Shown here one piece after another: positions 1 through 64,000 of a stretch of DNA of 64,000 bases. The first letter of the stretch is position 1, and each line of letters starts with the position of its first letter. The notes under the pieces are model-generated. The model was not told the origin of the DNA, searched no databases, and worked only from the letters and a program-made list of their open reading frames with translations. This DNA is from Bacteroidales bacterium. GTDB lineage: Bacteria; Bacteroidota; Bacteroidia; Bacteroidales; WCHB1-69. Where the stretch lies: positions 3,574 through 67,573 of the forward strand of contig JAEEQA010000005.1 in assembly GCA_016285085.1 (NCBI GenBank), in the 5' to 3' direction. The position numbers and the translations under genes are program-made.

Positions 1-455
1 AAGCGGACGGTGGACTCCTTCACGCGCACCTCGCCGCGACCGGACTTGTAACCGGCGATCTCATACTTTGTGGGGGGGCGTTTGATTACATTGCCCTTGA
101 TGAAGATGATGTACGGGTTGGCCTGATTGGGCTCGTTGGTCGAAACCTTGATGTTCTTGTTGAACTGTCCGGGACGGCCCCACGGGTCGTAGGTGGCATC
201 GATAAAACCGGTCTGACCGGGCATCACGGCTTCCTTGGTGTAGTTGGCCGCAGTGCAACCGCAACCGGGTTTCACGCGGGTAAGCACCAGTGCGCTGTCT
301 CCCACATTCTTGAAGGTGAAACGGGCCGTTACTTTGCCGCCTTCCTCGCGGATGTCGCCAAATTCATGTGTCTTCTTTTCAAATTCAATCCGAGGTTGGG
401 CCATCGCAAACAAAACGGCCACCATCATCACTAATGATAAGAATCCTTTTTTCAT
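1..455 (-). CDS. DUF1573-domain secreted protein (3' end outside window)
   Basis: Not in the ORF track. Hand translation from ATG at 455: MKKGFLSLVMMVAVLFAMAQPRIEFEKKTHEFGDIREEGGKVTARFTFKNVGDSALVLTRVKPGCGCT; signal peptide plus F-x-F-x-N-x-G...CGCT motif. Confidence 0.85.
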   Translation of the reverse strand, partial: MKKGFLSLVMMVAVLFAMAQPRIEFEKKTHEFGDIREEGGKVTARFTFKNVGDSALVLTRVKPGCGCTAANYTKEAVMPGQTGFIDATYDPWGRPGQFNKNIKVSTNEPNQANPYIIFIKGNVIKRPPTKYEIAGYKSGRGEVRVKESTVR

Positions 456-503
456 TGTGCTATAATTTTTTACGTTTAAATATCTATTTTCAAAAAACGG
501 CGG

Positions 504-652
504 CAAATATACTATTATTTTCTGACAATGGTTTTCTTTTTGTTTTTTTAACAACGAACTCCCCTTTTTTTTAATTGTTTCACCCATTAAGCATAAAAAA
601 AGAGGCAATGATTGACTTCTTTTACATAATTCCAAGTTATTCCGTACCTTTG
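504..652. promoter_or_regulatory. Divergent Bacteroidota sigma-A -7 boxes (TAnnTTTG)
   Basis: TATATTTG on minus at 504-511 and TACCTTTG on plus at 645-652, each upstream of a gene start. Confidence 0.65.
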
Positions 653-715
653 CAGCGTTTTTTCAAAAGAATAATCTAATTTGTAAAAAAAGATAATAAT
701 TTAAAAATCAACATT

Positions 716-2578
716 ATGGAACAGAATTTAGACATTGAACAGACCGTCACCCAGCAGGACGGCAAGACCAAGAAATTCAGATATGTGAAGGGAGAGTCGA
801 AGGCGCGGAAGTTTTTCCGGGTCGTTTTCGGGTCGGCGCTCGGATTTATTCTCGCTTCCGTCATCATCTCCTTCCTTTCCATCCTGATGATGATCGGAAT
901 GGTGGCCGCCCTCGGTTCTTCCGACACGGAAAAGATCGAGTCCAACTCCGTTCTGGAGCTCACCCTCAACGCACCCATCGACGAACGTGCCGGCGACAAC
1001 CCGTTTGCCGACATGGACATCCCCTACTACAACTCCAACTCCATCGGTTTGGACGACATCCTCGCCTCTCTCGACAACGCTGCCAAGGATGACAAAATCA
1101 AAGGTGTCTCCCTGAACGTCAAATCGGTACAGGCCAGTCCCGCTACTTTGGAGGAGATCCATGACGCCCTCCTTAAGTTCAAAGAGTCCGGCAAGTTTGT
1201 CTATGCCTACAGCGACTACTACACACAGGGCGCCTACTACCTTGCCTCTGTCGCCGACAAAGTGTTCCTCAACCCCAAAGGGGAGATTGACTTCCGCGGC
1301 CTCGCCTTCCAAATCATGTTCTACAAAGGCCTCATTGACAAACTCGACATCGATGTGCAGGTGGTGAAATGCGGCAAATTCAAAAGCGCTGTGGAACCGT
1401 ACCTCCTCGACAAAATGAGCGAGGCCAACCGCGAACAGTTGACCGTCCTCGGCAACTCCATCTGGGGCAAGATGCTGGCCGACATCTCCGCCAGCCGCAA
1501 CATCTCCGTGGAACAGCTCAATGCCGTGGCCGACAGCATGCTCATCCTCAAGGATGTCAACAATGCAATCGGAATGGGCCTTGTGGATGCCTTCTCCTAT
1601 CCCACCGACTACCGCAACACCCTGAAAAAGCAGCTCGGAGTCAAGGACGAAGACGCGCTGAACCTCGTTTCACTGGCCACCTACCGCAAGTCCTTCAAGG
1701 TGGACCTGGGCAAAGGCTCCGACAAAATCGCCATCATCTATGCCGTGGGTGAAATCAACGACGGCAAAGGCAGCGACAACACCATCGGCGACGTGACACT
1801 CTGCAAGGAGATCCGCCGCGCCTACAAAGACAAGGACGTGAAGGCCATCGTGCTGCGTGTCAACTCGCCCGGCGGCAGCGCCCTCGCCTCCGAAATCATC
1901 TGGAACGAGTTGGAGAACGCCAAAGCAGCCGGCAAGAAAGTCGTCACCTCCATGGGCGACTATGCAGCTTCCGGCGGTTACTATATCTCCTGCAACTCCG
2001 ATGCCATCGTGGCCCAGCCCAACACGCTCACCGGCTCCATCGGTGTCTTCGGCATGATCCCGAGCGTGCAGCGCTGCCTCGAAACCAAACTCGGCGTCAC
2101 CGTCGATGTGGTGAAAACCAATGCCCATTCCGATGCCATCAGCGGCATGCGTCCCATGACCGAAGAGGAGTACAACCTCATGCAGGGCAGTGTGGACAAG
2201 ACCTACGACACCTTCCTCACACGCGTTTCCGACGGCCGCAGCCTCACCAAGGCGCAGGTCGATTCCATCGGACAGGGCCGTGTGTGGGCCGGCACCGAAG
2301 CCCTCCAGCTCGGCCTCGTCGATAAGCTCGGCAACCTGAAGGACGCCATCGCCCTCGCCGCCGAACTCGCCGGCACCGACAGCTACAAGCTCGTCTATTA
2401 CCCCGAGAAAAAGGAGTGGTTTGAAACCCTCTTCAACAAGGACCAAGAAGAAAAAGAGATCTCCGCCGCCATCCGCAGCGAACTCGGCGACCTCTACCCG
2501 GCCTATAATGGACTGCAGCAGATTATTAAGGCAAAAGGCGTGCAGGCCAGAATGCCGCTGGAAATCACCATCGAATAG
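716..2578 (+). CDS. sppA: Signal peptide peptidase SppA, 67K type (S49)
   Basis: N-terminal TM helix; GKFKSAVEPY, LRVNSPGGS, AASGGYYIS and TLTGSIGV motifs. Confidence 0.95.
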   Translation: MEQNLDIEQTVTQQDGKTKKFRYVKGESKARKFFRVVFGSALGFILASVIISFLSILMMIGMVAALGSSDTEKIESNSVLELTLNAPIDERAGDNPFADMDIPYYNSNSIGLDDILASLDNAAKDDKIKGVSLNVKSVQASPATLEEIHDALLKFKESGKFVYAYSDYYTQGAYYLASVADKVFLNPKGEIDFRGLAFQIMFYKGLIDKLDIDVQVVKCGKFKSAVEPYLLDKMSEANREQLTVLGNSIWGKMLADISASRNISVEQLNAVADSMLILKDVNNAIGMGLVDAFSYPTDYRNTLKKQLGVKDEDALNLVSLATYRKSFKVDLGKGSDKIAIIYAVGEINDGKGSDNTIGDVTLCKEIRRAYKDKDVKAIVLRVNSPGGSALASEIIWNELENAKAAGKKVVTSMGDYAASGGYYISCNSDAIVAQPNTLTGSIGVFGMIPSVQRCLETKLGVTVDVVKTNAHSDAISGMRPMTEEEYNLMQGSVDKTYDTFLTRVSDGRSLTKAQVDSIGQGRVWAGTEALQLGLVDKLGNLKDAIALAAELAGTDSYKLVYYPEKKEWFETLFNKDQEEKEISAAIRSELGDLYPAYNGLQQIIKAKGVQARMPLEITIE

Positions 2579-2584
2579 CAAATC

Positions 2585-3367
2585 ATGTTCTACATATATT
2601 TATATGTGATGATAGCGATTGCTGTCGTCGTGTTCATTGCCTTGTATTTTGTGGAGGCCGGCTACGGCATGCTGGTCTCCTCCCGTTGGGGCAAGCTCAT
2701 CAACAACAAGGTGGCGTGGTTCTTTATGGAATTTCCCATCTTCGCGGCCATGGCGGGACTGTGGCTGTTCTCGCCGCACCGGTTCGCCATCGTGCCGCTC
2801 ACATTCTTCGTCATCTTTGAAACCCACTATTTCCAGCGGGTCTTCATCTTCCCTTTCCTGATGAAAGGCAACAGCAAGATGCCTGTCGGAATCATGCTCA
2901 TGGGGATGGCGTTCAACATCCTCAACGCCGCCATGCAGGGCTACTGGATATTCTACGAGTCCTACAACGTGAACTATTCCGCTTTTGGGCTGACCTACAA
3001 CGACATCGAGTGGCTTTGGTCGCCATGGTTCCTCATAGGGCTGTGTTTGTTCATCGGAGGTTTCATCACGAACCTGCACTCCGACTACATCATCCGGCAC
3101 TTGCGCAAGGACCCGTCCGACACGCGGCACTACCTTCCGAAGGGCGGAATGTTCAACTACGTCACCTCCGCCAACTACTTCGGCGAGCTGATGGAATGGC
3201 TGGGCTTTGCCGTCCTCACGTGGTCGCTGTCGGGCCTCGTCTTCTTCATTTGGACTGCCGCGAACCTCGTTCCCCGAGCCAACACACTGTACCACAAGTA
3301 CCAGATCGAGTTCGGTGACGAGATGAAAGGCCGCCGTCTGAAGCGGGTGATTCCGCTGCTGTATTAA
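2585..3367 (+). CDS. 3-oxo-5-alpha-steroid 4-dehydrogenase (steroid 5-alpha-reductase family)
   Basis: Polytopic membrane protein with AGYG, AWFFME, HYFQR, NLHSDYIIRHLR, PKGGMFNYVTSANYFGE and ANLVPRA motifs. Confidence 0.88.
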   Translation: MFYIYLYVMIAIAVVVFIALYFVEAGYGMLVSSRWGKLINNKVAWFFMEFPIFAAMAGLWLFSPHRFAIVPLTFFVIFETHYFQRVFIFPFLMKGNSKMPVGIMLMGMAFNILNAAMQGYWIFYESYNVNYSAFGLTYNDIEWLWSPWFLIGLCLFIGGFITNLHSDYIIRHLRKDPSDTRHYLPKGGMFNYVTSANYFGELMEWLGFAVLTWSLSGLVFFIWTAANLVPRANTLYHKYQIEFGDEMKGRRLKRVIPLLY

Positions 3368-3481
3368 CAGGATAGGGACGTTTGACAGGAGAGGGGATCC
3401 TTAGTCAAGCAAAAAAGTGTGCCCTTTTTTATGTAGAAGTTTTAGAATGCGTATCTTTGCGCCCTCATTTCAAGAAACCGT

Positions 3482-4984
3482 ATGAACCTCTATACACAGA
3501 AAAAACGATGGAAATGGCTGCTGTTCGTGTCGGCCCTCGTTGTGTTCCTCGTCATGATTTACTATTCCAACGTGCTGTTTAACAGCATCGCCCGCGAGGA
3601 ACGGCAGAAGGTGAACCTGTGGGCGGAAGCGGTGACGCAGAAAGCACAGTTGGTGAACTACACCAACCACTTCTTCGACGAGGTGAAGGCGGAGGAGGCG
3701 AAACGCGCCACGCAGATGGCGAAGGTCATCAAGAAAGTGTTTGACGCGCCCCTCGATGAGGACCTCACCTTCTACGTTGATATGTTGCAGGAAAACAAGA
3801 CCATCCCGCTGATCATGGTGCAGATGGACGGCAGCATCAGCTACACCGCCAACGTGCCGGAGGAAATCGGCAAGATGAAAAACATCTCTGAACTTGGTGA
3901 CGAAATCAACTCGTTCGAGCAGCTCAAGGTCTATTACGACCGCCCCAAATACGTGGTGATGTACTACCGTGAATCGAAAATCTACACCGATCTCCGCGAG
4001 TACATGGAAAACCTGCAGGAGTCGTTTTTCGAGGAGGTGGTCATCAACACGGCCTCCATCCCCGTCATCATCACCGACAGCACCGAACAGCGCGTGGTCA
4101 TCTCCGGCAATGTCGATTCCACGCAAATCGCCACGCCCGAAGGGTTGCGCCAGCTGGTTGCAAAGATGAAGTCATCGAACAAGCCCATTGAAATCGACCT
4201 TCCCGACCAGGGGCACTGCTACGTCTTCTATGAGGAGTCGCCCATCCTGACGAGATTGCGCTATTTCCCGTACATCCAATTCTTTATTGTCCTCGTTTTT
4301 GTCATCGTGGCGTACCTGCTGTTCAGTTTTGCCCGCCGCTCCGAACAGAACCGTGTGTGGGTGGGCATGTCGAAGGAGACGGCGCACCAGCTGGGCACAC
4401 CCATCTCGTCGCTGATGGCATGGACGGAAATCCTGCGCGAGAGCGACGTCGATCCCTCCATTGTGGGCGAAATCGACAAGGATGTCCACCGGCTGGAAAC
4501 CATCGCGCAGCGGTTCTCCAAAATCGGCTCCGTCCCGGAACTCAAGGACGAAAACATCGTGGAGGTGATCGACCAATTCACCAATTATCTCCGCACCCGC
4601 ATTTCATCGAAAACCACCCTCATCTTCAACGCTGCCGACTATCCCGAGATTGTTCTGCCCATCAACCGTTATCTTTTTGAGTGGGTCATCGAGAACCTGT
4701 GCAAAAACTCCGTGGATGCGATGGAGGGCGACGGGGTCATCGCCATCAACCTGATCGATGACAAGACGCACGTCCACATCGACATCACCGACACGGGCAA
4801 GGGCATCCCGCCGCAGAAGCAGAAGACGATTTTCAAACCGGGCTACACCTCCAAAAGCCGCGGCTGGGGCCTGGGGTTGACACTCGCCCGCCGTATTATC
4901 AAGGAGTACCACAAAGGCAACCTGTTTGTCAAATCCTCCATCGTGGGCAAAGGCACTACCATGCGGATCACGCTGAAACGGTAA
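3482..4984 (+). CDS. Membrane sensor histidine kinase
   Basis: Two TM segments; H-box ETAHQLGTPISSL, N-box ENLCKNSVDA, DTGKG, GWGLGL; TATCTTTG promoter box at 3452-3459. Confidence 0.93.
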   Translation: MNLYTQKKRWKWLLFVSALVVFLVMIYYSNVLFNSIAREERQKVNLWAEAVTQKAQLVNYTNHFFDEVKAEEAKRATQMAKVIKKVFDAPLDEDLTFYVDMLQENKTIPLIMVQMDGSISYTANVPEEIGKMKNISELGDEINSFEQLKVYYDRPKYVVMYYRESKIYTDLREYMENLQESFFEEVVINTASIPVIITDSTEQRVVISGNVDSTQIATPEGLRQLVAKMKSSNKPIEIDLPDQGHCYVFYEESPILTRLRYFPYIQFFIVLVFVIVAYLLFSFARRSEQNRVWVGMSKETAHQLGTPISSLMAWTEILRESDVDPSIVGEIDKDVHRLETIAQRFSKIGSVPELKDENIVEVIDQFTNYLRTRISSKTTLIFNAADYPEIVLPINRYLFEWVIENLCKNSVDAMEGDGVIAINLIDDKTHVHIDITDTGKGIPPQKQKTIFKPGYTSKSRGWGLGLTLARRIIKEYHKGNLFVKSSIVGKGTTMRITLKR

Positions 4985-4988
4985 ATGT

Positions 4989-5031
4989 TTCCCTTCTATG
5001 TAGAAGGGGTGGCCGTAGGCCGCGGTAGTAG
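4989..5031 (+). repeat. CCCCTTCT/AGAAGGGG double-hairpin repeat, copy 1
   Basis: cccttctatgtagaaggggtggccgtaggccgcggtagtag, near-identical to the copies at 20272 and 44002. Confidence 0.9.
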
Positions 5032-5033
5032 AA

Positions 5034-5075
5034 AAAAGTAAGAGGTATAAAGTATAAGGTAGAAGGTAGGAAGTA
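5034..5075 (+). repeat. Degenerate heptamer run (NRRRGTA)x6
   Basis: aaaagta agaggta taaagta taaggta gaaggta ggaagta. Confidence 0.8.
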
Positions 5076-5136
5076 GGAGGGGAATGGGGTTTCTGTCGCG
5101 ACAGAATTTGCAAGGCGGCGCGGGTTCAATCCCCCG

Positions 5137-5222
5137 AAATGTTCGCGCAAGCGAACCCCAATGCGAACGTCAGTGAGCTAAAATGCGAACGCAGTGAGCC
5201 CAAATGCGAGCGATAGCGAGCC
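5137..5222 (+). repeat. Mini-hairpin array 1 (4 units)
   Basis: gttcgc-gcaa-gcgaac, gcgaac-gtca-gtgagc, gcgaac-gca-gtgagc and gcgagc-gata-gcgagc, each preceded by (A)AAT. Confidence 0.88.
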
Positions 5223-6263
5223 CTAATACTCCTCGTTGAAGAAAAGCTGGTAGTAGTTCATCCCCGTCTCCGGATCCACACCTTTCTTGATCATCTTGGT
5301 GTCGCCGTGGACGTACACATGGAAGTTTTTGTCCAACTTGATGACACTCTTGAAGTTGCGTGACTGCTTCTTCAACGCGCTGTTGGAAATGCCGAATGAG
5401 TCGGGCACCTGCACGTCGTGTTCCAGCTGGTACTCCTGCTTGTAGTCGTTGAATTTCTCAATCACGTTCGGGTCGCCGATGACCTCCTGCTGGAAGTCGT
5501 CCATCTCGAAGGTCTTGTTTTCCTTGAAGAAGGAAACCGACTTGTTCAAGATTTCGGCCTGGTCGGCACGCGACACTTCGAATTCTTCCGGCATGCACTC
5601 GGTGACGAAACTTTTGCACATGTTCAGAACATGCTGGGTGTTGTAGAATTCGTCCTTGCGCTGGCGGATGTGGAGGAAGTCGTCAGTCCAGTACTGTGCC
5701 TCGGCATTCCGGTTCGTATTGTCCACAATGGCCACCACATAGCCCTTTTCCTGCTCGGTGTTGAAAATCAAGCAGCCTTTATCCAGTTTGTTGAGCCCGA
5801 AGCCAAAGTCGCTCTCCACCACAAAACGGTCGTCCTCTTGATGCACCTTGAGAAAGGTGTCTTTCGTTTCCGCCTTGAAAAGCCCCACTGCATCCACCAT
5901 CTCGTCGTCAATCACACAGTTCTTGAAATAAACCACGTAGAACTCACCGTCCTTGATTTTCGGGTGAGTACACTGGTTGTACAGGTGCTGCGCCAGATAG
6001 AGCGACTGCTCCAGCAGATTGTCCTGATTTTCAAAAATTTCTGTAACCGACTTGTAAACAACATTTTCCTCCACTCCATTCTCGTCATAGAGTTGGAAAT
6101 ATTCATCCGTCTTGAACGGGAAGAGGAAGTAGGTTTTCAGCATGTTCTTCACCTCCTCGCTGACGTGCAAAAGCTCGTGCGACAGGTTCAGCGGTTCTTC
6201 TAACTGTTTGTTGCCGACCGCATGGAGGGCAATGGATTCAACGGTGGTTTCTGCTAAATGCAT
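5223..6263 (-). CDS. Nucleoid-associated protein (NA37/YejK-like, Bacteroidota type)
   Basis: LHAVGNK, HPKIKDGEFYV, LDKGCLIFN, YWTDDFL and KSVIKLDKNFHVYVHG motifs. Confidence 0.82.
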   Translation of the reverse strand: MHLAETTVESIALHAVGNKQLEEPLNLSHELLHVSEEVKNMLKTYFLFPFKTDEYFQLYDENGVEENVVYKSVTEIFENQDNLLEQSLYLAQHLYNQCTHPKIKDGEFYVVYFKNCVIDDEMVDAVGLFKAETKDTFLKVHQEDDRFVVESDFGFGLNKLDKGCLIFNTEQEKGYVVAIVDNTNRNAEAQYWTDDFLHIRQRKDEFYNTQHVLNMCKSFVTECMPEEFEVSRADQAEILNKSVSFFKENKTFEMDDFQQEVIGDPNVIEKFNDYKQEYQLEHDVQVPDSFGISNSALKKQSRNFKSVIKLDKNFHVYVHGDTKMIKKGVDPETGMNYYQLFFNEEY

Positions 6264-6265
6264 AT

Positions 6266-6335
6266 TAGGGGATAGGGTTTAGGGGTTAGGGTATAGGTTT
6301 TAGGGTATAGGGGTTAGGTTTTAGGGAATAGTTTT
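6266..6335 (+). repeat. G-rich heptamer run (TAGKKNN)x10
   Basis: tagggga tagggtt taggggt tagggta taggttt tagggta taggggt taggttt tagggaa tagtttt. Confidence 0.9.
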
Positions 6336-6345
6336 TATCGGGGTT

Positions 6346-6375
6346 TGTAGAGACGTTTCATGAAACGTCTCTACA
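6346..6375. repeat. GTAG-type REP-like palindrome
   Basis: Perfect 30-bp palindrome tgtagagacgtttca|tgaaacgtctctaca. Confidence 0.9.
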
Positions 6376-6398
6376 GGGTTTTGTTTTTATTCAATGTT

Positions 6399-7847
<1,449 letters not shown>

Positions 7848-7906
7848 TCTTAAAAAATGATTTCCCTCTAAAAAAATGCCGATAGAGGGTTGCTGTTTTG
7901 AGGCGG

Positions 7907-7935
7907 CAAAAGTAGCAAAAAAAGACGTAAGTTTG
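7907..7935. promoter_or_regulatory. Back-to-back TAnnTTTG promoter boxes for sufB and the HAD gene
   Basis: TACTTTTG on minus at 7907-7914; TAAGTTTG on plus at 7928-7935. Confidence 0.65.
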
Positions 7936-7978
7936 CCACCCGAAATCTCGTTTTCGGAACATCAAAAACCGACCCGCT

Positions 7979-8617
7979 ATGTTCTACATTTTCGATCTCG
8001 ACGGAACGCTTCTCAACTCATTGGAAGACTTGTGCAACAGCTGCAACCACACGCTCGCGGCGCACGGTTTCCCCACCCATCCGTTGGACGCCTACCGCTA
8101 TTTTGTGGGCGACGGGATGGCGATGCTCATTGAGCGGGTACTGCCCGAGCACGCCCGCACGGAGGAAGTGAAAGCGGTGATTTACAGAGAATTCCTTGAC
8201 CATTACCAGATTCACAAGATGGACCGGACCGCCCCGTACGCAGGCATTGTGGAGGTATTGGAAACGCTCCAGCGGCGCGGCGACCAGCTGGCCGTAGCCT
8301 CCAACAAGGCGCAGGAGGCGATGGGGGAACTGATGCGGCACTATTTCCCGACTGTCACCTTTGCGGCGGCGCTGGGCAAGCGTCCCGGCGTGCCCGTGAA
8401 ACCCGCCCCCGACATCGTGCGGGACATTATGGAAATCGCCGCCGCCACCCCGGAGCAGACGTGGTACATCGGCGACACCGCCACCGACATGCGCACGGCG
8501 GCCAACGCGGGCTTGCGGAAGGTGGGGGTTCTCTGGGGTTTCCGGGACCGCGCCGAACTGGAGGCCGCCGGCGCCGACGTCATCATCAGCGAGCCTCGGG
8601 AGATACTGGGGCTGTAA
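7979..8617 (+). CDS. HAD-superfamily hydrolase (phosphoglycolate phosphatase-like)
   Basis: IFDLDGTL, VASNK, KPAP and YIGDTATD motifs. Confidence 0.92.
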   Translation: MFYIFDLDGTLLNSLEDLCNSCNHTLAAHGFPTHPLDAYRYFVGDGMAMLIERVLPEHARTEEVKAVIYREFLDHYQIHKMDRTAPYAGIVEVLETLQRRGDQLAVASNKAQEAMGELMRHYFPTVTFAAALGKRPGVPVKPAPDIVRDIMEIAAATPEQTWYIGDTATDMRTAANAGLRKVGVLWGFRDRAELEAAGADVIISEPREILGL

Positions 8618-8726
8618 CAACTCCCTTTTTGCCATCCCAAAATAATGTGGTACTTTTGCCGCCCGGTTCGGGTTCCCGAAAAAAAGATACATCTATTTGT
8701 AAAACAACATTTTCTAAAATAAAACT

Positions 8727-9023
8727 ATGGCAGATTTCAGCATTTGGGAAGTACTTTTTCTGCTCTGCTTCGCGGTCAGCTGGCCCGTTTCCATCGCAAA
8801 GTCGCTGCGCACCAAGGTGGTGATTGGGAAAAGTCCGTTTTTCATGTCCTTGGTCATACTGGGCTACATCTTCGGCATCATCCATAAGTCGCTGTACAGC
8901 CACGACATCGTGATATGGCTTTATGTGTTCAATGCCACGTTGGTGGCCACCGACCTTGTTCTCTATTGCACCTACATCGGGCGTAACCGCCGCGACCTGA
9001 TGAACCAAAAGCAGCAGAAGTAA
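8727..9023 (+). CDS. Small 3-TM membrane protein, PQ-loop/SemiSWEET-like
   Basis: 98 aa, three hydrophobic helices, SWP-x-SI-x-KS...GKS pattern; TACTTTTG box at 8651-8658. Confidence 0.6.
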   Translation: MADFSIWEVLFLLCFAVSWPVSIAKSLRTKVVIGKSPFFMSLVILGYIFGIIHKSLYSHDIVIWLYVFNATLVATDLVLYCTYIGRNRRDLMNQKQQK

Positions 9024-9058
9024 AAAAAGCGGGTCGCCTTTCGGAGACCCGCTTTTTT
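9022..9058. terminator. Bidirectional intrinsic terminator
   Basis: aaaaaagcgggtc...gacccgctttttt between convergent genes. Confidence 0.88.
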
Positions 9059-9076
9059 ATTATGTGAAACAAAAGC

Positions 9077-9538
9077 TTATTTCGATTCCTTCGTGCCGGT
9101 GAAGGTGGCAATCACAATATCGGCTTCCACTCCAAGGATGGTGGCCTTGTAGTAGATCTTCATTGTAACGGAAGAACCGTCGAACGTGGCCTTGGCCAAA
9201 ATCTTGTCGATGGTCTGATCGGTGTACTCGTCAATGTTGATGAGGCTGGTGGCAGCCTTGATCATCTCCGTGGTGAAGGAGTTCTCAGAGGTTTCGAAAA
9301 CGCCGGAGGAAGTTTTTTGCATATCAATGCAGTATTCCCAAAGGAGGTTTTCCTTGTTGGCGGGATTCTGGGTGAAGTGCAGCTTGCCCTGTTTAGTGGA
9401 GGTGCTGCTGTCGGACTGTTTCACGATGTTGAAGGTGCCGGCATAGGTGCCCACGTAGTTGGCGGATTCATAGGTGTCATCCTTGCAACCGCAGAATGCG
9501 AGTGCAACCACAAATAACATTAAAAATACTTTTTTCAT
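9077..9538 (-). CDS. Hypothetical lipoprotein
   Basis: MKKVFLMLFVVALAFCGC lipobox followed by acidic KDD; beta-rich body. Confidence 0.8.
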   Translation of the reverse strand: MKKVFLMLFVVALAFCGCKDDTYESANYVGTYAGTFNIVKQSDSSTSTKQGKLHFTQNPANKENLLWEYCIDMQKTSSGVFETSENSFTTEMIKAATSLINIDEYTDQTIDKILAKATFDGSSVTMKIYYKATILGVEADIVIATFTGTKESK

Positions 9539-9568
9539 TTTGATAAAATTTAAGTTGTTAATATTCAA

Positions 9569-11506
9569 TTATTTTTGAAGTTCTTGGTCAATAGTTTGCT
9601 TGATGAGACTGACAAAATCGGCCACAGGCATCGTGCCTTTGTCGCCCGCGCCGTGCTGACGCACGGAAACGGTGCCGTCGTTCTCCTCTTTTTCGCCCAC
9701 GATGACCATGAAGGGCACCTTGCTGACCTCGGCGTCGCGGATCTTGCGACCCGCCTTCTCGTTGCGTTCATCGACGATGGCGCGGATGTCCTGATCATCA
9801 AGCATTTCACGCACCTTCTGGGCATAACCGAGGAACTTTTCGCTGATGGGCAGGATAATGACCTGGTCGGGGGTGAGCCAGAGCGGGAAGTTGCCGCCGG
9901 TGTGCTCGAGCAACACGGCTACGAAACGCTCCATGGAGCCGAACGGGGCGCGGTGGATCATCACCGGGCGCTGTTTGCTCTGGTCGGGAGCGGTGTATTC
10001 CAATTGGAAGCGCTCCGGCAGGTTGTAGTCAACCTGGACGGTACCCAACTGCCACTTGCGGCCGAGGGCGTCCTTCACCATAAAGTCGAGCTTCGGGCCG
10101 TAGAAAGCGGCTTCGCCGTATTCCACCACCGTGTTCAGCCCCTTTTCGGCAGCCGCCTCGATGATGGCGCTTTCGGCTTTGTGCCAGTTCTCGTCCGAAC
10201 CGATGTATTTCTCCTTGTTGTTGGGGTCGCGGAGGGAAACCTGTGCCACGTAATCCTTGAAATCCAACGTTTTGAAGATGTAAAGGATGATGTCGATCAC
10301 CTTGCAGAACTCTTCCTTGATCTGGTCGGAGGTGCAGAAGAGGTGGGCGTCGTCCTGGGTGAAGCTGCGCACGCGGGTGAGGCCGTGGAGTTCACCGCTC
10401 TGCTCGTAGCGATAGACGGTGCCGAATTCGGCCAGACGGAGCGGGAGGTCGCGGTACGAACGCGGCTTCGAGGCGTAGATTTCGCAGTGGTGGGGACAGT
10501 TCATCGGTTTGAGGAAGTAGGCCTCGCCCTCCTGCGGAGTGGTGATCGGGCGGAAGGAGTCCGCACCGTACTTGGCATAGTGACCGGAGGTTTTGTACAG
10601 CTCCACATTTCCGATATGGGGCGTGATCACCTGCTGATAACCATATTTTTTCTGCACTTTCGTCAGGAAGTTTTCCAGACGTTTGCGCAGGTCGGTGCCT
10701 TTGGGGAGCCACAACGGCAAGCCCTGTCCCACCTTCTGGGAGAAGGTGAAGAGTTCCATCTCCTTGCCGAGTTTGCGGTGGTCGCGTTTTTTCGCCTCCT
10801 CCAGCATCACAAGGTATTCATCCAGCTCTTTTTTCTTGGGGAAGGTGATACCGTAGATACGGGTGAGCTGTTTGCGCTTCTCGTCGCCGCGCCAGTAGGC
10901 ACCGGCGGTGTTGATGAGCTTGATGGCTTTGATGGGGGCCGTGTTGAAGAGGTGCGGTCCACGGCAGAGGTCGGTGAAAGCACCGCTCTCGTAGAAGGTG
11001 ATGGTGCCGTCTTCCAAGTCGTTGATCAACTCGACTTTGTAAACCTCGCCTTTCTTGGTGAAATAGTCCAAAGCCTCTTTTTTGGAGACTTCCTTACGGA
11101 CGAACTGGACCTTTTGGGCGGCGATTTCCTGCATCTTTGCTTCGATGGCGGGGAAATTGTCGGAGGAGATGGTCTCGTCCATGAAATCGATGTCGTAGTA
11201 GAAACCGTTTTCGATGCTCGGACCGATTCCGAACTTGGCATTCGGATAAAGTTCGGAGATTGCCGCCGCCATCAAGTGGGCGGAGGAGTGCCAGTAAACG
11301 GCCTTCCCTTCGGGGTCGTTCCACGTCAGCAGGGTGACGGAAGCATCGTCGTTGATTTCATAGTTCAAGGCAACCACTTTGTCGTTCACTTTGGCTGCCA
11401 ACACGTTACGGGCAAGTCCCTCGCTGATTGACAGCGCAATCTGATAGGGGGTCGTCCCTTTTTCGTATTCTTTTACAGAACCGTCAGGTAAAGTAATTTT
11501 AATCAT
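9569..11506 (-). CDS. thrS: Threonine--tRNA ligase
   Basis: TGS domain (ITLPDGS); [34 protein letters not shown] and MIHRAPFGS motifs. Confidence 0.99.
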
Positions 11507-11541
11507 CTTATAGAGTTTTTTATAATTTCAAAAACAGGCGG

Positions 11542-11604
<63 letters not shown>

Positions 11605-11640
11605 CACCCCTATTTGGAGAATTATTAAAACACTGGTTAT

Positions 11641-13641
<2,001 letters not shown>

Positions 13642-13658
13642 TCACAATCTATGGTATG

Positions 13659-13692
13659 AAAAATCCGCCAGCTGGAAAGTTGGCGGATTTTT
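13659..13692. terminator. Bidirectional intrinsic terminator
   Basis: aaaaatccgccagct-ggaa-agttggcggattttt between convergent genes. Confidence 0.88.
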
Positions 13693-13696
13693 GTTG

Positions 13697-15130
13697 TTAC
13701 GATTTGGAGGGAGCAAACAAGTCCGCCAGTGTAATCTGTTTCTGAACTTGTCCGCTATATTTGTTCTTTTTGACTCCAAAGGAGGTTATCAATGTCAGCA
13801 TCAGGGATTTTCTGGTATTGGTCTGCCGAATGAAAGTCTCCAACTTATTGTCGAAATCATCCGCATCTGTTCGGGTGATTTCATATTCGGCGCGTGAGAA
13901 TTTCATTTCGCACACATTGATGGTCTGGTCGGCGCGATCAATGAGGAGGTCTATTTGTGCACCATTGCCACCGTCGTCTGCTTTGGCGAGCCAACTGCAC
14001 ACACGGCTCTGTACGCCGGCAATACCCAATGCCTGTTTGATTTGGGCGATATGATTCAGACAGAGCATCTCAAACGCATAACCGCTCCACGCCCGATATC
14101 GTGGACTGTTGAGCGAATTAGTCCAAAAAGTCTCGTCTTGATAGGCGTTTTCGTTGGCAAAATGAAAATGGAAAAGTGTGAATGCGTCCATCAGCTGGTA
14201 GAGCACATCGCGTTTGGTCTTTCCAAAGGGAACATACTGACGGATAAAGCCGCATTTTTCCAATTCATCCAATGTCTTTGTGAATTTTTGGTTGTTGTTC
14301 AAGTCTGTTTGTTGCAGTATTTCTTTCCTTGTCAGCCCTTTCGTCTTGGTTGCCAGTGCCGTCACAATTGCGATATGGTCTCCCGCCTGTTTGTAGAGTG
14401 AACGATACAAGTTTTCAAACTCCCCTTTCAGTTCACCGTTACTTGCAAAAAATAGCCGGTCGATATTTTGGGCCACACTCTCGTCAGGTCTCATCAATGA
14501 ATAGTAGTAGGCCACTCCCCCCATTGTCATATAACATTCTGCAATCTCCTCTTGGCGGAAAGAAAATCCGAAGGCTTTAAAATACTGTTCACTTTCGTGA
14601 AGAGTGAAGGGAGCAACATATATCTGATGTGTTTTGCGGTTATGCAATCCTCCTCTATTGTTGATGATATTGTCAATCATCCAAGAAGTTGCAGAACCAC
14701 AAACAATGAGCTTGATGTCATTGCGGGAGGATGCCCAAGCATTCCAAAAATGCTCCAAAGCCCCAATAAAATTGGAACGTACTGTGTCCAACCACGGAAG
14801 TTCATCAATAAAAATGATTTTTTTTGTTTTAGAACAAGTTTCCAAATAATTTTCCAGCTCGTCAAAAGCTTCCAGCCAAGATTTGGGATGGGTAGCCTTT
14901 GTATAGACTTTTCGCAAAGCGAAGTAAAAATTAGCCAGCTGCTCTTGCAGTCCGGAATTCTCCATTCCCGTCAGTGTGAAACAAGCACTCTCTCCTATTG
15001 TTTGCCGTACAAGAAATGTTTTGCCGACACGTCTTCGGCCATAGATTGCAATAAATTCCGACTTGTCATTGTGGAGGTATTCTTGTAATAATTTGATTTC
15101 CAAGTATCTGCCAATTATTTTGTCTTTCAT
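13697..15130 (-). CDS. AAA-type ATPase (archaeal-ATPase-like) with probable wHTH and C-terminal PD-(D/E)xK-like domain
   Basis: Walker A YGRRRVGKT, Walker B IFIDELPW, CGSATSW, C-terminal QIDLLIDR...CEMK. Confidence 0.85.
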   Translation of the reverse strand: MKDKIIGRYLEIKLLQEYLHNDKSEFIAIYGRRRVGKTFLVRQTIGESACFTLTGMENSGLQEQLANFYFALRKVYTKATHPKSWLEAFDELENYLETCSKTKKIIFIDELPWLDTVRSNFIGALEHFWNAWASSRNDIKLIVCGSATSWMIDNIINNRGGLHNRKTHQIYVAPFTLHESEQYFKAFGFSFRQEEIAECYMTMGGVAYYYSLMRPDESVAQNIDRLFFASNGELKGEFENLYRSLYKQAGDHIAIVTALATKTKGLTRKEILQQTDLNNNQKFTKTLDELEKCGFIRQYVPFGKTKRDVLYQLMDAFTLFHFHFANENAYQDETFWTNSLNSPRYRAWSGYAFEMLCLNHIAQIKQALGIAGVQSRVCSWLAKADDGGNGAQIDLLIDRADQTINVCEMKFSRAEYEITRTDADDFDNKLETFIRQTNTRKSLMLTLITSFGVKKNKYSGQVQKQITLADLFAPSKS

Positions 15131-15398
15131 ATTTACTTAATTATCATTAATGAAATCTGCTGCAAAGATATATAAATATTTCATTTCAGCAACTTTCAGT
15201 GTTGAAATCTGCTGAAATAACATTATTGACATCTCATTTGAGCAGATTCTAAATTGCAATGATCATTATCCCTTTGCGAGATGAAACAATAAAAATCCTT
15301 AAAACATTACTTTTTGTAATTTATACTTGCTTTTTGTAAAGTTTTGTGTATTTTTGCAGCGTCAAAAACAAAATGTCCAACCCTTAAATTTTTTAACT

Positions 15399-15878
15399 AT
15401 GAAAAACACGAAATTCTTATTGCCAAGCAATTACAAAAAAGCAGGATGGTGGATACTGGGAATCACCCTCGCATTGATTGTTGTTTATTTTTCTATGGAT
15501 GGCGACTTGAGTATCAATTATCTTCGGGAGCTGTTCGGAATGGAGCCTTTGGAGAGCAAGGCGTACTTCTCCTTATTCGGGCCGAACGCCGACCTGCTGC
15601 TGACACTGATAGGCATTCTACTCATCGTGGGCGGCATTTTCATCGGCTTTTCCCGCAATAGGGAAGATGACGAATTTATTGAGCAGCTCCGGTACGAGTC
15701 TCTGATCTTGTCGCTGTACATCAACAGCGGGCTTATGCTGCTCTGTTTGATTTTTGTGTGGGGCTTTGATTTTCTGACGGTAATGCAGTTCAATGTCTTC
15801 TCCACCCTATACGTCTTCATTATATGTTTTTACCTTCGTTTGTATTTTAATAAACGTTCTTTGCGTCATGAAAAATAG
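15399..15878 (+). CDS. Hypothetical membrane protein
   Basis: Four hydrophobic segments and EDDEFIEQLRYES motif; overlaps the start of the HTH gene. Confidence 0.75.
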   Translation: MKNTKFLLPSNYKKAGWWILGITLALIVVYFSMDGDLSINYLRELFGMEPLESKAYFSLFGPNADLLLTLIGILLIVGGIFIGFSRNREDDEFIEQLRYESLILSLYINSGLMLLCLIFVWGFDFLTVMQFNVFSTLYVFIICFYLRLYFNKRSLRHEK

Positions 15879-16068
15879 ACTAAAAGTGGCTCGTGCCGAG
15901 ATGAATATCACGCAGGGCGAATTGGCAGAAAAAATCGGTGTGACCCGTCAGGCGGTAAACTCCATTGAATTAGGAAAATACGTTCCCAGCACCTTGCTGG
16001 CGCTGAAGATGGCGCACTACTTCGGCAAGACGGTGGAGGAACTTTTCATGCTGGAAGAGGGAGATTGA
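15868..16068 (+). CDS. XRE-family HTH transcriptional regulator
   Basis: MKNRLKVAR...TQGELAEKIGVTRQAVNSIELGKYVPS. Confidence 0.93.
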   Translation: MKNRLKVARAEMNITQGELAEKIGVTRQAVNSIELGKYVPSTLLALKMAHYFGKTVEELFMLEEGD

Positions 16069-16087
16069 TGGATTCTTTGGAATAATT

Positions 16088-18373
16088 CTACTTTACAATC
16101 ACCTCGTCGCAGAAGATCCAGCAGGGCTGGCCTACGCCGCGGTGCCATTCCGGATTGGTGCGCAGCGACTCCGCCACCACCCGCACATAACGGCCTTTCT
16201 GTTTCAGATTGGAAAATTGGAAACCGACAATTTTGCACTCAATCAAATCCTGTCCGTTTTGGTACGTTTTGCTGGCGACTTCTTTCCAATCTTTTTGATT
16301 GTCAGAAATATAACAAGTCACTTTCTTCGGGGCAAAAATCCACGACAGAGGATAGTACAGGAAATCGGCGCTGATTTCGCTGACCTCCTGATCGCTTTCG
16401 AGGTCGATGGTGACGTCCATGTCGTGACCCCAAAAGCCGAGCCAGTTGTAGTGGAAGTCCATCAGGCCAAAGTTGCCGTCGGTGAGGGCTTTGGGAACGC
16501 CCACGTCGTACTGGATGCTCCACTCGGTGGCGCAGGTGACTTTATGTCCCTTCGAGAGGTTCTTCTCCGTCCCCTTGCGCACATGGTTCTCGATGTTCTC
16601 CCACAGCTGTGCCGGGGTGTAGCGGGCTTCGTCCAGCTGTTTGACACCCAGCCGGTCACAGTCTTTGATGAACCGCTTGGCCATCTCCATCATCTCCGGC
16701 CGTGCCTCCCGTTCCCCCTTTCCGTTGGTGCGGAAGAAGGAGAGCTCCGGCGACAGTTCGTTGAGGGAGAGGTCGAGGATGGCGAAATCGAGCGACAGTT
16801 CCAGGAGCCGGAGGCGGTCGTCGTAAAAACGGCGCTCCCCGGGGGTGCAATCCTCTTCCGGTTCCTCCTTGTAGGCCGCCGCGAACATCGACTGGTAGTA
16901 CTTGATCTTGTCGGTCGCGAGGTAGCCGTTGCGTGCGTCCATCGGGTAACCGTAGATGTTGAGCACCTGCTTCGAGTCGAGCAGCGCCTGCCGCATCACG
17001 TCGAAGTACTGCTTGATGAAGTCGGAGCGGTTTTCGCCGTAGTGCGCGTCGAGGAAGCGGTCGCGGAGTTCCTCCACGTTGGCGTTCACGTCCCACAGCA
17101 GGTGGGCGAGGAGGAAGGTGCGCCACTCGCAGTTCTCGGTGATGTTCTGGTTGGAACCCTGCTCAAACACCATCGGGATGCCGTGCTTGTGGAAGTTCTG
17201 GAGGTTGGGCTGGAGCACGTGCAGGTTCGGGAACGGATCCATAAAGTTGCGGAACTGCACCACATAATCCCACAGGAAGATGTTGTGGGTCAGCGCCGTC
17301 CAGCCTTCCATATCGTGCTGGAATCCCTTATCCACCTCGGCGATGGGCCGCTGCCGCGGACATTCGATGGAGCAGAACATGATGTTGACGTTGTCGGCGG
17401 GCTTGATGTTTTGGGGTGGACGGCGCGTTTGCTGGTAGGCCAGCGTCGAAATCACCTTGTCGGGGAAGCGGGCCGCCACTTGGTTGACGAAGTATAGCAT
17501 GGTGCCGGAAGGGCCGCCGTATAGCGAGTCGAGGTGGCGGCAGCGGGCGCAGGTGCATGACGATTCGTTGTCATTCTGCGACACCGACCACACCTTTTTG
17601 TCGGGTTCGGCTTTCATCCTCTTTTCCAGATTCTTGCAAAGCTCCTCCAACACGGCGGGGTTGCTGAGACACAGCTGTCCGTCGCGCACCCGCTGCCCGT
17701 GGATTTCGGAGAACCATTCGGGGTGTTTGTCGAAGTAGGTCTCCACGGGAATCAGGTCGCGGAAGGTGTGGACGAACATTCCCCACTCGCGGTTGAAGTC
17801 GCTGCGGTTGTGGAGTTTGTGCCAGTCGGCGTACAGCTGGTCCTGGTTCGGGATGAGGTGCAGCGTTTCGCGGTACTGGAACGAGGGGTTCTGAAGCTCG
17901 TGGATGCTGAGCACCACCTCATCGGGAAGTTTCTCATAATGAATGTGGTTCTGGCAGGTGTAGGTGCAGCCGAGGTGGTTTTCCAGCAGGTGATAAACGC
18001 CGTACAGGTTCGACTTGGCGGAGTCGTTGCCGATGATGTAGAGGTGACTGCCGTCGGTGTGGAGGAGGAAGCCGTCGTCATGTAGCTGTGGTGCGTACTT
18101 GCGGTACAGCTTCTCCGACAGTTTGTTGCGGCCGACGGAGATGGCATGCGGTCCTTTGAAGGTGGCATCGGTGACGATCTCGTACTCCCGCTCGAACAGT
18201 TTTTCCATAAAGGATTTCAGTTCGGCGGCGGCGGCGGCCTCGGCGGGGGTGCGGTTTTCCGCCACCAGAATCACGTAGTCGTCTTTCTCTTTGGAGAAAG
18301 CTATCGGTTTCTGTGCCAAAGCATTAAGAATGAAGCACAGGATAAGGGCAAGGGTAATGGTTAGGTTTTTCAT
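16088..18373 (-). CDS. Secreted DUF4838-domain protein (glycoside-hydrolase-like) with C-terminal discoidin-like domain
   Basis: Signal peptide; NLYGVYHLLE, PSFQYR, QLCLSNP, SVSQND, STLAYQ and LWDY motifs; LTDG...GRYVRV tail. Confidence 0.78.
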   Translation of the reverse strand: MKNLTITLALILCFILNALAQKPIAFSKEKDDYVILVAENRTPAEAAAAAELKSFMEKLFEREYEIVTDATFKGPHAISVGRNKLSEKLYRKYAPQLHDDGFLLHTDGSHLYIIGNDSAKSNLYGVYHLLENHLGCTYTCQNHIHYEKLPDEVVLSIHELQNPSFQYRETLHLIPNQDQLYADWHKLHNRSDFNREWGMFVHTFRDLIPVETYFDKHPEWFSEIHGQRVRDGQLCLSNPAVLEELCKNLEKRMKAEPDKKVWSVSQNDNESSCTCARCRHLDSLYGGPSGTMLYFVNQVAARFPDKVISTLAYQQTRRPPQNIKPADNVNIMFCSIECPRQRPIAEVDKGFQHDMEGWTALTHNIFLWDYVVQFRNFMDPFPNLHVLQPNLQNFHKHGIPMVFEQGSNQNITENCEWRTFLLAHLLWDVNANVEELRDRFLDAHYGENRSDFIKQYFDVMRQALLDSKQVLNIYGYPMDARNGYLATDKIKYYQSMFAAAYKEEPEEDCTPGERRFYDDRLRLLELSLDFAILDLSLNELSPELSFFRTNGKGEREARPEMMEMAKRFIKDCDRLGVKQLDEARYTPAQLWENIENHVRKGTEKNLSKGHKVTCATEWSIQYDVGVPKALTDGNFGLMDFHYNWLGFWGHDMDVTIDLESDQEVSEISADFLYYPLSWIFAPKKVTCYISDNQKDWKEVASKTYQNGQDLIECKIVGFQFSNLKQKGRYVRVVAESLRTNPEWHRGVGQPCWIFCDEVIVK

Positions 18374-18571
18374 ACGGGGGCAAAGGTACAATAATTTCGT
18401 AATGCTTGTGCCAAACTCTTCCGATTCAGTTATAAAAATCCCGTGTGATGGGACTTCTCAGAAGGCTGCCCGTAAAAAAGCACGTTTTTGAATTCTATAC
18501 AGTAGCCGTACTCCCCAAAAAGTAGTATCTTTGCCGCCCGTTTGAAACAAAACCAAAACAGTATAAAAAGT

Positions 18572-19261
18572 ATGAAAAAGTTATTATTAATCCTCGTGTG
18601 CGCCACTCTTGCAAGCTGCGGCCACACCTCAAAAGCACAAAACGAAATGAAAGAGATGACCGACGACCAGAAAATGAGCTACGCCCTCGGCGTGAACAGC
18701 GGCGACCAGTTCCGTAACCTTGGCCTGAACATTGACGTTGACATGTTCCTCAAGGGTATCAAAGACGGCATTGCCAACAGCAACCAATTCTCCCAGGAAG
18801 AGATGCAGGCTGCTTTCGAATACCTCGAAAAACAGGCCCGCGCCAACCAGAACAAGGCCATGAACGATGAAAAAGCCGCCGGTGCCGCCTTCCTCGCCAA
18901 GAACAAAAACGAAGCTGGCGTGAAGGAAACCGAATCCGGCCTCCAGTACAAAGTGATTACGGAAGGCAAGGGCAAGAAACCCCTCGCCACCGACAAGGTG
19001 AAAGTCCACTACAAAGGCACCCTCCTCGACGGCACCGTCTTCGACTCCTCCTACGACCGCGGCGAACCCATCACCTTCCCGCTCAACGGCGTGATCAAGG
19101 GCTGGACCGAAGGCCTCCAGCTGATGAGCGAAGGCTCCAAGTACATCCTTTACATCCCCTCCGACCTCGCTTACGGCGACAGAGGTGCCGGCGCCCAGAT
19201 CAAACCCGGTGCTACCCTCATTTTTGAAGTTGAATTATTAGAAGTCAATCCTGCCAACTAA
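18572..19261 (+). CDS. FKBP-type peptidyl-prolyl isomerase, lipoprotein
   Basis: LASC lipobox; [30 protein letters not shown] and LIFEVEL motifs. Confidence 0.96.
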
Positions 19262-19263
19262 CT

Positions 19264-20145
19264 GTGAAAAAACTACTTATTACCCTTATATCCATTCTGC
19301 TGCTGGTGTCGTGCCAGCAGCAGAATTCGTCTGTGGCCGACCACAACTTCTACACCGGCACGGACGCCTACGACCGCACCGTCGTCCTGAAGGAGGAGCC
19401 ACAGCGCATCATCTCCCTCTCGTCATCCATCACCGAAATCACCTTCCTGCTCAATGCGGGCGACAAGCTGGTCGGCGTGTCCGACTTCTGCGAATACCCG
19501 CCGGAAGTGGAAAAAATTCCAAAGGTCGGCAAGTTGCTGAACATCAATGTGGAGACCCTGCTGGCACTGAATCCCGACCTTGTCCTCATCACCTCGCATG
19601 TCACCAAGGAGGATGTGGCCAAAATCGAAAATGCCGGCATCCCCGTCTTCTCTGTGAAAGCGGAAGACAACATTGAGGGCCTTTTCTACACCATCGACAA
19701 GATGGGTGAGATTCTGAACCGGCAAAAGGAGGCAACCGCACTCGCCACCGACTACCGGCACAAGATTGACTCGCTGCAGCAGCACAGGCCGGAAGCCACC
19801 AAAAGCGTCTATTACGTCGTCGGCTTCGGCAAAACCGGCGACTTCACCGCGCCGGGCAACAGCTACATCCACGACATCATCACGCTGGCGGGCGGCCGCA
19901 ACATCGGCGAAGACCTCACCACGTGGAGCGTCAACCGCGAACACCTCTTCGAGCAGGATCCCGACCTCATCTTCATCCGCGAAGAGGATCTGGAAACCTT
20001 CTGCCAGACCTATCCCTACACCCTCCTCACCGCCGTGAAGGAGCACCGCGTCTATCCCATCAATTCCGGCTGGATCGACACACCCTCGCCGCGCAACATG
20101 TTGGCAATCGATTATATCAATCAGGTCATAGGGGATAGGGAATAG
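19264..20145 (+). CDS. Helical-backbone metal/cobalamin ABC substrate-binding lipoprotein (BtuF-like)
   Basis: LVSC lipobox; PQRIISLSSSITE, LVGVSDFCEYP, LAGGRN and PSPR motifs. Confidence 0.85.
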   Translation: MKKLLITLISILLLVSCQQQNSSVADHNFYTGTDAYDRTVVLKEEPQRIISLSSSITEITFLLNAGDKLVGVSDFCEYPPEVEKIPKVGKLLNINVETLLALNPDLVLITSHVTKEDVAKIENAGIPVFSVKAEDNIEGLFYTIDKMGEILNRQKEATALATDYRHKIDSLQQHRPEATKSVYYVVGFGKTGDFTAPGNSYIHDIITLAGGRNIGEDLTTWSVNREHLFEQDPDLIFIREEDLETFCQTYPYTLLTAVKEHRVYPINSGWIDTPSPRNMLAIDYINQVIGDRE

Positions 20146-20195
20146 GGTATAGTAGAGACGTGGTGTACCGCGTCTCTATTGGTGTACCGCGTCTC
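20129..20195 (+). repeat. TAGGG heptamers followed by a GTAG-type REP-like palindrome with an internal duplication
   Basis: tagggga tagggaa tagggta, then gtagagacg-tggtgtaccg-cgtctcta; tggtgtaccgcgtctc occurs at 20161 and 20180. Confidence 0.85.
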
Positions 20196-20271
20196 CATCA
20201 ATATATCGTGTCCCCATGTTCGGTTGTTTTTTGTAAAAGGTATGAGGTAGAATGTATGAAGGGTGAACGTA

Positions 20272-20320
20272 AATTCCCCTTCTATGTAGAAGGGGTGGCC
20301 GCAGGCCGGGGTAGTAGAAA
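20272..20320 (+). repeat. CCCCTTCT/AGAAGGGG double-hairpin repeat, copy 2
   Basis: aattccccttctatgtagaaggggtggccgcaggccggggtagtagaaa. Confidence 0.9.
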
Positions 20321-20336
20321 TTGTAAATCGACAACA

Positions 20337-21467
20337 ATGAAATTCCGATGGTTTTTATGGTTGATATTGTTTCCCGTGGCGTTATGTCACGGGCAGGCGA
20401 ACCTGTACCTGGAGCCGGCGTACCGCATGGGGCGGGTGATTCCCAACGCCTCCAACACCAGCTTCCTGTCGCATGTCTCCACCTACGGGGCGGAGCTTCG
20501 GCTGGGGCATCAGACCACCGGAAAGCATGACTGGGAACGGCTTTTCAACTATCCTGAGTACGGATTGTGTCTCCGCTACGCCCACTTCGACACGATGATG
20601 TTTTCGGAAACCGCCGCCCTGTTCGCCTACTACAACGGCACCATTTGGCGCAACCACCGCTGGACGTTCCACTACCAGTTCGGGGTCGGCGTCTCCTATT
20701 GGTCGAACCCGTACAACGAGGTGACGAATCCGGGGAACCGCTTCATCGGCTCGCACCTCAACGCCCACATCGACCTGGCCGTCGGCATCGACTGCCGCAT
20801 CGCGCCGCAGGTGGACCTCACCCTCCGCGCCAATTTCTCCCATTCGTCGAACGCGGCGATAAAACTTCCCAACATGGGCATCAACCCGCTGTCGGGTGCG
20901 GTGGGGGTGAAGTGCTACCTCCACAAGCAGGACACCCTGGGCTTTTCGTGGCGGCACCGCGATACCAGCTTTGTGAAAAAGAACAGTTTTTACGTGATGG
21001 TGAGTGCCGGCACGCGGCAGTCGAAGAAGGACGCGGCGGTGAAAAACGGTGCGGCGGGCCCCTACTACCTTGGCACATCGCTGCAGATCGGCTACATGCG
21101 GCAGCCGCACCCGAAGTTCCGGTATGGCGGCGGCCTCGACATCAACTACAGCGGTGAACTGGCACGTCACCTGCCGGAGGAGCAGCGGCGCACGGGCAAG
21201 TACTTCAACGAGGCCGCCTTCGTCGCCTTCGAGGTGCTGTACGGGCGGGTGGCGCTGCACCTGAGCGGAGCGGTCTATCTCCACCGCGCCTTCGATTACT
21301 ACACCCCGTTTTACGAGCGGGCGGGACTGCGTGTCCTGTTGGGTAAGAACCGCAACCATTTCGTGGGGGCATCCGTCAAGGCGCACGCCGGCTCCGTCGA
21401 CTACCTCGAATGGAGCTACGGCTGCCACTTCGTCACCTTCGGCGACAAATCCGCACGCAAACGGTGA
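20337..21467 (+). CDS. Outer-membrane acyloxyacyl hydrolase / PagL-like beta-barrel
   Basis: Signal peptide; YPEYG, NRFIGSHLN, catalytic-like FSHSSNAAIKLPNMGIN, KAH...DYLEW. Confidence 0.72.
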   Translation: MKFRWFLWLILFPVALCHGQANLYLEPAYRMGRVIPNASNTSFLSHVSTYGAELRLGHQTTGKHDWERLFNYPEYGLCLRYAHFDTMMFSETAALFAYYNGTIWRNHRWTFHYQFGVGVSYWSNPYNEVTNPGNRFIGSHLNAHIDLAVGIDCRIAPQVDLTLRANFSHSSNAAIKLPNMGINPLSGAVGVKCYLHKQDTLGFSWRHRDTSFVKKNSFYVMVSAGTRQSKKDAAVKNGAAGPYYLGTSLQIGYMRQPHPKFRYGGGLDINYSGELARHLPEEQRRTGKYFNEAAFVAFEVLYGRVALHLSGAVYLHRAFDYYTPFYERAGLRVLLGKNRNHFVGASVKAHAGSVDYLEWSYGCHFVTFGDKSARKR

Positions 21468-21572
21468 CACAAGTTTCCATAATTTTCTGTTTGTAAAATT
21501 TGTTTCTTCCATTGTCGGAAAAGAAATAATTGCCGTACCTTTGCGACCTTGAATTTCTAAATATAATATTGT

Positions 21573-22118
21573 ATGGAAGAAAGAGATTTTCGCATCGGCA
21601 CCCGCATCGACCACGAGAAATATGGGGAAGGCATCATCAGTGAGAATGGCAATTTGACGTACAAGGCCGTTTTCGTGCGCGGCGGCGAGATGGAATTTTC
21701 CAAGATGAACGCCGCCTTCACCGTCGTAACACCCAATGAGGACGGGGATGACGACCAACGACCGAAGCTGGACGTGAAGGAGTTCGAACGCACCCTCACC
21801 TTCATCCTCGGCAAGTACAACGCCATCGAAAACCGCGTGGCACTCGGCAAGAAATGGGAGGGCGGCACCATGGTGCTGCAGCCTGCAAACCCCGAACTCA
21901 AACCCAAGGAGATTCCTATCGAGACCTTTTTCCACAAGATCGTGATGATGCGCGACCGGCTCCGCGTCCTCGAGCAGAACATCAACAGCAGCGACTCGCT
22001 CACCGACGAGGAGAAAGTGAACCTTCAGCAGTACATCACCCGCATCTACGGCTCCATGACCTCCTTCAACATCCTCTTCGACGACAAAAACGACTATTTC
22101 GTGGGGAGCAAGATGTAA
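21573..22118 (+). CDS. Conserved hypothetical protein
   Basis: Host-like codon use; own TACCTTTG box; KEIPIETFFHKIVMMRDRLRVLEQ...LQQYITRIYGS block. Confidence 0.8.
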   Translation: MEERDFRIGTRIDHEKYGEGIISENGNLTYKAVFVRGGEMEFSKMNAAFTVVTPNEDGDDDQRPKLDVKEFERTLTFILGKYNAIENRVALGKKWEGGTMVLQPANPELKPKEIPIETFFHKIVMMRDRLRVLEQNINSSDSLTDEEKVNLQQYITRIYGSMTSFNILFDDKNDYFVGSKM

Positions 22119-22164
22119 GCCCCGAAAAATAAAAAAGTGGTACCTTTGCAGCCCATTTTTTAAG

Positions 22165-24180
22165 ATGAGTTTTCTGAAAAAAACATTCCTGTTTATGACT
22201 GCCCTTCTGCTTTTCGCCGCCTGTTCACAGAAGCGCGGCGAACGTCCCGAGGATTTTGCCAACGACACCTTCGAGTTCGTGGTGGACCGCTTTGCCGACA
22301 TCGAAATCATGCGCTACCGCGTGGACGGCTGGGAAGACCTCTCCCTTCAGCAGAAAGAGCTGATCTACTATCTTTCCGAAGCCGCGCGCGCCGGACGGGA
22401 CATCATCTTTGACCAGAATTGCAAATACAACTTGCAGATTCGCAGTGCTTTGGATACCATTGTGGCACAATACGACGGGGACAAAAACTGCGACAACTGG
22501 CAGAAATTCATCGTGTATGCCAAACGTTTCTGGTTCTCCAACGGAATGCACCACCACTACTCCAACGAGAAGTTTTTCCCGAAGTGCCCGAAAGAGTATT
22601 TCGGCAAGCTGATGGACAGCACGATGCACCTTGACAAAGCCGCCCGCACCCAACTTCTGGACATCATCTACAATCCGAAGGTCGCGCCCACCCGCCTCTC
22701 GCAGGACACCCGGAAGGACCTCGTCACCGCCTCCGCCGTCAACTTCTACGACGGCGTCACCCAGAAGGAGGTCGAAAGGTACTATGCCGACCTGAAAGCC
22801 GCCGACACCGGCGCGGATCCGGAACGCCCCGTCGCCTACGGCCTCAACACCAAGGTGGTGAAACAGGACGGAAAAGTGACGGAAGTGCCCGTTAACGTAC
22901 TTTACGAAAAGCAGATACAACGCATCATCCACTGGCTGAAAAAAGCCGCGGAGGTGGCTGAAAACGACAAGCAGAAAGCCCACATCCTGAAACTGGTCGA
23001 GTTCTACCAAACCGGCAGTTTGAAAACGTGGGACGACTACAACATCCTATGGGCGGAAGACACGCAGTCGGAGGTGGACTATGTGAACGGCTTCATCGAA
23101 GTCTATACCGACCCCCTCGGACAGAAGGCGACGTGGGAGGGACTGGCCAACTTCAAGGACCAGGTCAGCTCCGAAAGGTCCGCCATCATCAGCCAGAACG
23201 CCCAGTGGTTTGAGGATAATTCCCCCATTGACGATATGTTCAAGAAGAAATCGGTGAAGGGTGTGGAGGCGAAGGCCATCGTGGTGGCGCAGCTCGGCGG
23301 CGACTGCTACCCCGCCACCCCCATCGGCATCAACCTGCCCAATTCCAACTGGATTCGGAAAGAACACGGCTCCAAGTCGGTGACAATCGAGAACCTGATG
23401 TACGCCTACCACAAGGCGGGCATGAAGAACGGCGTGATGCAGGAGTTCTACTACTCGGAAGAGGAGATCAAGCGGGCCGAAAAGTACGGCTACCAGACTG
23501 ATAAGCTGCAAGTCGATCTCCACGAGTGCCTTGGACACGGCTCCGGCCAGATGCTGTACGGCATCGACGAGGGCGAGCTGAAAAACTACCACTCCGTCAT
23601 CGAGGAGGCCAGAGCCGACCTCTTCTCACTCTACTATATCGGCGACCCGAAGATGGTGGAACTGGGACTGCTGCCCGACACGGCCGCGTACAAAGCCTGC
23701 TACTACAAGTACATCCTCAACGGCCGGATGCTGCAAACCAACCGCATAGAGCTGGGCGGCAGCTTCACGGAGGCGCACATGCAGAACCGCGCCCTCATCA
23801 CCAACTGGTGCCTCGACAACGACTACGACGGTGAAATCTTTGAGGTGGAGACGCGGGACGGCAAGACCTTTATCCGCATCAAGGACTATGAGAAACTGCG
23901 CAAATTGTTCGGCAAACTGCTGGCAGAAGTGCAGAAAATCAAGTCCACCGGCAACTACGAGGAGGCGAAGGTACTGGTGGAACAGTACGGCGTGAAAATC
24001 GACAAGAAACTCCACAAGGAGGTCAAAAGCCGTTACGAGAAACTTGACGTGGCACCCTATGGCGGCTTCCTCAACCCCGAGTTCATCATTGAAAAAGACG
24101 GAGAAAACATTAAAGACATAAAACTTTCGTACCCAACGGATTATATCAAACAAATGTTACAATACGACCAAATGAATTAA
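22165..24180 (+). CDS. Dipeptidyl-peptidase III (M49), lipoprotein
   Basis: FAAC lipobox; GFIEVY and IGINLPN motifs; zinc motifs HECLGH and EEARAD. Confidence 0.93.
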   Translation: MSFLKKTFLFMTALLLFAACSQKRGERPEDFANDTFEFVVDRFADIEIMRYRVDGWEDLSLQQKELIYYLSEAARAGRDIIFDQNCKYNLQIRSALDTIVAQYDGDKNCDNWQKFIVYAKRFWFSNGMHHHYSNEKFFPKCPKEYFGKLMDSTMHLDKAARTQLLDIIYNPKVAPTRLSQDTRKDLVTASAVNFYDGVTQKEVERYYADLKAADTGADPERPVAYGLNTKVVKQDGKVTEVPVNVLYEKQIQRIIHWLKKAAEVAENDKQKAHILKLVEFYQTGSLKTWDDYNILWAEDTQSEVDYVNGFIEVYTDPLGQKATWEGLANFKDQVSSERSAIISQNAQWFEDNSPIDDMFKKKSVKGVEAKAIVVAQLGGDCYPATPIGINLPNSNWIRKEHGSKSVTIENLMYAYHKAGMKNGVMQEFYYSEEEIKRAEKYGYQTDKLQVDLHECLGHGSGQMLYGIDEGELKNYHSVIEEARADLFSLYYIGDPKMVELGLLPDTAAYKACYYKYILNGRMLQTNRIELGGSFTEAHMQNRALITNWCLDNDYDGEIFEVETRDGKTFIRIKDYEKLRKLFGKLLAEVQKIKSTGNYEEAKVLVEQYGVKIDKKLHKEVKSRYEKLDVAPYGGFLNPEFIIEKDGENIKDIKLSYPTDYIKQMLQYDQMN

Positions 24181-24200
24181 AAATTAAAAGCTAAAAGTTA

Positions 24201-24297
24201 AAAATGCGAGCGTAGCGAGCAAAATAAAAAAATGCAGGCGCAAGCCTGCCAAATGCGAACGCAGTGAGCAAAATGGTGAGCGCAAGCGAACCCAAAT
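24201..24297 (+). repeat. Mini-hairpin array 2 (4 units), preceded by YTAAAAR heptamers
   Basis: gcgagc-gta-gcgagc, gcaggc-gcaa-gcctgc, gcgaac-gca-gtgagc and ggtgagc-gcaa-gcgaacc. Confidence 0.88.
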
Positions 24298-24345
24298 CTA
24301 TAAATCTAAAATTTTTTAAATTCAAATTCTAAACCAAAACCAGTT

Positions 24346-24819
24346 ATGATTCAAAGAGTTCAATCCCTGTTATTGTTGGTAGCCGCGGCGGTGGCGATTG
24401 CCGTTCTTTTTATTCCCATTGGAAACATCATTGATGCGACCGGATTTTCACTTTACCAATACGATGCCTTTTCATTGAAAAAAGAGGGAGTCGGAGTAAT
24501 GAGCACGCTATACATTGCCCTTTTGTGGGGCGTTTCCGCCATCCTTTCGTTGGTAACCATCTTCATGTTCAAAAACCGTGCGCTACAGGTTCGGCTGAAC
24601 GGGATCAACATGCTGGTGATGCTGGCAGCGCTGGTCACGATGCTGTACATCTATCCGAACTTTGTTTTTGAAAAAAGACAGTTTGTTACCAGCTCCGCAG
24701 TTCTTAACTTCAACCGTCTCATCCTCATCTCTTTGGTGCCGGCGGTATCGCTTTATTTGGCCAATATGTTCATCAAGAAGGACGAAAAGAAGGTGCGTGC
24801 CGCCGACCGTCTCCGCTAA
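24346..24819 (+). CDS. DUF4293-family membrane protein
   Basis: MIQRVQS start, IFMFKNRALQ, IKKDEKKVRAADRLR end. Confidence 0.88.
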   Translation: MIQRVQSLLLLVAAAVAIAVLFIPIGNIIDATGFSLYQYDAFSLKKEGVGVMSTLYIALLWGVSAILSLVTIFMFKNRALQVRLNGINMLVMLAALVTMLYIYPNFVFEKRQFVTSSAVLNFNRLILISLVPAVSLYLANMFIKKDEKKVRAADRLR

Positions 24820-24846
24820 CTTGCAAGGGTAATCTTTTTATAAAAA

Positions 24847-25650
24847 ATGATAGACTTTATACATTTCGGGATTGCGGATATCGTTGACATACTGTTGTTT
24901 GCGATAATCTTATACCAGTTGTACCGCTTGTTGAAAGGCACGGCGGCATTGCGCATCGTCTGGACCATCTTCATCGTGTTCCTGTTGTGGAAGTTGGCGG
25001 GTGCGGCGCACTTGCGGCTTATCACGGCGATTATGGGGCAGGTCATCAGTGTGGGTGTCATCGCGCTGATTGTCGTGTTCCAGCCGGAAATCCGCAAGTT
25101 CCTCCTGATGATCGGCAACACGCACATTGTGCGGCTTTTCAGCGGCCGTTTCAGGAAGAATGTGACGACCACCGCCTTTAAGAACGAAATCAACACGGTG
25201 GTGCGTGCATGCCGCCGTATGTCGGACTCGAAGACAGGCGCCCTCATTGTTTTTGAAAAAGACACCCCGTTGGACGAGATCATCGCCACGGGCGACAAGA
25301 TTGACGCGGCCATCTCCCGCGAGCTGATTGAGAACATCTTTTTCAAAAACAGTCCATTGCACGATGGCGCCCTGATTATCCGCAACCACCGTCTGATGGC
25401 GGCGCGGTGCATCCTGCCCGTCTCCGACCGTGAGGATATCTCGCCCGACCTCGGTCTGCGCCACCGTTCCGCCATCGGTGTCACCGTCCTCTGCGACGCC
25501 ATTGCCGTGGTGGTTTCGGAACAAACCGGCAGTATCTCGTTGTGCCAGGGCGGCAACATCACCCACAACATATCCCCCGTTGTCCTCGAGAAGATGCTGA
25601 ACGACATCTTCGTCTCGGAGGAGAAGGGTGAGGATAAAAAACAGAGTTAG
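24847..25650 (+). CDS. cdaA: Diadenylate cyclase CdaA (DisA_N)
   Basis: Three TM helices; FQPEIR, SPLHDGA and LGLRHRSA motifs. Confidence 0.93.
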   Translation: MIDFIHFGIADIVDILLFAIILYQLYRLLKGTAALRIVWTIFIVFLLWKLAGAAHLRLITAIMGQVISVGVIALIVVFQPEIRKFLLMIGNTHIVRLFSGRFRKNVTTTAFKNEINTVVRACRRMSDSKTGALIVFEKDTPLDEIIATGDKIDAAISRELIENIFFKNSPLHDGALIIRNHRLMAARCILPVSDREDISPDLGLRHRSAIGVTVLCDAIAVVVSEQTGSISLCQGGNITHNISPVVLEKMLNDIFVSEEKGEDKKQS

Positions 25651-25652
25651 TT

Positions 25653-25994
25653 ATGCAAATCATAGAGAAAATAACAAAAGAGGAATTGAGGAAAATTGCC
25701 GACCGCACTTTCGGTGATATGGTTAAAGCCGTGGTTGACATAGCTAAAAAAACCGTAATGATTGATGCCGAACTCCATGCGGATATTGAGCAAACCATGT
25801 TGGAAAACGGCTCAAATCAGGAAGATTTGTGGGGAATAAATATCTATCCTGACGGATTTGATGACAATGGCGTTGTTGAATTTGATTCTTTGATCAATAT
25901 TCGTCCCTGGCAAAATAACCGGAGCCGATATGTGAATGATGAAAATATTCGCAAGCAGATTGTTGAAATAGTGGAAAATAAAATCACAGAATAA
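25653..25994 (+). CDS. DUF5674-family protein
   Basis: FGDMVKAVVDI, ELHADIE, LENGSNQEDLWGINIYP and FDSLINIRP motifs. Confidence 0.78.
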   Translation: MQIIEKITKEELRKIADRTFGDMVKAVVDIAKKTVMIDAELHADIEQTMLENGSNQEDLWGINIYPDGFDDNGVVEFDSLINIRPWQNNRSRYVNDENIRKQIVEIVENKITE

Positions 25995-26323
25995 TGTTGC
26001 ATCAAAGTTTGGCAGCCGGGCGTTGGGCGGACATGAGCTTCCTGAACCAGATGGGAAACATCGGGAGTGAGGTTTCCCGTACACTTAACTGGAAGAAAAA
26101 AGGAAATGAGGAACGCTCAAATTCCGCTTTTGAAAGGACTTTGGAACTAATGGATTTAACCATCCAAAACCACAAAGAATATGCTGTCTTGCGGGAGTTG
26201 TGCAGAATGAGGGACTGCTTTTGTGAATCCTATTTGAACAACGACATTGACGACCTTGAAAAAATAAACAAGTACTTTTTCTTTTTTGGACTTGCTTATT
26301 CAATGCAAAACAGAAATAAATGA
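25994..26323 (+). CDS. Small all-helical hypothetical protein, partner of DUF5674
   Basis: LAAGRW...[11 protein letters not shown]...[11 protein letters not shown]...LRELCRMRD; overlaps both neighbours. Confidence 0.75.
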
Positions 26324-27348
26324 ACGACAACCTCAATCCATCGAAACAGCGGCTTTCCGCAGCGGAAAAGGAGTTCGAGCGCGCCATCCGGCCGGCGGAC
26401 TTCCACAACTTCTACGGGCAGGAGCAGGTGATTGAGAACATCATCGTGTTCGTGCAGGCGGCGAAGGCGCGGAAAGAGGCCCTCGACCATGTGCTGCTGC
26501 ACGGGCCTCCAGGCCTCGGCAAGACCACCCTCTCGCACATCATCGCCAACGAGATGGGCGTGAACGTGCGTGTCACCTCCGGCCCCGTCATCGACAAGCC
26601 GGGCGAGCTGGCGGGCCTGCTCACCAACCTCGAGCCCAACGACGTCCTCTTCATCGACGAGATCCACCGCCTTTCGCCGGTGGTGGAAGAGTACCTCTAC
26701 TCCGCCATGGAGGACTACAAAATCGACATCATGATTGAGACGGGTCCGAACGCCCGCAGCGTGCAGATTGCCCTCAACCCGTTCACGCTCGTGGGGGCCA
26801 CCACCCGCAGCGGTCTGCTCACGGCTCCACTCCGCTCCCGCTTCGGCATCAACCTGCGCCTCCAGTACTACAATGCCGAAACGCTGGCCAAAATCCTGAA
26901 GCGGTCGGCGAGCATCATCAAGATTGAAATCACCGACGATGCGGCCTACGAGATTGCCCGACGCAGCCGCGGAACCCCGCGTATCGCCAACCTGCTGCTG
27001 CGCCGCGTCCGCGACTTCGCCCAAATCAAGGGCAACGGCACCATCGACTACGCCATCACCCAAATCGCCCTCGCCGCCCTCAATGTGGACAAGGACGGCC
27101 TCGACGAGATGGACAACCGCATCCTCGGCACCATCATCGACAAGTTCAAGGGCGGGCCCGTCGGCCTTACCACCATCGCCACGGCGGTGGGCGAGGATGC
27201 CGGCACCGTGGAGGAGGTGTATGAGCCGTTCCTCATCCAGGAGGGCTACCTGATGCGCACCCTGCGCGGCCGCGAAGTCACCGAACTGGCTTACAAGCAC
27301 CTTGGGAAAAGCCGCTTCGTCATCAACGGACAGACGGAACTTTTCTGA
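26320..27348 (+). CDS. ruvB: Holliday junction branch migration helicase RuvB
   Basis: [31 protein letters not shown] and YEPFL motifs. Confidence 0.99.
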
Positions 27349-27378
27349 TCGGTTCTTTTTATAGAAAATCATAACATT

Positions 27379-28122
27379 ATGATACGAAATGTTTTAGAAA
27401 TCATCGGCGAATACTTCCTCTTTCTGAAGAAAGTGTTTACCAAACCGTCAAAAGCTTCCGAGTTCTTCCGGAAACTGGTGGACGAGATGAACGCGATGGG
27501 CGTCGGTTCCCTGCTAATTGTCTGCATTGTGGCGGTCTGCATGGGCAGTGTCATCACCACGCAGACGGCGTTGCAGATTGAAAGTCCGTGGATTCCGAAA
27601 TGGACGCTCGGCTTCACGGTGCGCACCTCGGTGGTAATGGAACTGTGCCCGACCATCATCACGCTGCTTTTGGTCGGTAATCTCGGTTCGCGCATCACCT
27701 CTGAAATTGGCAGTATGCGAGTTACGGAACAAATTGATGCTTTGGAAGTTATGGGCATCAACTCCGCTTCCTACCTCATCCTTCCCAAGATTGTTTCGGC
27801 GGTCATCGTCATCCCTATTCTCATCATCATCGCCATCTTCTTCGCGCTCATCGGCGGCTACATCACCGTCATCATCACGCACGTGTCATCACCCTACGAG
27901 TTCATTGACGGCCTTACCTCCTTCTTCCGGATGTACGACTTGGTATATGTGCTCACGAAAACAACCATCTTCGCTTTTATACTTTCTTCTGTATCATCAT
28001 TTTACGGATACAGAATTGAAGGTGGCGCACTCGAACTTGGTAAAGCCAACGTGAACGGCATCGTCGTTTCGTCGTTCATCATTCTTGTATTGAATTTGGT
28101 CATCACTTCCATAATGCTGTAA
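27379..28122 (+). CDS. mlaE: MlaE-family ABC transporter permease
   Basis: SEIGSMRVTEQIDALEVMG motif; multiple TM segments. Confidence 0.9.
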   Translation: MIRNVLEIIGEYFLFLKKVFTKPSKASEFFRKLVDEMNAMGVGSLLIVCIVAVCMGSVITTQTALQIESPWIPKWTLGFTVRTSVVMELCPTIITLLLVGNLGSRITSEIGSMRVTEQIDALEVMGINSASYLILPKIVSAVIVIPILIIIAIFFALIGGYITVIITHVSSPYEFIDGLTSFFRMYDLVYVLTKTTIFAFILSSVSSFYGYRIEGGALELGKANVNGIVVSSFIILVLNLVITSIML

Positions 28123-28125
28123 GCC

Positions 28126-28878
28126 ATGATAGAACTGATCAATGTATCGAAATACTTCGGGGAGCGTCAGGTGCTGAAGAGCATCAACACCTGCTTCGAG
28201 GACGGCAAGGTGAACCTCATCATCGGACGGTCCGGCTCCGGCAAGACCGTGATGATGAAGAATCTCATCGGCCTTTTGGCTCCGGAGGAGGGCGAAATCC
28301 TATATAACGGACGGAATTTTCACCAGTTCACCGACAAGGAGAAGGAGTCCATCCGTTCCGAAATGGGGATGGTGTTCCAAGGGTCGGCGCTGTTCGACTC
28401 CATGACCATCGAGGAGAACGTGATGTTCCCGCTCACGATGCTCACCTCCCAAAGCTGGAGCGAGAAAATAGACCGGGTGAACTTCTGCCTCAAACGGGTG
28501 GATTTGGAAGGCTCCAACCAGCTGTACCCCGCCGAGCTGAGTGGTGGTATGAAGAAGCGCGCCGCCATCGCCCGCGCCATCGCCTGCAACCCCAAGTACC
28601 TCTTCTGCGACGAGCCCAACTCCGGCCTCGACCCCAAAACCTCCCTCCTCATCGACGAGCTGATTTTTGAAATCACCCACGAGTTCAACATCACCACCGT
28701 GGTCAACACCCACGACATCAACTCCGTCATCACCATCGGAGAGACGATTTCCTTCATCTACCAGGGCAACCTCGAATGGCGCGGCAGCAAGGACAACGTG
28801 CTCACCTCCGACAACGAACGACTCAACGACTTCATCTTTGCCCAACCCCTTACCCAACGAATCAGAGATTTAAGCTAA
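28126..28878 (+). CDS. mlaF: MlaF-like ABC transporter ATP-binding protein
   Basis: GRSGSGKT, FQGSALFDS, LSGGMKKR and DEPNSGLDP motifs. Confidence 0.88.
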   Translation: MIELINVSKYFGERQVLKSINTCFEDGKVNLIIGRSGSGKTVMMKNLIGLLAPEEGEILYNGRNFHQFTDKEKESIRSEMGMVFQGSALFDSMTIEENVMFPLTMLTSQSWSEKIDRVNFCLKRVDLEGSNQLYPAELSGGMKKRAAIARAIACNPKYLFCDEPNSGLDPKTSLLIDELIFEITHEFNITTVVNTHDINSVITIGETISFIYQGNLEWRGSKDNVLTSDNERLNDFIFAQPLTQRIRDLS

Positions 28879-29426
28879 TGATATTGAACGGTTTGGATTA
28901 CTTACTTTTGGTTCCTCTTTTATGGGCTGTTTTCAAAGGTTTTAAAAACGGTCTCATCAAGGAGGTGTTTTCATTGCTTGCTCTCATCCTCGGTATCTTT
29001 ATCACCTATAAGTTCTCCTATTTTGTGGAAGAAAAACTGGACGGGATGTTCGCCGCCCACTACATCGCCTTTGTCATCACCTTTTTTGCCGTCCTCATCG
29101 GAGTACACTTTGTCGGCGTGCTGGTGGAAAAAGCGGTGAAACTGGCGGTCCCCAACTTCCTCAACCGTCTATTAGGTATCTGCTTTGGAATAGCTAAATG
29201 GCTGTTTATCTGTAGCATCCTCCTCATCATGCTGAAAACCATCGACACCAAACAGAAAATATTGACTCCGAAACTTACGGAAAACTCCCTCTTTTATCCT
29301 TATGTGGAGAAATCCACCCATTTCATCGCCCATTGGGCTGGAAAAAACGACAACGACAATGAAAAAAACGACTCTTCTGATCCTGACGATACTGATGTGT
29401 CTGACGGCGGCTGCCCAGCGCATTGA
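28878..29426 (+). CDS. cvpA: CvpA (colicin V production) family protein
   Basis: LD...KGFKNGLIKEVFSL and LNRLLGICFG motifs; four TM segments. Confidence 0.85.
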   Translation: MILNGLDYLLLVPLLWAVFKGFKNGLIKEVFSLLALILGIFITYKFSYFVEEKLDGMFAAHYIAFVITFFAVLIGVHFVGVLVEKAVKLAVPNFLNRLLGICFGIAKWLFICSILLIMLKTIDTKQKILTPKLTENSLFYPYVEKSTHFIAHWAGKNDNDNEKNDSSDPDDTDVSDGGCPAH

Positions 29427-29976
29427 AGTCCGCTTCGACAAGGACTTCTCCACCGACTCCCTTCTCAACAAGACGTTAGGGGGCGGTGCTTCTTTCATCA
29501 TCGACGGATGGCACCCAAACCTCGACTTCCAGATCAATGTCGATTACGCAGGGCACCGCGGGGAGATTGATTACTGGGGTATCGCACAGAGAATCAACAA
29601 GGTAAAAGCAGGTGTTTCGGCACTGTACACCCACCCTTTAGGCAAGTACTTCCACATTCGTGTGGGTGGTGACGTGTCCTACAACCTTATCAAAAAGGTA
29701 GTTTCCGACCATAACGACACGCTGAACATCTCCAGAAGCGGCATCATCAGCACCACCTACCGGGCACACATGCTCGGCATCGGCGCCATCGTGCAGGTGC
29801 AGGCGCAGTTGGGAAAACTTTTCCGTGTCGGAGTCGGAATTACGCCCACCTATCTCATTCCGCTTACGCAAACGGTGAGTGTCCCCGACAAGCAGCCCTG
29901 CTTCAACAAAAAAGGCATTTTCGACTTTCAATTGCATATAGGATTGGAAATTAAACTAAACAATAACGATAACTAA
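29359..29976 (+). CDS. Hypothetical secreted, probably outer-membrane beta-barrel protein
   Basis: Signal peptide ending AAAQ; alternating beta-strand pattern; overlaps the cvpA tail by 68 nt. Confidence 0.65.
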   Translation: MKKTTLLILTILMCLTAAAQRIEVRFDKDFSTDSLLNKTLGGGASFIIDGWHPNLDFQINVDYAGHRGEIDYWGIAQRINKVKAGVSALYTHPLGKYFHIRVGGDVSYNLIKKVVSDHNDTLNISRSGIISTTYRAHMLGIGAIVQVQAQLGKLFRVGVGITPTYLIPLTQTVSVPDKQPCFNKKGIFDFQLHIGLEIKLNNNDN

Positions 29977-29978
29977 CT

Positions 29979-31367
29979 ATGGCATTAATCAAATCCATCT
30001 CCGGCATTCGCGGAACCATCGGCGGGAAAGCGGGCGACAACCTCACCCCGCTTGATGTGGTGCAGTTCGTTTCCGCATTCATTACTTTATTGAAAAACGG
30101 CGAGGAAAAACCGCTCACCATCATTATCGGGCGCGATGCCCGTGTTTCGGGTGAAATCATCAATAAACTGGCTTGCAGCACGCTGCAGTCGCTTGGAGTG
30201 AACGTGGTTGACCTCGGTCTTTCCACCACCCCCACCGTGGAAATGGCCGTCATCCAGCACAAGGCCGACGGCGGCATCATCCTCACCGCCTCGCACAACC
30301 CGATGCAGTGGAATGCCCTGAAACTGCTCAACGCGAAGGGCGAGTTCATCTCCGCCGCCGACGGTGCCAAGGTTTTGGACATCATTGAAAAACAGGATTA
30401 CCAGTTTGCCGAAATCAACCAGCTCGGTTCGTACAGCACCTACGACCGCGCCATCGAAGACCATATCGACGCCATCCTGAAGCTCGATTTGGTGAACGTG
30501 GACGCCATCAAGAAGGCGCACTTTGCCGTCGCCCTCGACTGTGTCAACTCCACCGGCGGCCTCGCGCTTCCGAAGCTGCTGGAGGCACTGGGGGTCACGA
30601 ATGTCACCGTCCTGAACGGCGAACCGACGGGCATTTTCGCCCACAACCCCGAACCGCTGCCGCAGCACCTGCACGACCTGTCGAACCTCATCGCACGGGG
30701 CCGCTTCGATGTGGGCTTCGTCGTGGATCCCGACGTGGACCGGCTCGCCATCGTCCGTGAGGACGGCGAGATGTTTGTGGAGGAATATACCCTCGTGGCC
30801 GTCGCCGACTACATCCTGCAGCACACCAAAGGGAACACGGTCTCCAACCTTTCGTCCACCCGCGCCCTTCGCGACGTGAGTGCGCGTTACGGGGTAGAGT
30901 ACAACGCTTCGGCGGTGGGCGAGGTGAACGTGGTGGAGAAGATGAAGGCCACGAATGCCGTCATCGGCGGCGAAGGCAACGGCGGTGTCATCTATCCCGC
31001 CCTGCACTACGGCCGCGACGCGCTGGTCGGCATTGCGCTGTTCCTCAGCTATATGGCCACCTCTGGCAAAAGCTGCACCGAAATCCGCCGTCAGTACCCC
31101 GCCTACGTCATATCCAAGAACAAGATCGAGCTTCGTCCGGGCATGGACGTGAAGGCGATTTTGGCGCACATCGCCGACAAATATTCCGACAAGCAGGTGA
31201 ACACCATCGACGGTGTGAAGATCGACTTCGACAACGGCTGGGTACACCTGCGCCCGTCGAACACGGAGCCCATCATCCGCATCTACGCCGAGGGCGAGAA
31301 CGAGAACCTCGCCGACAACATGGCGACTAAGATTATCGGGGACATACGGGAGTTTTTGAGAGGGTAA
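29979..31367 (+). CDS. glmM: Phosphoglucosamine mutase (phosphohexomutase family)
   Basis: SISGIRG, TASHNP, DPDVDR, GGEGNGG and RPSNTEP motifs. Confidence 0.88.
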   Translation: MALIKSISGIRGTIGGKAGDNLTPLDVVQFVSAFITLLKNGEEKPLTIIIGRDARVSGEIINKLACSTLQSLGVNVVDLGLSTTPTVEMAVIQHKADGGIILTASHNPMQWNALKLLNAKGEFISAADGAKVLDIIEKQDYQFAEINQLGSYSTYDRAIEDHIDAILKLDLVNVDAIKKAHFAVALDCVNSTGGLALPKLLEALGVTNVTVLNGEPTGIFAHNPEPLPQHLHDLSNLIARGRFDVGFVVDPDVDRLAIVREDGEMFVEEYTLVAVADYILQHTKGNTVSNLSSTRALRDVSARYGVEYNASAVGEVNVVEKMKATNAVIGGEGNGGVIYPALHYGRDALVGIALFLSYMATSGKSCTEIRRQYPAYVISKNKIELRPGMDVKAILAHIADKYSDKQVNTIDGVKIDFDNGWVHLRPSNTEPIIRIYAEGENENLADNMATKIIGDIREFLRG

Positions 31368-31429
31368 TGTAGAATCTTTTCTTGTGAATAATAGACTTAT
31401 TTTCACAAGGACTTTTTCATTATTCTATA

Positions 31430-31475
31430 CTACTACCCCGCCCTTCGGGCACCCCTTCTACATAGAAGGGGAATT
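31430..31475 (-). repeat. CCCCTTCT/AGAAGGGG double-hairpin repeat, copy 3
   Basis: Reverse complement reads aattccccttctatgtagaaggggtgcccgaagggcggggtagtag. Confidence 0.88.
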
Positions 31476-31506
31476 ACCGCGCCACATTTCTGTTTTACCG
31501 GTCCCT

Positions 31507-31645
31507 GTCCCGGAGGGACGATATCTTATTAACCCCAGATAAGTCCGCGAGAAGCGGACGCAATCTGGGGTGGGCGATGGCCTGTGCGCCTGTCCGCGGC
31601 ACGTGCGATAGATACGGAAGAACACCGCAGGCGATGCCGCGGAAA
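31507..31645 (+). other. Structured non-coding element, REP/MITE-like
   Basis: gtccc-gga-gggac; ccccagat..gtccgc-gagaa-gcggac..atctgggg; ccgcggca...tgccgcgg. Confidence 0.5.
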
Positions 31646-31755
31646 AGAGAAAGGAACTACATCATTACTCTATCAAAAATAACTTTGATAAAAGCACTTC
31701 CATCAAAGCAACTATATTTCATTGAATCATAAAATCTTATCCGCTATTTCACCAA

Positions 31756-32400
31756 CTACTTTTGTCTATTACACCGGAATTTTCTCCCGCGAATTATTCG
31801 GAAATACCACCAGCCCACGAAAAAAGCCCCGACCACACTGAGGAACACCGACAGCCATCCCAAGGGAGTTGTCACTTTTCGGTCGCGTTCCTTGCAAAAA
31901 TCCTGTACTGACATCAACTTGCTCTTGTCCATACCGGCGCCCCCCCATTTACACTCGCCCGTATGCAGGTCGAGGGAGAAACCCTCCACCCATGGTTTTG
32001 CCAGATCATCGAAAGCATATCCATGTAGGATGTGTCCCTCCATATACAGACGGTCCACCTCTTGTACCACAACACCATTACGGCCATTCAACACATCGCA
32101 CTTCCCCATCGAGGCATAAGTTATCACCGTATAGCGATGCTTCAGCGGTGCTTCATAGTCACCCAAAGGGTCAATTCCAATCATGATCATAAACAGGCTG
32201 TTCAATACCACAAAAAGGGTGACAAAAGAGCCAATGGCAACTGCTGGAACCATCACGGCGGCATAACGTTTCCAGCGGGTTTCCGGCTTGCCATAAGACG
32301 ACAGAAGCCGGGCAAGGCCGAACAGGAGGCCGGCGACACCGGAAAGAACTACAATTACCAGCAGGAAGAGCCCCAACCACGCTATCATAGAAAGTCCCAT
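31756..32400 (-). CDS. Hypothetical membrane protein
   Basis: Three hydrophobic segments; TACCTTTG box upstream on the minus strand. Confidence 0.65.
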   Translation of the reverse strand: MGLSMIAWLGLFLLVIVVLSGVAGLLFGLARLLSSYGKPETRWKRYAAVMVPAVAIGSFVTLFVVLNSLFMIMIGIDPLGDYEAPLKHRYTVITYASMGKCDVLNGRNGVVVQEVDRLYMEGHILHGYAFDDLAKPWVEGFSLDLHTGECKWGGAGMDKSKLMSVQDFCKERDRKVTTPLGWLSVFLSVVGAFFVGWWYFRIIRGRKFRCNRQK

Positions 32401-32525
32401 GTTGTTTCGAATTTTATGTGGGCAAAGGTACAGCTTTAATCTCATTTATTACATAATGTTTCCCGTAGAATGGAATGATTTCATTATTTTTCTATTTTTG
32501 CGCCTGAAAAATAACTACTGTGACG

Positions 32526-33548
32526 ATGCAAACCAAACTTTTCATAAAAATCATCTTGGGGATGATGTTGCCGCTTGCCATCAATTCTGTTACTGCCCAA
32601 TCCGGTATGGTCGGTACCTACTGGCATGACGGAAAATATTTTTATCCCGTTGAAACAGAGGATGACACGGCAATATGGGTCAACATGTTAAGCCTGCACG
32701 AAGGTGGAGGAGCAGATCCGTGGGCGAAGACCCAAAATCCGAATGTATTTAAATGCTGTTACGAAGGCGGCGATGAAAAAGAATCATGTGACAGCGTTTC
32801 AAAGATAAACATTAATGGACTGGATTTGATGCTTTTGTACGGGCCTGACAAGAAACTCAACAATATTCTGAAGCGTTATGATGGACAATCAAAGAATAAG
32901 TATTATGCCTTTTCGCATGGCTTTGACACTATCCAGGAAAAAGACAACCGTACACGTATCAAAGGGCGATATGCCATCCCCAAAACGGATATGGTTTGGA
33001 TAATCACCGATGACAGTATATTGGTTTCGGGTACTTCAATCTCCTCTCTGATCAATAAAAACACAAACTATTCCATCTTTTGGGAAATGGATTACACCAC
33101 GCCAGTTTTACAACTTGGCAACAAACGATATATTTACTACGAATTTACAATCAATGGATTAGATATCTTTGAAGGTGTGCTTAACATAGAAGCCGATGGA
33201 TTTGAGTGGGTGGTTAAGGGTCGTTTTCGTTATCATTTGTACAAGCAAGACGTGGATAATATTGTGCCGGGTCACTGGCCGGAGGCTTCCACTATGATTC
33301 TCACACGAGGATATTTGGATCCCTACCCCTCAGCAGTTCTTCGATATATGCGAAATGAGATTTACGCACGAAAAGGATATAAATATGAAAATGAGAGTCT
33401 TGCATCGTTCTTCTGCCAAAATGGGAATTGGTATCATCCTTCCGATAGTCAGGAAAAAGTCCCGCTATCCCTTGTTGAGGAGTTGAACATCCAATTGATC
33501 CAATCCATTGAAAGGGAGAGGAAAAACAAAAAGACTTCGCAAAATTGA
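32526..33548 (+). CDS. YARHG-domain secreted protein
   Basis: Signal peptide ending TAQ; LRYMRNEIYARKGYKY...WY...LSLVEELNI. Confidence 0.85.
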   Translation: MQTKLFIKIILGMMLPLAINSVTAQSGMVGTYWHDGKYFYPVETEDDTAIWVNMLSLHEGGGADPWAKTQNPNVFKCCYEGGDEKESCDSVSKININGLDLMLLYGPDKKLNNILKRYDGQSKNKYYAFSHGFDTIQEKDNRTRIKGRYAIPKTDMVWIITDDSILVSGTSISSLINKNTNYSIFWEMDYTTPVLQLGNKRYIYYEFTINGLDIFEGVLNIEADGFEWVVKGRFRYHLYKQDVDNIVPGHWPEASTMILTRGYLDPYPSAVLRYMRNEIYARKGYKYENESLASFFCQNGNWYHPSDSQEKVPLSLVEELNIQLIQSIERERKNKKTSQN

Positions 33549-33584
33549 GAATATTTTGAAAAAAGTTGTATTTTTGCCGCCGTT

Positions 33585-33902
33585 ATGATAGTAACGTTTG
33601 AAAAAGAATATCTACAGGAATTATATGTTAAAGGAAAGGCATCGGATAAGAAGCACCGTTTTCAACCAGATGTGATTTCACGGTACATAAAAGTGGTGAA
33701 CATAATGAAAAATGTGGCCGATGTGTTGGAATTAGTACGATTTAACGGCTTACATTATGAGCATTTACAAGGAGATAAAAGCGGATATTCTTCAGTAAGA
33801 GTGAATGACAAGTATAGAATAGAATTTGTGGAAAGAATTGTCAACGACGAAACAATTGCAACGGTATGCAATATTACAGAATTAACGAACCACTATAAGT
33901 AA
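33585..33902 (+). CDS. higB: HigB (RelE-fold) toxin
   Basis: MIVTFEKEYLQELY, LHYEHLQGD, SVRVNDKYRIEF and ELTNHY motifs; toxin gene upstream of antitoxin. Confidence 0.88.
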   Translation: MIVTFEKEYLQELYVKGKASDKKHRFQPDVISRYIKVVNIMKNVADVLELVRFNGLHYEHLQGDKSGYSSVRVNDKYRIEFVERIVNDETIATVCNITELTNHYK

Positions 33903-34253
33903 ATGATTATGATGCATATAGAAGGAATTAAGGACAATATGATAGCAAACAATCTTACGCCTTTTTTCCCCACCCATCCCGGTGAGGTAATTAAAGACGA
34001 GATCATAGCGCGTGGCATAACCCAACGACAACTGTCTGAGGTTACAGGCATTGCCTATTCCGTTGTGAATGAAGTTCTAAATGGCAAGAGACCTGTCACT
34101 GTTGAATATGCATTGTTGATAGCCAAGGCCCTAGACATTGAAGCGGCCACGTTCATTCGGATGCAGGCAGAATACGACTTGCAAACGACTAAGAGTGATA
34201 ATTCTTTTATCCGCCGACTCACCGCCGTCCGCAAGATTGCTTCAGTTCTATAG
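33903..34253 (+). CDS. higA: HigA antitoxin (XRE HTH)
   Basis: PTHPGEVIKDEI, NEVLNGKRPVT and RMQAEYD motifs. Confidence 0.9.
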   Translation: MIMMHIEGIKDNMIANNLTPFFPTHPGEVIKDEIIARGITQRQLSEVTGIAYSVVNEVLNGKRPVTVEYALLIAKALDIEAATFIRMQAEYDLQTTKSDNSFIRRLTAVRKIASVL

Positions 34254-34274
34254 TTTTTACTCAAAAAATCCCTT

Positions 34275-34508
34275 ATAAAACCCTCCCTTTTTACAGTCCT
34301 CTTTTTCCTTCTGCTAACCTTCCATGCGGCAGGGCAGCAGACGGTTGATGCGAGAGATTTCGCTGTGGCGGAAGGACTGGGACTTTGTCAAGGCATTCCC
34401 GCATGGGCGATACAAGGGGACACCAATCTTTCGTGGATAAGCGATAAGATGCTGTTAGACAGTAAGGCGCGACGTACGTGTACGGGTGGATGCCATTGTG
34501 AGGAATGA
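34275..34508 (+). pseudogene. Probable remnant of a secreted-protein gene (ATA in place of a start codon)
   Basis: Open frame of 77 codons: IKPSLFTVLFFLLLTFHAAGQQTVDARDF..., resembling a Bacteroidota signal peptide. Confidence 0.4.
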
Positions 34509-34511
34509 AGG

Positions 34512-35579
34512 CTAGGTCTTCACGCACTGCATGATGCTGTGGCCAAGGCCGAGGTTGTCGTGGATGATTTCGATTTTCAAACCTGATGTTTCCACGCAGC
34601 GAGCCATGTCCTCCGAATAGTACATCTTGCTGTTTCCGTTGGCTAACGCCGTGAAATAGAGGCTGATCTGTGCCAGACAATAGGAGGCCGTCTCGAAACG
34701 CTGGCGGTCCCAGAAGGTTTCCATGATGTACAGTTTGCTGCCGGCCTTCATCGATTTGGCGGCGCGGCGCAGGATGCTGCACACCTGCTCTTCCGAGAAG
34801 CAGTCGAGGAACTGGCTCATCCAGATGGCGTCGAAGCCTTCGGGGAAGGCCGTGGCCTCGTCCAGCAAGTTGCAGCCGTGCCCGTGAATGCGGTCGGAGC
34901 CCTCAAGACCGGCGGTGGCGTGGCGCATCATCTCCAGCTGCTGCGGCAGGTCCATGATGGTGACCTCCACTTCCTGATTGTACGATACGCACCGTGTGGC
35001 CCAGCGACCGGTGTTGCCGCCCACGTCCAACAGCGTCTTCGGCCCGTTCTTGAAGACAATCTCCAGCGCCTGGTCGAACGAGTTGTCGGAATAGAAGTGG
35101 TCGAAACCGAACCAGCTTTTCTGCACCTGCGGCGGCAGCTGCGAAAGCCCCTCGTAAATGGTGGGCCAGCTGCCGAACACCTTCAACCCTTCGGGTTTCC
35201 CGTTGAGGATGGCCTCCTCCAGGTTGAAAAGTCCGAGGTAGTTGACGTCGTGGTTGAAGTCCATGTTCACCCGCGCCATCTGGTCGTTAAGCAGGAACCA
35301 GCCGGCTTTGGCCAAGTGGAACTTGCCGTCTTTCAACAAGATAGTGCCGATGGTGAGCGACGATTCCAGCAGCACCTGCGCCCCATAGTGCGACAAATGT
35401 GCCTTTTCCGCCACCTCGTCTATCGTCAGACCCTCCTTGTGGTCGCCCAGCATTTGGAAGATGCCCCACTTCACCATCAGGCGCGACACCTGAAAGACCA
35501 CGGGTCCGAATGCGATTTCCTGTGCCAGACGTTGCGCCTGCAACGCCGTAAAACGCTCTTTTGAATATATCTCGTGCAT
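34512..35579 (-). CDS. SAM-dependent methyltransferase (O-methyltransferase family)
   Basis: LLDVGGNTG, IMDLPQQ, IWMSQFLDCF and YFTALANGNS motifs; alternative TTG start at 35597. Confidence 0.9.
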   Translation of the reverse strand: MHEIYSKERFTALQAQRLAQEIAFGPVVFQVSRLMVKWGIFQMLGDHKEGLTIDEVAEKAHLSHYGAQVLLESSLTIGTILLKDGKFHLAKAGWFLLNDQMARVNMDFNHDVNYLGLFNLEEAILNGKPEGLKVFGSWPTIYEGLSQLPPQVQKSWFGFDHFYSDNSFDQALEIVFKNGPKTLLDVGGNTGRWATRCVSYNQEVEVTIMDLPQQLEMMRHATAGLEGSDRIHGHGCNLLDEATAFPEGFDAIWMSQFLDCFSEEQVCSILRRAAKSMKAGSKLYIMETFWDRQRFETASYCLAQISLYFTALANGNSKMYYSEDMARCVETSGLKIEIIHDNLGLGHSIMQCVKT

Positions 35580-35596
35580 AGTCGTATGTTTTTTCA

Positions 35597-35672
35597 ATTT
35601 GGGTTCACTTCGTGAACATTTTTTGATTCTGGTTCGCTATCGCGAACATTTGGGCTCGCTGGCGCGAGCATT
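35597..35672 (-). repeat. Mini-hairpin array 3 (3 units)
   Basis: Minus strand: gctcgc-gcca-gcgagc, gttcgc-gata-gcgaac and gttcac-gaa-gtgaac; adjacent to CYATAACT x3. Confidence 0.85.
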
Positions 35673-35695
35673 CCATAACTCTATAACTCCATAAC

Positions 35696-36598
35696 TCAAA
35701 CCCCATCCCAAAAGTCAAAATAGTTGAACCATTGTTCGGGGTGCTTCCGCAAGACGGATTCAAGAGACTTCGCGTAGGCAGCAGCAATCTGCTCGCTTTG
35801 CTTGCGGATGGGAAGCGACGGGTCGGGCGAGGGGAGGAGTTGCACGGTGCTGTGGTAGTGCCGTCCGCGCACCTTGGTGTTGACGATGGAAACGACCGGC
35901 ACCTGCATCTGCGCCGCCAGAAGGAAGGTGCCCAGCGGGAACTTCGCCTCTTTCCCGAGGAAGTTGACCGTCAGGGTTTTGTTGCTGCCCCAGATGCGGT
36001 CGCACAGGATGGTGACGATTTCGCCGTGTTCCAAAGCATCCTTGATGATGAACAGGTGGGAAAGGTCCTCCTCCACGGGAACCAATCGTATGTTGTTTTG
36101 TGTGAACGAGTTGCTGCGCCGTTGCTTGATGACTGCTGCTTCTCCGCCGTAGATGACGGCATTGATCCGTTTCTTGCTTTGGCGGATACAGTGCCCCGTC
36201 AACTCGAAGTGGCCGATGTGCGACCCCGCGATGATGAAGCCGCCGGGCTGGTCCAACAGCTGCCGGATGACCTCCTCGTTCTCAATATCGAGTTGAAACT
36301 GTTCTGTGTTGCCCGCCAGCACCGCGAACCGGTCCAGCACCACCTGTCCGAAAATCAGATGGTTCTGGATGGTCTTCCAGAAGGATTTCCATCCTGAATA
36401 ATGGTGTATTTCTTTGAAATAACGGTAGATGCAGCCGAAAGCCTTGTGGTTGACCACACAATAGACGGGCACGACCAACGGCAGGACGGGGTATAGCACC
36501 GTCACTTTCACGGATTTCAGACAGCCTAAAACGAAACGCTGCCCGAAATTGCCGCCGCCGGTTTTCCCGGTCCACTGCACTTCCGTCTGCTGCGCCAT
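35696..36598 (-). CDS. LpxL-like/lysophospholipid acyltransferase
   Basis: WTGKTGG, FGQVVLDRF, SHIGHFE, CDR, AKFPLG and PEQWFNYFDFW motifs. Confidence 0.88.
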   Translation of the reverse strand: MAQQTEVQWTGKTGGGNFGQRFVLGCLKSVKVTVLYPVLPLVVPVYCVVNHKAFGCIYRYFKEIHHYSGWKSFWKTIQNHLIFGQVVLDRFAVLAGNTEQFQLDIENEEVIRQLLDQPGGFIIAGSHIGHFELTGHCIRQSKKRINAVIYGGEAAVIKQRRSNSFTQNNIRLVPVEEDLSHLFIIKDALEHGEIVTILCDRIWGSNKTLTVNFLGKEAKFPLGTFLLAAQMQVPVVSIVNTKVRGRHYHSTVQLLPSPDPSLPIRKQSEQIAAAYAKSLESVLRKHPEQWFNYFDFWDGV

Positions 36599-36840
36599 TA
36601 GGCCATCTTGTTTTCAACGTAATCGTAGAACTGCGCCAGCGTCTTCACACCCTTCATGTCCTCGGGCTTGATCTTGATCTTGAAATGCTTCTCCACAATC
36701 ACGGCAATGTCCACAAAATCAAGGCTGTCGATTTTGAGGTCTTCCTTCAAAAGCGCATCGTCCTTCAGCTTGTCGGCATCAATTTCCAATTCCTCAATCA
36801 AAAAGTCGTTGACAATTTTAATGATTTCTGTTCTTTCCAT
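36598..36840 (-). CDS. Acyl carrier protein
   Basis: Acidic 80-aa protein with DLKIDSLDFVD phosphopantetheine site. Confidence 0.95.
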   Translation of the reverse strand: MERTEIIKIVNDFLIEELEIDADKLKDDALLKEDLKIDSLDFVDIAVIVEKHFKIKIKPEDMKGVKTLAQFYDYVENKMA

Positions 36841-36848
36841 AAATTAGT

Positions 36849-36975
36849 TATAAGGTTTATAAAGTTTATCAGGTTTATCAAGTTAAGAAGTTATGCGTGA
36901 ATAGAGAGTTCGTCTATTTTTAGTTTCTTCGTTTCTTAATTTCTTCGTTTTCAATTTTCAGTTTTCAATTTTCCA
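36849..36975. repeat. Degenerate 9-, 8- and 7-mer runs
   Basis: ataaggttt ataaagttt atcaggttt; tttcttcg tttcttaa tttcttcg; ttttcaa ttttcag ttttcaa ttttcca. Confidence 0.7.
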
Positions 36976-38188
36976 TTTTCCGAATGACCAGCGCGCTGTT
37001 CGTCCCGCCGAAGCCGAAGGAGTTGGACAGGTACGTCTTGATGGTTTTGGTCATGGTTTTGGGTACGATGTTGAGGTTCTGTGAATGTTCATCGGGATTT
37101 TCGAAGTTGATGTTTGGGGCGATGAAGTCGTTGAGCATCATGAGGTTGGAATAGACGATTTCGCTGCCGCCCGCCATCCAGCACTCGTGGCCGGTCATCG
37201 ACTTGGTGGAGGAAATCGGGGTTTTCAGTTCCCCGAAGAGGTGGTTGAGCGCGTCGGCTTCGAACGCATCGCCCTGCAGCGTGGAGGTGGCGTGGGCGTT
37301 GATGTAGTCGATGTCAGTCGGTTGCACGCCCGCGTCCTTCATGGCCCGCTCCATGGCGATGCAGGAGCCGAGGTCGCTGGGCTGCGAAATGTTGGCGCCG
37401 TTGGACGAGAACCCGTAGCCGATCACCTCGGCAATGATGGGAGCGCCGCGTTTCACGGCGTGTTCGTACTCTTCCAGAATCACCGTTGCTGCGCCGCCGC
37501 TCGGCACCAAGCCGTCGCGGTCGCGATCGAACGGGCGGGAGGCCTTGGTGGGGTCGTCCACGCGGGTGGAAAAGGCGCTGATGGCATCGAAGCTGCTCAT
37601 CGACAGGTAGTTGACCTCCTGTGCGCCGCCGCAAATCACCATGTCCTGCAGCCCCTGACGGATGAACATCAGTCCCAGTCCGATGGCGTGCGAGCCACTG
37701 GCGCAGGCGGCGCTGATGGTCATGTTGATGCCTTTCAGTTTGAAGATGGTGGAGAGGTTCATCGTCACGGTGGAGTTCATCGACTGGAAGATGGCGCCGG
37801 AGCCCTGCAGGGTGGTGTCCTTCGTCTCCAGCGTGTGCATGTGGGCCTCAATCACCGACTTCGCCGACGAGTCGTTGCCGTAGAGGACACCGACTTCGTT
37901 CTGCTCGAGGTAGTCGAGGTCGATGCCGGCGTTGCGGAGTGCCTCCGCGGTGGCCATATAGGCGTACTCACCCTCTTCGGCAAGGCAGATGCGGGCGCGG
38001 CGGTCGAGCAGTCCCTTCAGTGCCGGGCGTTCCACGATTCCCGTGAGCGGCGAGCGGTAACCGTACGCAATACGCTCCGGATCAATGCCGATGCCCGACT
38101 TCCCGTCATATAACGATTGCCGCACCTCCTCCAGGTTCTTCCCGAGGCACGACCATATTCCCATTCCTGTGATGACAACTCTTCGCAT
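36965..38188 (-). CDS. Beta-ketoacyl-ACP synthase (FabB/F-like, polyene-cluster type)
   Basis: RRVVITGMG, AACASG, PFDRDRDG, NAHATST, KSMTGH and SNSFGFGG motifs. Confidence 0.95.
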   Translation of the reverse strand: MRRVVITGMGIWSCLGKNLEEVRQSLYDGKSGIGIDPERIAYGYRSPLTGIVERPALKGLLDRRARICLAEEGEYAYMATAEALRNAGIDLDYLEQNEVGVLYGNDSSAKSVIEAHMHTLETKDTTLQGSGAIFQSMNSTVTMNLSTIFKLKGINMTISAACASGSHAIGLGLMFIRQGLQDMVICGGAQEVNYLSMSSFDAISAFSTRVDDPTKASRPFDRDRDGLVPSGGAATVILEEYEHAVKRGAPIIAEVIGYGFSSNGANISQPSDLGSCIAMERAMKDAGVQPTDIDYINAHATSTLQGDAFEADALNHLFGELKTPISSTKSMTGHECWMAGGSEIVYSNLMMLNDFIAPNINFENPDEHSQNLNIVPKTMTKTIKTYLSNSFGFGGTNSALVIRKMEN

Positions 38189-38203
38189 GTTCTGTAATTC
38201 TAC

Positions 38204-38264
38204 ATTTGGGCTCACTGCGTGAGCATTCAATGATTATTTATTTGGGTTCACTTCGTGAACATTT
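38204..38264 (-). repeat. Mini-hairpin array 4 (2 units)
   Basis: Minus strand: aat-gttcac-gaa-gtgaac-ccaaat and aat-gctcac-gca-gtgagc-ccaaat. Confidence 0.85.
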
Positions 38265-38275
38265 TTCTTTTTTAT

Positions 38276-38300
38276 GAGACGGTGCACGCACCGTCTCTAC
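38276..38300 (-). repeat. GTAG-type REP-like palindrome
   Basis: Minus strand: gtagagacggtgc-gt-gcaccgtctc. Confidence 0.82.
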
Positions 38301-38304
38301 TAAT

Positions 38305-39690
38305 TTAATCGCGGATGCAACGCACCGATTTACCAATTACCTTTGGATAGTAATCTATGTGAATGGTAGCAGCATCCTGGGTGATATAGCGGGCGTATGC
38401 ATTTTCATCATCGTATTCAGTAGCGGTCCAAAGGGCGGCAGAGTCGTGGAAATTGATGGTTGTGTTGACACTGTACGTTCCGGCGGGCATGGCACCGAAG
38501 CCAGTGGCATTATTGGCCTCAGGGTTGTTGCCGACGGCACAATTGTGGTTGTCGCTGTTCCATCCTGTGGTAGAGGCCAGTGCTTTGCTAATGTTTGCTG
38601 GGGCGTTTCCGCAGACATAGGTGCTTTGACTGCTCACATAGTCAGCGAGTTGTATCCATTCTTCATGACTGGGCATGTGCCATCCTAAAGGACAGATGCC
38701 CTGTAGCCCATCGGTAGGGTTGGGAGCAAATGTTCCGCCACGCATCGCTGCCGCCCAGTTGTACAAAAGCCCGTATGTAGGCTTGGTTGTGGCATCTCCA
38801 TCGGCATAAAACCAAAACGGAGTGTTGTAAAAGCCGGAGCTTCCCTGCTCGATGACGGTATTGTCGGCATACCTGGTAGTGCGCAGGTTCTCCGCCATCC
38901 AGCATTGATTGCCGATTTGGACAGTGGAATAGCTGTTGCCTTCAATGTCAGTGAGCATTGAAGTTCCGCAATTAAATTGCGGTGGTGTTACCGAAAACTG
39001 CAGTACAAAAGTTTGTGAAGTCCCCTGCTCCTGCGTTATACGCTGACTTTCATATTCATTGCCGTCAATGATGGCATACCCCACATACTCCATTCTGTCA
39101 CCGAAGGTGAACGGGTTGGAAGTGCCTCCGCGGGATTTTTGGGTGCTATTATGTAAAGCTGCTATTTCAATAAGACCCATATATTCAATTCTATTGGCTT
39201 CACCGATCCCGTTGCACGCCATTTTAACAGACGACACATTGCCATTCTGCTTGGCCGTCATCACATAAAGACCTGTTTGGGAAAGGGTGACACGGAATTG
39301 ATGATTGCCCACTTGCAAGGATGTGGCATACAGCGTCTCAACACAACGTCCGGTTACATCCGAAATTTCCAATGTCACCGTACCTGCATCCGCCACCATA
39401 AGGTTCACATCTGTAGCACCCTCAAAAGGATTCGGGTTATTCTGAAACAATTGTAGGGATGCCTGATTCTCCATTTCTGCAATGCCTGTGCCGTTCTGCA
39501 TCGTCAAAACAGTGTCGGGCCAATATAGGGTCTCACTCCATCCTTTTGTCAGGTTGGTAATGGTTATTCTGTCCAACTGAATATATTGGTCGGCACTGCC
39601 CCTCCCTGAGAAGGTCAAAGAAACCGTTTGGGCCATAAGCACTAACGGCAAAAAAATAATTAATATGGATGTCAATATCTTTTGTCTCAT
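38305..39690 (-). CDS. Secreted Fib_succ_major (FISUMP) domain protein with an internal T9SS-CTD-like module
   Basis: Signal peptide; DIEGNSYSTVQIGNQCWMAENLR, YGLLYNW, GICPLGWHMPS and SVRCIRD motifs. Confidence 0.9.
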   Translation of the reverse strand: MRQKILTSILIIFLPLVLMAQTVSLTFSGRGSADQYIQLDRITITNLTKGWSETLYWPDTVLTMQNGTGIAEMENQASLQLFQNNPNPFEGATDVNLMVADAGTVTLEISDVTGRCVETLYATSLQVGNHQFRVTLSQTGLYVMTAKQNGNVSSVKMACNGIGEANRIEYMGLIEIAALHNSTQKSRGGTSNPFTFGDRMEYVGYAIIDGNEYESQRITQEQGTSQTFVLQFSVTPPQFNCGTSMLTDIEGNSYSTVQIGNQCWMAENLRTTRYADNTVIEQGSSGFYNTPFWFYADGDATTKPTYGLLYNWAAAMRGGTFAPNPTDGLQGICPLGWHMPSHEEWIQLADYVSSQSTYVCGNAPANISKALASTTGWNSDNHNCAVGNNPEANNATGFGAMPAGTYSVNTTINFHDSAALWTATEYDDENAYARYITQDAATIHIDYYPKVIGKSVRCIRD

Positions 39691-39732
39691 AACAATAAAA
39701 ATTTTTTCTACTATAACCCTGTCCTCCGATCC

Positions 39733-40464
39733 CTACGTGTACAAGCCTCCATTAATCGACACCACCTCGCCGTTGATGTAGGCGGCGTTTTCGGAGGCGA
39801 GGAAACCCACGAGGGCGGCCACCTCCTCCGGTTTTCCGAACCGGCCGCACGGAATCTGTTTCTTGAGGGTGTCCTCGTCGAGGTCTTTGGTCATGTCGGT
39901 GGCAATGAACCCCGGCGCCACGGCGTTGACCGTCACCTTGCGGGGAGCCACCTCCTGCGCCAGCGCTTTCGTCGCCCCGATGAGGGCCGCCTTCGCCGTC
40001 GAGTAGTTCACCTGCCCGGGCAGTCCCTTGATGCCCGACAGCGACACCACGTTGACGATACGTCCGTAACGCTTGGTGAGCATGTTTTTCAGCAGCCGCC
40101 TCGTGATGTAGAAGAATCCGTTAAGGGTGGTGTCCAACACATTGTGCCACTGCTCGTTCGACATAAAGACCATCATCGTGTCCTCGCGGATGCCGGCGTT
40201 GTTGACCAACACGGAGATGTAGTCGTCGGGATGGGCGTTCTGCCATGCTTCAATGGCGGCTTCGGCAGCGGCGCCGTCGGCAACGTCAAACGGCATCAGC
40301 TCCGCTTGCACGCCTTTCTCTTCCACCAGCTTCTTGGTCTCTTCGGCAGCCTCGGCGTTGCGGGCGTAGTTGATGACTACGTTGTAGCCCATTTCGGCCA
40401 ATTGCAGGCATACGGCTCTCCCGATGCCCCGCGAACCGCCGGTTACAAGTGCATATTTTGTCAT
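39733..40464 (-). CDS. fabG: 3-oxoacyl-ACP reductase (FabG-like)
   Basis: TGGSRGIG, NNAG, YSTAK and VAPGFI motifs. Confidence 0.9.
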   Translation of the reverse strand: MTKYALVTGGSRGIGRAVCLQLAEMGYNVVINYARNAEAAEETKKLVEEKGVQAELMPFDVADGAAAEAAIEAWQNAHPDDYISVLVNNAGIREDTMMVFMSNEQWHNVLDTTLNGFFYITRRLLKNMLTKRYGRIVNVVSLSGIKGLPGQVNYSTAKAALIGATKALAQEVAPRKVTVNAVAPGFIATDMTKDLDEDTLKKQIPCGRFGKPEEVAALVGFLASENAAYINGEVVSINGGLYT

Positions 40465-40469
40465 TTCAA

Positions 40470-41993
40470 TTAATTGTTTTTCAAATAGTTGATAATATTT
40501 TCAATCTCCTCGTACTTGGTCGTGTCCTCCACGAAAACCGGCACGATGGCGCGCACCTCGTCGTAAATCTTGCGGGTGGTGGCCGACAGCTTATTCTTGA
40601 GTTTCAGGCAGTCAACCGCCTGCACCAGACTGATGTAGTGGATGGCCATCACTTGGAAGGCGTTGTCGATGACGCGTTTGGCAAGGATGGCGGAGTTGGT
40701 GCCCATGCTCACCACGTCCTGATTGTCGTTGTTGTTGGGGATGCTGTGGACGTACATCGGGTTCGACAGTGTCTGGCATTCGGCGGTGGTGGAGGTGGCG
40801 GTGAACTGCATCGCCTGCACGCCGTAGTTGAGACCGAGTTTGCCGAGGTTGAGGAACGGCGGCAGCGTCTCGTTGATCTTGTCGTGGCACAGGTAGTTGA
40901 GCTGGCGTTCCATCAGCATCGTCAGTTTGGTGACGGCGATTTTCAGCTTGTCCATCTCGAAACTGACGTAGTCGCCGTGGAAGTTGCCGCCGTGATAGAC
41001 GGTCTGGGTGTCGATATCCACGATCGGGTTGTCGTCGGCGGCGTTGAGTTCCTCCTGGAGGATTTTCTCGGTGAAGTTCAACGTATCGAGCACGGGACCA
41101 AGGATTTGCGGGGTGCAGCGGAGCGAGTAGAACGGCTGTACCTTATGTTTGAAGACGGTCTCTTTGTGCTTGTGGTACATCTCCACCTCGCGTTTCAGGA
41201 GGCATTTGGAACTCTTGGCGATTTCCGTCATCTGGCGGGCGATTTCGCTCTGGCCGTTGTGGTTTTTCAGGTCGTTGAGTTCGGGGGCGAGGAAGTCGTC
41301 GTAGGAGGCGACCACCTCATTGGCGAGGACGGAGGCGACGATGGCGTGGCGCAGCAGCACCTTGGCGTAGTGCAGGTTCACGATGCCGACGCCGGTCATC
41401 ATGGCGGTGCCGTTGGTGAGGGCGAGCCCTTCGCGGAGGTGCGGGCGGATGGGGGTGAGTTTCAGTTCTTTCAGGACGTCGGCGGTGGGACGGAGTTCGC
41501 CTTTGTAGAACACCTGCCCCTCTCCGATGAGGGTGAGGGCGAGGTGGGCGAGCTGCACGAGGTCGCCGCTGGAGCCGACGCTGCCGTGCTGCGGGATGTA
41601 CGGCGTGATGCCGTAGTTGATGAAGTCGCGGAGCAGTTCCATCGAGTCGATGTGGACACCGGACTTGCCGTTGGCGAAGGTCAGGTAGCGGGAAAGCATG
41701 GCCGCCTTCACATAGACGGGGGCGAACGGTTCACCGGCACCGGTGGAGTGGCTGCGGATGATGTTGTACTGCAAAGCCAGCAGGTCCTCGTCGCTCACAC
41801 GGTACTGCGCCATCGGGCCGAAACCTGTGTTGATGCCGTATATGACTTTATCTTTGGAAAATTCCTTTAAAAACTGGTAACTGTTTTCGATGCGCTGGCG
41901 TTGGCTTGCCGTAATCTTCAGCTTCTCGCCGCCAAAAATGATTTTTTCAGCATCCTGAATTTTCATATCGGATTGTAGTTTGTTTATTCTCAA
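40470..41993 (-). CDS. Aromatic amino acid ammonia-lyase (HAL/PAL/TAL family)
   Basis: IYGINTGFG, MIO region GSVGSSGDL, EGLALTNG, YSLRC, GGNFHG and NQDVVSMG motifs; alternative ATG start at 41966. Confidence 0.93.
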   Translation of the reverse strand: MRINKLQSDMKIQDAEKIIFGGEKLKITASQRQRIENSYQFLKEFSKDKVIYGINTGFGPMAQYRVSDEDLLALQYNIIRSHSTGAGEPFAPVYVKAAMLSRYLTFANGKSGVHIDSMELLRDFINYGITPYIPQHGSVGSSGDLVQLAHLALTLIGEGQVFYKGELRPTADVLKELKLTPIRPHLREGLALTNGTAMMTGVGIVNLHYAKVLLRHAIVASVLANEVVASYDDFLAPELNDLKNHNGQSEIARQMTEIAKSSKCLLKREVEMYHKHKETVFKHKVQPFYSLRCTPQILGPVLDTLNFTEKILQEELNAADDNPIVDIDTQTVYHGGNFHGDYVSFEMDKLKIAVTKLTMLMERQLNYLCHDKINETLPPFLNLGKLGLNYGVQAMQFTATSTTAECQTLSNPMYVHSIPNNNDNQDVVSMGTNSAILAKRVIDNAFQVMAIHYISLVQAVDCLKLKNKLSATTRKIYDEVRAIVPVFVEDTTKYEEIENIINYLKNN

Positions 41994-42123
41994 TACATTG
42001 CATTTTTCATAAAATAATATGAAAAACGGGCAAAGTTAAGAAAAAAAGTCACTTATCCAATTATGGAACGACTCAACAAAAGAAGTATAAGGTTTTTACA
42101 AGCCGCCAGTTACCGTGCTTGGA

Positions 42124-43986
42124 CTATTTCAACAGATTCTTTAAGGTTTCTTCATCTATTATTTCAAAAACCTTCTTTCCGGAAGGGGAAATAGTGGGCA
42201 TAAGGCAGCTGAAAAGCTGCTGCAAGAGACTGTCGGCTTCTTCCATGGTGGTGATGGGCTTGAGGAAGGAACGCCGCTGCCGCGCCATGCACAAGGCCAG
42301 GTTTTTCTCCGTTTCCAATGTGTGGTTCATGCGGTTGGAGCGGTAGTCATCGATGAGGTTTTCCACCAGTGTCTGTATGTCGGACACCTCCTCATTGACA
42401 GGTGTGCCGTTGACCGCAAAGTTGCCGCCGGACATCGGCTCGATGTCGTACCCGAGCCGGAACAGGTCGCCCTTTAGCTCGTTCAGGATTTCGGCCTGCG
42501 CCGCCGTCAGGGTGACGGTTTCCGGGAACAGCGACTGCTGTACCACGACGGGCGTTTCCTTCAATGCCGCGATGTAGCTCTCGTAGATAATGCGTTCGTG
42601 GGCACGATATAGGTTGATGAGTAGGAGTTGCCCCTTCGCCTTGACAATCAGATATTTCTTGTATATCGGGAGGAAGACTTCGGCGGAAATCGGCTCCTCG
42701 GCCGGTTCTTCGTCCGCAATTTTCATCTGCGAGGGCTGCGGTGCGGGTGAAGGGGCCACCTCTGTTTCCTTGATGTCCCTGAGGAAGCTGTCCCAGTCCT
42801 GGCTCATCCCGGAGGGCTGTTTCGGGGCGCTGTAGCCACTGCCTCCGCCAAACGTAACCTTGTGCGTGCTTCCGGTACTGCGGAACGGGTTGTAGTTCGG
42901 ATCCAGTGTCACCGTCGGCGGCTTGATGGGCATTCCGTCAGGCACATTGCCCGGATCCAGGTCCTTGTCGTAGTCGAAGTCCAGCTGCGGCACCAGCGAG
43001 AACTCGCCGATGGCCTTCTTGACGGCGGCGTTGAGGAAGCCAAAAACGAGCCGGTCGTCCTGCAGCTTCACCTCCACTTTCGTGGGGCTGATGTTGACAT
43101 CCACTGTGGCGGGGTTGATCTCGATGTAGACGAAATAGGGGGGATGGTGCCCCTCCGGAACTAACTGTGTATAGGCGCTTTCTATGGCGAAATTGAGGGA
43201 ACTGCTCTTCACGAAGCGGTGGTTGATGAATAGGTACTGTTCGCTCCGCTTCTTCTTGGCGTGTTCGGGTTTGCCGAGAAATCCGCCGATTTTCATAAAG
43301 TCGGTTTCCTGCTCAATGGGGAAGATGCGGTCGTTGAAGGCGGTGCCGAAAATGCCGGTAATCCGTTGCTTGAGGTTGCCTGCCGTCAGTTGGAGCACCA
43401 TCTTTCCGTTATGGTACAGCGTGAAGGCGATGTCGGGGTGGACGAGCACCACACGGTTGAATTCCTCCTCGATATTGGCGAACTCGGTCGCGTCGGATTT
43501 GAGGAAGTTGCGGCGGGCGGGCACATTGAAAAAGAGGTTGTTGACCGCGATGGAGGTGCCGGCCGGTGCAACGGTAAGGCCATGTTCCTTGATTTGGGAA
43601 CCCTCGATCACGACGCGGGTGGCGGTTTCGTCTTCCGCACGGCGGGTCTTGAGTTCCACCTGTGCAATGGCGGCGATGGAGGCCAATGCTTCGCCGCGGA
43701 AGCCCTTCGTCCGGATGGCGAAAAGGTCGTCGGCGCAGGAGATCTTGGAGGTGGCGTGCCGCTCGAAACAGAGCCGCGCGTCGTTGAACGACATTCCCTT
43801 GCCGTCGTCCACCACCTGGATGAGCGTACGGCCCGCATCCTTGATGATCAGCTGGATGTGGCGTGCACCGGCATCCACCGCATTCTCAAGGAGCTCCTTG
43901 ACGGCAGAGGCAGGACGCTGCACCACCTCGCCCGCCGCGATTTGGTTCGCGACAGCATCGGGTAACAGATGGATAATGTCGTTCAT
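42124..43986 (-). CDS. mutL: DNA mismatch repair endonuclease MutL
   Basis: ANQIAAGEVV, KELLENAVDAG, RHATSKI, GFRGEAL, VDVNISPTK and AHERI motifs. Confidence 0.97.
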   Translation of the reverse strand: MNDIIHLLPDAVANQIAAGEVVQRPASAVKELLENAVDAGARHIQLIIKDAGRTLIQVVDDGKGMSFNDARLCFERHATSKISCADDLFAIRTKGFRGEALASIAAIAQVELKTRRAEDETATRVVIEGSQIKEHGLTVAPAGTSIAVNNLFFNVPARRNFLKSDATEFANIEEEFNRVVLVHPDIAFTLYHNGKMVLQLTAGNLKQRITGIFGTAFNDRIFPIEQETDFMKIGGFLGKPEHAKKKRSEQYLFINHRFVKSSSLNFAIESAYTQLVPEGHHPPYFVYIEINPATVDVNISPTKVEVKLQDDRLVFGFLNAAVKKAIGEFSLVPQLDFDYDKDLDPGNVPDGMPIKPPTVTLDPNYNPFRSTGSTHKVTFGGGSGYSAPKQPSGMSQDWDSFLRDIKETEVAPSPAPQPSQMKIADEEPAEEPISAEVFLPIYKKYLIVKAKGQLLLINLYRAHERIIYESYIAALKETPVVVQQSLFPETVTLTAAQAEILNELKGDLFRLGYDIEPMSGGNFAVNGTPVNEEVSDIQTLVENLIDDYRSNRMNHTLETEKNLALCMARQRRSFLKPITTMEEADSLLQQLFSCLMPTISPSGKKVFEIIDEETLKNLLK

Positions 43987-44001
43987 GATATTACGGTTAA
44001 T

Positions 44002-44131
44002 AATTCCCCTTCTATGTAGAGGGGGTGGCCGTAGGCCGGGGTAGTAGAAAATTTTATTTTACAAGGTATTCTATATTTTTATACATCTACCCCGCACTTC
44101 GTGCACCCCTTCTTCAAAAAGAAGGGGAAAT
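44002..44131. repeat. Inverted pair of CCCCTTCT/AGAAGGGG repeats (copies 4 and 5), REPIN-like
   Basis: Copy 4 on plus at 44002-44050; copy 5 on minus at 44087-44131; AT-rich spacer between them. Confidence 0.85.
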
Positions 44132-44153
44132 AAGGCCGGGCAATAGAAACGGC

Positions 44154-44447
44154 CTACGCCAGTCCGCCGTCGCCTCCGATGGGCAGACGGGCCGTGGTGT
44201 TTGCGTTGATGGCCCCGTGGGTTTCCTCGAATTTGCGGATGTTGTCGGAAAGGGCAGCCAGCAGACGTTTGGCGTTCTGCGGGGTCATGATCACGCGGGA
44301 GCGGACGTTGCTTTTCTGCAAGCCGGGCAGCATGGCCACGAAGTCAAGGATGAATTCGTTGTCGGAGTGGGTGATGACGGCGAGGTTGGAGTAGATGCCC
44401 TGCGCCACTTCTTCGGTCAGGTTAAGGTCTAATTTTTGTTCTGGCAT
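44154..44447 (-). CDS. DUF3467-domain protein
   Basis: EEVAQGIYSNLAVITHS..EFILDF..RVIMTPQNAKRL; usual position downstream of rpoC. Confidence 0.9.
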   Translation of the reverse strand: MPEQKLDLNLTEEVAQGIYSNLAVITHSDNEFILDFVAMLPGLQKSNVRSRVIMTPQNAKRLLAALSDNIRKFEETHGAINANTTARLPIGGDGGLA

Positions 44448-44472
44448 GGATTCTTGTTTTAAAAAATGGGTG

Positions 44473-44503
44473 AAAAAAAAAGGGGATGTTTTCGCATCCC
44501 CTT
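44473..44503 (-). terminator. Intrinsic terminator after rpoC
   Basis: aaggggatg/catcccctt stem followed by a U-tract on the minus strand. Confidence 0.82.
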
Positions 44504-44509
44504 CATTTG

Positions 44510-48808
<4,299 letters not shown>

Positions 48809-48830
48809 AGTTCTATATCAAAAAATGTTA

Positions 48831-52643
<3,813 letters not shown>

Positions 52644-52753
52644 TAACTTTTTAAGGGTTGTTAAAAAAGCGTTTCGGTAAGTAGTGGAGTCACCGGAGGC
52701 ATGTAATAAGTAAAAAGGATAGGGGAGTTGGGGGAAGGTTAGGAGTGGATTAG

Positions 52754-52807
52754 AAAAAAATAGCAATAAGCACAAGGGTCCCGGCGGGACACCTTGCGCT
52801 TATTGCT
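52754..52807 (-). terminator. Terminator/attenuator between rplL and rpoB
   Basis: Long stem agcaataag..caagg..gtcc/ggac..ccttg..cttattgct with a U-tract on the minus strand. Confidence 0.78.
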
Positions 52808-52821
52808 TGACGCAAAATGAA

Positions 52822-53202
52822 TTATTTCACTTCGATTTCGGCGCCGGCTTCTTCGAGGGATTTCTTCAAGCCCTCAGCCTCATCTTTGGTAACGCCTTCC
52901 TTGACCGGTTTCGGGCAGGAGTCAACGAGTTCCTTAGCCTCTTTCAGTCCGAGGCCGGTGAGTTCCTTCACCAGTTTCACGACGGCCAGTTTGCTGGCGC
53001 CGGCGGATTTCAGGATAACGTCGAAGGAGGTCTTCTCTTCGGCGGCTTCGGCGGCACCACCAGCGGCGGGACCAGCGGCGACGGCCACTGCTGCGGCTGC
53101 GGGTTCGATACCGTACTCTTCCTTCAAAATTTGAGCCAGTTCGTTAACTTCCTTAACGGTCAAATTCACTAATTGTTCTGCGAATGCTTTCAGATCTGCC
53201 AT
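52822..53202 (-). CDS. rplL: 50S ribosomal protein L7/L12
   Basis: [11 protein letters not shown] and [12 protein letters not shown] motifs. Confidence 0.99.
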
Positions 53203-53257
53203 GATTCTATTTTTTTAAATGGTTTTTACTAAATTGATTTTGTTTTTTTGATTTTTT

Positions 53258-53776
53258 TTATTCTCTCTCGGAGAGAGTTTTCACGATGCCGGCTAACTTG
53301 CCGCCGCCAGACTGAAGGGCGGAGATGACGTTCTTGGCCGGTGATTGCAACAGACCGACGATGTCGCCGATAAGTTCCTCTCTGGACTTGATGTTGCAAA
53401 GTGCATCTAATTGATCATCGCCGAAGTAGGTGGCACTCTCGATGAATGCGGCCTTGATGAGGGGCTTCTTGTTCTTCGCACGGAAATCCTTGATCAGTTT
53501 CGCCGGTGCGTTGCCCGTCGTGGACAGCATGATGGAGGTGACGCCTTTCAGGGCGGGATAGATCTCGGAATAGTCAACTTCGGACTGCTCCATGGCGCGT
53601 TTCAGCAGGGTGTTCTTCACAACCTTGAGCTTGATGTTGCGTTTGAAGCACTGTCTTCTCAGCTGGTTCACAGTCTCGACCGTGAATCCGGAGATATCCG
53701 TCACATACACATTCGGGTAATCAGCTAAATCCTTCGCAATCGCGTCAATAATAACACTTTTCTGTTCTTGTTTCAT
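53258..53776 (-). CDS. rplJ: 50S ribosomal protein L10
   Basis: VVKNTLL motif; operon position. Confidence 0.98.
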   Translation of the reverse strand: MKQEQKSVIIDAIAKDLADYPNVYVTDISGFTVETVNQLRRQCFKRNIKLKVVKNTLLKRAMEQSEVDYSEIYPALKGVTSIMLSTTGNAPAKLIKDFRAKNKKPLIKAAFIESATYFGDDQLDALCNIKSREELIGDIVGLLQSPAKNVISALQSGGGKLAGIVKTLSERE

Positions 53777-53796
53777 AGTAATTTAGCTTTTTAAAA

Positions 53797-54492
53797 TTAG
53801 ATGGTTACCGATTTCACATCGACTTGCACGCCGGGGCTCATCGTCGAGGAGATGTAGATGCTCTTGATGTAGGTACCCTTGGCGGCGGTCGGTTTCAGCT
53901 TGATGATGGTGGCCATCATTTCGCGGGCGTTGTCCACGAGCTTTTCGGCGGGGAAGTTAATCTTGCCGATGCCGGTGTGGATGATACCGTACTTGTCCAC
54001 CTTGAAGTCGATCTTACCGGCCTTCACTTCAGCGACGGCCTTGCCGATCTCCATGGTGACGGTGCCAGCTTTCGGGTTCGGCATCAGTCCGCGGGGACCG
54101 AGGATCTTACCCAGGGCACCAATCTTCGGCATCACGCTCGGCATGGTGATGATGACGTCGACGTCGGTCCAGCCTTTCTTGATCTTGTCGACGTATTCCT
54201 CCAAGCCTACATAATCAGCGCCGGCTGCCTTTGCCTCTTCCTCCTTGTCGGGGGTGCAGAGGACCAGGACGCGCACTACCTTACCTGTGCCGTGCGGGAG
54301 GGTCACAATACCTCTCACCATCTGGTTGGCCTTGCGGGGGTCAACACCCAGACGGACGTCAATATCGAAGGATGCATCGAACTTGGTGTAGGTGATGCCT
54401 TTTACGATATTTACGGCTTCAGCGAGCGGGTAGGCCTGGTTCTTATCAAACTTGGCAAGCGCTTCTTTGCGTTTCTTTGATATTTTAGCCAT
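53797..54492 (-). CDS. rplA: 50S ribosomal protein L1
   Basis: LPHGTGK and [11 protein letters not shown] motifs. Confidence 0.99.
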
Positions 54493-54512
54493 GGTTCTGT
54501 TTTTTTAATTGA

Positions 54513-54962
54513 TTAATTGTTTTCAAACGGGTTGGTGCCGCCTTTGACGACGATACCCATGCTGCGTGCCGTACCGGCCACCATGGACATGGCGGACTCG
54601 GTGGTGAAGCAGTTGAGGTCGGGCATCTTCACTTCGGCGATTTCCCTCACCTGGTCCCACGAGATGGTGGCAACCTTGTCGCGGTTCGGTTCCTTCGAAC
54701 CCTTTTGAACTTTCGTCGCTTCCAGCAACTGTACGGCGACCGGAGGAGTCTTGATGATGAAGTCGAACGACTTGTCCTTGTAAACAGTGATGATGACGGG
54801 CACAACCTTGCCAGCCTTGTCCTGCGTACGGGCGTTGAACTGCTTACAGAACTCCATGATGTTGACGCCCTTCGAACCCAGTGCGGGGCCTACCGGCGGC
54901 GATGGATTAGCGGCACCTCCTTTGATTTGTAACTTAATAAGTCCAGCTACTTCTTTTGCCAT
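54513..54962 (-). CDS. rplK: 50S ribosomal protein L11
   Basis: [12 protein letters not shown] and GTARSMG motifs. Confidence 0.99.
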
Positions 54963-55009
54963 TTTCTGTGTAGATTAATAAATTGATTGATAATTGTTTG
55001 CGCTGCACA

Positions 55010-55561
55010 TTATACCTTTTCAACCTGCATGAAACCCAGCTCAAGCGGGGTCTTCCGCCCGAAGATTTTCACCGTAACCTTCAGTTTCTTCTTCTCCGCG
55101 TTGATCTCCTCGATCACCCCGGTGAAGGAGTTGAAAGGCCCGTCAGTCACCTTGATTTCCTCGCCGACGATGAAGGGGATCACGAGCGACTCGTCTTGAC
55201 TCATCCTCGTATCCTCGTCACCGAGCATGCGCTGAACCTCGTCAGCATGGAGCGGAGGCGGCGTGTCGGTCTTGTGCTTGCAGCCAACGAACCCCAGCAC
55301 GCCCGGAATGCTCAGCAGCAGGTGCATCACCTTGTCCAGCCCGGCCGCCTCCACGAAGAGGTAGCCCGGATAGAGGGTGTTCTCCTTGCTCACTTTCTTT
55401 CCGTTGCGGATCTGGTAAACCTTCTCGGTCGGGATCAGGATGCGTGTCACAAACTCGCCAAGATGGGAAGCCTCAACCTCGTTCTCGATGTTCTGCTTCA
55501 CCTTCTTCTCGGTGCTCGACGCAACCCTGAGCGCATACCATTTCTTTTCAATCTCTGCCAT
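55010..55561 (-). CDS. nusG: Transcription termination/antitermination factor NusG
   Basis: WYALR and YPGYLFV motifs; KOW GPFNSFTG; IFGRKTP. Confidence 0.97.
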   Translation of the reverse strand: MAEIEKKWYALRVASSTEKKVKQNIENEVEASHLGEFVTRILIPTEKVYQIRNGKKVSKENTLYPGYLFVEAAGLDKVMHLLLSIPGVLGFVGCKHKTDTPPPLHADEVQRMLGDEDTRMSQDESLVIPFIVGEEIKVTDGPFNSFTGVIEEINAEKKKLKVTVKIFGRKTPLELGFMQVEKV

Positions 55562-55608
55562 ACTGCGATAGGTTTTGACTAATGTACAACTGATTACTCA
55601 AGAAACTA

Positions 55609-55806
55609 CTAAAGTTTCGGCATCGGGAACAATGAGGTCATCCCCAAGTTGAAGATCCAGTCCATCAAACACACCACTAACGCGATGATAAGGGAAGCAA
55701 TGGACACGACCACAACACTACTTTGCAGATCCTTTGCCGACGGCCAGGTCACCTTGTTCGCCAGCTCGTCGTACGTCTCCTTAAAATAATTGACTATCTT
55801 TTTCAT
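55609..55806 (-). CDS. secE: Preprotein translocase subunit SecE
   Basis: ELANKVTWPS plus a single TM helix; upstream of nusG. Confidence 0.95.
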   Translation of the reverse strand: MKKIVNYFKETYDELANKVTWPSAKDLQSSVVVVSIASLIIALVVCLMDWIFNLGMTSLFPMPKL

Positions 55807-56015
55807 TTCTGAATAATTTTCGGTGTTATATACTTTTCTCTTTTACTTCAACACTTTCGTTTTGGAAATTTTCGGAGTTTTTTCTGCCATTCTCACGCAA
55901 ATAATTATAAACAACAAGAATGTTGATTACTTTTAAAACGTATTGTAACTCAACACATTATTGCCTATAAAAAATCATACCCCCCGCCGCTTTCTCCTAT
56001 TATCCAATAAGCCTG

Positions 56016-56023
56016 CAAATATA
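56016..56023 (-). promoter_or_regulatory. Probable -7 box of the secE-nusG promoter
   Basis: TATATTTG followed by CA on the minus strand, about 210 nt upstream of secE. Confidence 0.55.
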
Positions 56024-56196
56024 CAACTATTTTTATTCCACCGACAATGTTGAAAATTTTATTGAAAAATTTTTTTCGGAGCGGATTTTGGCACGGTTTG
56101 GGTCATTTTCCTTGACTTTTATGCAACAAAGTACATGCAAAGTATTCTCTCGTGTGGGAAAAGGCAACAAGTGCAAAAATAGAAGGACTCTTCATT

Positions 56197-59100
56197 TTAC
56201 TCCCCGCAGTAATTTTTGACACATCGGATGCTCAACCCGTAGTTTTTCTGCTGCGGGTCGGTTTCCATATCGCAGAACGCGGGCATGACGACGGACGTGG
56301 ATGCGGGGTTGCGGGTGATGTCCACAGCCCAGAAGGCGGCGCTGGTCATCAGGCTCTCGTAGCGGCCAAGGGCGGCATTATAGATGCCTCCGCCCCGGGC
56401 GTTGAACCCGGAGTTGGGAGTCGCGCCTTCTGTGTCCGGAACCCAGAAGCGGGTGTCGGCCTCCTTGACTAGGGCCAGCCTTTCGCCGGCGTTGAAATAG
56501 AGTATCTCGAAGTCTTCAACGGTGGGCACGCCCCAACCCTCGGGGCAGATGCCCTGCACGAAAGTCCGTGCACCGTCGGTCGAGAGCAGCGGCACGGCAA
56601 GGTCGTCGTTCTCAGGCACGCGGGCGGCGGAATACCAGCTGTAGAGGTATCCGTACAGGTCGCGGAGCGAGTCGCTGCCGTTGTAGGAGCTGTAACTGGC
56701 GACGGGGGTTCCGTCGGAGTAGAAGGCACTGCGGATGTTGGTCTGCGTCCAGCACTGGCATCCGATGCGGATGGCGGGATAGACGTTGCCTTCAAAATCG
56801 ACGGCGTCGTTGCAAGGGGGCAGCACTCTCACGCACTGCGTGCAGGTGACGGTGTCGCCGCACTCGTTGACGGCCGACCACGTGACGGTGTGGTCGCCGA
56901 GCGGGTACCTGCCGTCCGAAGGGGCGTTGTTGAAGAGGGTGTCCGGCGTGAACGAGGTTGTCGGTATGCCGAGTTCGGAGGCGGTGATGAGGACGTGGGT
57001 TTCGCCGTCCGCCAGCCCGCGCACCACGGTGTCGGGGCAGGAAAGCCCGGTGGAGGGGGCGGTAACGGTGAGCAGCAGGCGGACGACGCTGTCGCAGCCG
57101 TTGGCAGCGGTGAACACGGAGTCGATTACATACTCTCCGGGCACGGAAATGTCGATGTTGTTGAACCCTTCGTAGGAGAGGAGGACGGTGTCGGGGCAGG
57201 TGCTGTACACGAACAGCGTGGTGTCCAAAGCAGGCTGTACGTACACGGAGGCTTTCGCCGGTGTGAGGTTGGCTTCAACATCGGTCGTAATGCTTCCGCT
57301 CCATCCGTCCCTTCGATAGTAAGTTCCAGAATTGAAATACACATGCAATTTACCCGATGTGGAGGTGAATGTACGGGGCGCGGTGAAACCTTGGCTAAAG
57401 TAACCCAGCGAACGAGCACGCCAACTATCACCGTCATAGACAGCGAATGTGCCAATCCCGGTGTAGACATTGAGATAATCCATGGTCAGCACCACCTGCG
57501 CTCCCTCTTCTGCCACAAAAGTGTGATGATAGGTTTTATAGGCGGTATACACACCGTCAGGTCCGCCGTCGTCATAAAACGGAATGGAGTCCATATACGC
57601 CACGATGGTGGTTTGGTCGTTTTTTGAGTCGTTGAGAAGGAAATCTCCGGTCACGTTCTTGCGGAAAGCCTCCTTCCGGTAGGGGCAGGTCGTCCGGTTT
57701 GAAACGGAAACATAGAGTGTGGTGTCCGTTGTCAGGCTGGCAAAATTCAGAAGGGATATGTTTCCCGAGGATACGGTGTCGCAAAGAAGCACGCTGTCAA
57801 GCGAGGCGTTCCACCACTCGTAATACTGCGGGAGTTCAATGTCCGAAGAGGCAGAGATGGTGGCAGATTTCCCGAAGCAGATGGAGTCGTTGGTGGTGGT
57901 CACAAGAGGCAGATACGGCATCGTATATACCACTTTGACGGGTGTGGTCTCAGGAAGGCAGTTGCTGTCATTGTCCACCTTCACATAATAAGTGAAGGTG
58001 TTCAAAACATTAGGCAGGGAGAGCCGTGCCATCTCCGCTGCTGTATGAAGTGTGTCCGACTGAATGAGATGGTTGTGGGTGTCGTCGTACCAATTGAAAT
58101 ATTGTGGGAAGGATATTCCTGCGATGGGGTTTGCCGACAGGGTTGCCGTCTGCATATAGCAGACGGTGTCGGGAATAACGGTCGGTTGCGCGTAGGAGTA
58201 AGGGAAAGAGAAGAATTGTGCCGTGTCCTCGTCTGCCTGCCGTGGGTTTCCGTTCCAGTCCCAGTCGCCATAGACCACATCCGTTGCGGCATCCCCATAC
58301 AGGCACGACCAGATCTGTGCTTTGGGAATGTAGGTGGTGTATGATGTAGGTAGCGAGGAAAGTTTCATATTGAAGGGGAAGGTGACGCTGTCGCCGGGAG
58401 CGATATTGCTGATGTTGTATATGCCGCGATAGGTGTCATTGAAGGCACAGTTCTGCGGAAGCCGCAATCGGACAGACACTTCGCTTGCGGCTCCGGTGCC
58501 AGCGTTGCGGACAGTGAGCTTGCCAGTATAGATTTCGCTGCAGTGTTGGGGCGGATCCATTTCAAGTGTCAGCGAGAGACGTATGTCGGAAACGGGAATG
58601 TAGTAGTATGCGGTATCTTTCTCATTGCAAGCGTCGGGCGAACGGTCGGCAACGGCCACGCGTACATACAAGCTTTCTGTGAGAGGATCGAGCCGGAGTT
58701 CGGAGGTGTCGGTGGCTTCCGTGAGTGCAGGAATCCAGTTCGTTTCATCGGTGGATGTTTCCCATGTGTATTGATAGAGGACACCCCGCCCGCCCGAAGC
58801 GGCGGCCTGCAGGGTGACATCCCCGTTGTAGCGGAAAGGTGCAGGAGTGAGGGAAGTAATTGCCACTTTAACACTGTCCAATGCCTTTGCTATCGCATTG
58901 ACTGTTTCAAAGTCACTTCCGATTTGCGCGTCCCATCCCGCTGAAGTACTATATAGATTGGAGAGGAACCACAGGGTCATGCTGCTCCCGTTGGATACGA
59001 TGGGCGCGGGCAGACGGGTGTTCAGATTTCCCGTCAGTTCGGCAATCAGTGAGTCGGGATGAGTGGTGTCGCCTGAATAGACCAGCAGCTTGTCAGGAGA

Positions 59101-62100
59101 TTCTACTGAAAAACTACTGAATATCAATGTAATAGGAGTGTTATCTGTGGAAAAGAAGGTATGTTTGACACTCTCATTGTTGCGATATTCACCCTCGTTG
59201 CCGCCAGAGTCGCGGAACAATATCGATTTGCCGCATTCAATCGAAGTGTTTCCGGCTGCCATGTTCATTTGCGAGAAAATGGTCTGGGGATGGGATTCGC
59301 AGTATTCACTGTTCTCGGCGGTGACATAAACTGCAGTGTCTTCTGTAAGGCCGAAGAAATGGAAGTCTGCATAATCGGTGGCTGACGAGATGATATCCGA
59401 CCGCAATAACTGTTGGTGATTATTGTCTCTGTACCAGTGCAATGTATAAGGAGGTGTCAGGGAGGAGCGGGCATGGACGGTCGCGTCATCCCCTTGGCAG
59501 ACAGTGTCGTGAAGGGCGGAAACCATACAAGAGGAGGCATACCTTGTGCGCAGTGTAATATGCACCGTGTCTTCCGGGATGGTATAGGTGCAGTTGTCGT
59601 CCTGCACACTATGGACCCAGAAGATTCCTTCAGAGTAGGGAACGTAGGAGTGTCCGCTGCTGTTGGTATAGTTCTGGAAGGTGGTTCCCGAAGGCTGCTG
59701 GTGTCCGATGGTGTAGTGTACATCCCCGACCCCGCTGGACGTGTAGGTGAGCGATACTGTGTCGCCGGGGCATATTATGGCATCATCGGCGATATGCACG
59801 GACGGAGCGGGTTTGACTTGGATCGAAATGCTGTCTTCGACGATACCGCACCCTGTGCCTGAAAACTGCACCTTGTAGGTGCCGCCGGATGCGCCCCTCT
59901 GCAAAAACAAGGAGGTGTCGCGTGCCGCGCTGGCAAAGCCGTCAGGCCCTTCCCACCGATAGATCACGTCATCCCCGAAATTCAGGGAATTCAGGTGGAC
60001 AAGAGTGCCTTCACATTCTTCAGATGCATACACCCCTCCACCAAGCCAGCACTTGTGTAGGTTCTCCAAGTCATGGACAGTAGTGTTGACATGGAAACTG
60101 GCGAGGCACTGGTCAATGCTCTCCACGCTTACCACCTGGCCGCTGCGGACGGGCACGTTGTCGAACCGTCCGGTCTGGTTGGAAGCGAGCAGGGTGCCTG
60201 TCTTGTCGGGACCGGAATAGAGGTTGTAGGTGTAGGGGGCGGTTCCGTTGATACTCTTGACACGCACGAAACCCTCGGTCGATGCTGCATTGCAGGTATA
60301 GGCGATGTCGTATTCGTGTTCAACGGTTCCGCCGGAAAAGTAGATAGTATCGTCTATGTGGTAAGAGTCACTCGACGGGCACTCATCGGCATACATCCTT
60401 ACCACATAGGTTCCAGGACGAGTCAAGGTAACAATATTATGCGCAAAAAAGCGACCTGAAGGATATCCTCCTGGAGGTCCTGAAACGATTTTGTACAGTG
60501 CCCCATACCGACTAATATAGTCAACAGAGTCCCTGTGTACGTTTTCGGTGCCATTAAACAGGACGGGCTCGCGGATGATGAATTCACCCGAAAGGGGGCG
60601 GAGAATCAGTTCACTGCATTGGTTAGTCAGTTCATAGCTGGGCATTTCCGACGGGATTATACGGATACCATAATCGTTAAGATAACGGAATGTGTCCACT
60701 ACAGACTCTGTGCAGCCAGGGAAGGAGCTGCGGAACACATAGAAGCCTGAAGGAAGTCCGTAGTCTCTGAGTATAATTGTACGGTTTGAAAGGTTGGTTA
60801 TAATCTCGGAAAGGCACTCCGGATGCTCCTTTGCAATGGTCCAGCTTCGTGCAGCGTGGCTGTATTGTGCCGTGAAATTGTAAAAATTGTCATACGGACT
60901 CTCAATCAGTTCTAACATATAACCGTCGTTATATTGCATAGGAACTGTAATTATGGGATCTATCGTCATAGCTTTGATGGAATTATAGCAAGAATATCGC
61001 ATCCCTGCATAAACAGGACTGAATTTCATAGCTCCCCTCGCCGACATCTCTCCTCCGGTTGTCGTAATCCTTTGGTTGAAATCAAAACGAATGCTGTCGC
61101 GTGCCACGGGGCAGTTCTTGCTATCCACAAGCTGAAAGTAGAGGTACGGGGTCATATTCTCTGCAGTATCAAGGAATGCCAGTGCTTCTTCGCGGGTGAC
61201 TATCAAAGGATAATATTCACGGGTACTGATCCTTTTATCATAGTAGGTCCCCGTTTTAACGGTGTCCCCGTCAGCGGTTGTACATAGCCAGCTGAGGGCG
61301 CCTGTGTAATATTCTCTGCGGTAAGAACTGGCACCAGCGGTGCAACTGTTGGACGGTGCAACGATATGTGTCAAACCATTGGTTGTACCGGCACGTACCG
61401 CCTGCATGCTCACATAGGATACCGTTCCCGCAGCTTTTTCAATAAAGCAGTCTTGATAACTGTCAACAGCAATGGTGGAATCTGTTCCGTAAACATCTTC
61501 TTTCATTTGGCGCAGAGACTCTATGTTGTTCTGGAATGAATGGGTCATCTGGTGGGTGTATCCATTGCATCCGACCGTTCTTGTCTCTAATGTTATTGTA
61601 CCTCTGAGGTCGCAATAGCTGCGCGCACGCCATACGGTGTCGTACACATCACACGACACAGTTTGAATGTGTTGGCTGTATGTGTAGCGATCTCTATAAC
61701 GATATGGCCCGCCGGGGTGCTTCCATTCCGTGGTGTCGACAACACCGTCGATTTCAGGATAGATGAAGCGGTATTCTATATTTTGCGGAATACGGGTTGA
61801 ATAAAACCCGGGGTCAGCATAGATTTCCAGATATATCCTGATCACGTTTGAATCTGCACTGTTGCCCGTATAGTTGTACCAGCACACTTTTTCCACATAG
61901 GGATAATCAACGGTAGTGATACGCCCATTGACTATAGGCATTACATAACCGCAGCCGTCCGACACAATGAAAGAGTACTGGCCTGCACCTAACCCGTCAA
62001 TGGAATAGTAGTCCTTATAGTCATATCTCTGTTCATTACTTCCTGTGTACATCCTTTCTGTGAATACCACCGTGTCGATGGGATTCAACCCCGCATCGCA

Positions 62101-62619
62101 GATGACTACCTGATAGGGGAGTGCACCGTTTCTGATGAGCAATTGTACACGCCCTGTGTTTTCGCATGCGAACGTGGGTACAGTGCCAAAGGCTGTTTCA
62201 TTCTTCGGAATGTTGGTTAAGAATGACGCAGAGGGTGTCACGTAAGTGGTGGTGGTGGTCACGGTGGTGGCGGTGTCGATACGGGTGTAAATCGTGTCTC
62301 CTACCCCCTGGACATACTTGCAGACGGCCTGTACACCCGCCTTATAGGTGCTTGCTCTCACGAAAAATTCATTTGAGAAGGAAAGGCTGGTGTCCGAAGA
62401 GTGCTCTTCAATGACGTAGTATTTCACGTCTTCCAAATCCGTGCTGGAGATGTCCAGTGGCTGTCCCGCGCTGTCCACAAGATTGATTTGGATTTTGCAG
62501 TTGTTGTAGCAAGTACCCTGTTCGGTAATCGCATTGATACGAAACTGACAATTGTTCTGTGCATTCAGTGTAAGAATGCACAGAACAAAAAGAAAGAAAA
62601 GCGAATACTTTTTCATCAA
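56197..62619 (-). CDS. Giant secreted multidomain protein (Ig-like repeats, two CUB-like domains, HYR-like domain, C-terminal FISUMP domain)
   Basis: Signal peptide ending NAQ; FRDSGGNEGEY and FYDDGGPDGVY CUB-like starts; repeated DTVC units; DFEGNVYPAIRIGCQCW, GICPEGW and SIRCVK motifs. Confidence 0.82.
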   Translation of the reverse strand: MMKKYSLFFLFVLCILTLNAQNNCQFRINAITEQGTCYNNCKIQINLVDSAGQPLDISSTDLEDVKYYVIEEHSSDTSLSFSNEFFVRASTYKAGVQAVCKYVQGVGDTIYTRIDTATTVTTTTTYVTPSASFLTNIPKNETAFGTVPTFACENTGRVQLLIRNGALPYQVVICDAGLNPIDTVVFTERMYTGSNEQRYDYKDYYSIDGLGAGQYSFIVSDGCGYVMPIVNGRITTVDYPYVEKVCWYNYTGNSADSNVIRIYLEIYADPGFYSTRIPQNIEYRFIYPEIDGVVDTTEWKHPGGPYRYRDRYTYSQHIQTVSCDVYDTVWRARSYCDLRGTITLETRTVGCNGYTHQMTHSFQNNIESLRQMKEDVYGTDSTIAVDSYQDCFIEKAAGTVSYVSMQAVRAGTTNGLTHIVAPSNSCTAGASSYRREYYTGALSWLCTTADGDTVKTGTYYDKRISTREYYPLIVTREEALAFLDTAENMTPYLYFQLVDSKNCPVARDSIRFDFNQRITTTGGEMSARGAMKFSPVYAGMRYSCYNSIKAMTIDPIITVPMQYNDGYMLELIESPYDNFYNFTAQYSHAARSWTIAKEHPECLSEIITNLSNRTIILRDYGLPSGFYVFRSSFPGCTESVVDTFRYLNDYGIRIIPSEMPSYELTNQCSELILRPLSGEFIIREPVLFNGTENVHRDSVDYISRYGALYKIVSGPPGGYPSGRFFAHNIVTLTRPGTYVVRMYADECPSSDSYHIDDTIYFSGGTVEHEYDIAYTCNAASTEGFVRVKSINGTAPYTYNLYSGPDKTGTLLASNQTGRFDNVPVRSGQVVSVESIDQCLASFHVNTTVHDLENLHKCWLGGGVYASEECEGTLVHLNSLNFGDDVIYRWEGPDGFASAARDTSLFLQRGASGGTYKVQFSGTGCGIVEDSISIQVKPAPSVHIADDAIICPGDTVSLTYTSSGVGDVHYTIGHQQPSGTTFQNYTNSSGHSYVPYSEGIFWVHSVQDDNCTYTIPEDTVHITLRTRYASSCMVSALHDTVCQGDDATVHARSSLTPPYTLHWYRDNNHQQLLRSDIISSATDYADFHFFGLTEDTAVYVTAENSEYCESHPQTIFSQMNMAAGNTSIECGKSILFRDSGGNEGEYRNNESVKHTFFSTDNTPITLIFSSFSVESPDKLLVYSGDTTHPDSLIAELTGNLNTRLPAPIVSNGSSMTLWFLSNLYSTSAGWDAQIGSDFETVNAIAKALDSVKVAITSLTPAPFRYNGDVTLQAAASGGRGVLYQYTWETSTDETNWIPALTEATDTSELRLDPLTESLYVRVAVADRSPDACNEKDTAYYYIPVSDIRLSLTLEMDPPQHCSEIYTGKLTVRNAGTGAASEVSVRLRLPQNCAFNDTYRGIYNISNIAPGDSVTFPFNMKLSSLPTSYTTYIPKAQIWSCLYGDAATDVVYGDWDWNGNPRQADEDTAQFFSFPYSYAQPTVIPDTVCYMQTATLSANPIAGISFPQYFNWYDDTHNHLIQSDTLHTAAEMARLSLPNVLNTFTYYVKVDNDSNCLPETTPVKVVYTMPYLPLVTTTNDSICFGKSATISASSDIELPQYYEWWNASLDSVLLCDTVSSGNISLLNFASLTTDTTLYVSVSNRTTCPYRKEAFRKNVTGDFLLNDSKNDQTTIVAYMDSIPFYDDGGPDGVYTAYKTYHHTFVAEEGAQVVLTMDYLNVYTGIGTFAVYDGDSWRARSLGYFSQGFTAPRTFTSTSGKLHVYFNSGTYYRRDGWSGSITTDVEANLTPAKASVYVQPALDTTLFVYSTCPDTVLLSYEGFNNIDISVPGEYVIDSVFTAANGCDSVVRLLLTVTAPSTGLSCPDTVVRGLADGETHVLITASELGIPTTSFTPDTLFNNAPSDGRYPLGDHTVTWSAVNECGDTVTCTQCVRVLPPCNDAVDFEGNVYPAIRIGCQCWTQTNIRSAFYSDGTPVASYSSYNGSDSLRDLYGYLYSWYSAARVPENDDLAVPLLSTDGARTFVQGICPEGWGVPTVEDFEILYFNAGERLALVKEADTRFWVPDTEGATPNSGFNARGGGIYNAALGRYESLMTSAAFWAVDITRNPASTSVVMPAFCDMETDPQQKNYGLSIRCVKNYCGE

Positions 62620-62762
62620 TAATTCATTTTAGTATGGAAGTATCTTGCCTCTTAGAATTTATTGCTTCTAATTTGTATATAATTCATAGTGTCTCCACAT
62701 AGCTCCTCCACTTCTATGTCCGCAACCCGTCCTCACAATCCCTATCTATACCCATTCACAAA

Positions 62763-62879
62763 ATTCCGGTTTCTCGCTGGTAGGAGGCTCTGCAAAACCT
62801 ATTATGACGAGAATACCGGAATATTTATAGCTGTTGGCCATGGTTGTTGCAGATGCGTTATGCGAACGTATCTGCAACA
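62763..62879. other. Two stem-loops directly downstream of the last FISUMP gene
   Basis: attccggtttctcg...cgagaataccggaat (62763-62822); tgttgcagatgcgtt-atgcg-aacgtatctgcaaca (about 62845-62879). Confidence 0.75.
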
Positions 62880-62907
62880 TTTTCATATCTGATTTTCCCC
62901 CATCCCG

Positions 62908-64000
62908 CTAATCTCGCACACAACGGACGGATAACCCGAAGTCCTTGGGGTTGGAGTTCCGGGCCATGCCTGCGTTGTTGTAGTTCAAGCCCCGCATCCA
63001 CACGCTGCCACTGGTGTTGGTGTACTGCGAGGAAGACCAGAAGTAGGCGCCGTTGCCCGCGTAGCCGAAGAAGGTGGTGAAGATGCCAGCAGGCACGGCG
63101 GAAAAACCGGATTCATTGCGTTCCGCATTGGCATAGTTGCCGGCAGCATTCTCCGTGCTGCTGCTTGACCAGTCACAGCCCGTGGAGAGCTTGCCCGCAT
63201 GACTGCCGCGATAGGTAACACTTGCTGTTTCATAGCTTGCCTGCCAATCCGAACCGCTCACTTGACTCTCCATCGCGTTCCACTCCACATCGGTGGGCAC
63301 ATGCCAACCAATAGGACAGACACCTTGATGGTTGCCGGAAGGATTGAAGTTAAAAGAATTGTTGTTGTATGAACCATAGGCCACTTCCACATAGGCTCCC
63401 GGGTTGGCCGTGTCCATGGCCGCACACCAGTTGTAGAAGAGACCGTAACGTTTGGCCTCGTAGGTGGACTGGTCGTTACTGTACCACGCGGCCATCTTGC
63501 TGCCGTAGGAATTAACAGCAGTGACCACAAGGTTGCTCCCTGTCTTGGGCGAGTGCGACACCCGCAGGTTCTCGGCCAGCCAGCACTGGCTGCCAATCTG
63601 AACAACGGGATAAGCGTTTCCGTCGTAGTCCGTCACCGAGGTGATTTTGCCGGAACCGTTGACGGTCTCCAAGCCGTGGTTTGCGCCGCTATGGCCGTTG
63701 CCCGTGTAGGCACTGCCGGTTTGTGCCGCGTGGCTGCCGACATCGCAGGGCTTCACCGTGCGGTCGGCCGCCGTGGAGCCGGGAACGTTCACCGGCATCG
63801 TCACTTTGGCCCTGCAGCCGGAAGAGTTGGTGGCGACAATGTCGTAGATGCCGCTGGCGGTGTAAGTGTTGCTGGTGCTGTTTGCGGTCACCGTGCCGCT
63901 GTATGGCATGCTTCCGTCACCCCAGTCAATGCTGTTGGGGCTGCCGCCCACGGTCCTCACGGTCACAACACCGTCCTTCTCGCACAGGCCGAGAGACACG
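62908..64000 (-). CDS. FISUMP-domain protein with a PKD-like domain (5' end outside window); candidate DGR target
   Basis: IDWGDG..YTASGIY PKD-like motif; DYDGNAYPVVQIGSQCWLAENLR, GVCPIGWHVP, FWSSS and GLSVRCVRD motifs. Confidence 0.88.
   Translation of the reverse strand, partial: VSLGLCEKDGVVTVRTVGGSPNSIDWGDGSMPYSGTVTANSTSNTYTASGIYDIVATNSSGCRAKVTMPVNVPGSTAADRTVKPCDVGSHAAQTGSAYTGNGHSGANHGLETVNGSGKITSVTDYDGNAYPVVQIGSQCWLAENLRVSHSPKTGSNLVVTAVNSYGSKMAAWYSNDQSTYEAKRYGLFYNWCAAMDTANPGAYVEVAYGSYNNNSFNFNPSGNHQGVCPIGWHVPTDVEWNAMESQVSGSDWQASYETASVTYRGSHAGKLSTGCDWSSSSTENAAGNYANAERNESGFSAVPAGIFTTFFGYAGNGAYFWSSSQYTNTSGSVWMRGLNYNNAGMARNSNPKDFGLSVRCVRD

Follow-up and report, generated by a model that had tools for sequence, protein, structure and literature searches.

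The question raised by this locus is whether the short hairpins repeated in four of its intergenic spacers form a family maintained for its fold, and what keeps and spreads them. The window, that is, the whole stretch of 64,000 nucleotides analysed here, belongs to a rumen Bacteroidales genome (G000), and a preliminary description had noticed in it 13 units whose stems are either fully paired or carry GA opposite GA, reading them as an uncharacterised modular element in which a fold, not a sequence, is maintained. Direct re-reading found every one of the 13 at its place (Table 1). As had been described, six of them have GA opposite GA, all 13 loops are GNA or GNNA with C-G closure, and the 3' arm is GYGARC in all units except one (GCCTGC).

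Table 1. Mini-hairpin arrays of the window, their units (W-C, fully Watson-Crick; G.A, with GA opposite GA) and the adjoining genes
Feature	Position	Strand	Description
Array 1	5138..5221	+	four units, AAT before each
Unit	5141-5156	+	GTTCGC-GCAA-GCGAAC (W-C)
Unit	5163-5178	+	GCGAAC-GTCA-GTGAGC (G.A)
Unit	5185-5199	+	GCGAAC-GCA-GTGAGC (G.A)
Unit	5206-5221	+	GCGAGC-GATA-GCGAGC (G.A)
Histidine kinase gene	3482-4984	+	beside array 1, convergent
NA37 nucleoid protein gene	5223-6263	-	beside array 1, convergent
Array 2	24203..24292	+	four units
Unit	24206-24220	+	GCGAGC-GTA-GCGAGC (G.A)
Unit	24234-24249	+	GCAGGC-GCAA-GCCTGC (W-C)
Unit	24255-24269	+	GCGAAC-GCA-GTGAGC (G.A)
Unit	24275-24292	+	GGTGAGC-GCAA-GCGAACC (7-bp stem, G.A)
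Peptidase M49 gene	22165-24180	+	beside array 2
DUF4293 gene	24346-24819	+	beside array 2
Array 3	35603..35672	-	three W-C units
Unit	35654-35669	-	GCTCGC-GCCA-GCGAGC (W-C)
Unit	35632-35647	-	GTTCGC-GATA-GCGAAC (W-C)
Unit	35603-35617	-	GTTCAC-GAA-GTGAAC (W-C)
Lipid A acyltransferase-like gene	35696-36598	-	beside array 3
Methyltransferase gene	34512-35579	-	beside array 3
Array 4	38210..38263	-	two W-C units
Unit	38246-38260	-	GTTCAC-GAA-GTGAAC (W-C)
Unit	38210-38224	-	GCTCAC-GCA-GTGAGC (W-C)
Ketoacyl synthase gene	36965-38188	-	array 4 upstream of it
Fib_succ_major gene	38305-39690	-	array 4 downstream of it

Arrays and their spacers

The 3' end of array 1 touches the stop codon of the minus-strand NA37 nucleoid protein gene. 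For arrays 2-4, gene calls and Pfam agree with the earlier reading that each is in sense orientation to the genes on its two sides. The arrays vary between species and between strains, and in the proposed comparison with sister species the orthologous sites hold other short repeats instead of mini-hairpins. At the site of array 2, a DNA contig from another sample carries 171 unrelated letters between flanks that are ~99% identical; GAGTTAT-type 7-8-mers stand ahead of array 3, which is replaced by GAAAACT/GAAAACG heptamers at the orthologous sites of two relatives (G007 and G014); in all 16 readable relatives the stretch upstream of the ketoacyl synthase gene is devoid of mini-hairpins, and the Fib_succ_major gene on the other side of array 4 has no synteny in relatives. 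One RNA-library contig (35469-35751) runs through array 3 into the genes on either side, with the limit that contigs of this poly-A library cannot prove transcription.

In the whole genome the family numbers ~146 units in 47 arrays, the majority of the units with the tandem G.A. That the family exceeds chance, as had been claimed, is borne out by a search for AAT followed by a 6-bp stem (outer four pairs Watson-Crick) and a 3-4 nt loop, which gave 79 GA/GA units against one in the reversed genome and 0-4 for each of five other 3-letter prefixes in place of AAT. The Watson-Crick class counts 109 against 36-81 in controls, and AATGYGARCGNAGYGARC occurs in 54 copies against 0 in the backwards-read control. 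Within the Bacteroidales genomes searched, the family is restricted to one genus, where four genomes besides G000, including G013, G001 and G014, have at least two exact type-A units.

No described family was matched in Rfam, RAYT-REP or Ssn searches. Identity with a RAYT-type REP was rejected, both Y1_Tnp genes of G000 being flanked by other palindromes, and so was the Ssn/NTS motif, the units lacking the GTC-W-Y 5' element and G000 a small GIY-YIG gene (the sole match is a 614-aa open frame). The notion of an uncharacterised modular element stands as regards modularity and the lack of a match, but the element does not stand alone: it belongs to the 7-base tandem spacer arrays, as a variety that bears hairpins, and G000 has 202 intergenic arrays of period 7. 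The linkers are CCAAAT or of AGAATCAAGAAT type, the periods are 21-22 or 27-31 nt with composite repeats of 49-50 nt, and tandems of as many as 11 units adjoin unrelated housekeeping genes.

Covariation and fold

Each unit consists of a conserved 5' (C)AAAT, a 6-bp stem and a GNA/GNNA loop closed by C-G, and the central two stem positions are either Watson-Crick (TC against GA) or a Y-GA-R / Y-GA-R tandem G.A block, which can form on one strand only. For covariation we used 122 GYGARC-N3-4-GYGARC pairs, not filtered for pairing. The 5' position 2 and the 3' position 5 combine as C-G 76, T-A 28, T-G 10 and C-A 8, and the 5' position 5 and the 3' position 2 as A-T 55, G-C 55, A-C 8 and G-T 4. 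In the same set, comparing the same arm positions as direct repeats gave no correlation, and joining the arms across the linker rather than the loop gave no pairing. The covariation of the pairs flanking the tandem G.A, earlier claimed from the window, is strong in this set and is not that of a direct repeat. Its loops are GN(N)A in 96 cases, AN(N)A in 6 and other in 20. Among three homologous arrays, 6 of ~11 differences (counted by eye) fall on free loop letters, and one unit has a double compensatory change.

These comparisons show that a strand-specific fold is maintained around the invariant tandem G.A and the C-G-closed G..A loop. The evidence is comparative, not thermodynamic, because nearest-neighbour folding predicts little or no stability: z-scores run from +0.97 to -1.91 with none significant, a triloop G.A unit is not predicted to fold by the standard method, and a tetraloop unit taken as RNA reaches -4.2 kcal/mol in sense against -1.2 kcal/mol in antisense. 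The formula of a fold and not a sequence therefore keeps its first half by covariation and is too strong in its second, because the GYGARC arms and the 5' (C)AAAT are conserved and an identical 18-mer occurs in other phyla.

Orientation and wider occurrence

In co-directional spacers 55 units are sense and 3 antisense, and the proposed check against gene direction gave 15:1 in favour of sense among the 16 multi-unit arrays, most of the sense ones having the next start codon 16-64 nt away. An array of four units on contig C82 runs antisense to the genes on either side. Two window units have a terminator-like score, on the antisense strand only. Inference of the replication strand in G000 was too noisy to bear on hairpin orientation.

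Outside the Bacteroidales, the G·A hairpin reaches 40-165 copies per genome in three Methanosarcinales genomes against 0-1 in controls, and fully paired units number 35 against 2 in the control, with four further main stem types (32/35 units) and three single types. Covariation around the G.A block is thus seen there independently. The hairpin has no sense bias in the Methanosarcinales (14 vs 13), hence the orientation is not intrinsic to it. The module is also present on 22 viral contigs, three of which have two or more G.A hairpins, and in a Clostridia MAG the same hairpins lie ~60 nt upstream of an IVS-protein-type gene.

A candidate partner protein

The preliminary description placed any partner protein outside the window, and this is supported. 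The one candidate seen is a protein of the four-helix-bundle type (23S rRNA IVS / Avd-like). Its C14 gene has inverted mini-hairpin arrays on both sides, as in G013, and comes 3rd when 1744 genes are ordered by their inverted flanks. The protein matches TIGR02436 at 3.4e-30, and the nearest solved structure, 2GSC, has five chains. In diversity-generating retroelements, the Avd protein forms a basic pentamer that binds nucleic acid. Our literature search found no paper on the function of the family. ORF-bearing 23S rRNA intervening sequences, with PF05635 proteins between inverted repeats, were reportedly described by Ralph and McClelland in 1993. They share with the present case the same protein family between inverted repeats able to pair across the ORF, whereas the cassettes here lie between ordinary genes and their inverted repeats are 7-8-mer or mini-hairpin arrays.

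Close homologues (65-99%) occur only in G013, G001 and G014, and mini-hairpins adjoin all three, the four cases in the genus being one orthologous locus and not four independent events. No close homologue was found in G018, G006 and G012, which carry 1-2 units each (2 exact type-A units in G018). In 27 other Bacteroidales genomes, the inverted short-repeat flanks of IVS-type genes exceed the 95th percentile of all G000 genes in 23/27 and the 99th in 20/27; the family is generally enclosed by such arrays across Bacteroidales. Two of the five IVS-protein genes of G000 have no clear inverted flanks, and the family is unmatched in the three hairpin-rich archaeal genomes and the Bacillota MAG. One heptamer per IVS protein was ruled out by >200 heptamer types against five genes.

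Comparison with known systems

Several known systems share part of these features. REP/BIME sequences with RAYT (TnpA_REP; Quentin et al. 2018, PMC6006769) are likewise small and numerous, lie between genes and form imperfect hairpins whose 5' foot carries a conserved oligonucleotide; they stand singly or in clusters, are transcribed with their neighbours and in known cases are recognised on one DNA strand. The present arrays differ by running head-to-tail, by lacking a GT[AG]G guide and by the 6-bp stem with tandem G.A. Mini-hairpin DNA, d(GCGNAGC) / d(GCGNNAGC) (Hirao and co-workers; review PMC13037366), has the same C-G-closed GNA/GNNA loop and sheared G.A, and the GCGAGC and GTGAGC/GCGAAC unit types contain its exact GC-GN(N)A-GC core. 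It binds SSB poorly and resists nucleases. It is known from synthetic oligonucleotides, from phage N4 promoters and from a small number of phage or plasmid origins; it is not known as a genome-wide repeat family, nor joined to another, tandem G.A block within the stem.

The STRR-type heptamers (of cyanobacteria; TAACTGA of Beggiatoaceae, Cyanobacteria and some Bacteroidetes; MacGregor 2015, PMC4679880) are plain heptamers, also intergenic, oriented to the downstream start codon and highly strain-variable; such arrays host the mini-hairpins here, and CAAAT-type linkers are common to both. That paper has the word "hairpin" twice and does not mention IVS or four-helix proteins. NTS/SRM hairpins of Ssn GIY-YIG ssDNA nucleases (Chenal et al. 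2025, PMC11893778) are oriented repeats with a C-G-closed loop that are recognised in single-stranded DNA alone and that flank their cognate gene; they differ by the 5' element noted above. The BrickBuilt minisatellite/MITE (Klein et al. 2015, PMC4596501) is also an intergenic and species-restricted Bacteroidales element with a 21-23-nt period, expanding and contracting from strain to strain and transcribed with its neighbours; it differs by a MITE leader, tail and terminal inverted repeats, and its paper has the word "hairpin" nowhere and describes neither G.A nor covariation.

Weighing the explanations

The rather unlikely, though seriously considered, explanation of a purely ssDNA-level mobile element (REP / PATE / MITE type) makes any RNA effect incidental: the hairpin with its 5' AAAT would be the recognition site of an HUH Y1 transposase/RAYT, a nuclease or a primase, which spreads the copies. 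The exact fit to the mini-hairpin rules, the melting of a GTTA-loop hairpin at 83.5 C with a DNA form much stabler than RNA (both PMC13037366) and the REP-like layout (PMC6006769) speak for it, together with 47 dispersed loci in turnover, the archaeal copies that lack a transcriptional strand bias, the viral contigs, and a genome (G327) with a G.A hairpin within ~350 nt of 4/9 analysed Y1-transposase fragments, where a rough estimate of chance is ~4%. However, G325, with 63 hairpins, gave no Y1_Tnp match, no hairpin lies near the intact transposase gene of G326, the palindromes beside the two G000 transposase genes are others, the guide is missing and the units repeat directly instead of forming inverted pairs, G000 has neither a small GIY-YIG (Ssn) gene nor a reverse transcriptase match, and the sense bias would have to be accounted for separately. 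A binding platform, on RNA or ssDNA, for the IVS / Avd-like protein is less probable still. The protein would bind the hairpins or repeat arrays of any kind; the gene enclosed by arrays would then regulate itself or form an excisable cassette of IVS type, and solo arrays would be a dispersed regulon or footprints. The enclosure of the C14 gene, its hairpin-adjoined homologues, the family and structure matches, the flanks across Bacteroidales and the Clostridia MAG as an independent case are set against the single orthologous locus, the relatives with units and no close homologue, the unmatched archaeal and Bacillota genomes, the two unflanked G000 genes and the excess of heptamer types.

It is doubtful in a high degree that the arrays are a function-less, slippage-driven minisatellite whose units, by folding stably in single-stranded DNA, promote slippage in replication and so self-amplify, the covariation reflecting copies of few founders. 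The tight periods, near-identical neighbours in some arrays, fast turnover, the four stem types that make up most G.A units and the strain-variable 23-nt repeat of Porphyromonas gingivalis (BrickBuilt, PMC4596501) would fit, but the G.A and W-C series each contain all four Y/R combinations, further stems (GCAGGC/GCCTGC, GTCCGC/GCGGAC, GCAAGC/GCTTGC) keep the loop rule, unrelated archaeal elements obey the same constraints, and slippage alone does not explain 47 loci with a 15:1 orientation bias. Scarcely any credence is left for a disfavoured double-stranded operator, in which GYGARC hexamers, apparently direct repeats spaced 3-4 bp, would be half-sites of a dimeric regulator: the arm letters covary crosswise as base pairs (GCGAAC stands with GTGAGC 42x and with GCGAAC 3x), the same slots hold stems of unrelated sequence, and the long tandems adjoin unrelated housekeeping genes.

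A model for the arrays

The explanation we favour, at about even confidence, is that these are REP/BIME-like, non-coding, strand-specific mini-hairpin modules in fast-evolving short-tandem-repeat spacers of one rumen Bacteroidales genus. [quoted passage not shown] Under the favoured explanation, copies would spread and turn over as DNA, through slippage or recombination inside the spacer arrays and perhaps also through an enzyme that works on single-stranded DNA. No enzyme that mobilises the mini-hairpins was identified. The arrays would be co-transcribed with the neighbouring genes. In the sense direction an A-rich tract comes after every hairpin, so that transcription would not be terminated there, while on the other strand some units resemble hairpin and U-tract terminators, for which reason orientation may be fixed by selection at the level of transcription. 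The fold itself would keep the single-stranded sense strand, as mRNA spacer or displaced non-template DNA, compact and resistant to nucleases and SSB.

Mini-hairpin units in the window and in the genome

The four arrays of the window (see the table below) hold 13 units built as AAT-G-N4-C, loop and G-N4-C, and they read exactly as the preliminary description had them. In every one of the 13 the loop is GNA or GNNA closed by a C-G pair, the 3' arm is GYGARC in 12, which bears out the earlier "nearly always", and GA stands opposite GA at the stem centre in 6, as had been claimed. Gene calls agree that arrays 2-4 are sense with respect to the genes on either side, and the genes adjoining the window arrays are housekeeping ones, mutually unrelated.

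Some further features adjoin these arrays. Two additional perfect palindromes, the one beside array 4 being GAGACGG...CCGTCTC-like and the other lying beside array 1, indicate that at least three hairpin families coexist in the source genome. The Fib_succ_major gene upstream of array 4 is missing at the syntenic position of the relative G007, where about 48 bp are found instead, and it has many paralogues across the genus with 65-70% identity.

Features of the window (nt of the window) and of contigs of the source genome (contig:positions)
Feature	Location	Strand	Neighbours or remarks
Array 1	5137-5222	+	convergent neighbours: histidine kinase, NA37 nucleoid protein
Array 2	24201-24297	+	peptidase M49 / DUF4293; sense
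Array 3	35597-35672	-	acyltransferase / methyltransferase; sense
Array 4	38204-38264	-	Fib_succ_major protein / ketoacyl synthase; sense
Palindrome	5093-5104		beside array 1
Palindrome	38276-38297		beside array 4
Fib_succ_major / T9SS-tail gene	38305-39690	-	upstream of array 4
PF05635-family gene	C83:70710-71024
PF05635-family gene	C105:7049-7351
PF05635-family gene	C38:10599-10907
PF05635-family gene	C14:16306-16617
C14 ORF with array overlap	C14:16285-16747		L139:1286-1744
Small gene	C108:3921-4331		product DUF559-type endonuclease-like, by eye only
Repeat-flanked gene	C29:292-1716		TAAACTT / CCTATAA arrays, long, one side; GGTTATT arrays other side

The source genome (an assembly of 2.58 Mb in 132 contigs, 52% G+C, 94% complete) belongs, to judge from its SufB, to an uncultured Bacteroidales bacterium. 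In it, 106 places match a descriptor in which AAT, the first and last letters of the 5' arm (G and C) and a GYGARC 3' arm are the only fixed elements. When the four outer pairs were forced to be Watson-Crick (W-C), the class with the G.A centre counted 79, against 1 in the reversed genome and 0-4 with five other prefixes, which is more than chance. A broader detector found 146 units in 47 arrays, 106 of them with G.A and 40 with W-C centres, and therefore the G.A form is the majority form genome-wide and no mere variant; triloops are carried by 76 of these 106 G.A stems, tetraloops by 33 of the 40 W-C stems.

All units are co-oriented inside any one array, the distance from unit to unit peaks at 21-22 nt (49 cases) and at 27-31 nt (34 cases), and the linker is CCAAAT (23 cases) or one additional 6-7-mer, for example AGAATCAAGAAT. 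CAAAT-type 6-7-mers flank the hairpin units and interleave with them, in relatives the mini-hairpins directly adjoin arrays of plain heptamers (CAAATCT / AGATTTG type), and the source genome has 202 period-7 arrays, mostly intergenic, with more than 200 distinct consensus units. From these shared flanks and linkers and the abundance of heptamer arrays it follows that the mini-hairpins are the hairpin-bearing variety of the short tandem spacer system of this genome. Like STRR-like spacer arrays, the system consists of intergenic, oriented tandem 7-mers which are hypervariable among relatives.

Maintenance of the fold

Covariation was evaluated on every GYGARC pair 3-4 nt apart in the source genome, without a pairing filter (n=122). 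Read crosswise, the first position pair is C-G in 76 cases, T-A in 28, T-G in 10 and C-A in 8, and the second is A-T in 55, G-C in 55, A-C in 8 and G-T in 4, so the covariation of flanking pairs claimed from the window holds in the larger set. No correlation appears when the same positions are compared as direct repeats, and no pairing when the arms are matched across the linker instead of the loop. The arm GCGAAC is partnered by GTGAGC 42 times and by GCGAAC itself 3 times, which rules out the reading of the arms as direct repeats or half-sites. The restriction of loops to GN(N)A, complete in the window, extends genome-wide to 96 of the 122 only.

Tandem sheared G.A pairs favour a Y-GA-R context. 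Each of the four Y/R combinations is present with G.A centres and also with TC/GA centres, and unrelated stems (GCAGGC/GCCTGC, GTCCGC/GCGGAC and GCAAGC/GCTTGC) occupy the same slots under the same loop rule. Three homologous arrays were aligned, two of them paralogues from the source genome and one from the relative G014; of some 11 differences, counted by eye, 6 (about half) concern free loop letters, and one unit shows a double compensatory change together with an altered loop length. Closure of a GNA or GNNA loop by C-G, the mark of the structural class of mini-hairpin DNA motifs, is thus seen in all units of the window and in most of the genome-wide set.

Folding energies of RNA and DNA were uninformative on both strands, and standard nearest-neighbour programs predict little stability. 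These programs miss the units because the units are small and because the models lack the special stabilities of GCGNAGC / GCGNNAGC DNA mini-hairpins, which are described in PMC13037366. Members of that structural class are exceptionally heat-stable as DNA and less so as RNA. The mini-hairpin observation is real and is stronger than first stated.

Position, strand and transcription

Between co-directional genes of the source genome, 55 units are sense and 3 antisense; at the array level this is 17 versus 3, and for multi-unit arrays 15 versus 1. A further 13 arrays lie in convergent and 4 in divergent spacers. In most co-directional spacers the distance from array end to the next start codon is 16-64 nt, which leaves little promoter room, and in 7 of the 13 convergent spacers no more than 8 nt separate the array from the stop codon of the opposing gene. 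Terminator scores for a hairpin with T-tract were obtained by two window units in the antisense and by none in the sense direction. The orientation could be explained if selection disfavours termination within transcription units or favours the blocking of antisense transcription.

One contig from an RNA library spans array 3 and both neighbours, which is weak evidence since poly-A-library contigs may come from DNA; gaps of contig coverage over arrays carry no evidential weight. As to replication, inference from third-codon GC skew amounts to noise in this fragmented assembly (genes co-oriented 136/287), and the resulting assignment of 7 arrays to the leading and 13 to the lagging strand, with 12 undetermined, is to be read as such.

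Spread and turnover among relatives

Of 19 genomes from the genus, 7 have the commonest exact unit, with 32 copies in the source genome, 14 in G014, 4 in G001, 2 each in G013 and G018, and 1 each in G006 and G012. It was found in none of 22 other relatives, and the degenerate G.A pattern occurs once among 300 other Bacteroidales genomes. The sites themselves turn over rapidly in content. In the spacer orthologous to that of array 3, GAAAACT/GAAAACG heptamers stand in G007 and G014 and other short sequence in G017 and G010. Another sample yielded a DNA contig in which array 2 is replaced by 171 letters that do not align, while the flanks are about 99% identical. The region preceding the ketoacyl synthase gene was readable in 16 relatives, a comparison from which G014 was left out; none of them has mini-hairpins there, and several have other short tandem repeats.

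Occurrence in archaea, viruses and other phyla

In several Methanosarcinales MAGs, many contigs carry the exact 18-mer, and AAT...ATT extends the stem there. The pattern YGARC-GNA-GYGAR occurs 63, 40 and 165 times in three Methanosarcinales genomes, against 1, 0 and 1 in the control. Sibling hairpins retain the G.A block and C-G closure, while all three other pairs covary; 35 units are fully paired (32 from 4 main further stem types, the rest being 3 single types), where the control has 2. These archaeal hairpins show no strand bias (sense 14, antisense 13) and favour divergent spacers. No recurrent neighbour gene was found, as at most 3 ORFs, from 2 loci, clustered together, and the three genomes gave no match to the family of the four-helix-bundle, Avd-like "23S rRNA IVS protein" (IVS protein). 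Of 9 decayed Y1 transposase (tnpA) fragments in one such genome, 4 lie at most about 350 nt from a G.A hairpin; the genome with 63 hairpins has no match to that transposase.

Composite multi-hairpin repeats were also observed in Methanosarcinales, including a 62-nt tandem unit (loci L200, L227, L249, L216 and L339). They contain a 9-11-bp version of the tandem-G.A hairpin in 40-165 copies per genome, and some of them adjoin decayed Y1 transposase genes.

Elsewhere, G.A hairpins occur at least twice on each of three viral contigs. In a Bacillota MAG the loose pattern is not enriched (61 versus 57 in the backwards control), and therefore only the exact-match repeat copies of that genome are counted. 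In a 596-Gb genome collection there are at least 112 exact hits, of which about 70 are expected by chance according to our own arithmetic, and single hits in scattered phyla were therefore ignored. Two loci, L212 and L273, are identical two-unit G.A hairpin stretches in bins of two phyla (Burkholderiaceae and Terrimicrobiaceae), an identity which could be due to a shared phage or to a binning artefact.

Comparison with known repeat families

In being a dispersed, strand-specific hairpin repeat, the element works like REP/BIME. In line with the preliminary description, comparison with Rfam, RAYT-REP and Ssn-SRM yielded no described REP or Rfam family. Rfam gave no match at or above gathering threshold in the 64-kb window, with two sub-threshold hits only around array 2 (E 2.2 and 5.9), and tRNAs only on ten loci from other lineages. 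REP/BIME repeats served by RAYT require a 5' GT[AG]G guide tetranucleotide, whereas the mini-hairpins have no GTAG, the triplet before the stem being AAT in 82 and ATG in 11 of the 122 units. The basic REP cluster is two inverted REPs, whereas our arrays are direct repeats. In a REPtron the tnpA_REP gene is flanked by its own REP, but the two Y1_Tnp ORFs of the source genome (158 and 160 aa) are flanked by palindromes of the CGTGCC...GGCACG and GCCCC...GGGGC types and have no mini-hairpins at their flanks. RAYT/REP membership is rejected on these three grounds.

The Ssn system, with its NTS/SRM repeats, has a small single-domain GIY-YIG (cd10448) gene which is usually flanked by the motif. Such a gene is absent from the matches in the source genome, where the sole PF01541 match lies inside a 614-aa open frame (genome 94% complete), and membership is rejected on this account. 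The Ssn motif also has H-GTC-W-Y 5' and R-N-C-Y 3' of the palindrome, whereas by inspection no GTC precedes the mini-hairpin stem on either strand. In elements derived from IS200/IS605 (PATE-like) the hairpins are identical to the subterminal hairpins of a resident IS with tnpA or tnpB. No such identity was seen at the two tnpA-type (Y1_Tnp) ORFs of the source genome, and the tnpA comparison in Methanosarcinales points both ways, with hairpins near 4 of 9 fragments in one genome and no tnpA match in the genome with 63 hairpins. A retroelement link, in which an Avd-like protein would go with a reverse transcriptase, is rejected because RVT_1 has no match in the source genome. The element is thus outside RAYT-REP, Ssn-SRM and every Rfam family, and no description of such a mini-hairpin family was found in the literature. 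Within reach of our searches, three points are new: that stems toggle between G.A and W-C under full covariation, that the units are embedded in heptamer spacers which are linked to IVS-protein genes, and that the hairpin recurs across domains.

IVS-protein genes and their repeat flanks

On contig C14 of the source genome, two mini-hairpin arrays in inverted orientation enclose a four-helix-bundle gene (PF05635 / TIGR02436); they are the sole inverted array pair in this genome. The ORF runs into the downstream array and its last 25 or so residues are encoded by the first repeat units. The gene ranks 3 of 1744 for flank-to-flank complementarity, scored by local alignment; sharing of exact 7-mers is dominated by REP palindromes, and the gene caller used for that scoring overlooked 3 of the 5 IVS-protein genes of the source genome. 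Close homologues of the C14 protein (65-99%) are found in G013, G001 and G014 only, each adjoining mini-hairpins, and at the shared locus the gene is inverted in G014 and G001. As these cases and C14 make up one orthologous locus, they count as one event. An independent case is a Clostridia MAG, found via the hairpin pattern, with units about 60 nt upstream of an IVS-family gene.

PF05635 genes are multi-copy in Bacteroidales, with matches in 30 of 41 genomes and up to 11 per genome. The typical gene is preceded by an array of tandem repeats of 6-8 nt and followed by the reverse complement of that array, as observed in loci L166-L194 alongside the genes of the source genome. Such an upstream array with its downstream reverse complement accompanies 23 of 27 IVS-family genes from 27 other Bacteroidales genomes; by inverted flanks, 23 of the 27 exceed the 95th and 20 the 99th percentile of source-genome genes. 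No literature on the enclosure of IVS-protein genes by repeats was found. Two other genes of the source genome have repeat flanks as well: the C29 gene, which is not an IVS-protein gene, is among the top inverted-flank scores, and the small gene on C108 has both short tandem repeats and REP-like palindromes at its flanks.

Discussion

We infer that the mini-hairpins have a function, that RNA or ssDNA is the active nucleic acid, and that a protein partner acts on it. That the hairpin also turns up in methane-cycling archaea and on viral contigs suggests that a general principle is at work rather than a quirk of one lineage. It is conceivable, if improbable, that the G.A / GN(N)A hairpin is a cross-domain single-stranded nucleic acid module, recruited by several repeat systems for a widespread reader activity, with an IVS / Avd-like protein as the candidate reader in Bacteroidales and Clostridia. 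If this were true, the enclosure of IVS / Avd-like genes by inverted arrays would point to the long-sought factor behind the STRR-type heptamer spacer arrays.

The G.A hairpins are missed by palindrome finders and by standard folding programs, and they would represent natural, genome-scale selection for a non-W-C block, the tandem G.A, interchangeable with W-C pairs in a very small hairpin. The mini-hairpins provide a clean strand marker for the question whether bacteria use ssDNA or RNA shape signals between genes, and they tie together the heptamer spacer arrays and the very common IVS / four-helix-bundle genes, both of which are unexplained.

What the first reader, a model, noticed from the sequence alone, without database searches (positions are those of the whole stretch)
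62845..63110. FISUMP gene ends in a DGR-like variable region with downstream hairpins but no local template or RT
Seen: from 63084 towards the stop, about 34 of 49 codons end in C, against about 22 of the preceding 60 (hand count). They form runs such as ATC TTC ACC ACC TTC TTC GGC TAC, TAC ACC AAC ACC, AAC TAC AAC AAC and AAC TCC AAC CCC between fixed scaffold codons (FWSSS, W-x-R, GLSVRCVRD). A 15-bp stem-loop starts about 29 nt after the stop. Established: DGRs mutate adenines of AAC-rich template repeats, producing NNC codons in C-terminal C-type-lectin-fold domains, and a downstream hairpin aids retrohoming. Inference: this is a target diversified in trans or from a cassette beyond the window edge. 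The other two FISUMP genes do not show the same local pattern as clearly. Caveat: core genes of this host are also rich in C-ending codons.
Basis: partly seen in the sequence, partly recalled or inferred. Interest (0 to 1): 0.75.

Follow-up and report, generated by a model that had tools for sequence, protein, structure and literature searches.

The report
Orphan DGR-written tip of FISUMP gene
The last 66 codons of this rumen-bacterium surface-protein gene carry the mutational footprint of a diversity-generating retroelement, but the template and reverse transcriptase that write such regions are missing from this genome, so it is most likely a frozen leftover of a known system.

Summary
From 63084 to the stop, 34 of the first 49 codons end in C, against 22 of the preceding 60. 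The excess sits only at the 18 codons that align with AAC/AAT codons of two real DGR template repeats from sister species. There 17 of 18 are NNC, against 9.5 expected (P=4e-5). The other 46 codons are at background, 20 against 20.1. This gene ranks first of 35 FISUMP C-termini in the genome.

A congener (G010) carries a complete cassette on a homologous FISUMP gene: target, VR, TR, accessory gene and RT, with 16 of 16 TR-VR mismatches at TR adenines.

This genome (94% complete) has no RT, no accessory gene and no template. Contigs from three studies carry the same VR, including a 6-nt tandem duplication. A fourth strain has a 192-nt allele whose differences favour template-A sites. Another assembly carries a paralog's tail instead.

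The hairpin is real but ordinary for gene ends.

Verdict: a DGR-written VR, probably orphaned. It is a new member of a known kind. This scan has noted orphan FISUMP VRs before on other DNA.

The parts
62911..63108 (-). DGR-type variable region: the last 66 codons of the gene (GFSAVPAG ... SVRCVRD). It equals the 64-codon (192-nt) VR/TR family of congeners plus a 6-nt duplication.
   Evidence: Codon alignment to TR of G010:C78 and TR of G004:C2. NNC at 17 of 18 template-AAY sites, P=3.8e-5, with the other codons at background. Rank 1 of 35 paralog ends.
63012..63023 (-). Tandem duplication ACACCA x2 inside the VR. It makes this allele 198 nt instead of 192 nt.
   Evidence: locates it. The X9 allele lacks 6 nt here, while the X1, X2 and X4 main contigs keep it.
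62908..62910 (-). Stop codon TAG of the FISUMP gene.
62914..63603 (-). FISUMP (Fib_succ_major) domain with a C-type-lectin/FGE-like fold.
   Evidence: Pfam 3.8e-34. TIGR02145 9.8e-31. Genome hit C3:66487-67176. Model pLDDT 87.8; TvpA 2y3c Z 8.3.
62908..64000 (-). 3' part of a large secreted surface-protein gene. It is 1074 aa in another assembly and has a signal peptide, NCDDVNDC-type repeats, fn3 and FISUMP. It runs off the window and the contig.
63078..63214 (-). Box shared with paralog C12:54503-54639 (86% over 137 nt; encodes GSHAGKLSTGCDW...GNYANAERN). It is the junction of the tail swap seen in another assembly.
62899..62935 (-). 3' box (SVRCVRD codons plus 12 nt after the stop). It is shared with the C12 paralog and with a mosaic relative in a metagenome contig.
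   Evidence: 93% over 29 nt to C12:54325-54353. (97% over 37 nt to L025).
62845..62879 (.). Hairpin with 15 pairs (one mismatch) and a 5-nt loop. The T-run follows it on the + strand side. Its role is unresolved; it is probably a terminator-like gene-end structure.
   Evidence: and control. No Rfam family match.

Best explanation
The last 66 codons of this FISUMP surface-protein gene are a variable region that was written by a diversity-generating retroelement (DGR).

How such a region is written: a template repeat rich in AAC codons is transcribed and reverse-transcribed with errors at adenines only. The cDNA then replaces the 3' end of the gene. The result is NNC codons in the ligand-binding loops of a C-type-lectin-like fold.

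In this genome the writer (template repeat, accessory gene, reverse transcriptase) is absent. The region is most likely an orphan that is now static. It has since changed only by ordinary events:
- a 6-nt tandem duplication;
- a few point changes;
- in another strain, wholesale replacement of the tail by recombination with a paralog.

Shown: the footprint, the homology to real cassettes, and the lack of writer in the assembly. Inferred: that the writer is truly lost and not merely unassembled.
For: (1) A congener has a complete cassette on a homologous gene. In G010:C78 a 623-aa FISUMP target ends in SVRCVRD. Its VR is 2407-2598 and its TR 2933-3124, and 16 of 16 mismatches fall at TR adenines. 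An accessory ORF and an RT follow (RVT_1, 61.6 bits).

(2) Our VR is that 64-codon family plus a 6-nt duplication.

(3) At the 18 codons where both known templates have AAC/AAT, ours has 17 NNC against 9.5 expected (P=3.8e-5). The other 46 codons have 20 C-ending against 20.1 expected. This is rank 1 of 35 FISUMP ends.

(4) Template-A sites are changed more often than other sites: 31/56 against 37/136 versus the G004 template (Fisher 4e-4) and 31/58 against 41/134 versus the G010 template (Fisher 0.003).

(5) A natural allele (run X9, a 2271-nt contig) has 19 of its 34 substitutions within 62932-63075, and the flanks differ by about 1%. Rebuilt in a script, it is 192 nt and has 18 of 18 NNC. 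It differs from the window allele at 20 sites, 13 of them where a related template has A (64 of 192 sites; Fisher 0.002).

(6) The fold model (pLDDT 87.8) best matches the DGR variable protein TvpA: Z 8.3, rmsd 4.1, 175 aligned. FGE, Lcl C-terminal domain, Mtd and TaqVP follow.

(7) No writer was found.
- No RVT_1 match.
- No tblastn hit better than E 1.9 for 4 RTs and 2 accessory proteins of congeners.
- No template by blastn or by the A-biased repeat scan.
- The A-tolerant scan finds at least 50 violations in 192, while positive controls give 0 and 2.

(8) Signs of stasis. Contigs of X1, X2 and X4 (three studies) carry the window's VR with 0-2 differences and the duplication. One template-AAY site holds ATG, which A-mutagenesis of AAC cannot give.

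(9) Decay of such cassettes is seen in the genus.
- G004:C2 keeps VR and TR (31 of 34 mismatches at A) and a truncated accessory gene, but no RT in 11 kb.
- Of 16 VR-like family members found, 10 lie in five genomes without any RVT_1 match.
Against: The assembly is a 132-contig MAG, 94% complete, and DGR repeats often break assemblies. Contig C3 starts inside another VR-like gene end. An unbinned cassette therefore cannot be excluded.

I spent my single scan of metagenome contigs on a 3'-end pattern. It found only one mosaic relative and no template.

The own template is unknown, so the A-only rule could be tested only against heterologous templates. Non-A sites differ from these by 27-31%. 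That is more than for the likeliest VRs of congeners, at 10-19%.

Two alleles with about 99% identical flanks imply that writing happened recently within the species. This fits a still-present writer as well as a recent loss.

Logan contigs drop rare variants, so an identical dominant allele in three studies does not exclude low-level diversification.

Seven of the 20 allele differences lie at sites where neither heterologous template has A.
Confidence: 0.6

Rival explanations
1. The VR is an active remote target. A DGR (template, accessory gene, RT) exists in this organism on a contig that was not assembled or binned, or beyond the contig end, and rewrites this VR in trans. This is what the first reader proposed.
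For: The MAG is 94% complete in 132 contigs. Both ends of contig C3 break inside FISUMP genes, and the start is itself a VR-like end (C3:35-226, gap-free to the G010 template, A sites changed 57% against 20% for other sites). Two alleles with about 1% flank divergence differ mainly at template-A sites, so writing was recent. Remote targets are documented: 45 of 372 DGRs have non-adjacent targets (PMC5758913, passages read).
Against: No RT, accessory gene or template appears anywhere in 2.58 Mb. The same VR with a 6-nt duplication is the assembled allele in three studies. One template-AAY codon is ATG. In 62.9 kb downstream of the VR there is no cassette, whereas in the genus cassettes that were found the TR follows the target within about 350 nt.
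Confidence: 0.27
2. No DGR was ever involved. The tail is an ordinary fast-evolving ligand-binding loop region of a large paralog family. It is shaped by diversifying selection on ancestral Asn-rich (AAC) loops and by recombination between paralogs.
For: Recombination among paralogs is real. One assembly's ortholog (P0243) is identical to P0124 (whose tail equals the window's) for the 200 aa before the shared box and identical to paralog C12 for the last 100 aa. L025 is a mosaic relative. The X9 allele shares several variant bases and the site of its 6-nt gap with paralog contigs of X2 and X4. Outside the VR, 8 of 9 changed codons between alleles are non-synonymous, so selection acts on the whole domain.
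Against: Ordinary evolution would also randomise third positions. Yet 17 of 18 template-AAY sites keep C while 12 of those 17 have changed at positions 1-2. The other 46 codons sit exactly at background. Of the other 34 paralog ends, 32 show no such footprint (P of at least 0.14), C109 reaches 15/18 (P 0.01) and C3:35-226 reaches 13/18 (P 0.056). The segment has the length and scaffold of a family with proven TR-VR pairs.
Confidence: 0.08
3. The C-ending codons reflect general codon bias of highly expressed or core genes.
For: The gene-wide C3 is 0.51 and some other 50-codon windows reach 0.66-0.72. Long ORFs across the genome average 0.40.
Against: Given the amino acids, only the template-AAY sites are enriched. 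The remaining 46 codons of the same segment have 20 C-ending against 20.1 expected.
Confidence: 0.02

Closest known systems
DGR targets of 'category d' with CLec2-type VRs (motifs DUF1566 / DUF823 / Fib_succ_major), exemplified by Legionella LdtA (Wu et al. 2018, PMC5758913, passages read). Fib_succ_major targets also occur in human microbiomes (Ye 2014, PMC4159848, passages read).
   Same: The VR occupies the last ~64 codons of a C-terminal FISUMP/C-type-lectin-like domain of a secreted surface protein. It has NNC codons at template AAC sites and the scaffold FWS...R...SVRC.
   Different: No cognate template, accessory gene or RT is in this genome. The VR carries a 6-nt duplication and a non-NNC codon at a template-AAY site.
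The complete DGR cassette of congener G010:C78 (locus L019) and the RT-less VR-TR remnant of congener G004:C2 (locus L036).
   Same: The same protein family, with a similar signal peptide and N-terminal region (my reading of the sequences printed; not aligned or scored). The same 64-codon VR frame and the same C-terminal SVRCVRD.
   Different: G010 has TR, accessory gene and RT within 2.7 kb downstream. G004:C2 keeps TR and a truncated accessory gene. Ours keeps only the VR. Ours differs from those templates at 27-31% of non-A sites, so its own template was a different member of the family.
Solved DGR variable proteins TvpA (2Y3C), Mtd (1YU0-1YU3) and TaqVP (5VF4), and the Legionella Lcl C-terminal domain (8Q4E).
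   Same: The predicted fold of residues 1-237 of the domain aligns with all of them: Z 8.3, 7.0, 6.5 and 7.0.
   Different: No sequence-level match to any PDB chain. Foldseek E-values are all above 0.1. The Z values are in the range that the tool calls middling.
VR-only 'partial DGRs' / DGR fragments, and orphan FISUMP VRs noted earlier by this scan on other genomes (e1-2134818, e1-5120703, e1-2145790).
   Same: A DGR-type VR without a writer in the genome.
   Different: A different organism and gene. Here there is also allele-level evidence, a post-writing duplication and a paralog tail swap.

Membership tests
FISUMP / Fib_succ_major domain family (PF09603, TIGR02145) | Match to the family profile above the curated cut-off | tested here: met
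   PF09603 scores 119 bits against a cut-off of 33.9. TIGR02145 scores 107.8 bits against a cut-off of 41.65.
DGR variable region (target of a diversity-generating retroelement) | A cognate template repeat that differs from the VR only at the template's adenines | tested here: not met
   None in the 2.58-Mb assembly: blastn, A-biased repeat scan, and an A-tolerant scan with at least 50 violations in 192 where controls give 0 and 2. None in 40 relatives by BLASTN. Not testable in the unassembled remainder of the genome.
DGR variable region (target of a diversity-generating retroelement) | A DGR reverse transcriptase in the same genome | tested here: not met
   PF00078 gives 0 matches, with 94.16% completeness. 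tblastn with 4 congener DGR RTs gives a best E of 1.9.
DGR variable region (target of a diversity-generating retroelement) | An accessory (Avd-like) gene next to the template | tested here: not met
   tblastn with the accessory ORFs of G010 and G013 gives a best E of 3.1. These ORFs match no Pfam or NCBIfam family, so only homology to them was tested.
DGR variable region (target of a diversity-generating retroelement) | Adenine-specific mutational footprint (NNC codons at template AAC sites; scaffold unchanged) | tested here: met
   Tested against two heterologous templates of the genus: 17 of 18 NNC, P=3.8e-5, with the other codons at background. Rank 1 of 35. A sites against other sites, Fisher 0.003 and 4e-4.
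DGR variable region (target of a diversity-generating retroelement) | VR at the C-terminus of a C-type-lectin (or Ig) fold ligand-binding domain | tested here: met
   The VR is the last 66 codons. The model has pLDDT 87.8. The top structural rows are all of the CLec/FGE fold, with TvpA at Z 8.3.
DGR variable region (target of a diversity-generating retroelement) | Sequence variation between or within populations confined to the VR at template-A sites | tested here: inconclusive
   One divergent allele (X9) fits: 19 of 34 substitutions lie in 144 nt, and 13 of 20 differences lie at related-template A sites. But three studies share one VR, and only contigs, not reads, were available.
DGR variable region (target of a diversity-generating retroelement) | Target-recognition elements: IMH at the VR 3' end and a nearby GC-rich hairpin (features recalled from the BPP-1 literature, not read here) | tested here: inconclusive
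   A hairpin exists 28 nt after the stop, but 12 of 24 control gene ends fold as well. The proven VRs of G010 and G004:C2 have their hairpin 13-14 nt after the start of the stop codon, with no sequence likeness to ours. IMH cannot be defined without the template.

The most novel reading that the evidence does not exclude
DGR-written tails behave as exchangeable cassettes in this FISUMP family. Conserved boxes flank the VR: GSHAGKLSTGCDW...GNYANAERN upstream, and the SVRCVRD codons plus about 12 nt after the stop downstream. Homologous recombination at these boxes would move VRs between paralogs and strains. Genomes that have lost the reverse transcriptase would then keep reshuffling a repertoire that a DGR once made. 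Alternatively, a writer carried on a mobile element would refresh it only occasionally.
Probability: 0.12. Interest if true: 0.55.

Novelty: new member of a known kind. Interest (0 to 1): 0.3.

Why it matters
The finding marks one more surface adhesin-like protein of an uncultured rumen Bacteroidales bacterium whose binding tip was shaped by targeted hypermutation.

Within one genus, the whole decay series of such elements is visible:
- a complete cassette;
- a VR plus TR without RT;
- a VR alone.

Orphan VRs matter for annotation and for DGR surveys that start from the RT gene, because those surveys miss them. The footprint test used here (NNC at sites aligned to AAC codons of a related template, corrected for amino-acid-specific codon use) can find them without the cognate template. 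Otherwise the feature is an ordinary example of a described system.

Tried and rejected
- blastn of 62845-63300 against the genome found only paralog C12 (86% over 137 nt upstream of the VR, 93% over 29 nt at the 3' end). Its tail differs by indels and non-A changes, so it is not a template.
- The genome-wide self-BLAST for repeat pairs with at least 75% of mismatches at A or T gave only short (50-85 nt) low-complexity pairs, none near the VR.
- BLASTN of the gene's 3' 1380 nt against 40 relatives found no ortholog of the VR.
- My one scan of metagenome contigs, with the 21-nt 3' end, gave 3 loci. Two were chance matches and one a mosaic relative (L025). No template appeared.
- Protein searches for more alleles (near, longer, shorter lengths) gave one cluster of 4 members and no further VR variants of this gene.
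- Rfam on 62400-63200 gave only a chance miRNA hit, E 0.68.
- phmmer against PDB sequences gave no match. Foldseek against PDB gave no match with E at or below 0.001.
- I considered the hairpin as a DGR recognition element and dropped it as evidence after the control.
- I first favoured ordinary paralog divergence (note). I gave this up after finding the congener cassettes and the site-specific footprint.
- A first offset for the G004:C2 VR was out of frame. That row is disregarded.
- PMC11661182 was searched for 'incomplete', 'remnant', 'inactive', 'lost', 'rumen' and 'Fib_succ' and holds none of these words.

Full report
**What is there.** The finding lies at the 3' end of a minus-strand gene. 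Its stop codon is at 62908-62910, and the ORF runs off the window and off contig G000:C3 (at least 882 aa here). A 100%-identical 1074-aa protein from another assembly shows the full gene. It has a signal peptide, a region of NCDDVNDC-type repeats whose copy number differs between assemblies, an fn3 domain, and a C-terminal FISUMP domain. The FISUMP domain scores PF09603 3.8e-34 and TIGR02145 9.8e-31. The genome is a 2.58-Mb, 132-contig, 94%-complete MAG with 40 FISUMP matches. Runs that hold the stretch are ruminant gut metagenomes.

**Check of the observation.** The hand count is exact. Of the first 49 codons from 63084, 34 end in C, as do 36 of all 58 to the end, against 22 of the preceding 60. 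Raw C3 is not in itself exceptional: the gene-wide value is 0.51, and other 50-codon windows reach 0.66-0.72. Among 34 FISUMP domains of this genome, however, this one has the highest C3 in its last 58 codons (0.64 against a mean of 0.38) and the largest jump from the 60 codons before. The hairpin at 62845-62879 is real: 15 pairs with one mismatch, loop of 5, DNA z = -3.5.

**No writer in this genome.**
- PF00078 finds nothing in the assembly, while its controls ring.
- blastn of the region finds only paralog C12. That paralog shares a box upstream of the VR and the last ~29 nt, but differs between them by indels and non-A changes.
- A genome-wide scan for repeat pairs with A-biased mismatches finds nothing convincing.
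- tblastn with four DGR RTs and two accessory proteins from congeners gives no hit better than E 1.9.
- An A-tolerant scan counts only positions where a candidate is neither the VR base nor A. It recovers the known templates of G010 and G004:C2 with 0 and 2 violations. For our VR it finds nothing below 50 violations in 192.

**The decisive context: real cassettes in the same genus.** RVT_1 matches occur in 5 of 18 other genomes of the genus.
- G010:C78 has a 623-aa FISUMP target ending in SVRCVRD. Its 192-nt VR and its TR lie 334 nt apart, and all 16 mismatches are at TR adenines. An accessory ORF and a 398-aa RT follow.
- G002:C121 and G004:C37 hold two further DGRs, with 19 of 19 A-mismatches each.
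- G004:C2 holds a decayed cassette of the G010 type. It has a VR and TR with 31 of 34 mismatches at A and a truncated accessory gene, but no RT within 11 kb.
- Fib_succ_major/DUF1566 targets are a documented DGR class. This is Wu et al. 2018, category d with CLec2 VRs (PMC5758913, passages read), and Ye 2014 (PMC4159848, passages read).

**The footprint.** Our tail is the 64-codon frame of that family plus a 6-nt tandem duplication (ACACCA x2, 63012-63023).
- At the 18 codons where both known templates carry AAC/AAT, ours has 17 NNC codons, 5 of them still AAC. From the genome's codon use for the same amino acids, 9.5 are expected (P = 3.8e-5). The other 46 codons have 20 C-ending against 20.1 expected. 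This disposes of the codon-bias caveat.
- The same test on all 35 FISUMP C-termini ranks this gene first. C109:3071-3676 (15/18) and C3:35-226 (13/18 NNC, 17/18 NNY) follow. The remaining 32 have P of at least 0.14.
- Template-A sites are changed in 31 of 56-58 cases, against 37-41 of 134-136 for other sites (Fisher 4e-4 and 0.003).
- Non-A divergence (27-31%) is higher than for the likeliest VRs of congeners (10-19%). The own template was therefore a different family member.

**Alleles.** Contigs of four runs from four studies were laid on 62300-64000.
- X1 (0 differences over 62619-63137), X2 (2 substitutions and a 12-nt insertion over 62904-64000) and X4 (2 differences over 62899-63145) carry the window's VR, including the duplication.
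- X9's 2271-nt contig covers 62344-64000 with 34 substitutions. Nineteen lie within 62932-63075 (144 nt) and 15 in the remaining 1513 nt. It also lacks 6 nt at the duplication.
- Rebuilt in a script, that allele is 192 nt, has no stop and has 18 of 18 NNC at template-AAY sites. It differs from the window allele at 20 sites, 13 of them where a related template has A (64 of 192 sites; Fisher 0.002). Several changed codons are doublets that keep the third C.
- Two independent DGR outputs therefore exist within about 1% flank divergence. The window-type allele is nevertheless fixed in three studies. It carries a duplication that a homing event from a 192-nt template would erase, and one ATG at a template-AAY site.
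- Contigs hide rare variants, so low-level activity is not excluded.

**Recombination.** A third form exists. P0243, from another assembly, is identical to P0124 (whose tail equals the window's) for the 200 residues before the shared GSHAGKLSTGCDW box and identical to paralog C12 for the last 100 residues. The C12 tail has no footprint (12/18 at AAY sites; 12/46 at the others). A metagenome contig (L025) is a mosaic relative. It shares the N-terminal modules and a 37-nt 3' box that extends 12 nt past the stop. An assembly chimera cannot be ruled out for the 3728-nt contig behind P0243.

**Fold.** An AlphaFold2 model of the domain (29-sequence alignment, pLDDT 87.8, pTM 0.88) has no Foldseek match at E of 0.001 or below. 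VIA-align puts TvpA first: 2y3c, Z 8.3, rmsd 4.1, 175 aligned. FGE-fold proteins follow, then the Lcl C-terminal domain (Z 7.0, 24% identity), Mtd (Z 7.0) and TaqVP (Z 6.5). The Z values are middling by the tool's own note, but every top row is of the C-type-lectin/FGE fold.

**Hairpin.** Of 24 other FISUMP gene ends in this genome, 12 fold to -17 kcal/mol or better within 70 nt of the stop; ours gives -18.2. Its T-run lies on the + strand side. The proven VRs of G010 and G004:C2 have a longer hairpin that begins 13-14 nt from the start of the stop codon and has no likeness to ours. The hairpin's role in DGR targeting is recalled from the BPP-1 literature and was not read here. It is not evidence either way.

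**Genus picture.** A search of 19 genomes with the G010 template gave 18 distinct 192-nt family members in the loci examined. Two are template-like, with 20-21 Asn codons and no stop after them. The other 16 are VR-like. Ten of these lie in five genomes without any RVT_1 match (G001, G003, G008, G009, G017). VR-only ends are thus the commonest state in these MAGs, whether by loss or by poor assembly of cassettes.

**Verdict.** The idea of a working writer in trans is not supported by any sequence available. The most likely state is an orphaned, now static VR (about 0.6). An unassembled active DGR is the main rival (about 0.27). This is a new member of a known kind. The scan has already noted orphan FISUMP VRs on other genomes (e1-2134818, e1-5120703, e1-2145790), and I did not test those notes.

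Noticed in passing
G000:C3:35-226 (+), 3.3 kb before the window's first base, at the contig start: A second orphan VR-like FISUMP gene end. It is gap-free over 192 nt against the G010 template, with A sites changed 57% against 20% for other sites, and 17/18 NNY at template-AAY sites. The sequence just after its stop looks similar to that after the stops of G004:C5 and G013:C78 (read by eye from the listing). No template was found in the genome.
   Followed up: partly
G000:C109:3071-3676 (-), outside the window: A third FISUMP end with a weaker NNC footprint (15 of 18, P=0.01) and the second-largest C3 jump (0.60 against 0.35).
   Followed up: no
L036 (G004:C2:49000-60000, reverse complement) 2986-4172: A decayed DGR cassette in a congener. 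The VR and TR have 31 of 34 mismatches at A, and the accessory gene is truncated (residues 9-137 of 247). No RT lies within 11 kb.
   Followed up: partly
window 63076-64000: Between the window and the X9 allele, 8 of 9 changed codons outside the VR are non-synonymous, and two are doublets. This suggests selection or patchy recombination across the whole FISUMP domain.
   Followed up: no
window 63397: An in-frame insertion polymorphism. Contigs of X2, X4 and X9 carry 12 extra nt here, and one X4 contig carries 21.
   Followed up: no
window 62757-62822 (intergenic, between the FISUMP gene and the 2140-aa gene 56197-62619): A ~65-nt stretch conserved at 83-84% in two congeners (G014:C19:38939-39003 and G007:C20:71019-71080). 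In G014 it lies about 225 nt beyond the 3' boundary of the BLAST match to a related FISUMP gene. No Rfam match.
   Followed up: no
gene N-terminus beyond the window (G000:C3:67574-69130; P0124, P0241, P0243): Repeats of ~35-70 aa (NCDDVNDCVATAIADGNS.IN.AIDTVV) differ in copy number between assemblies (1074 against 1144 aa), and the contig breaks inside them.
   Followed up: no
L025 (metagenome contig), whole locus: Two tandem genes of the same family. The first shares near-identical fn3-region modules with our gene but has a different FISUMP domain without NNC bias. It nevertheless ends in the same 37-nt 3' box.
   Followed up: partly
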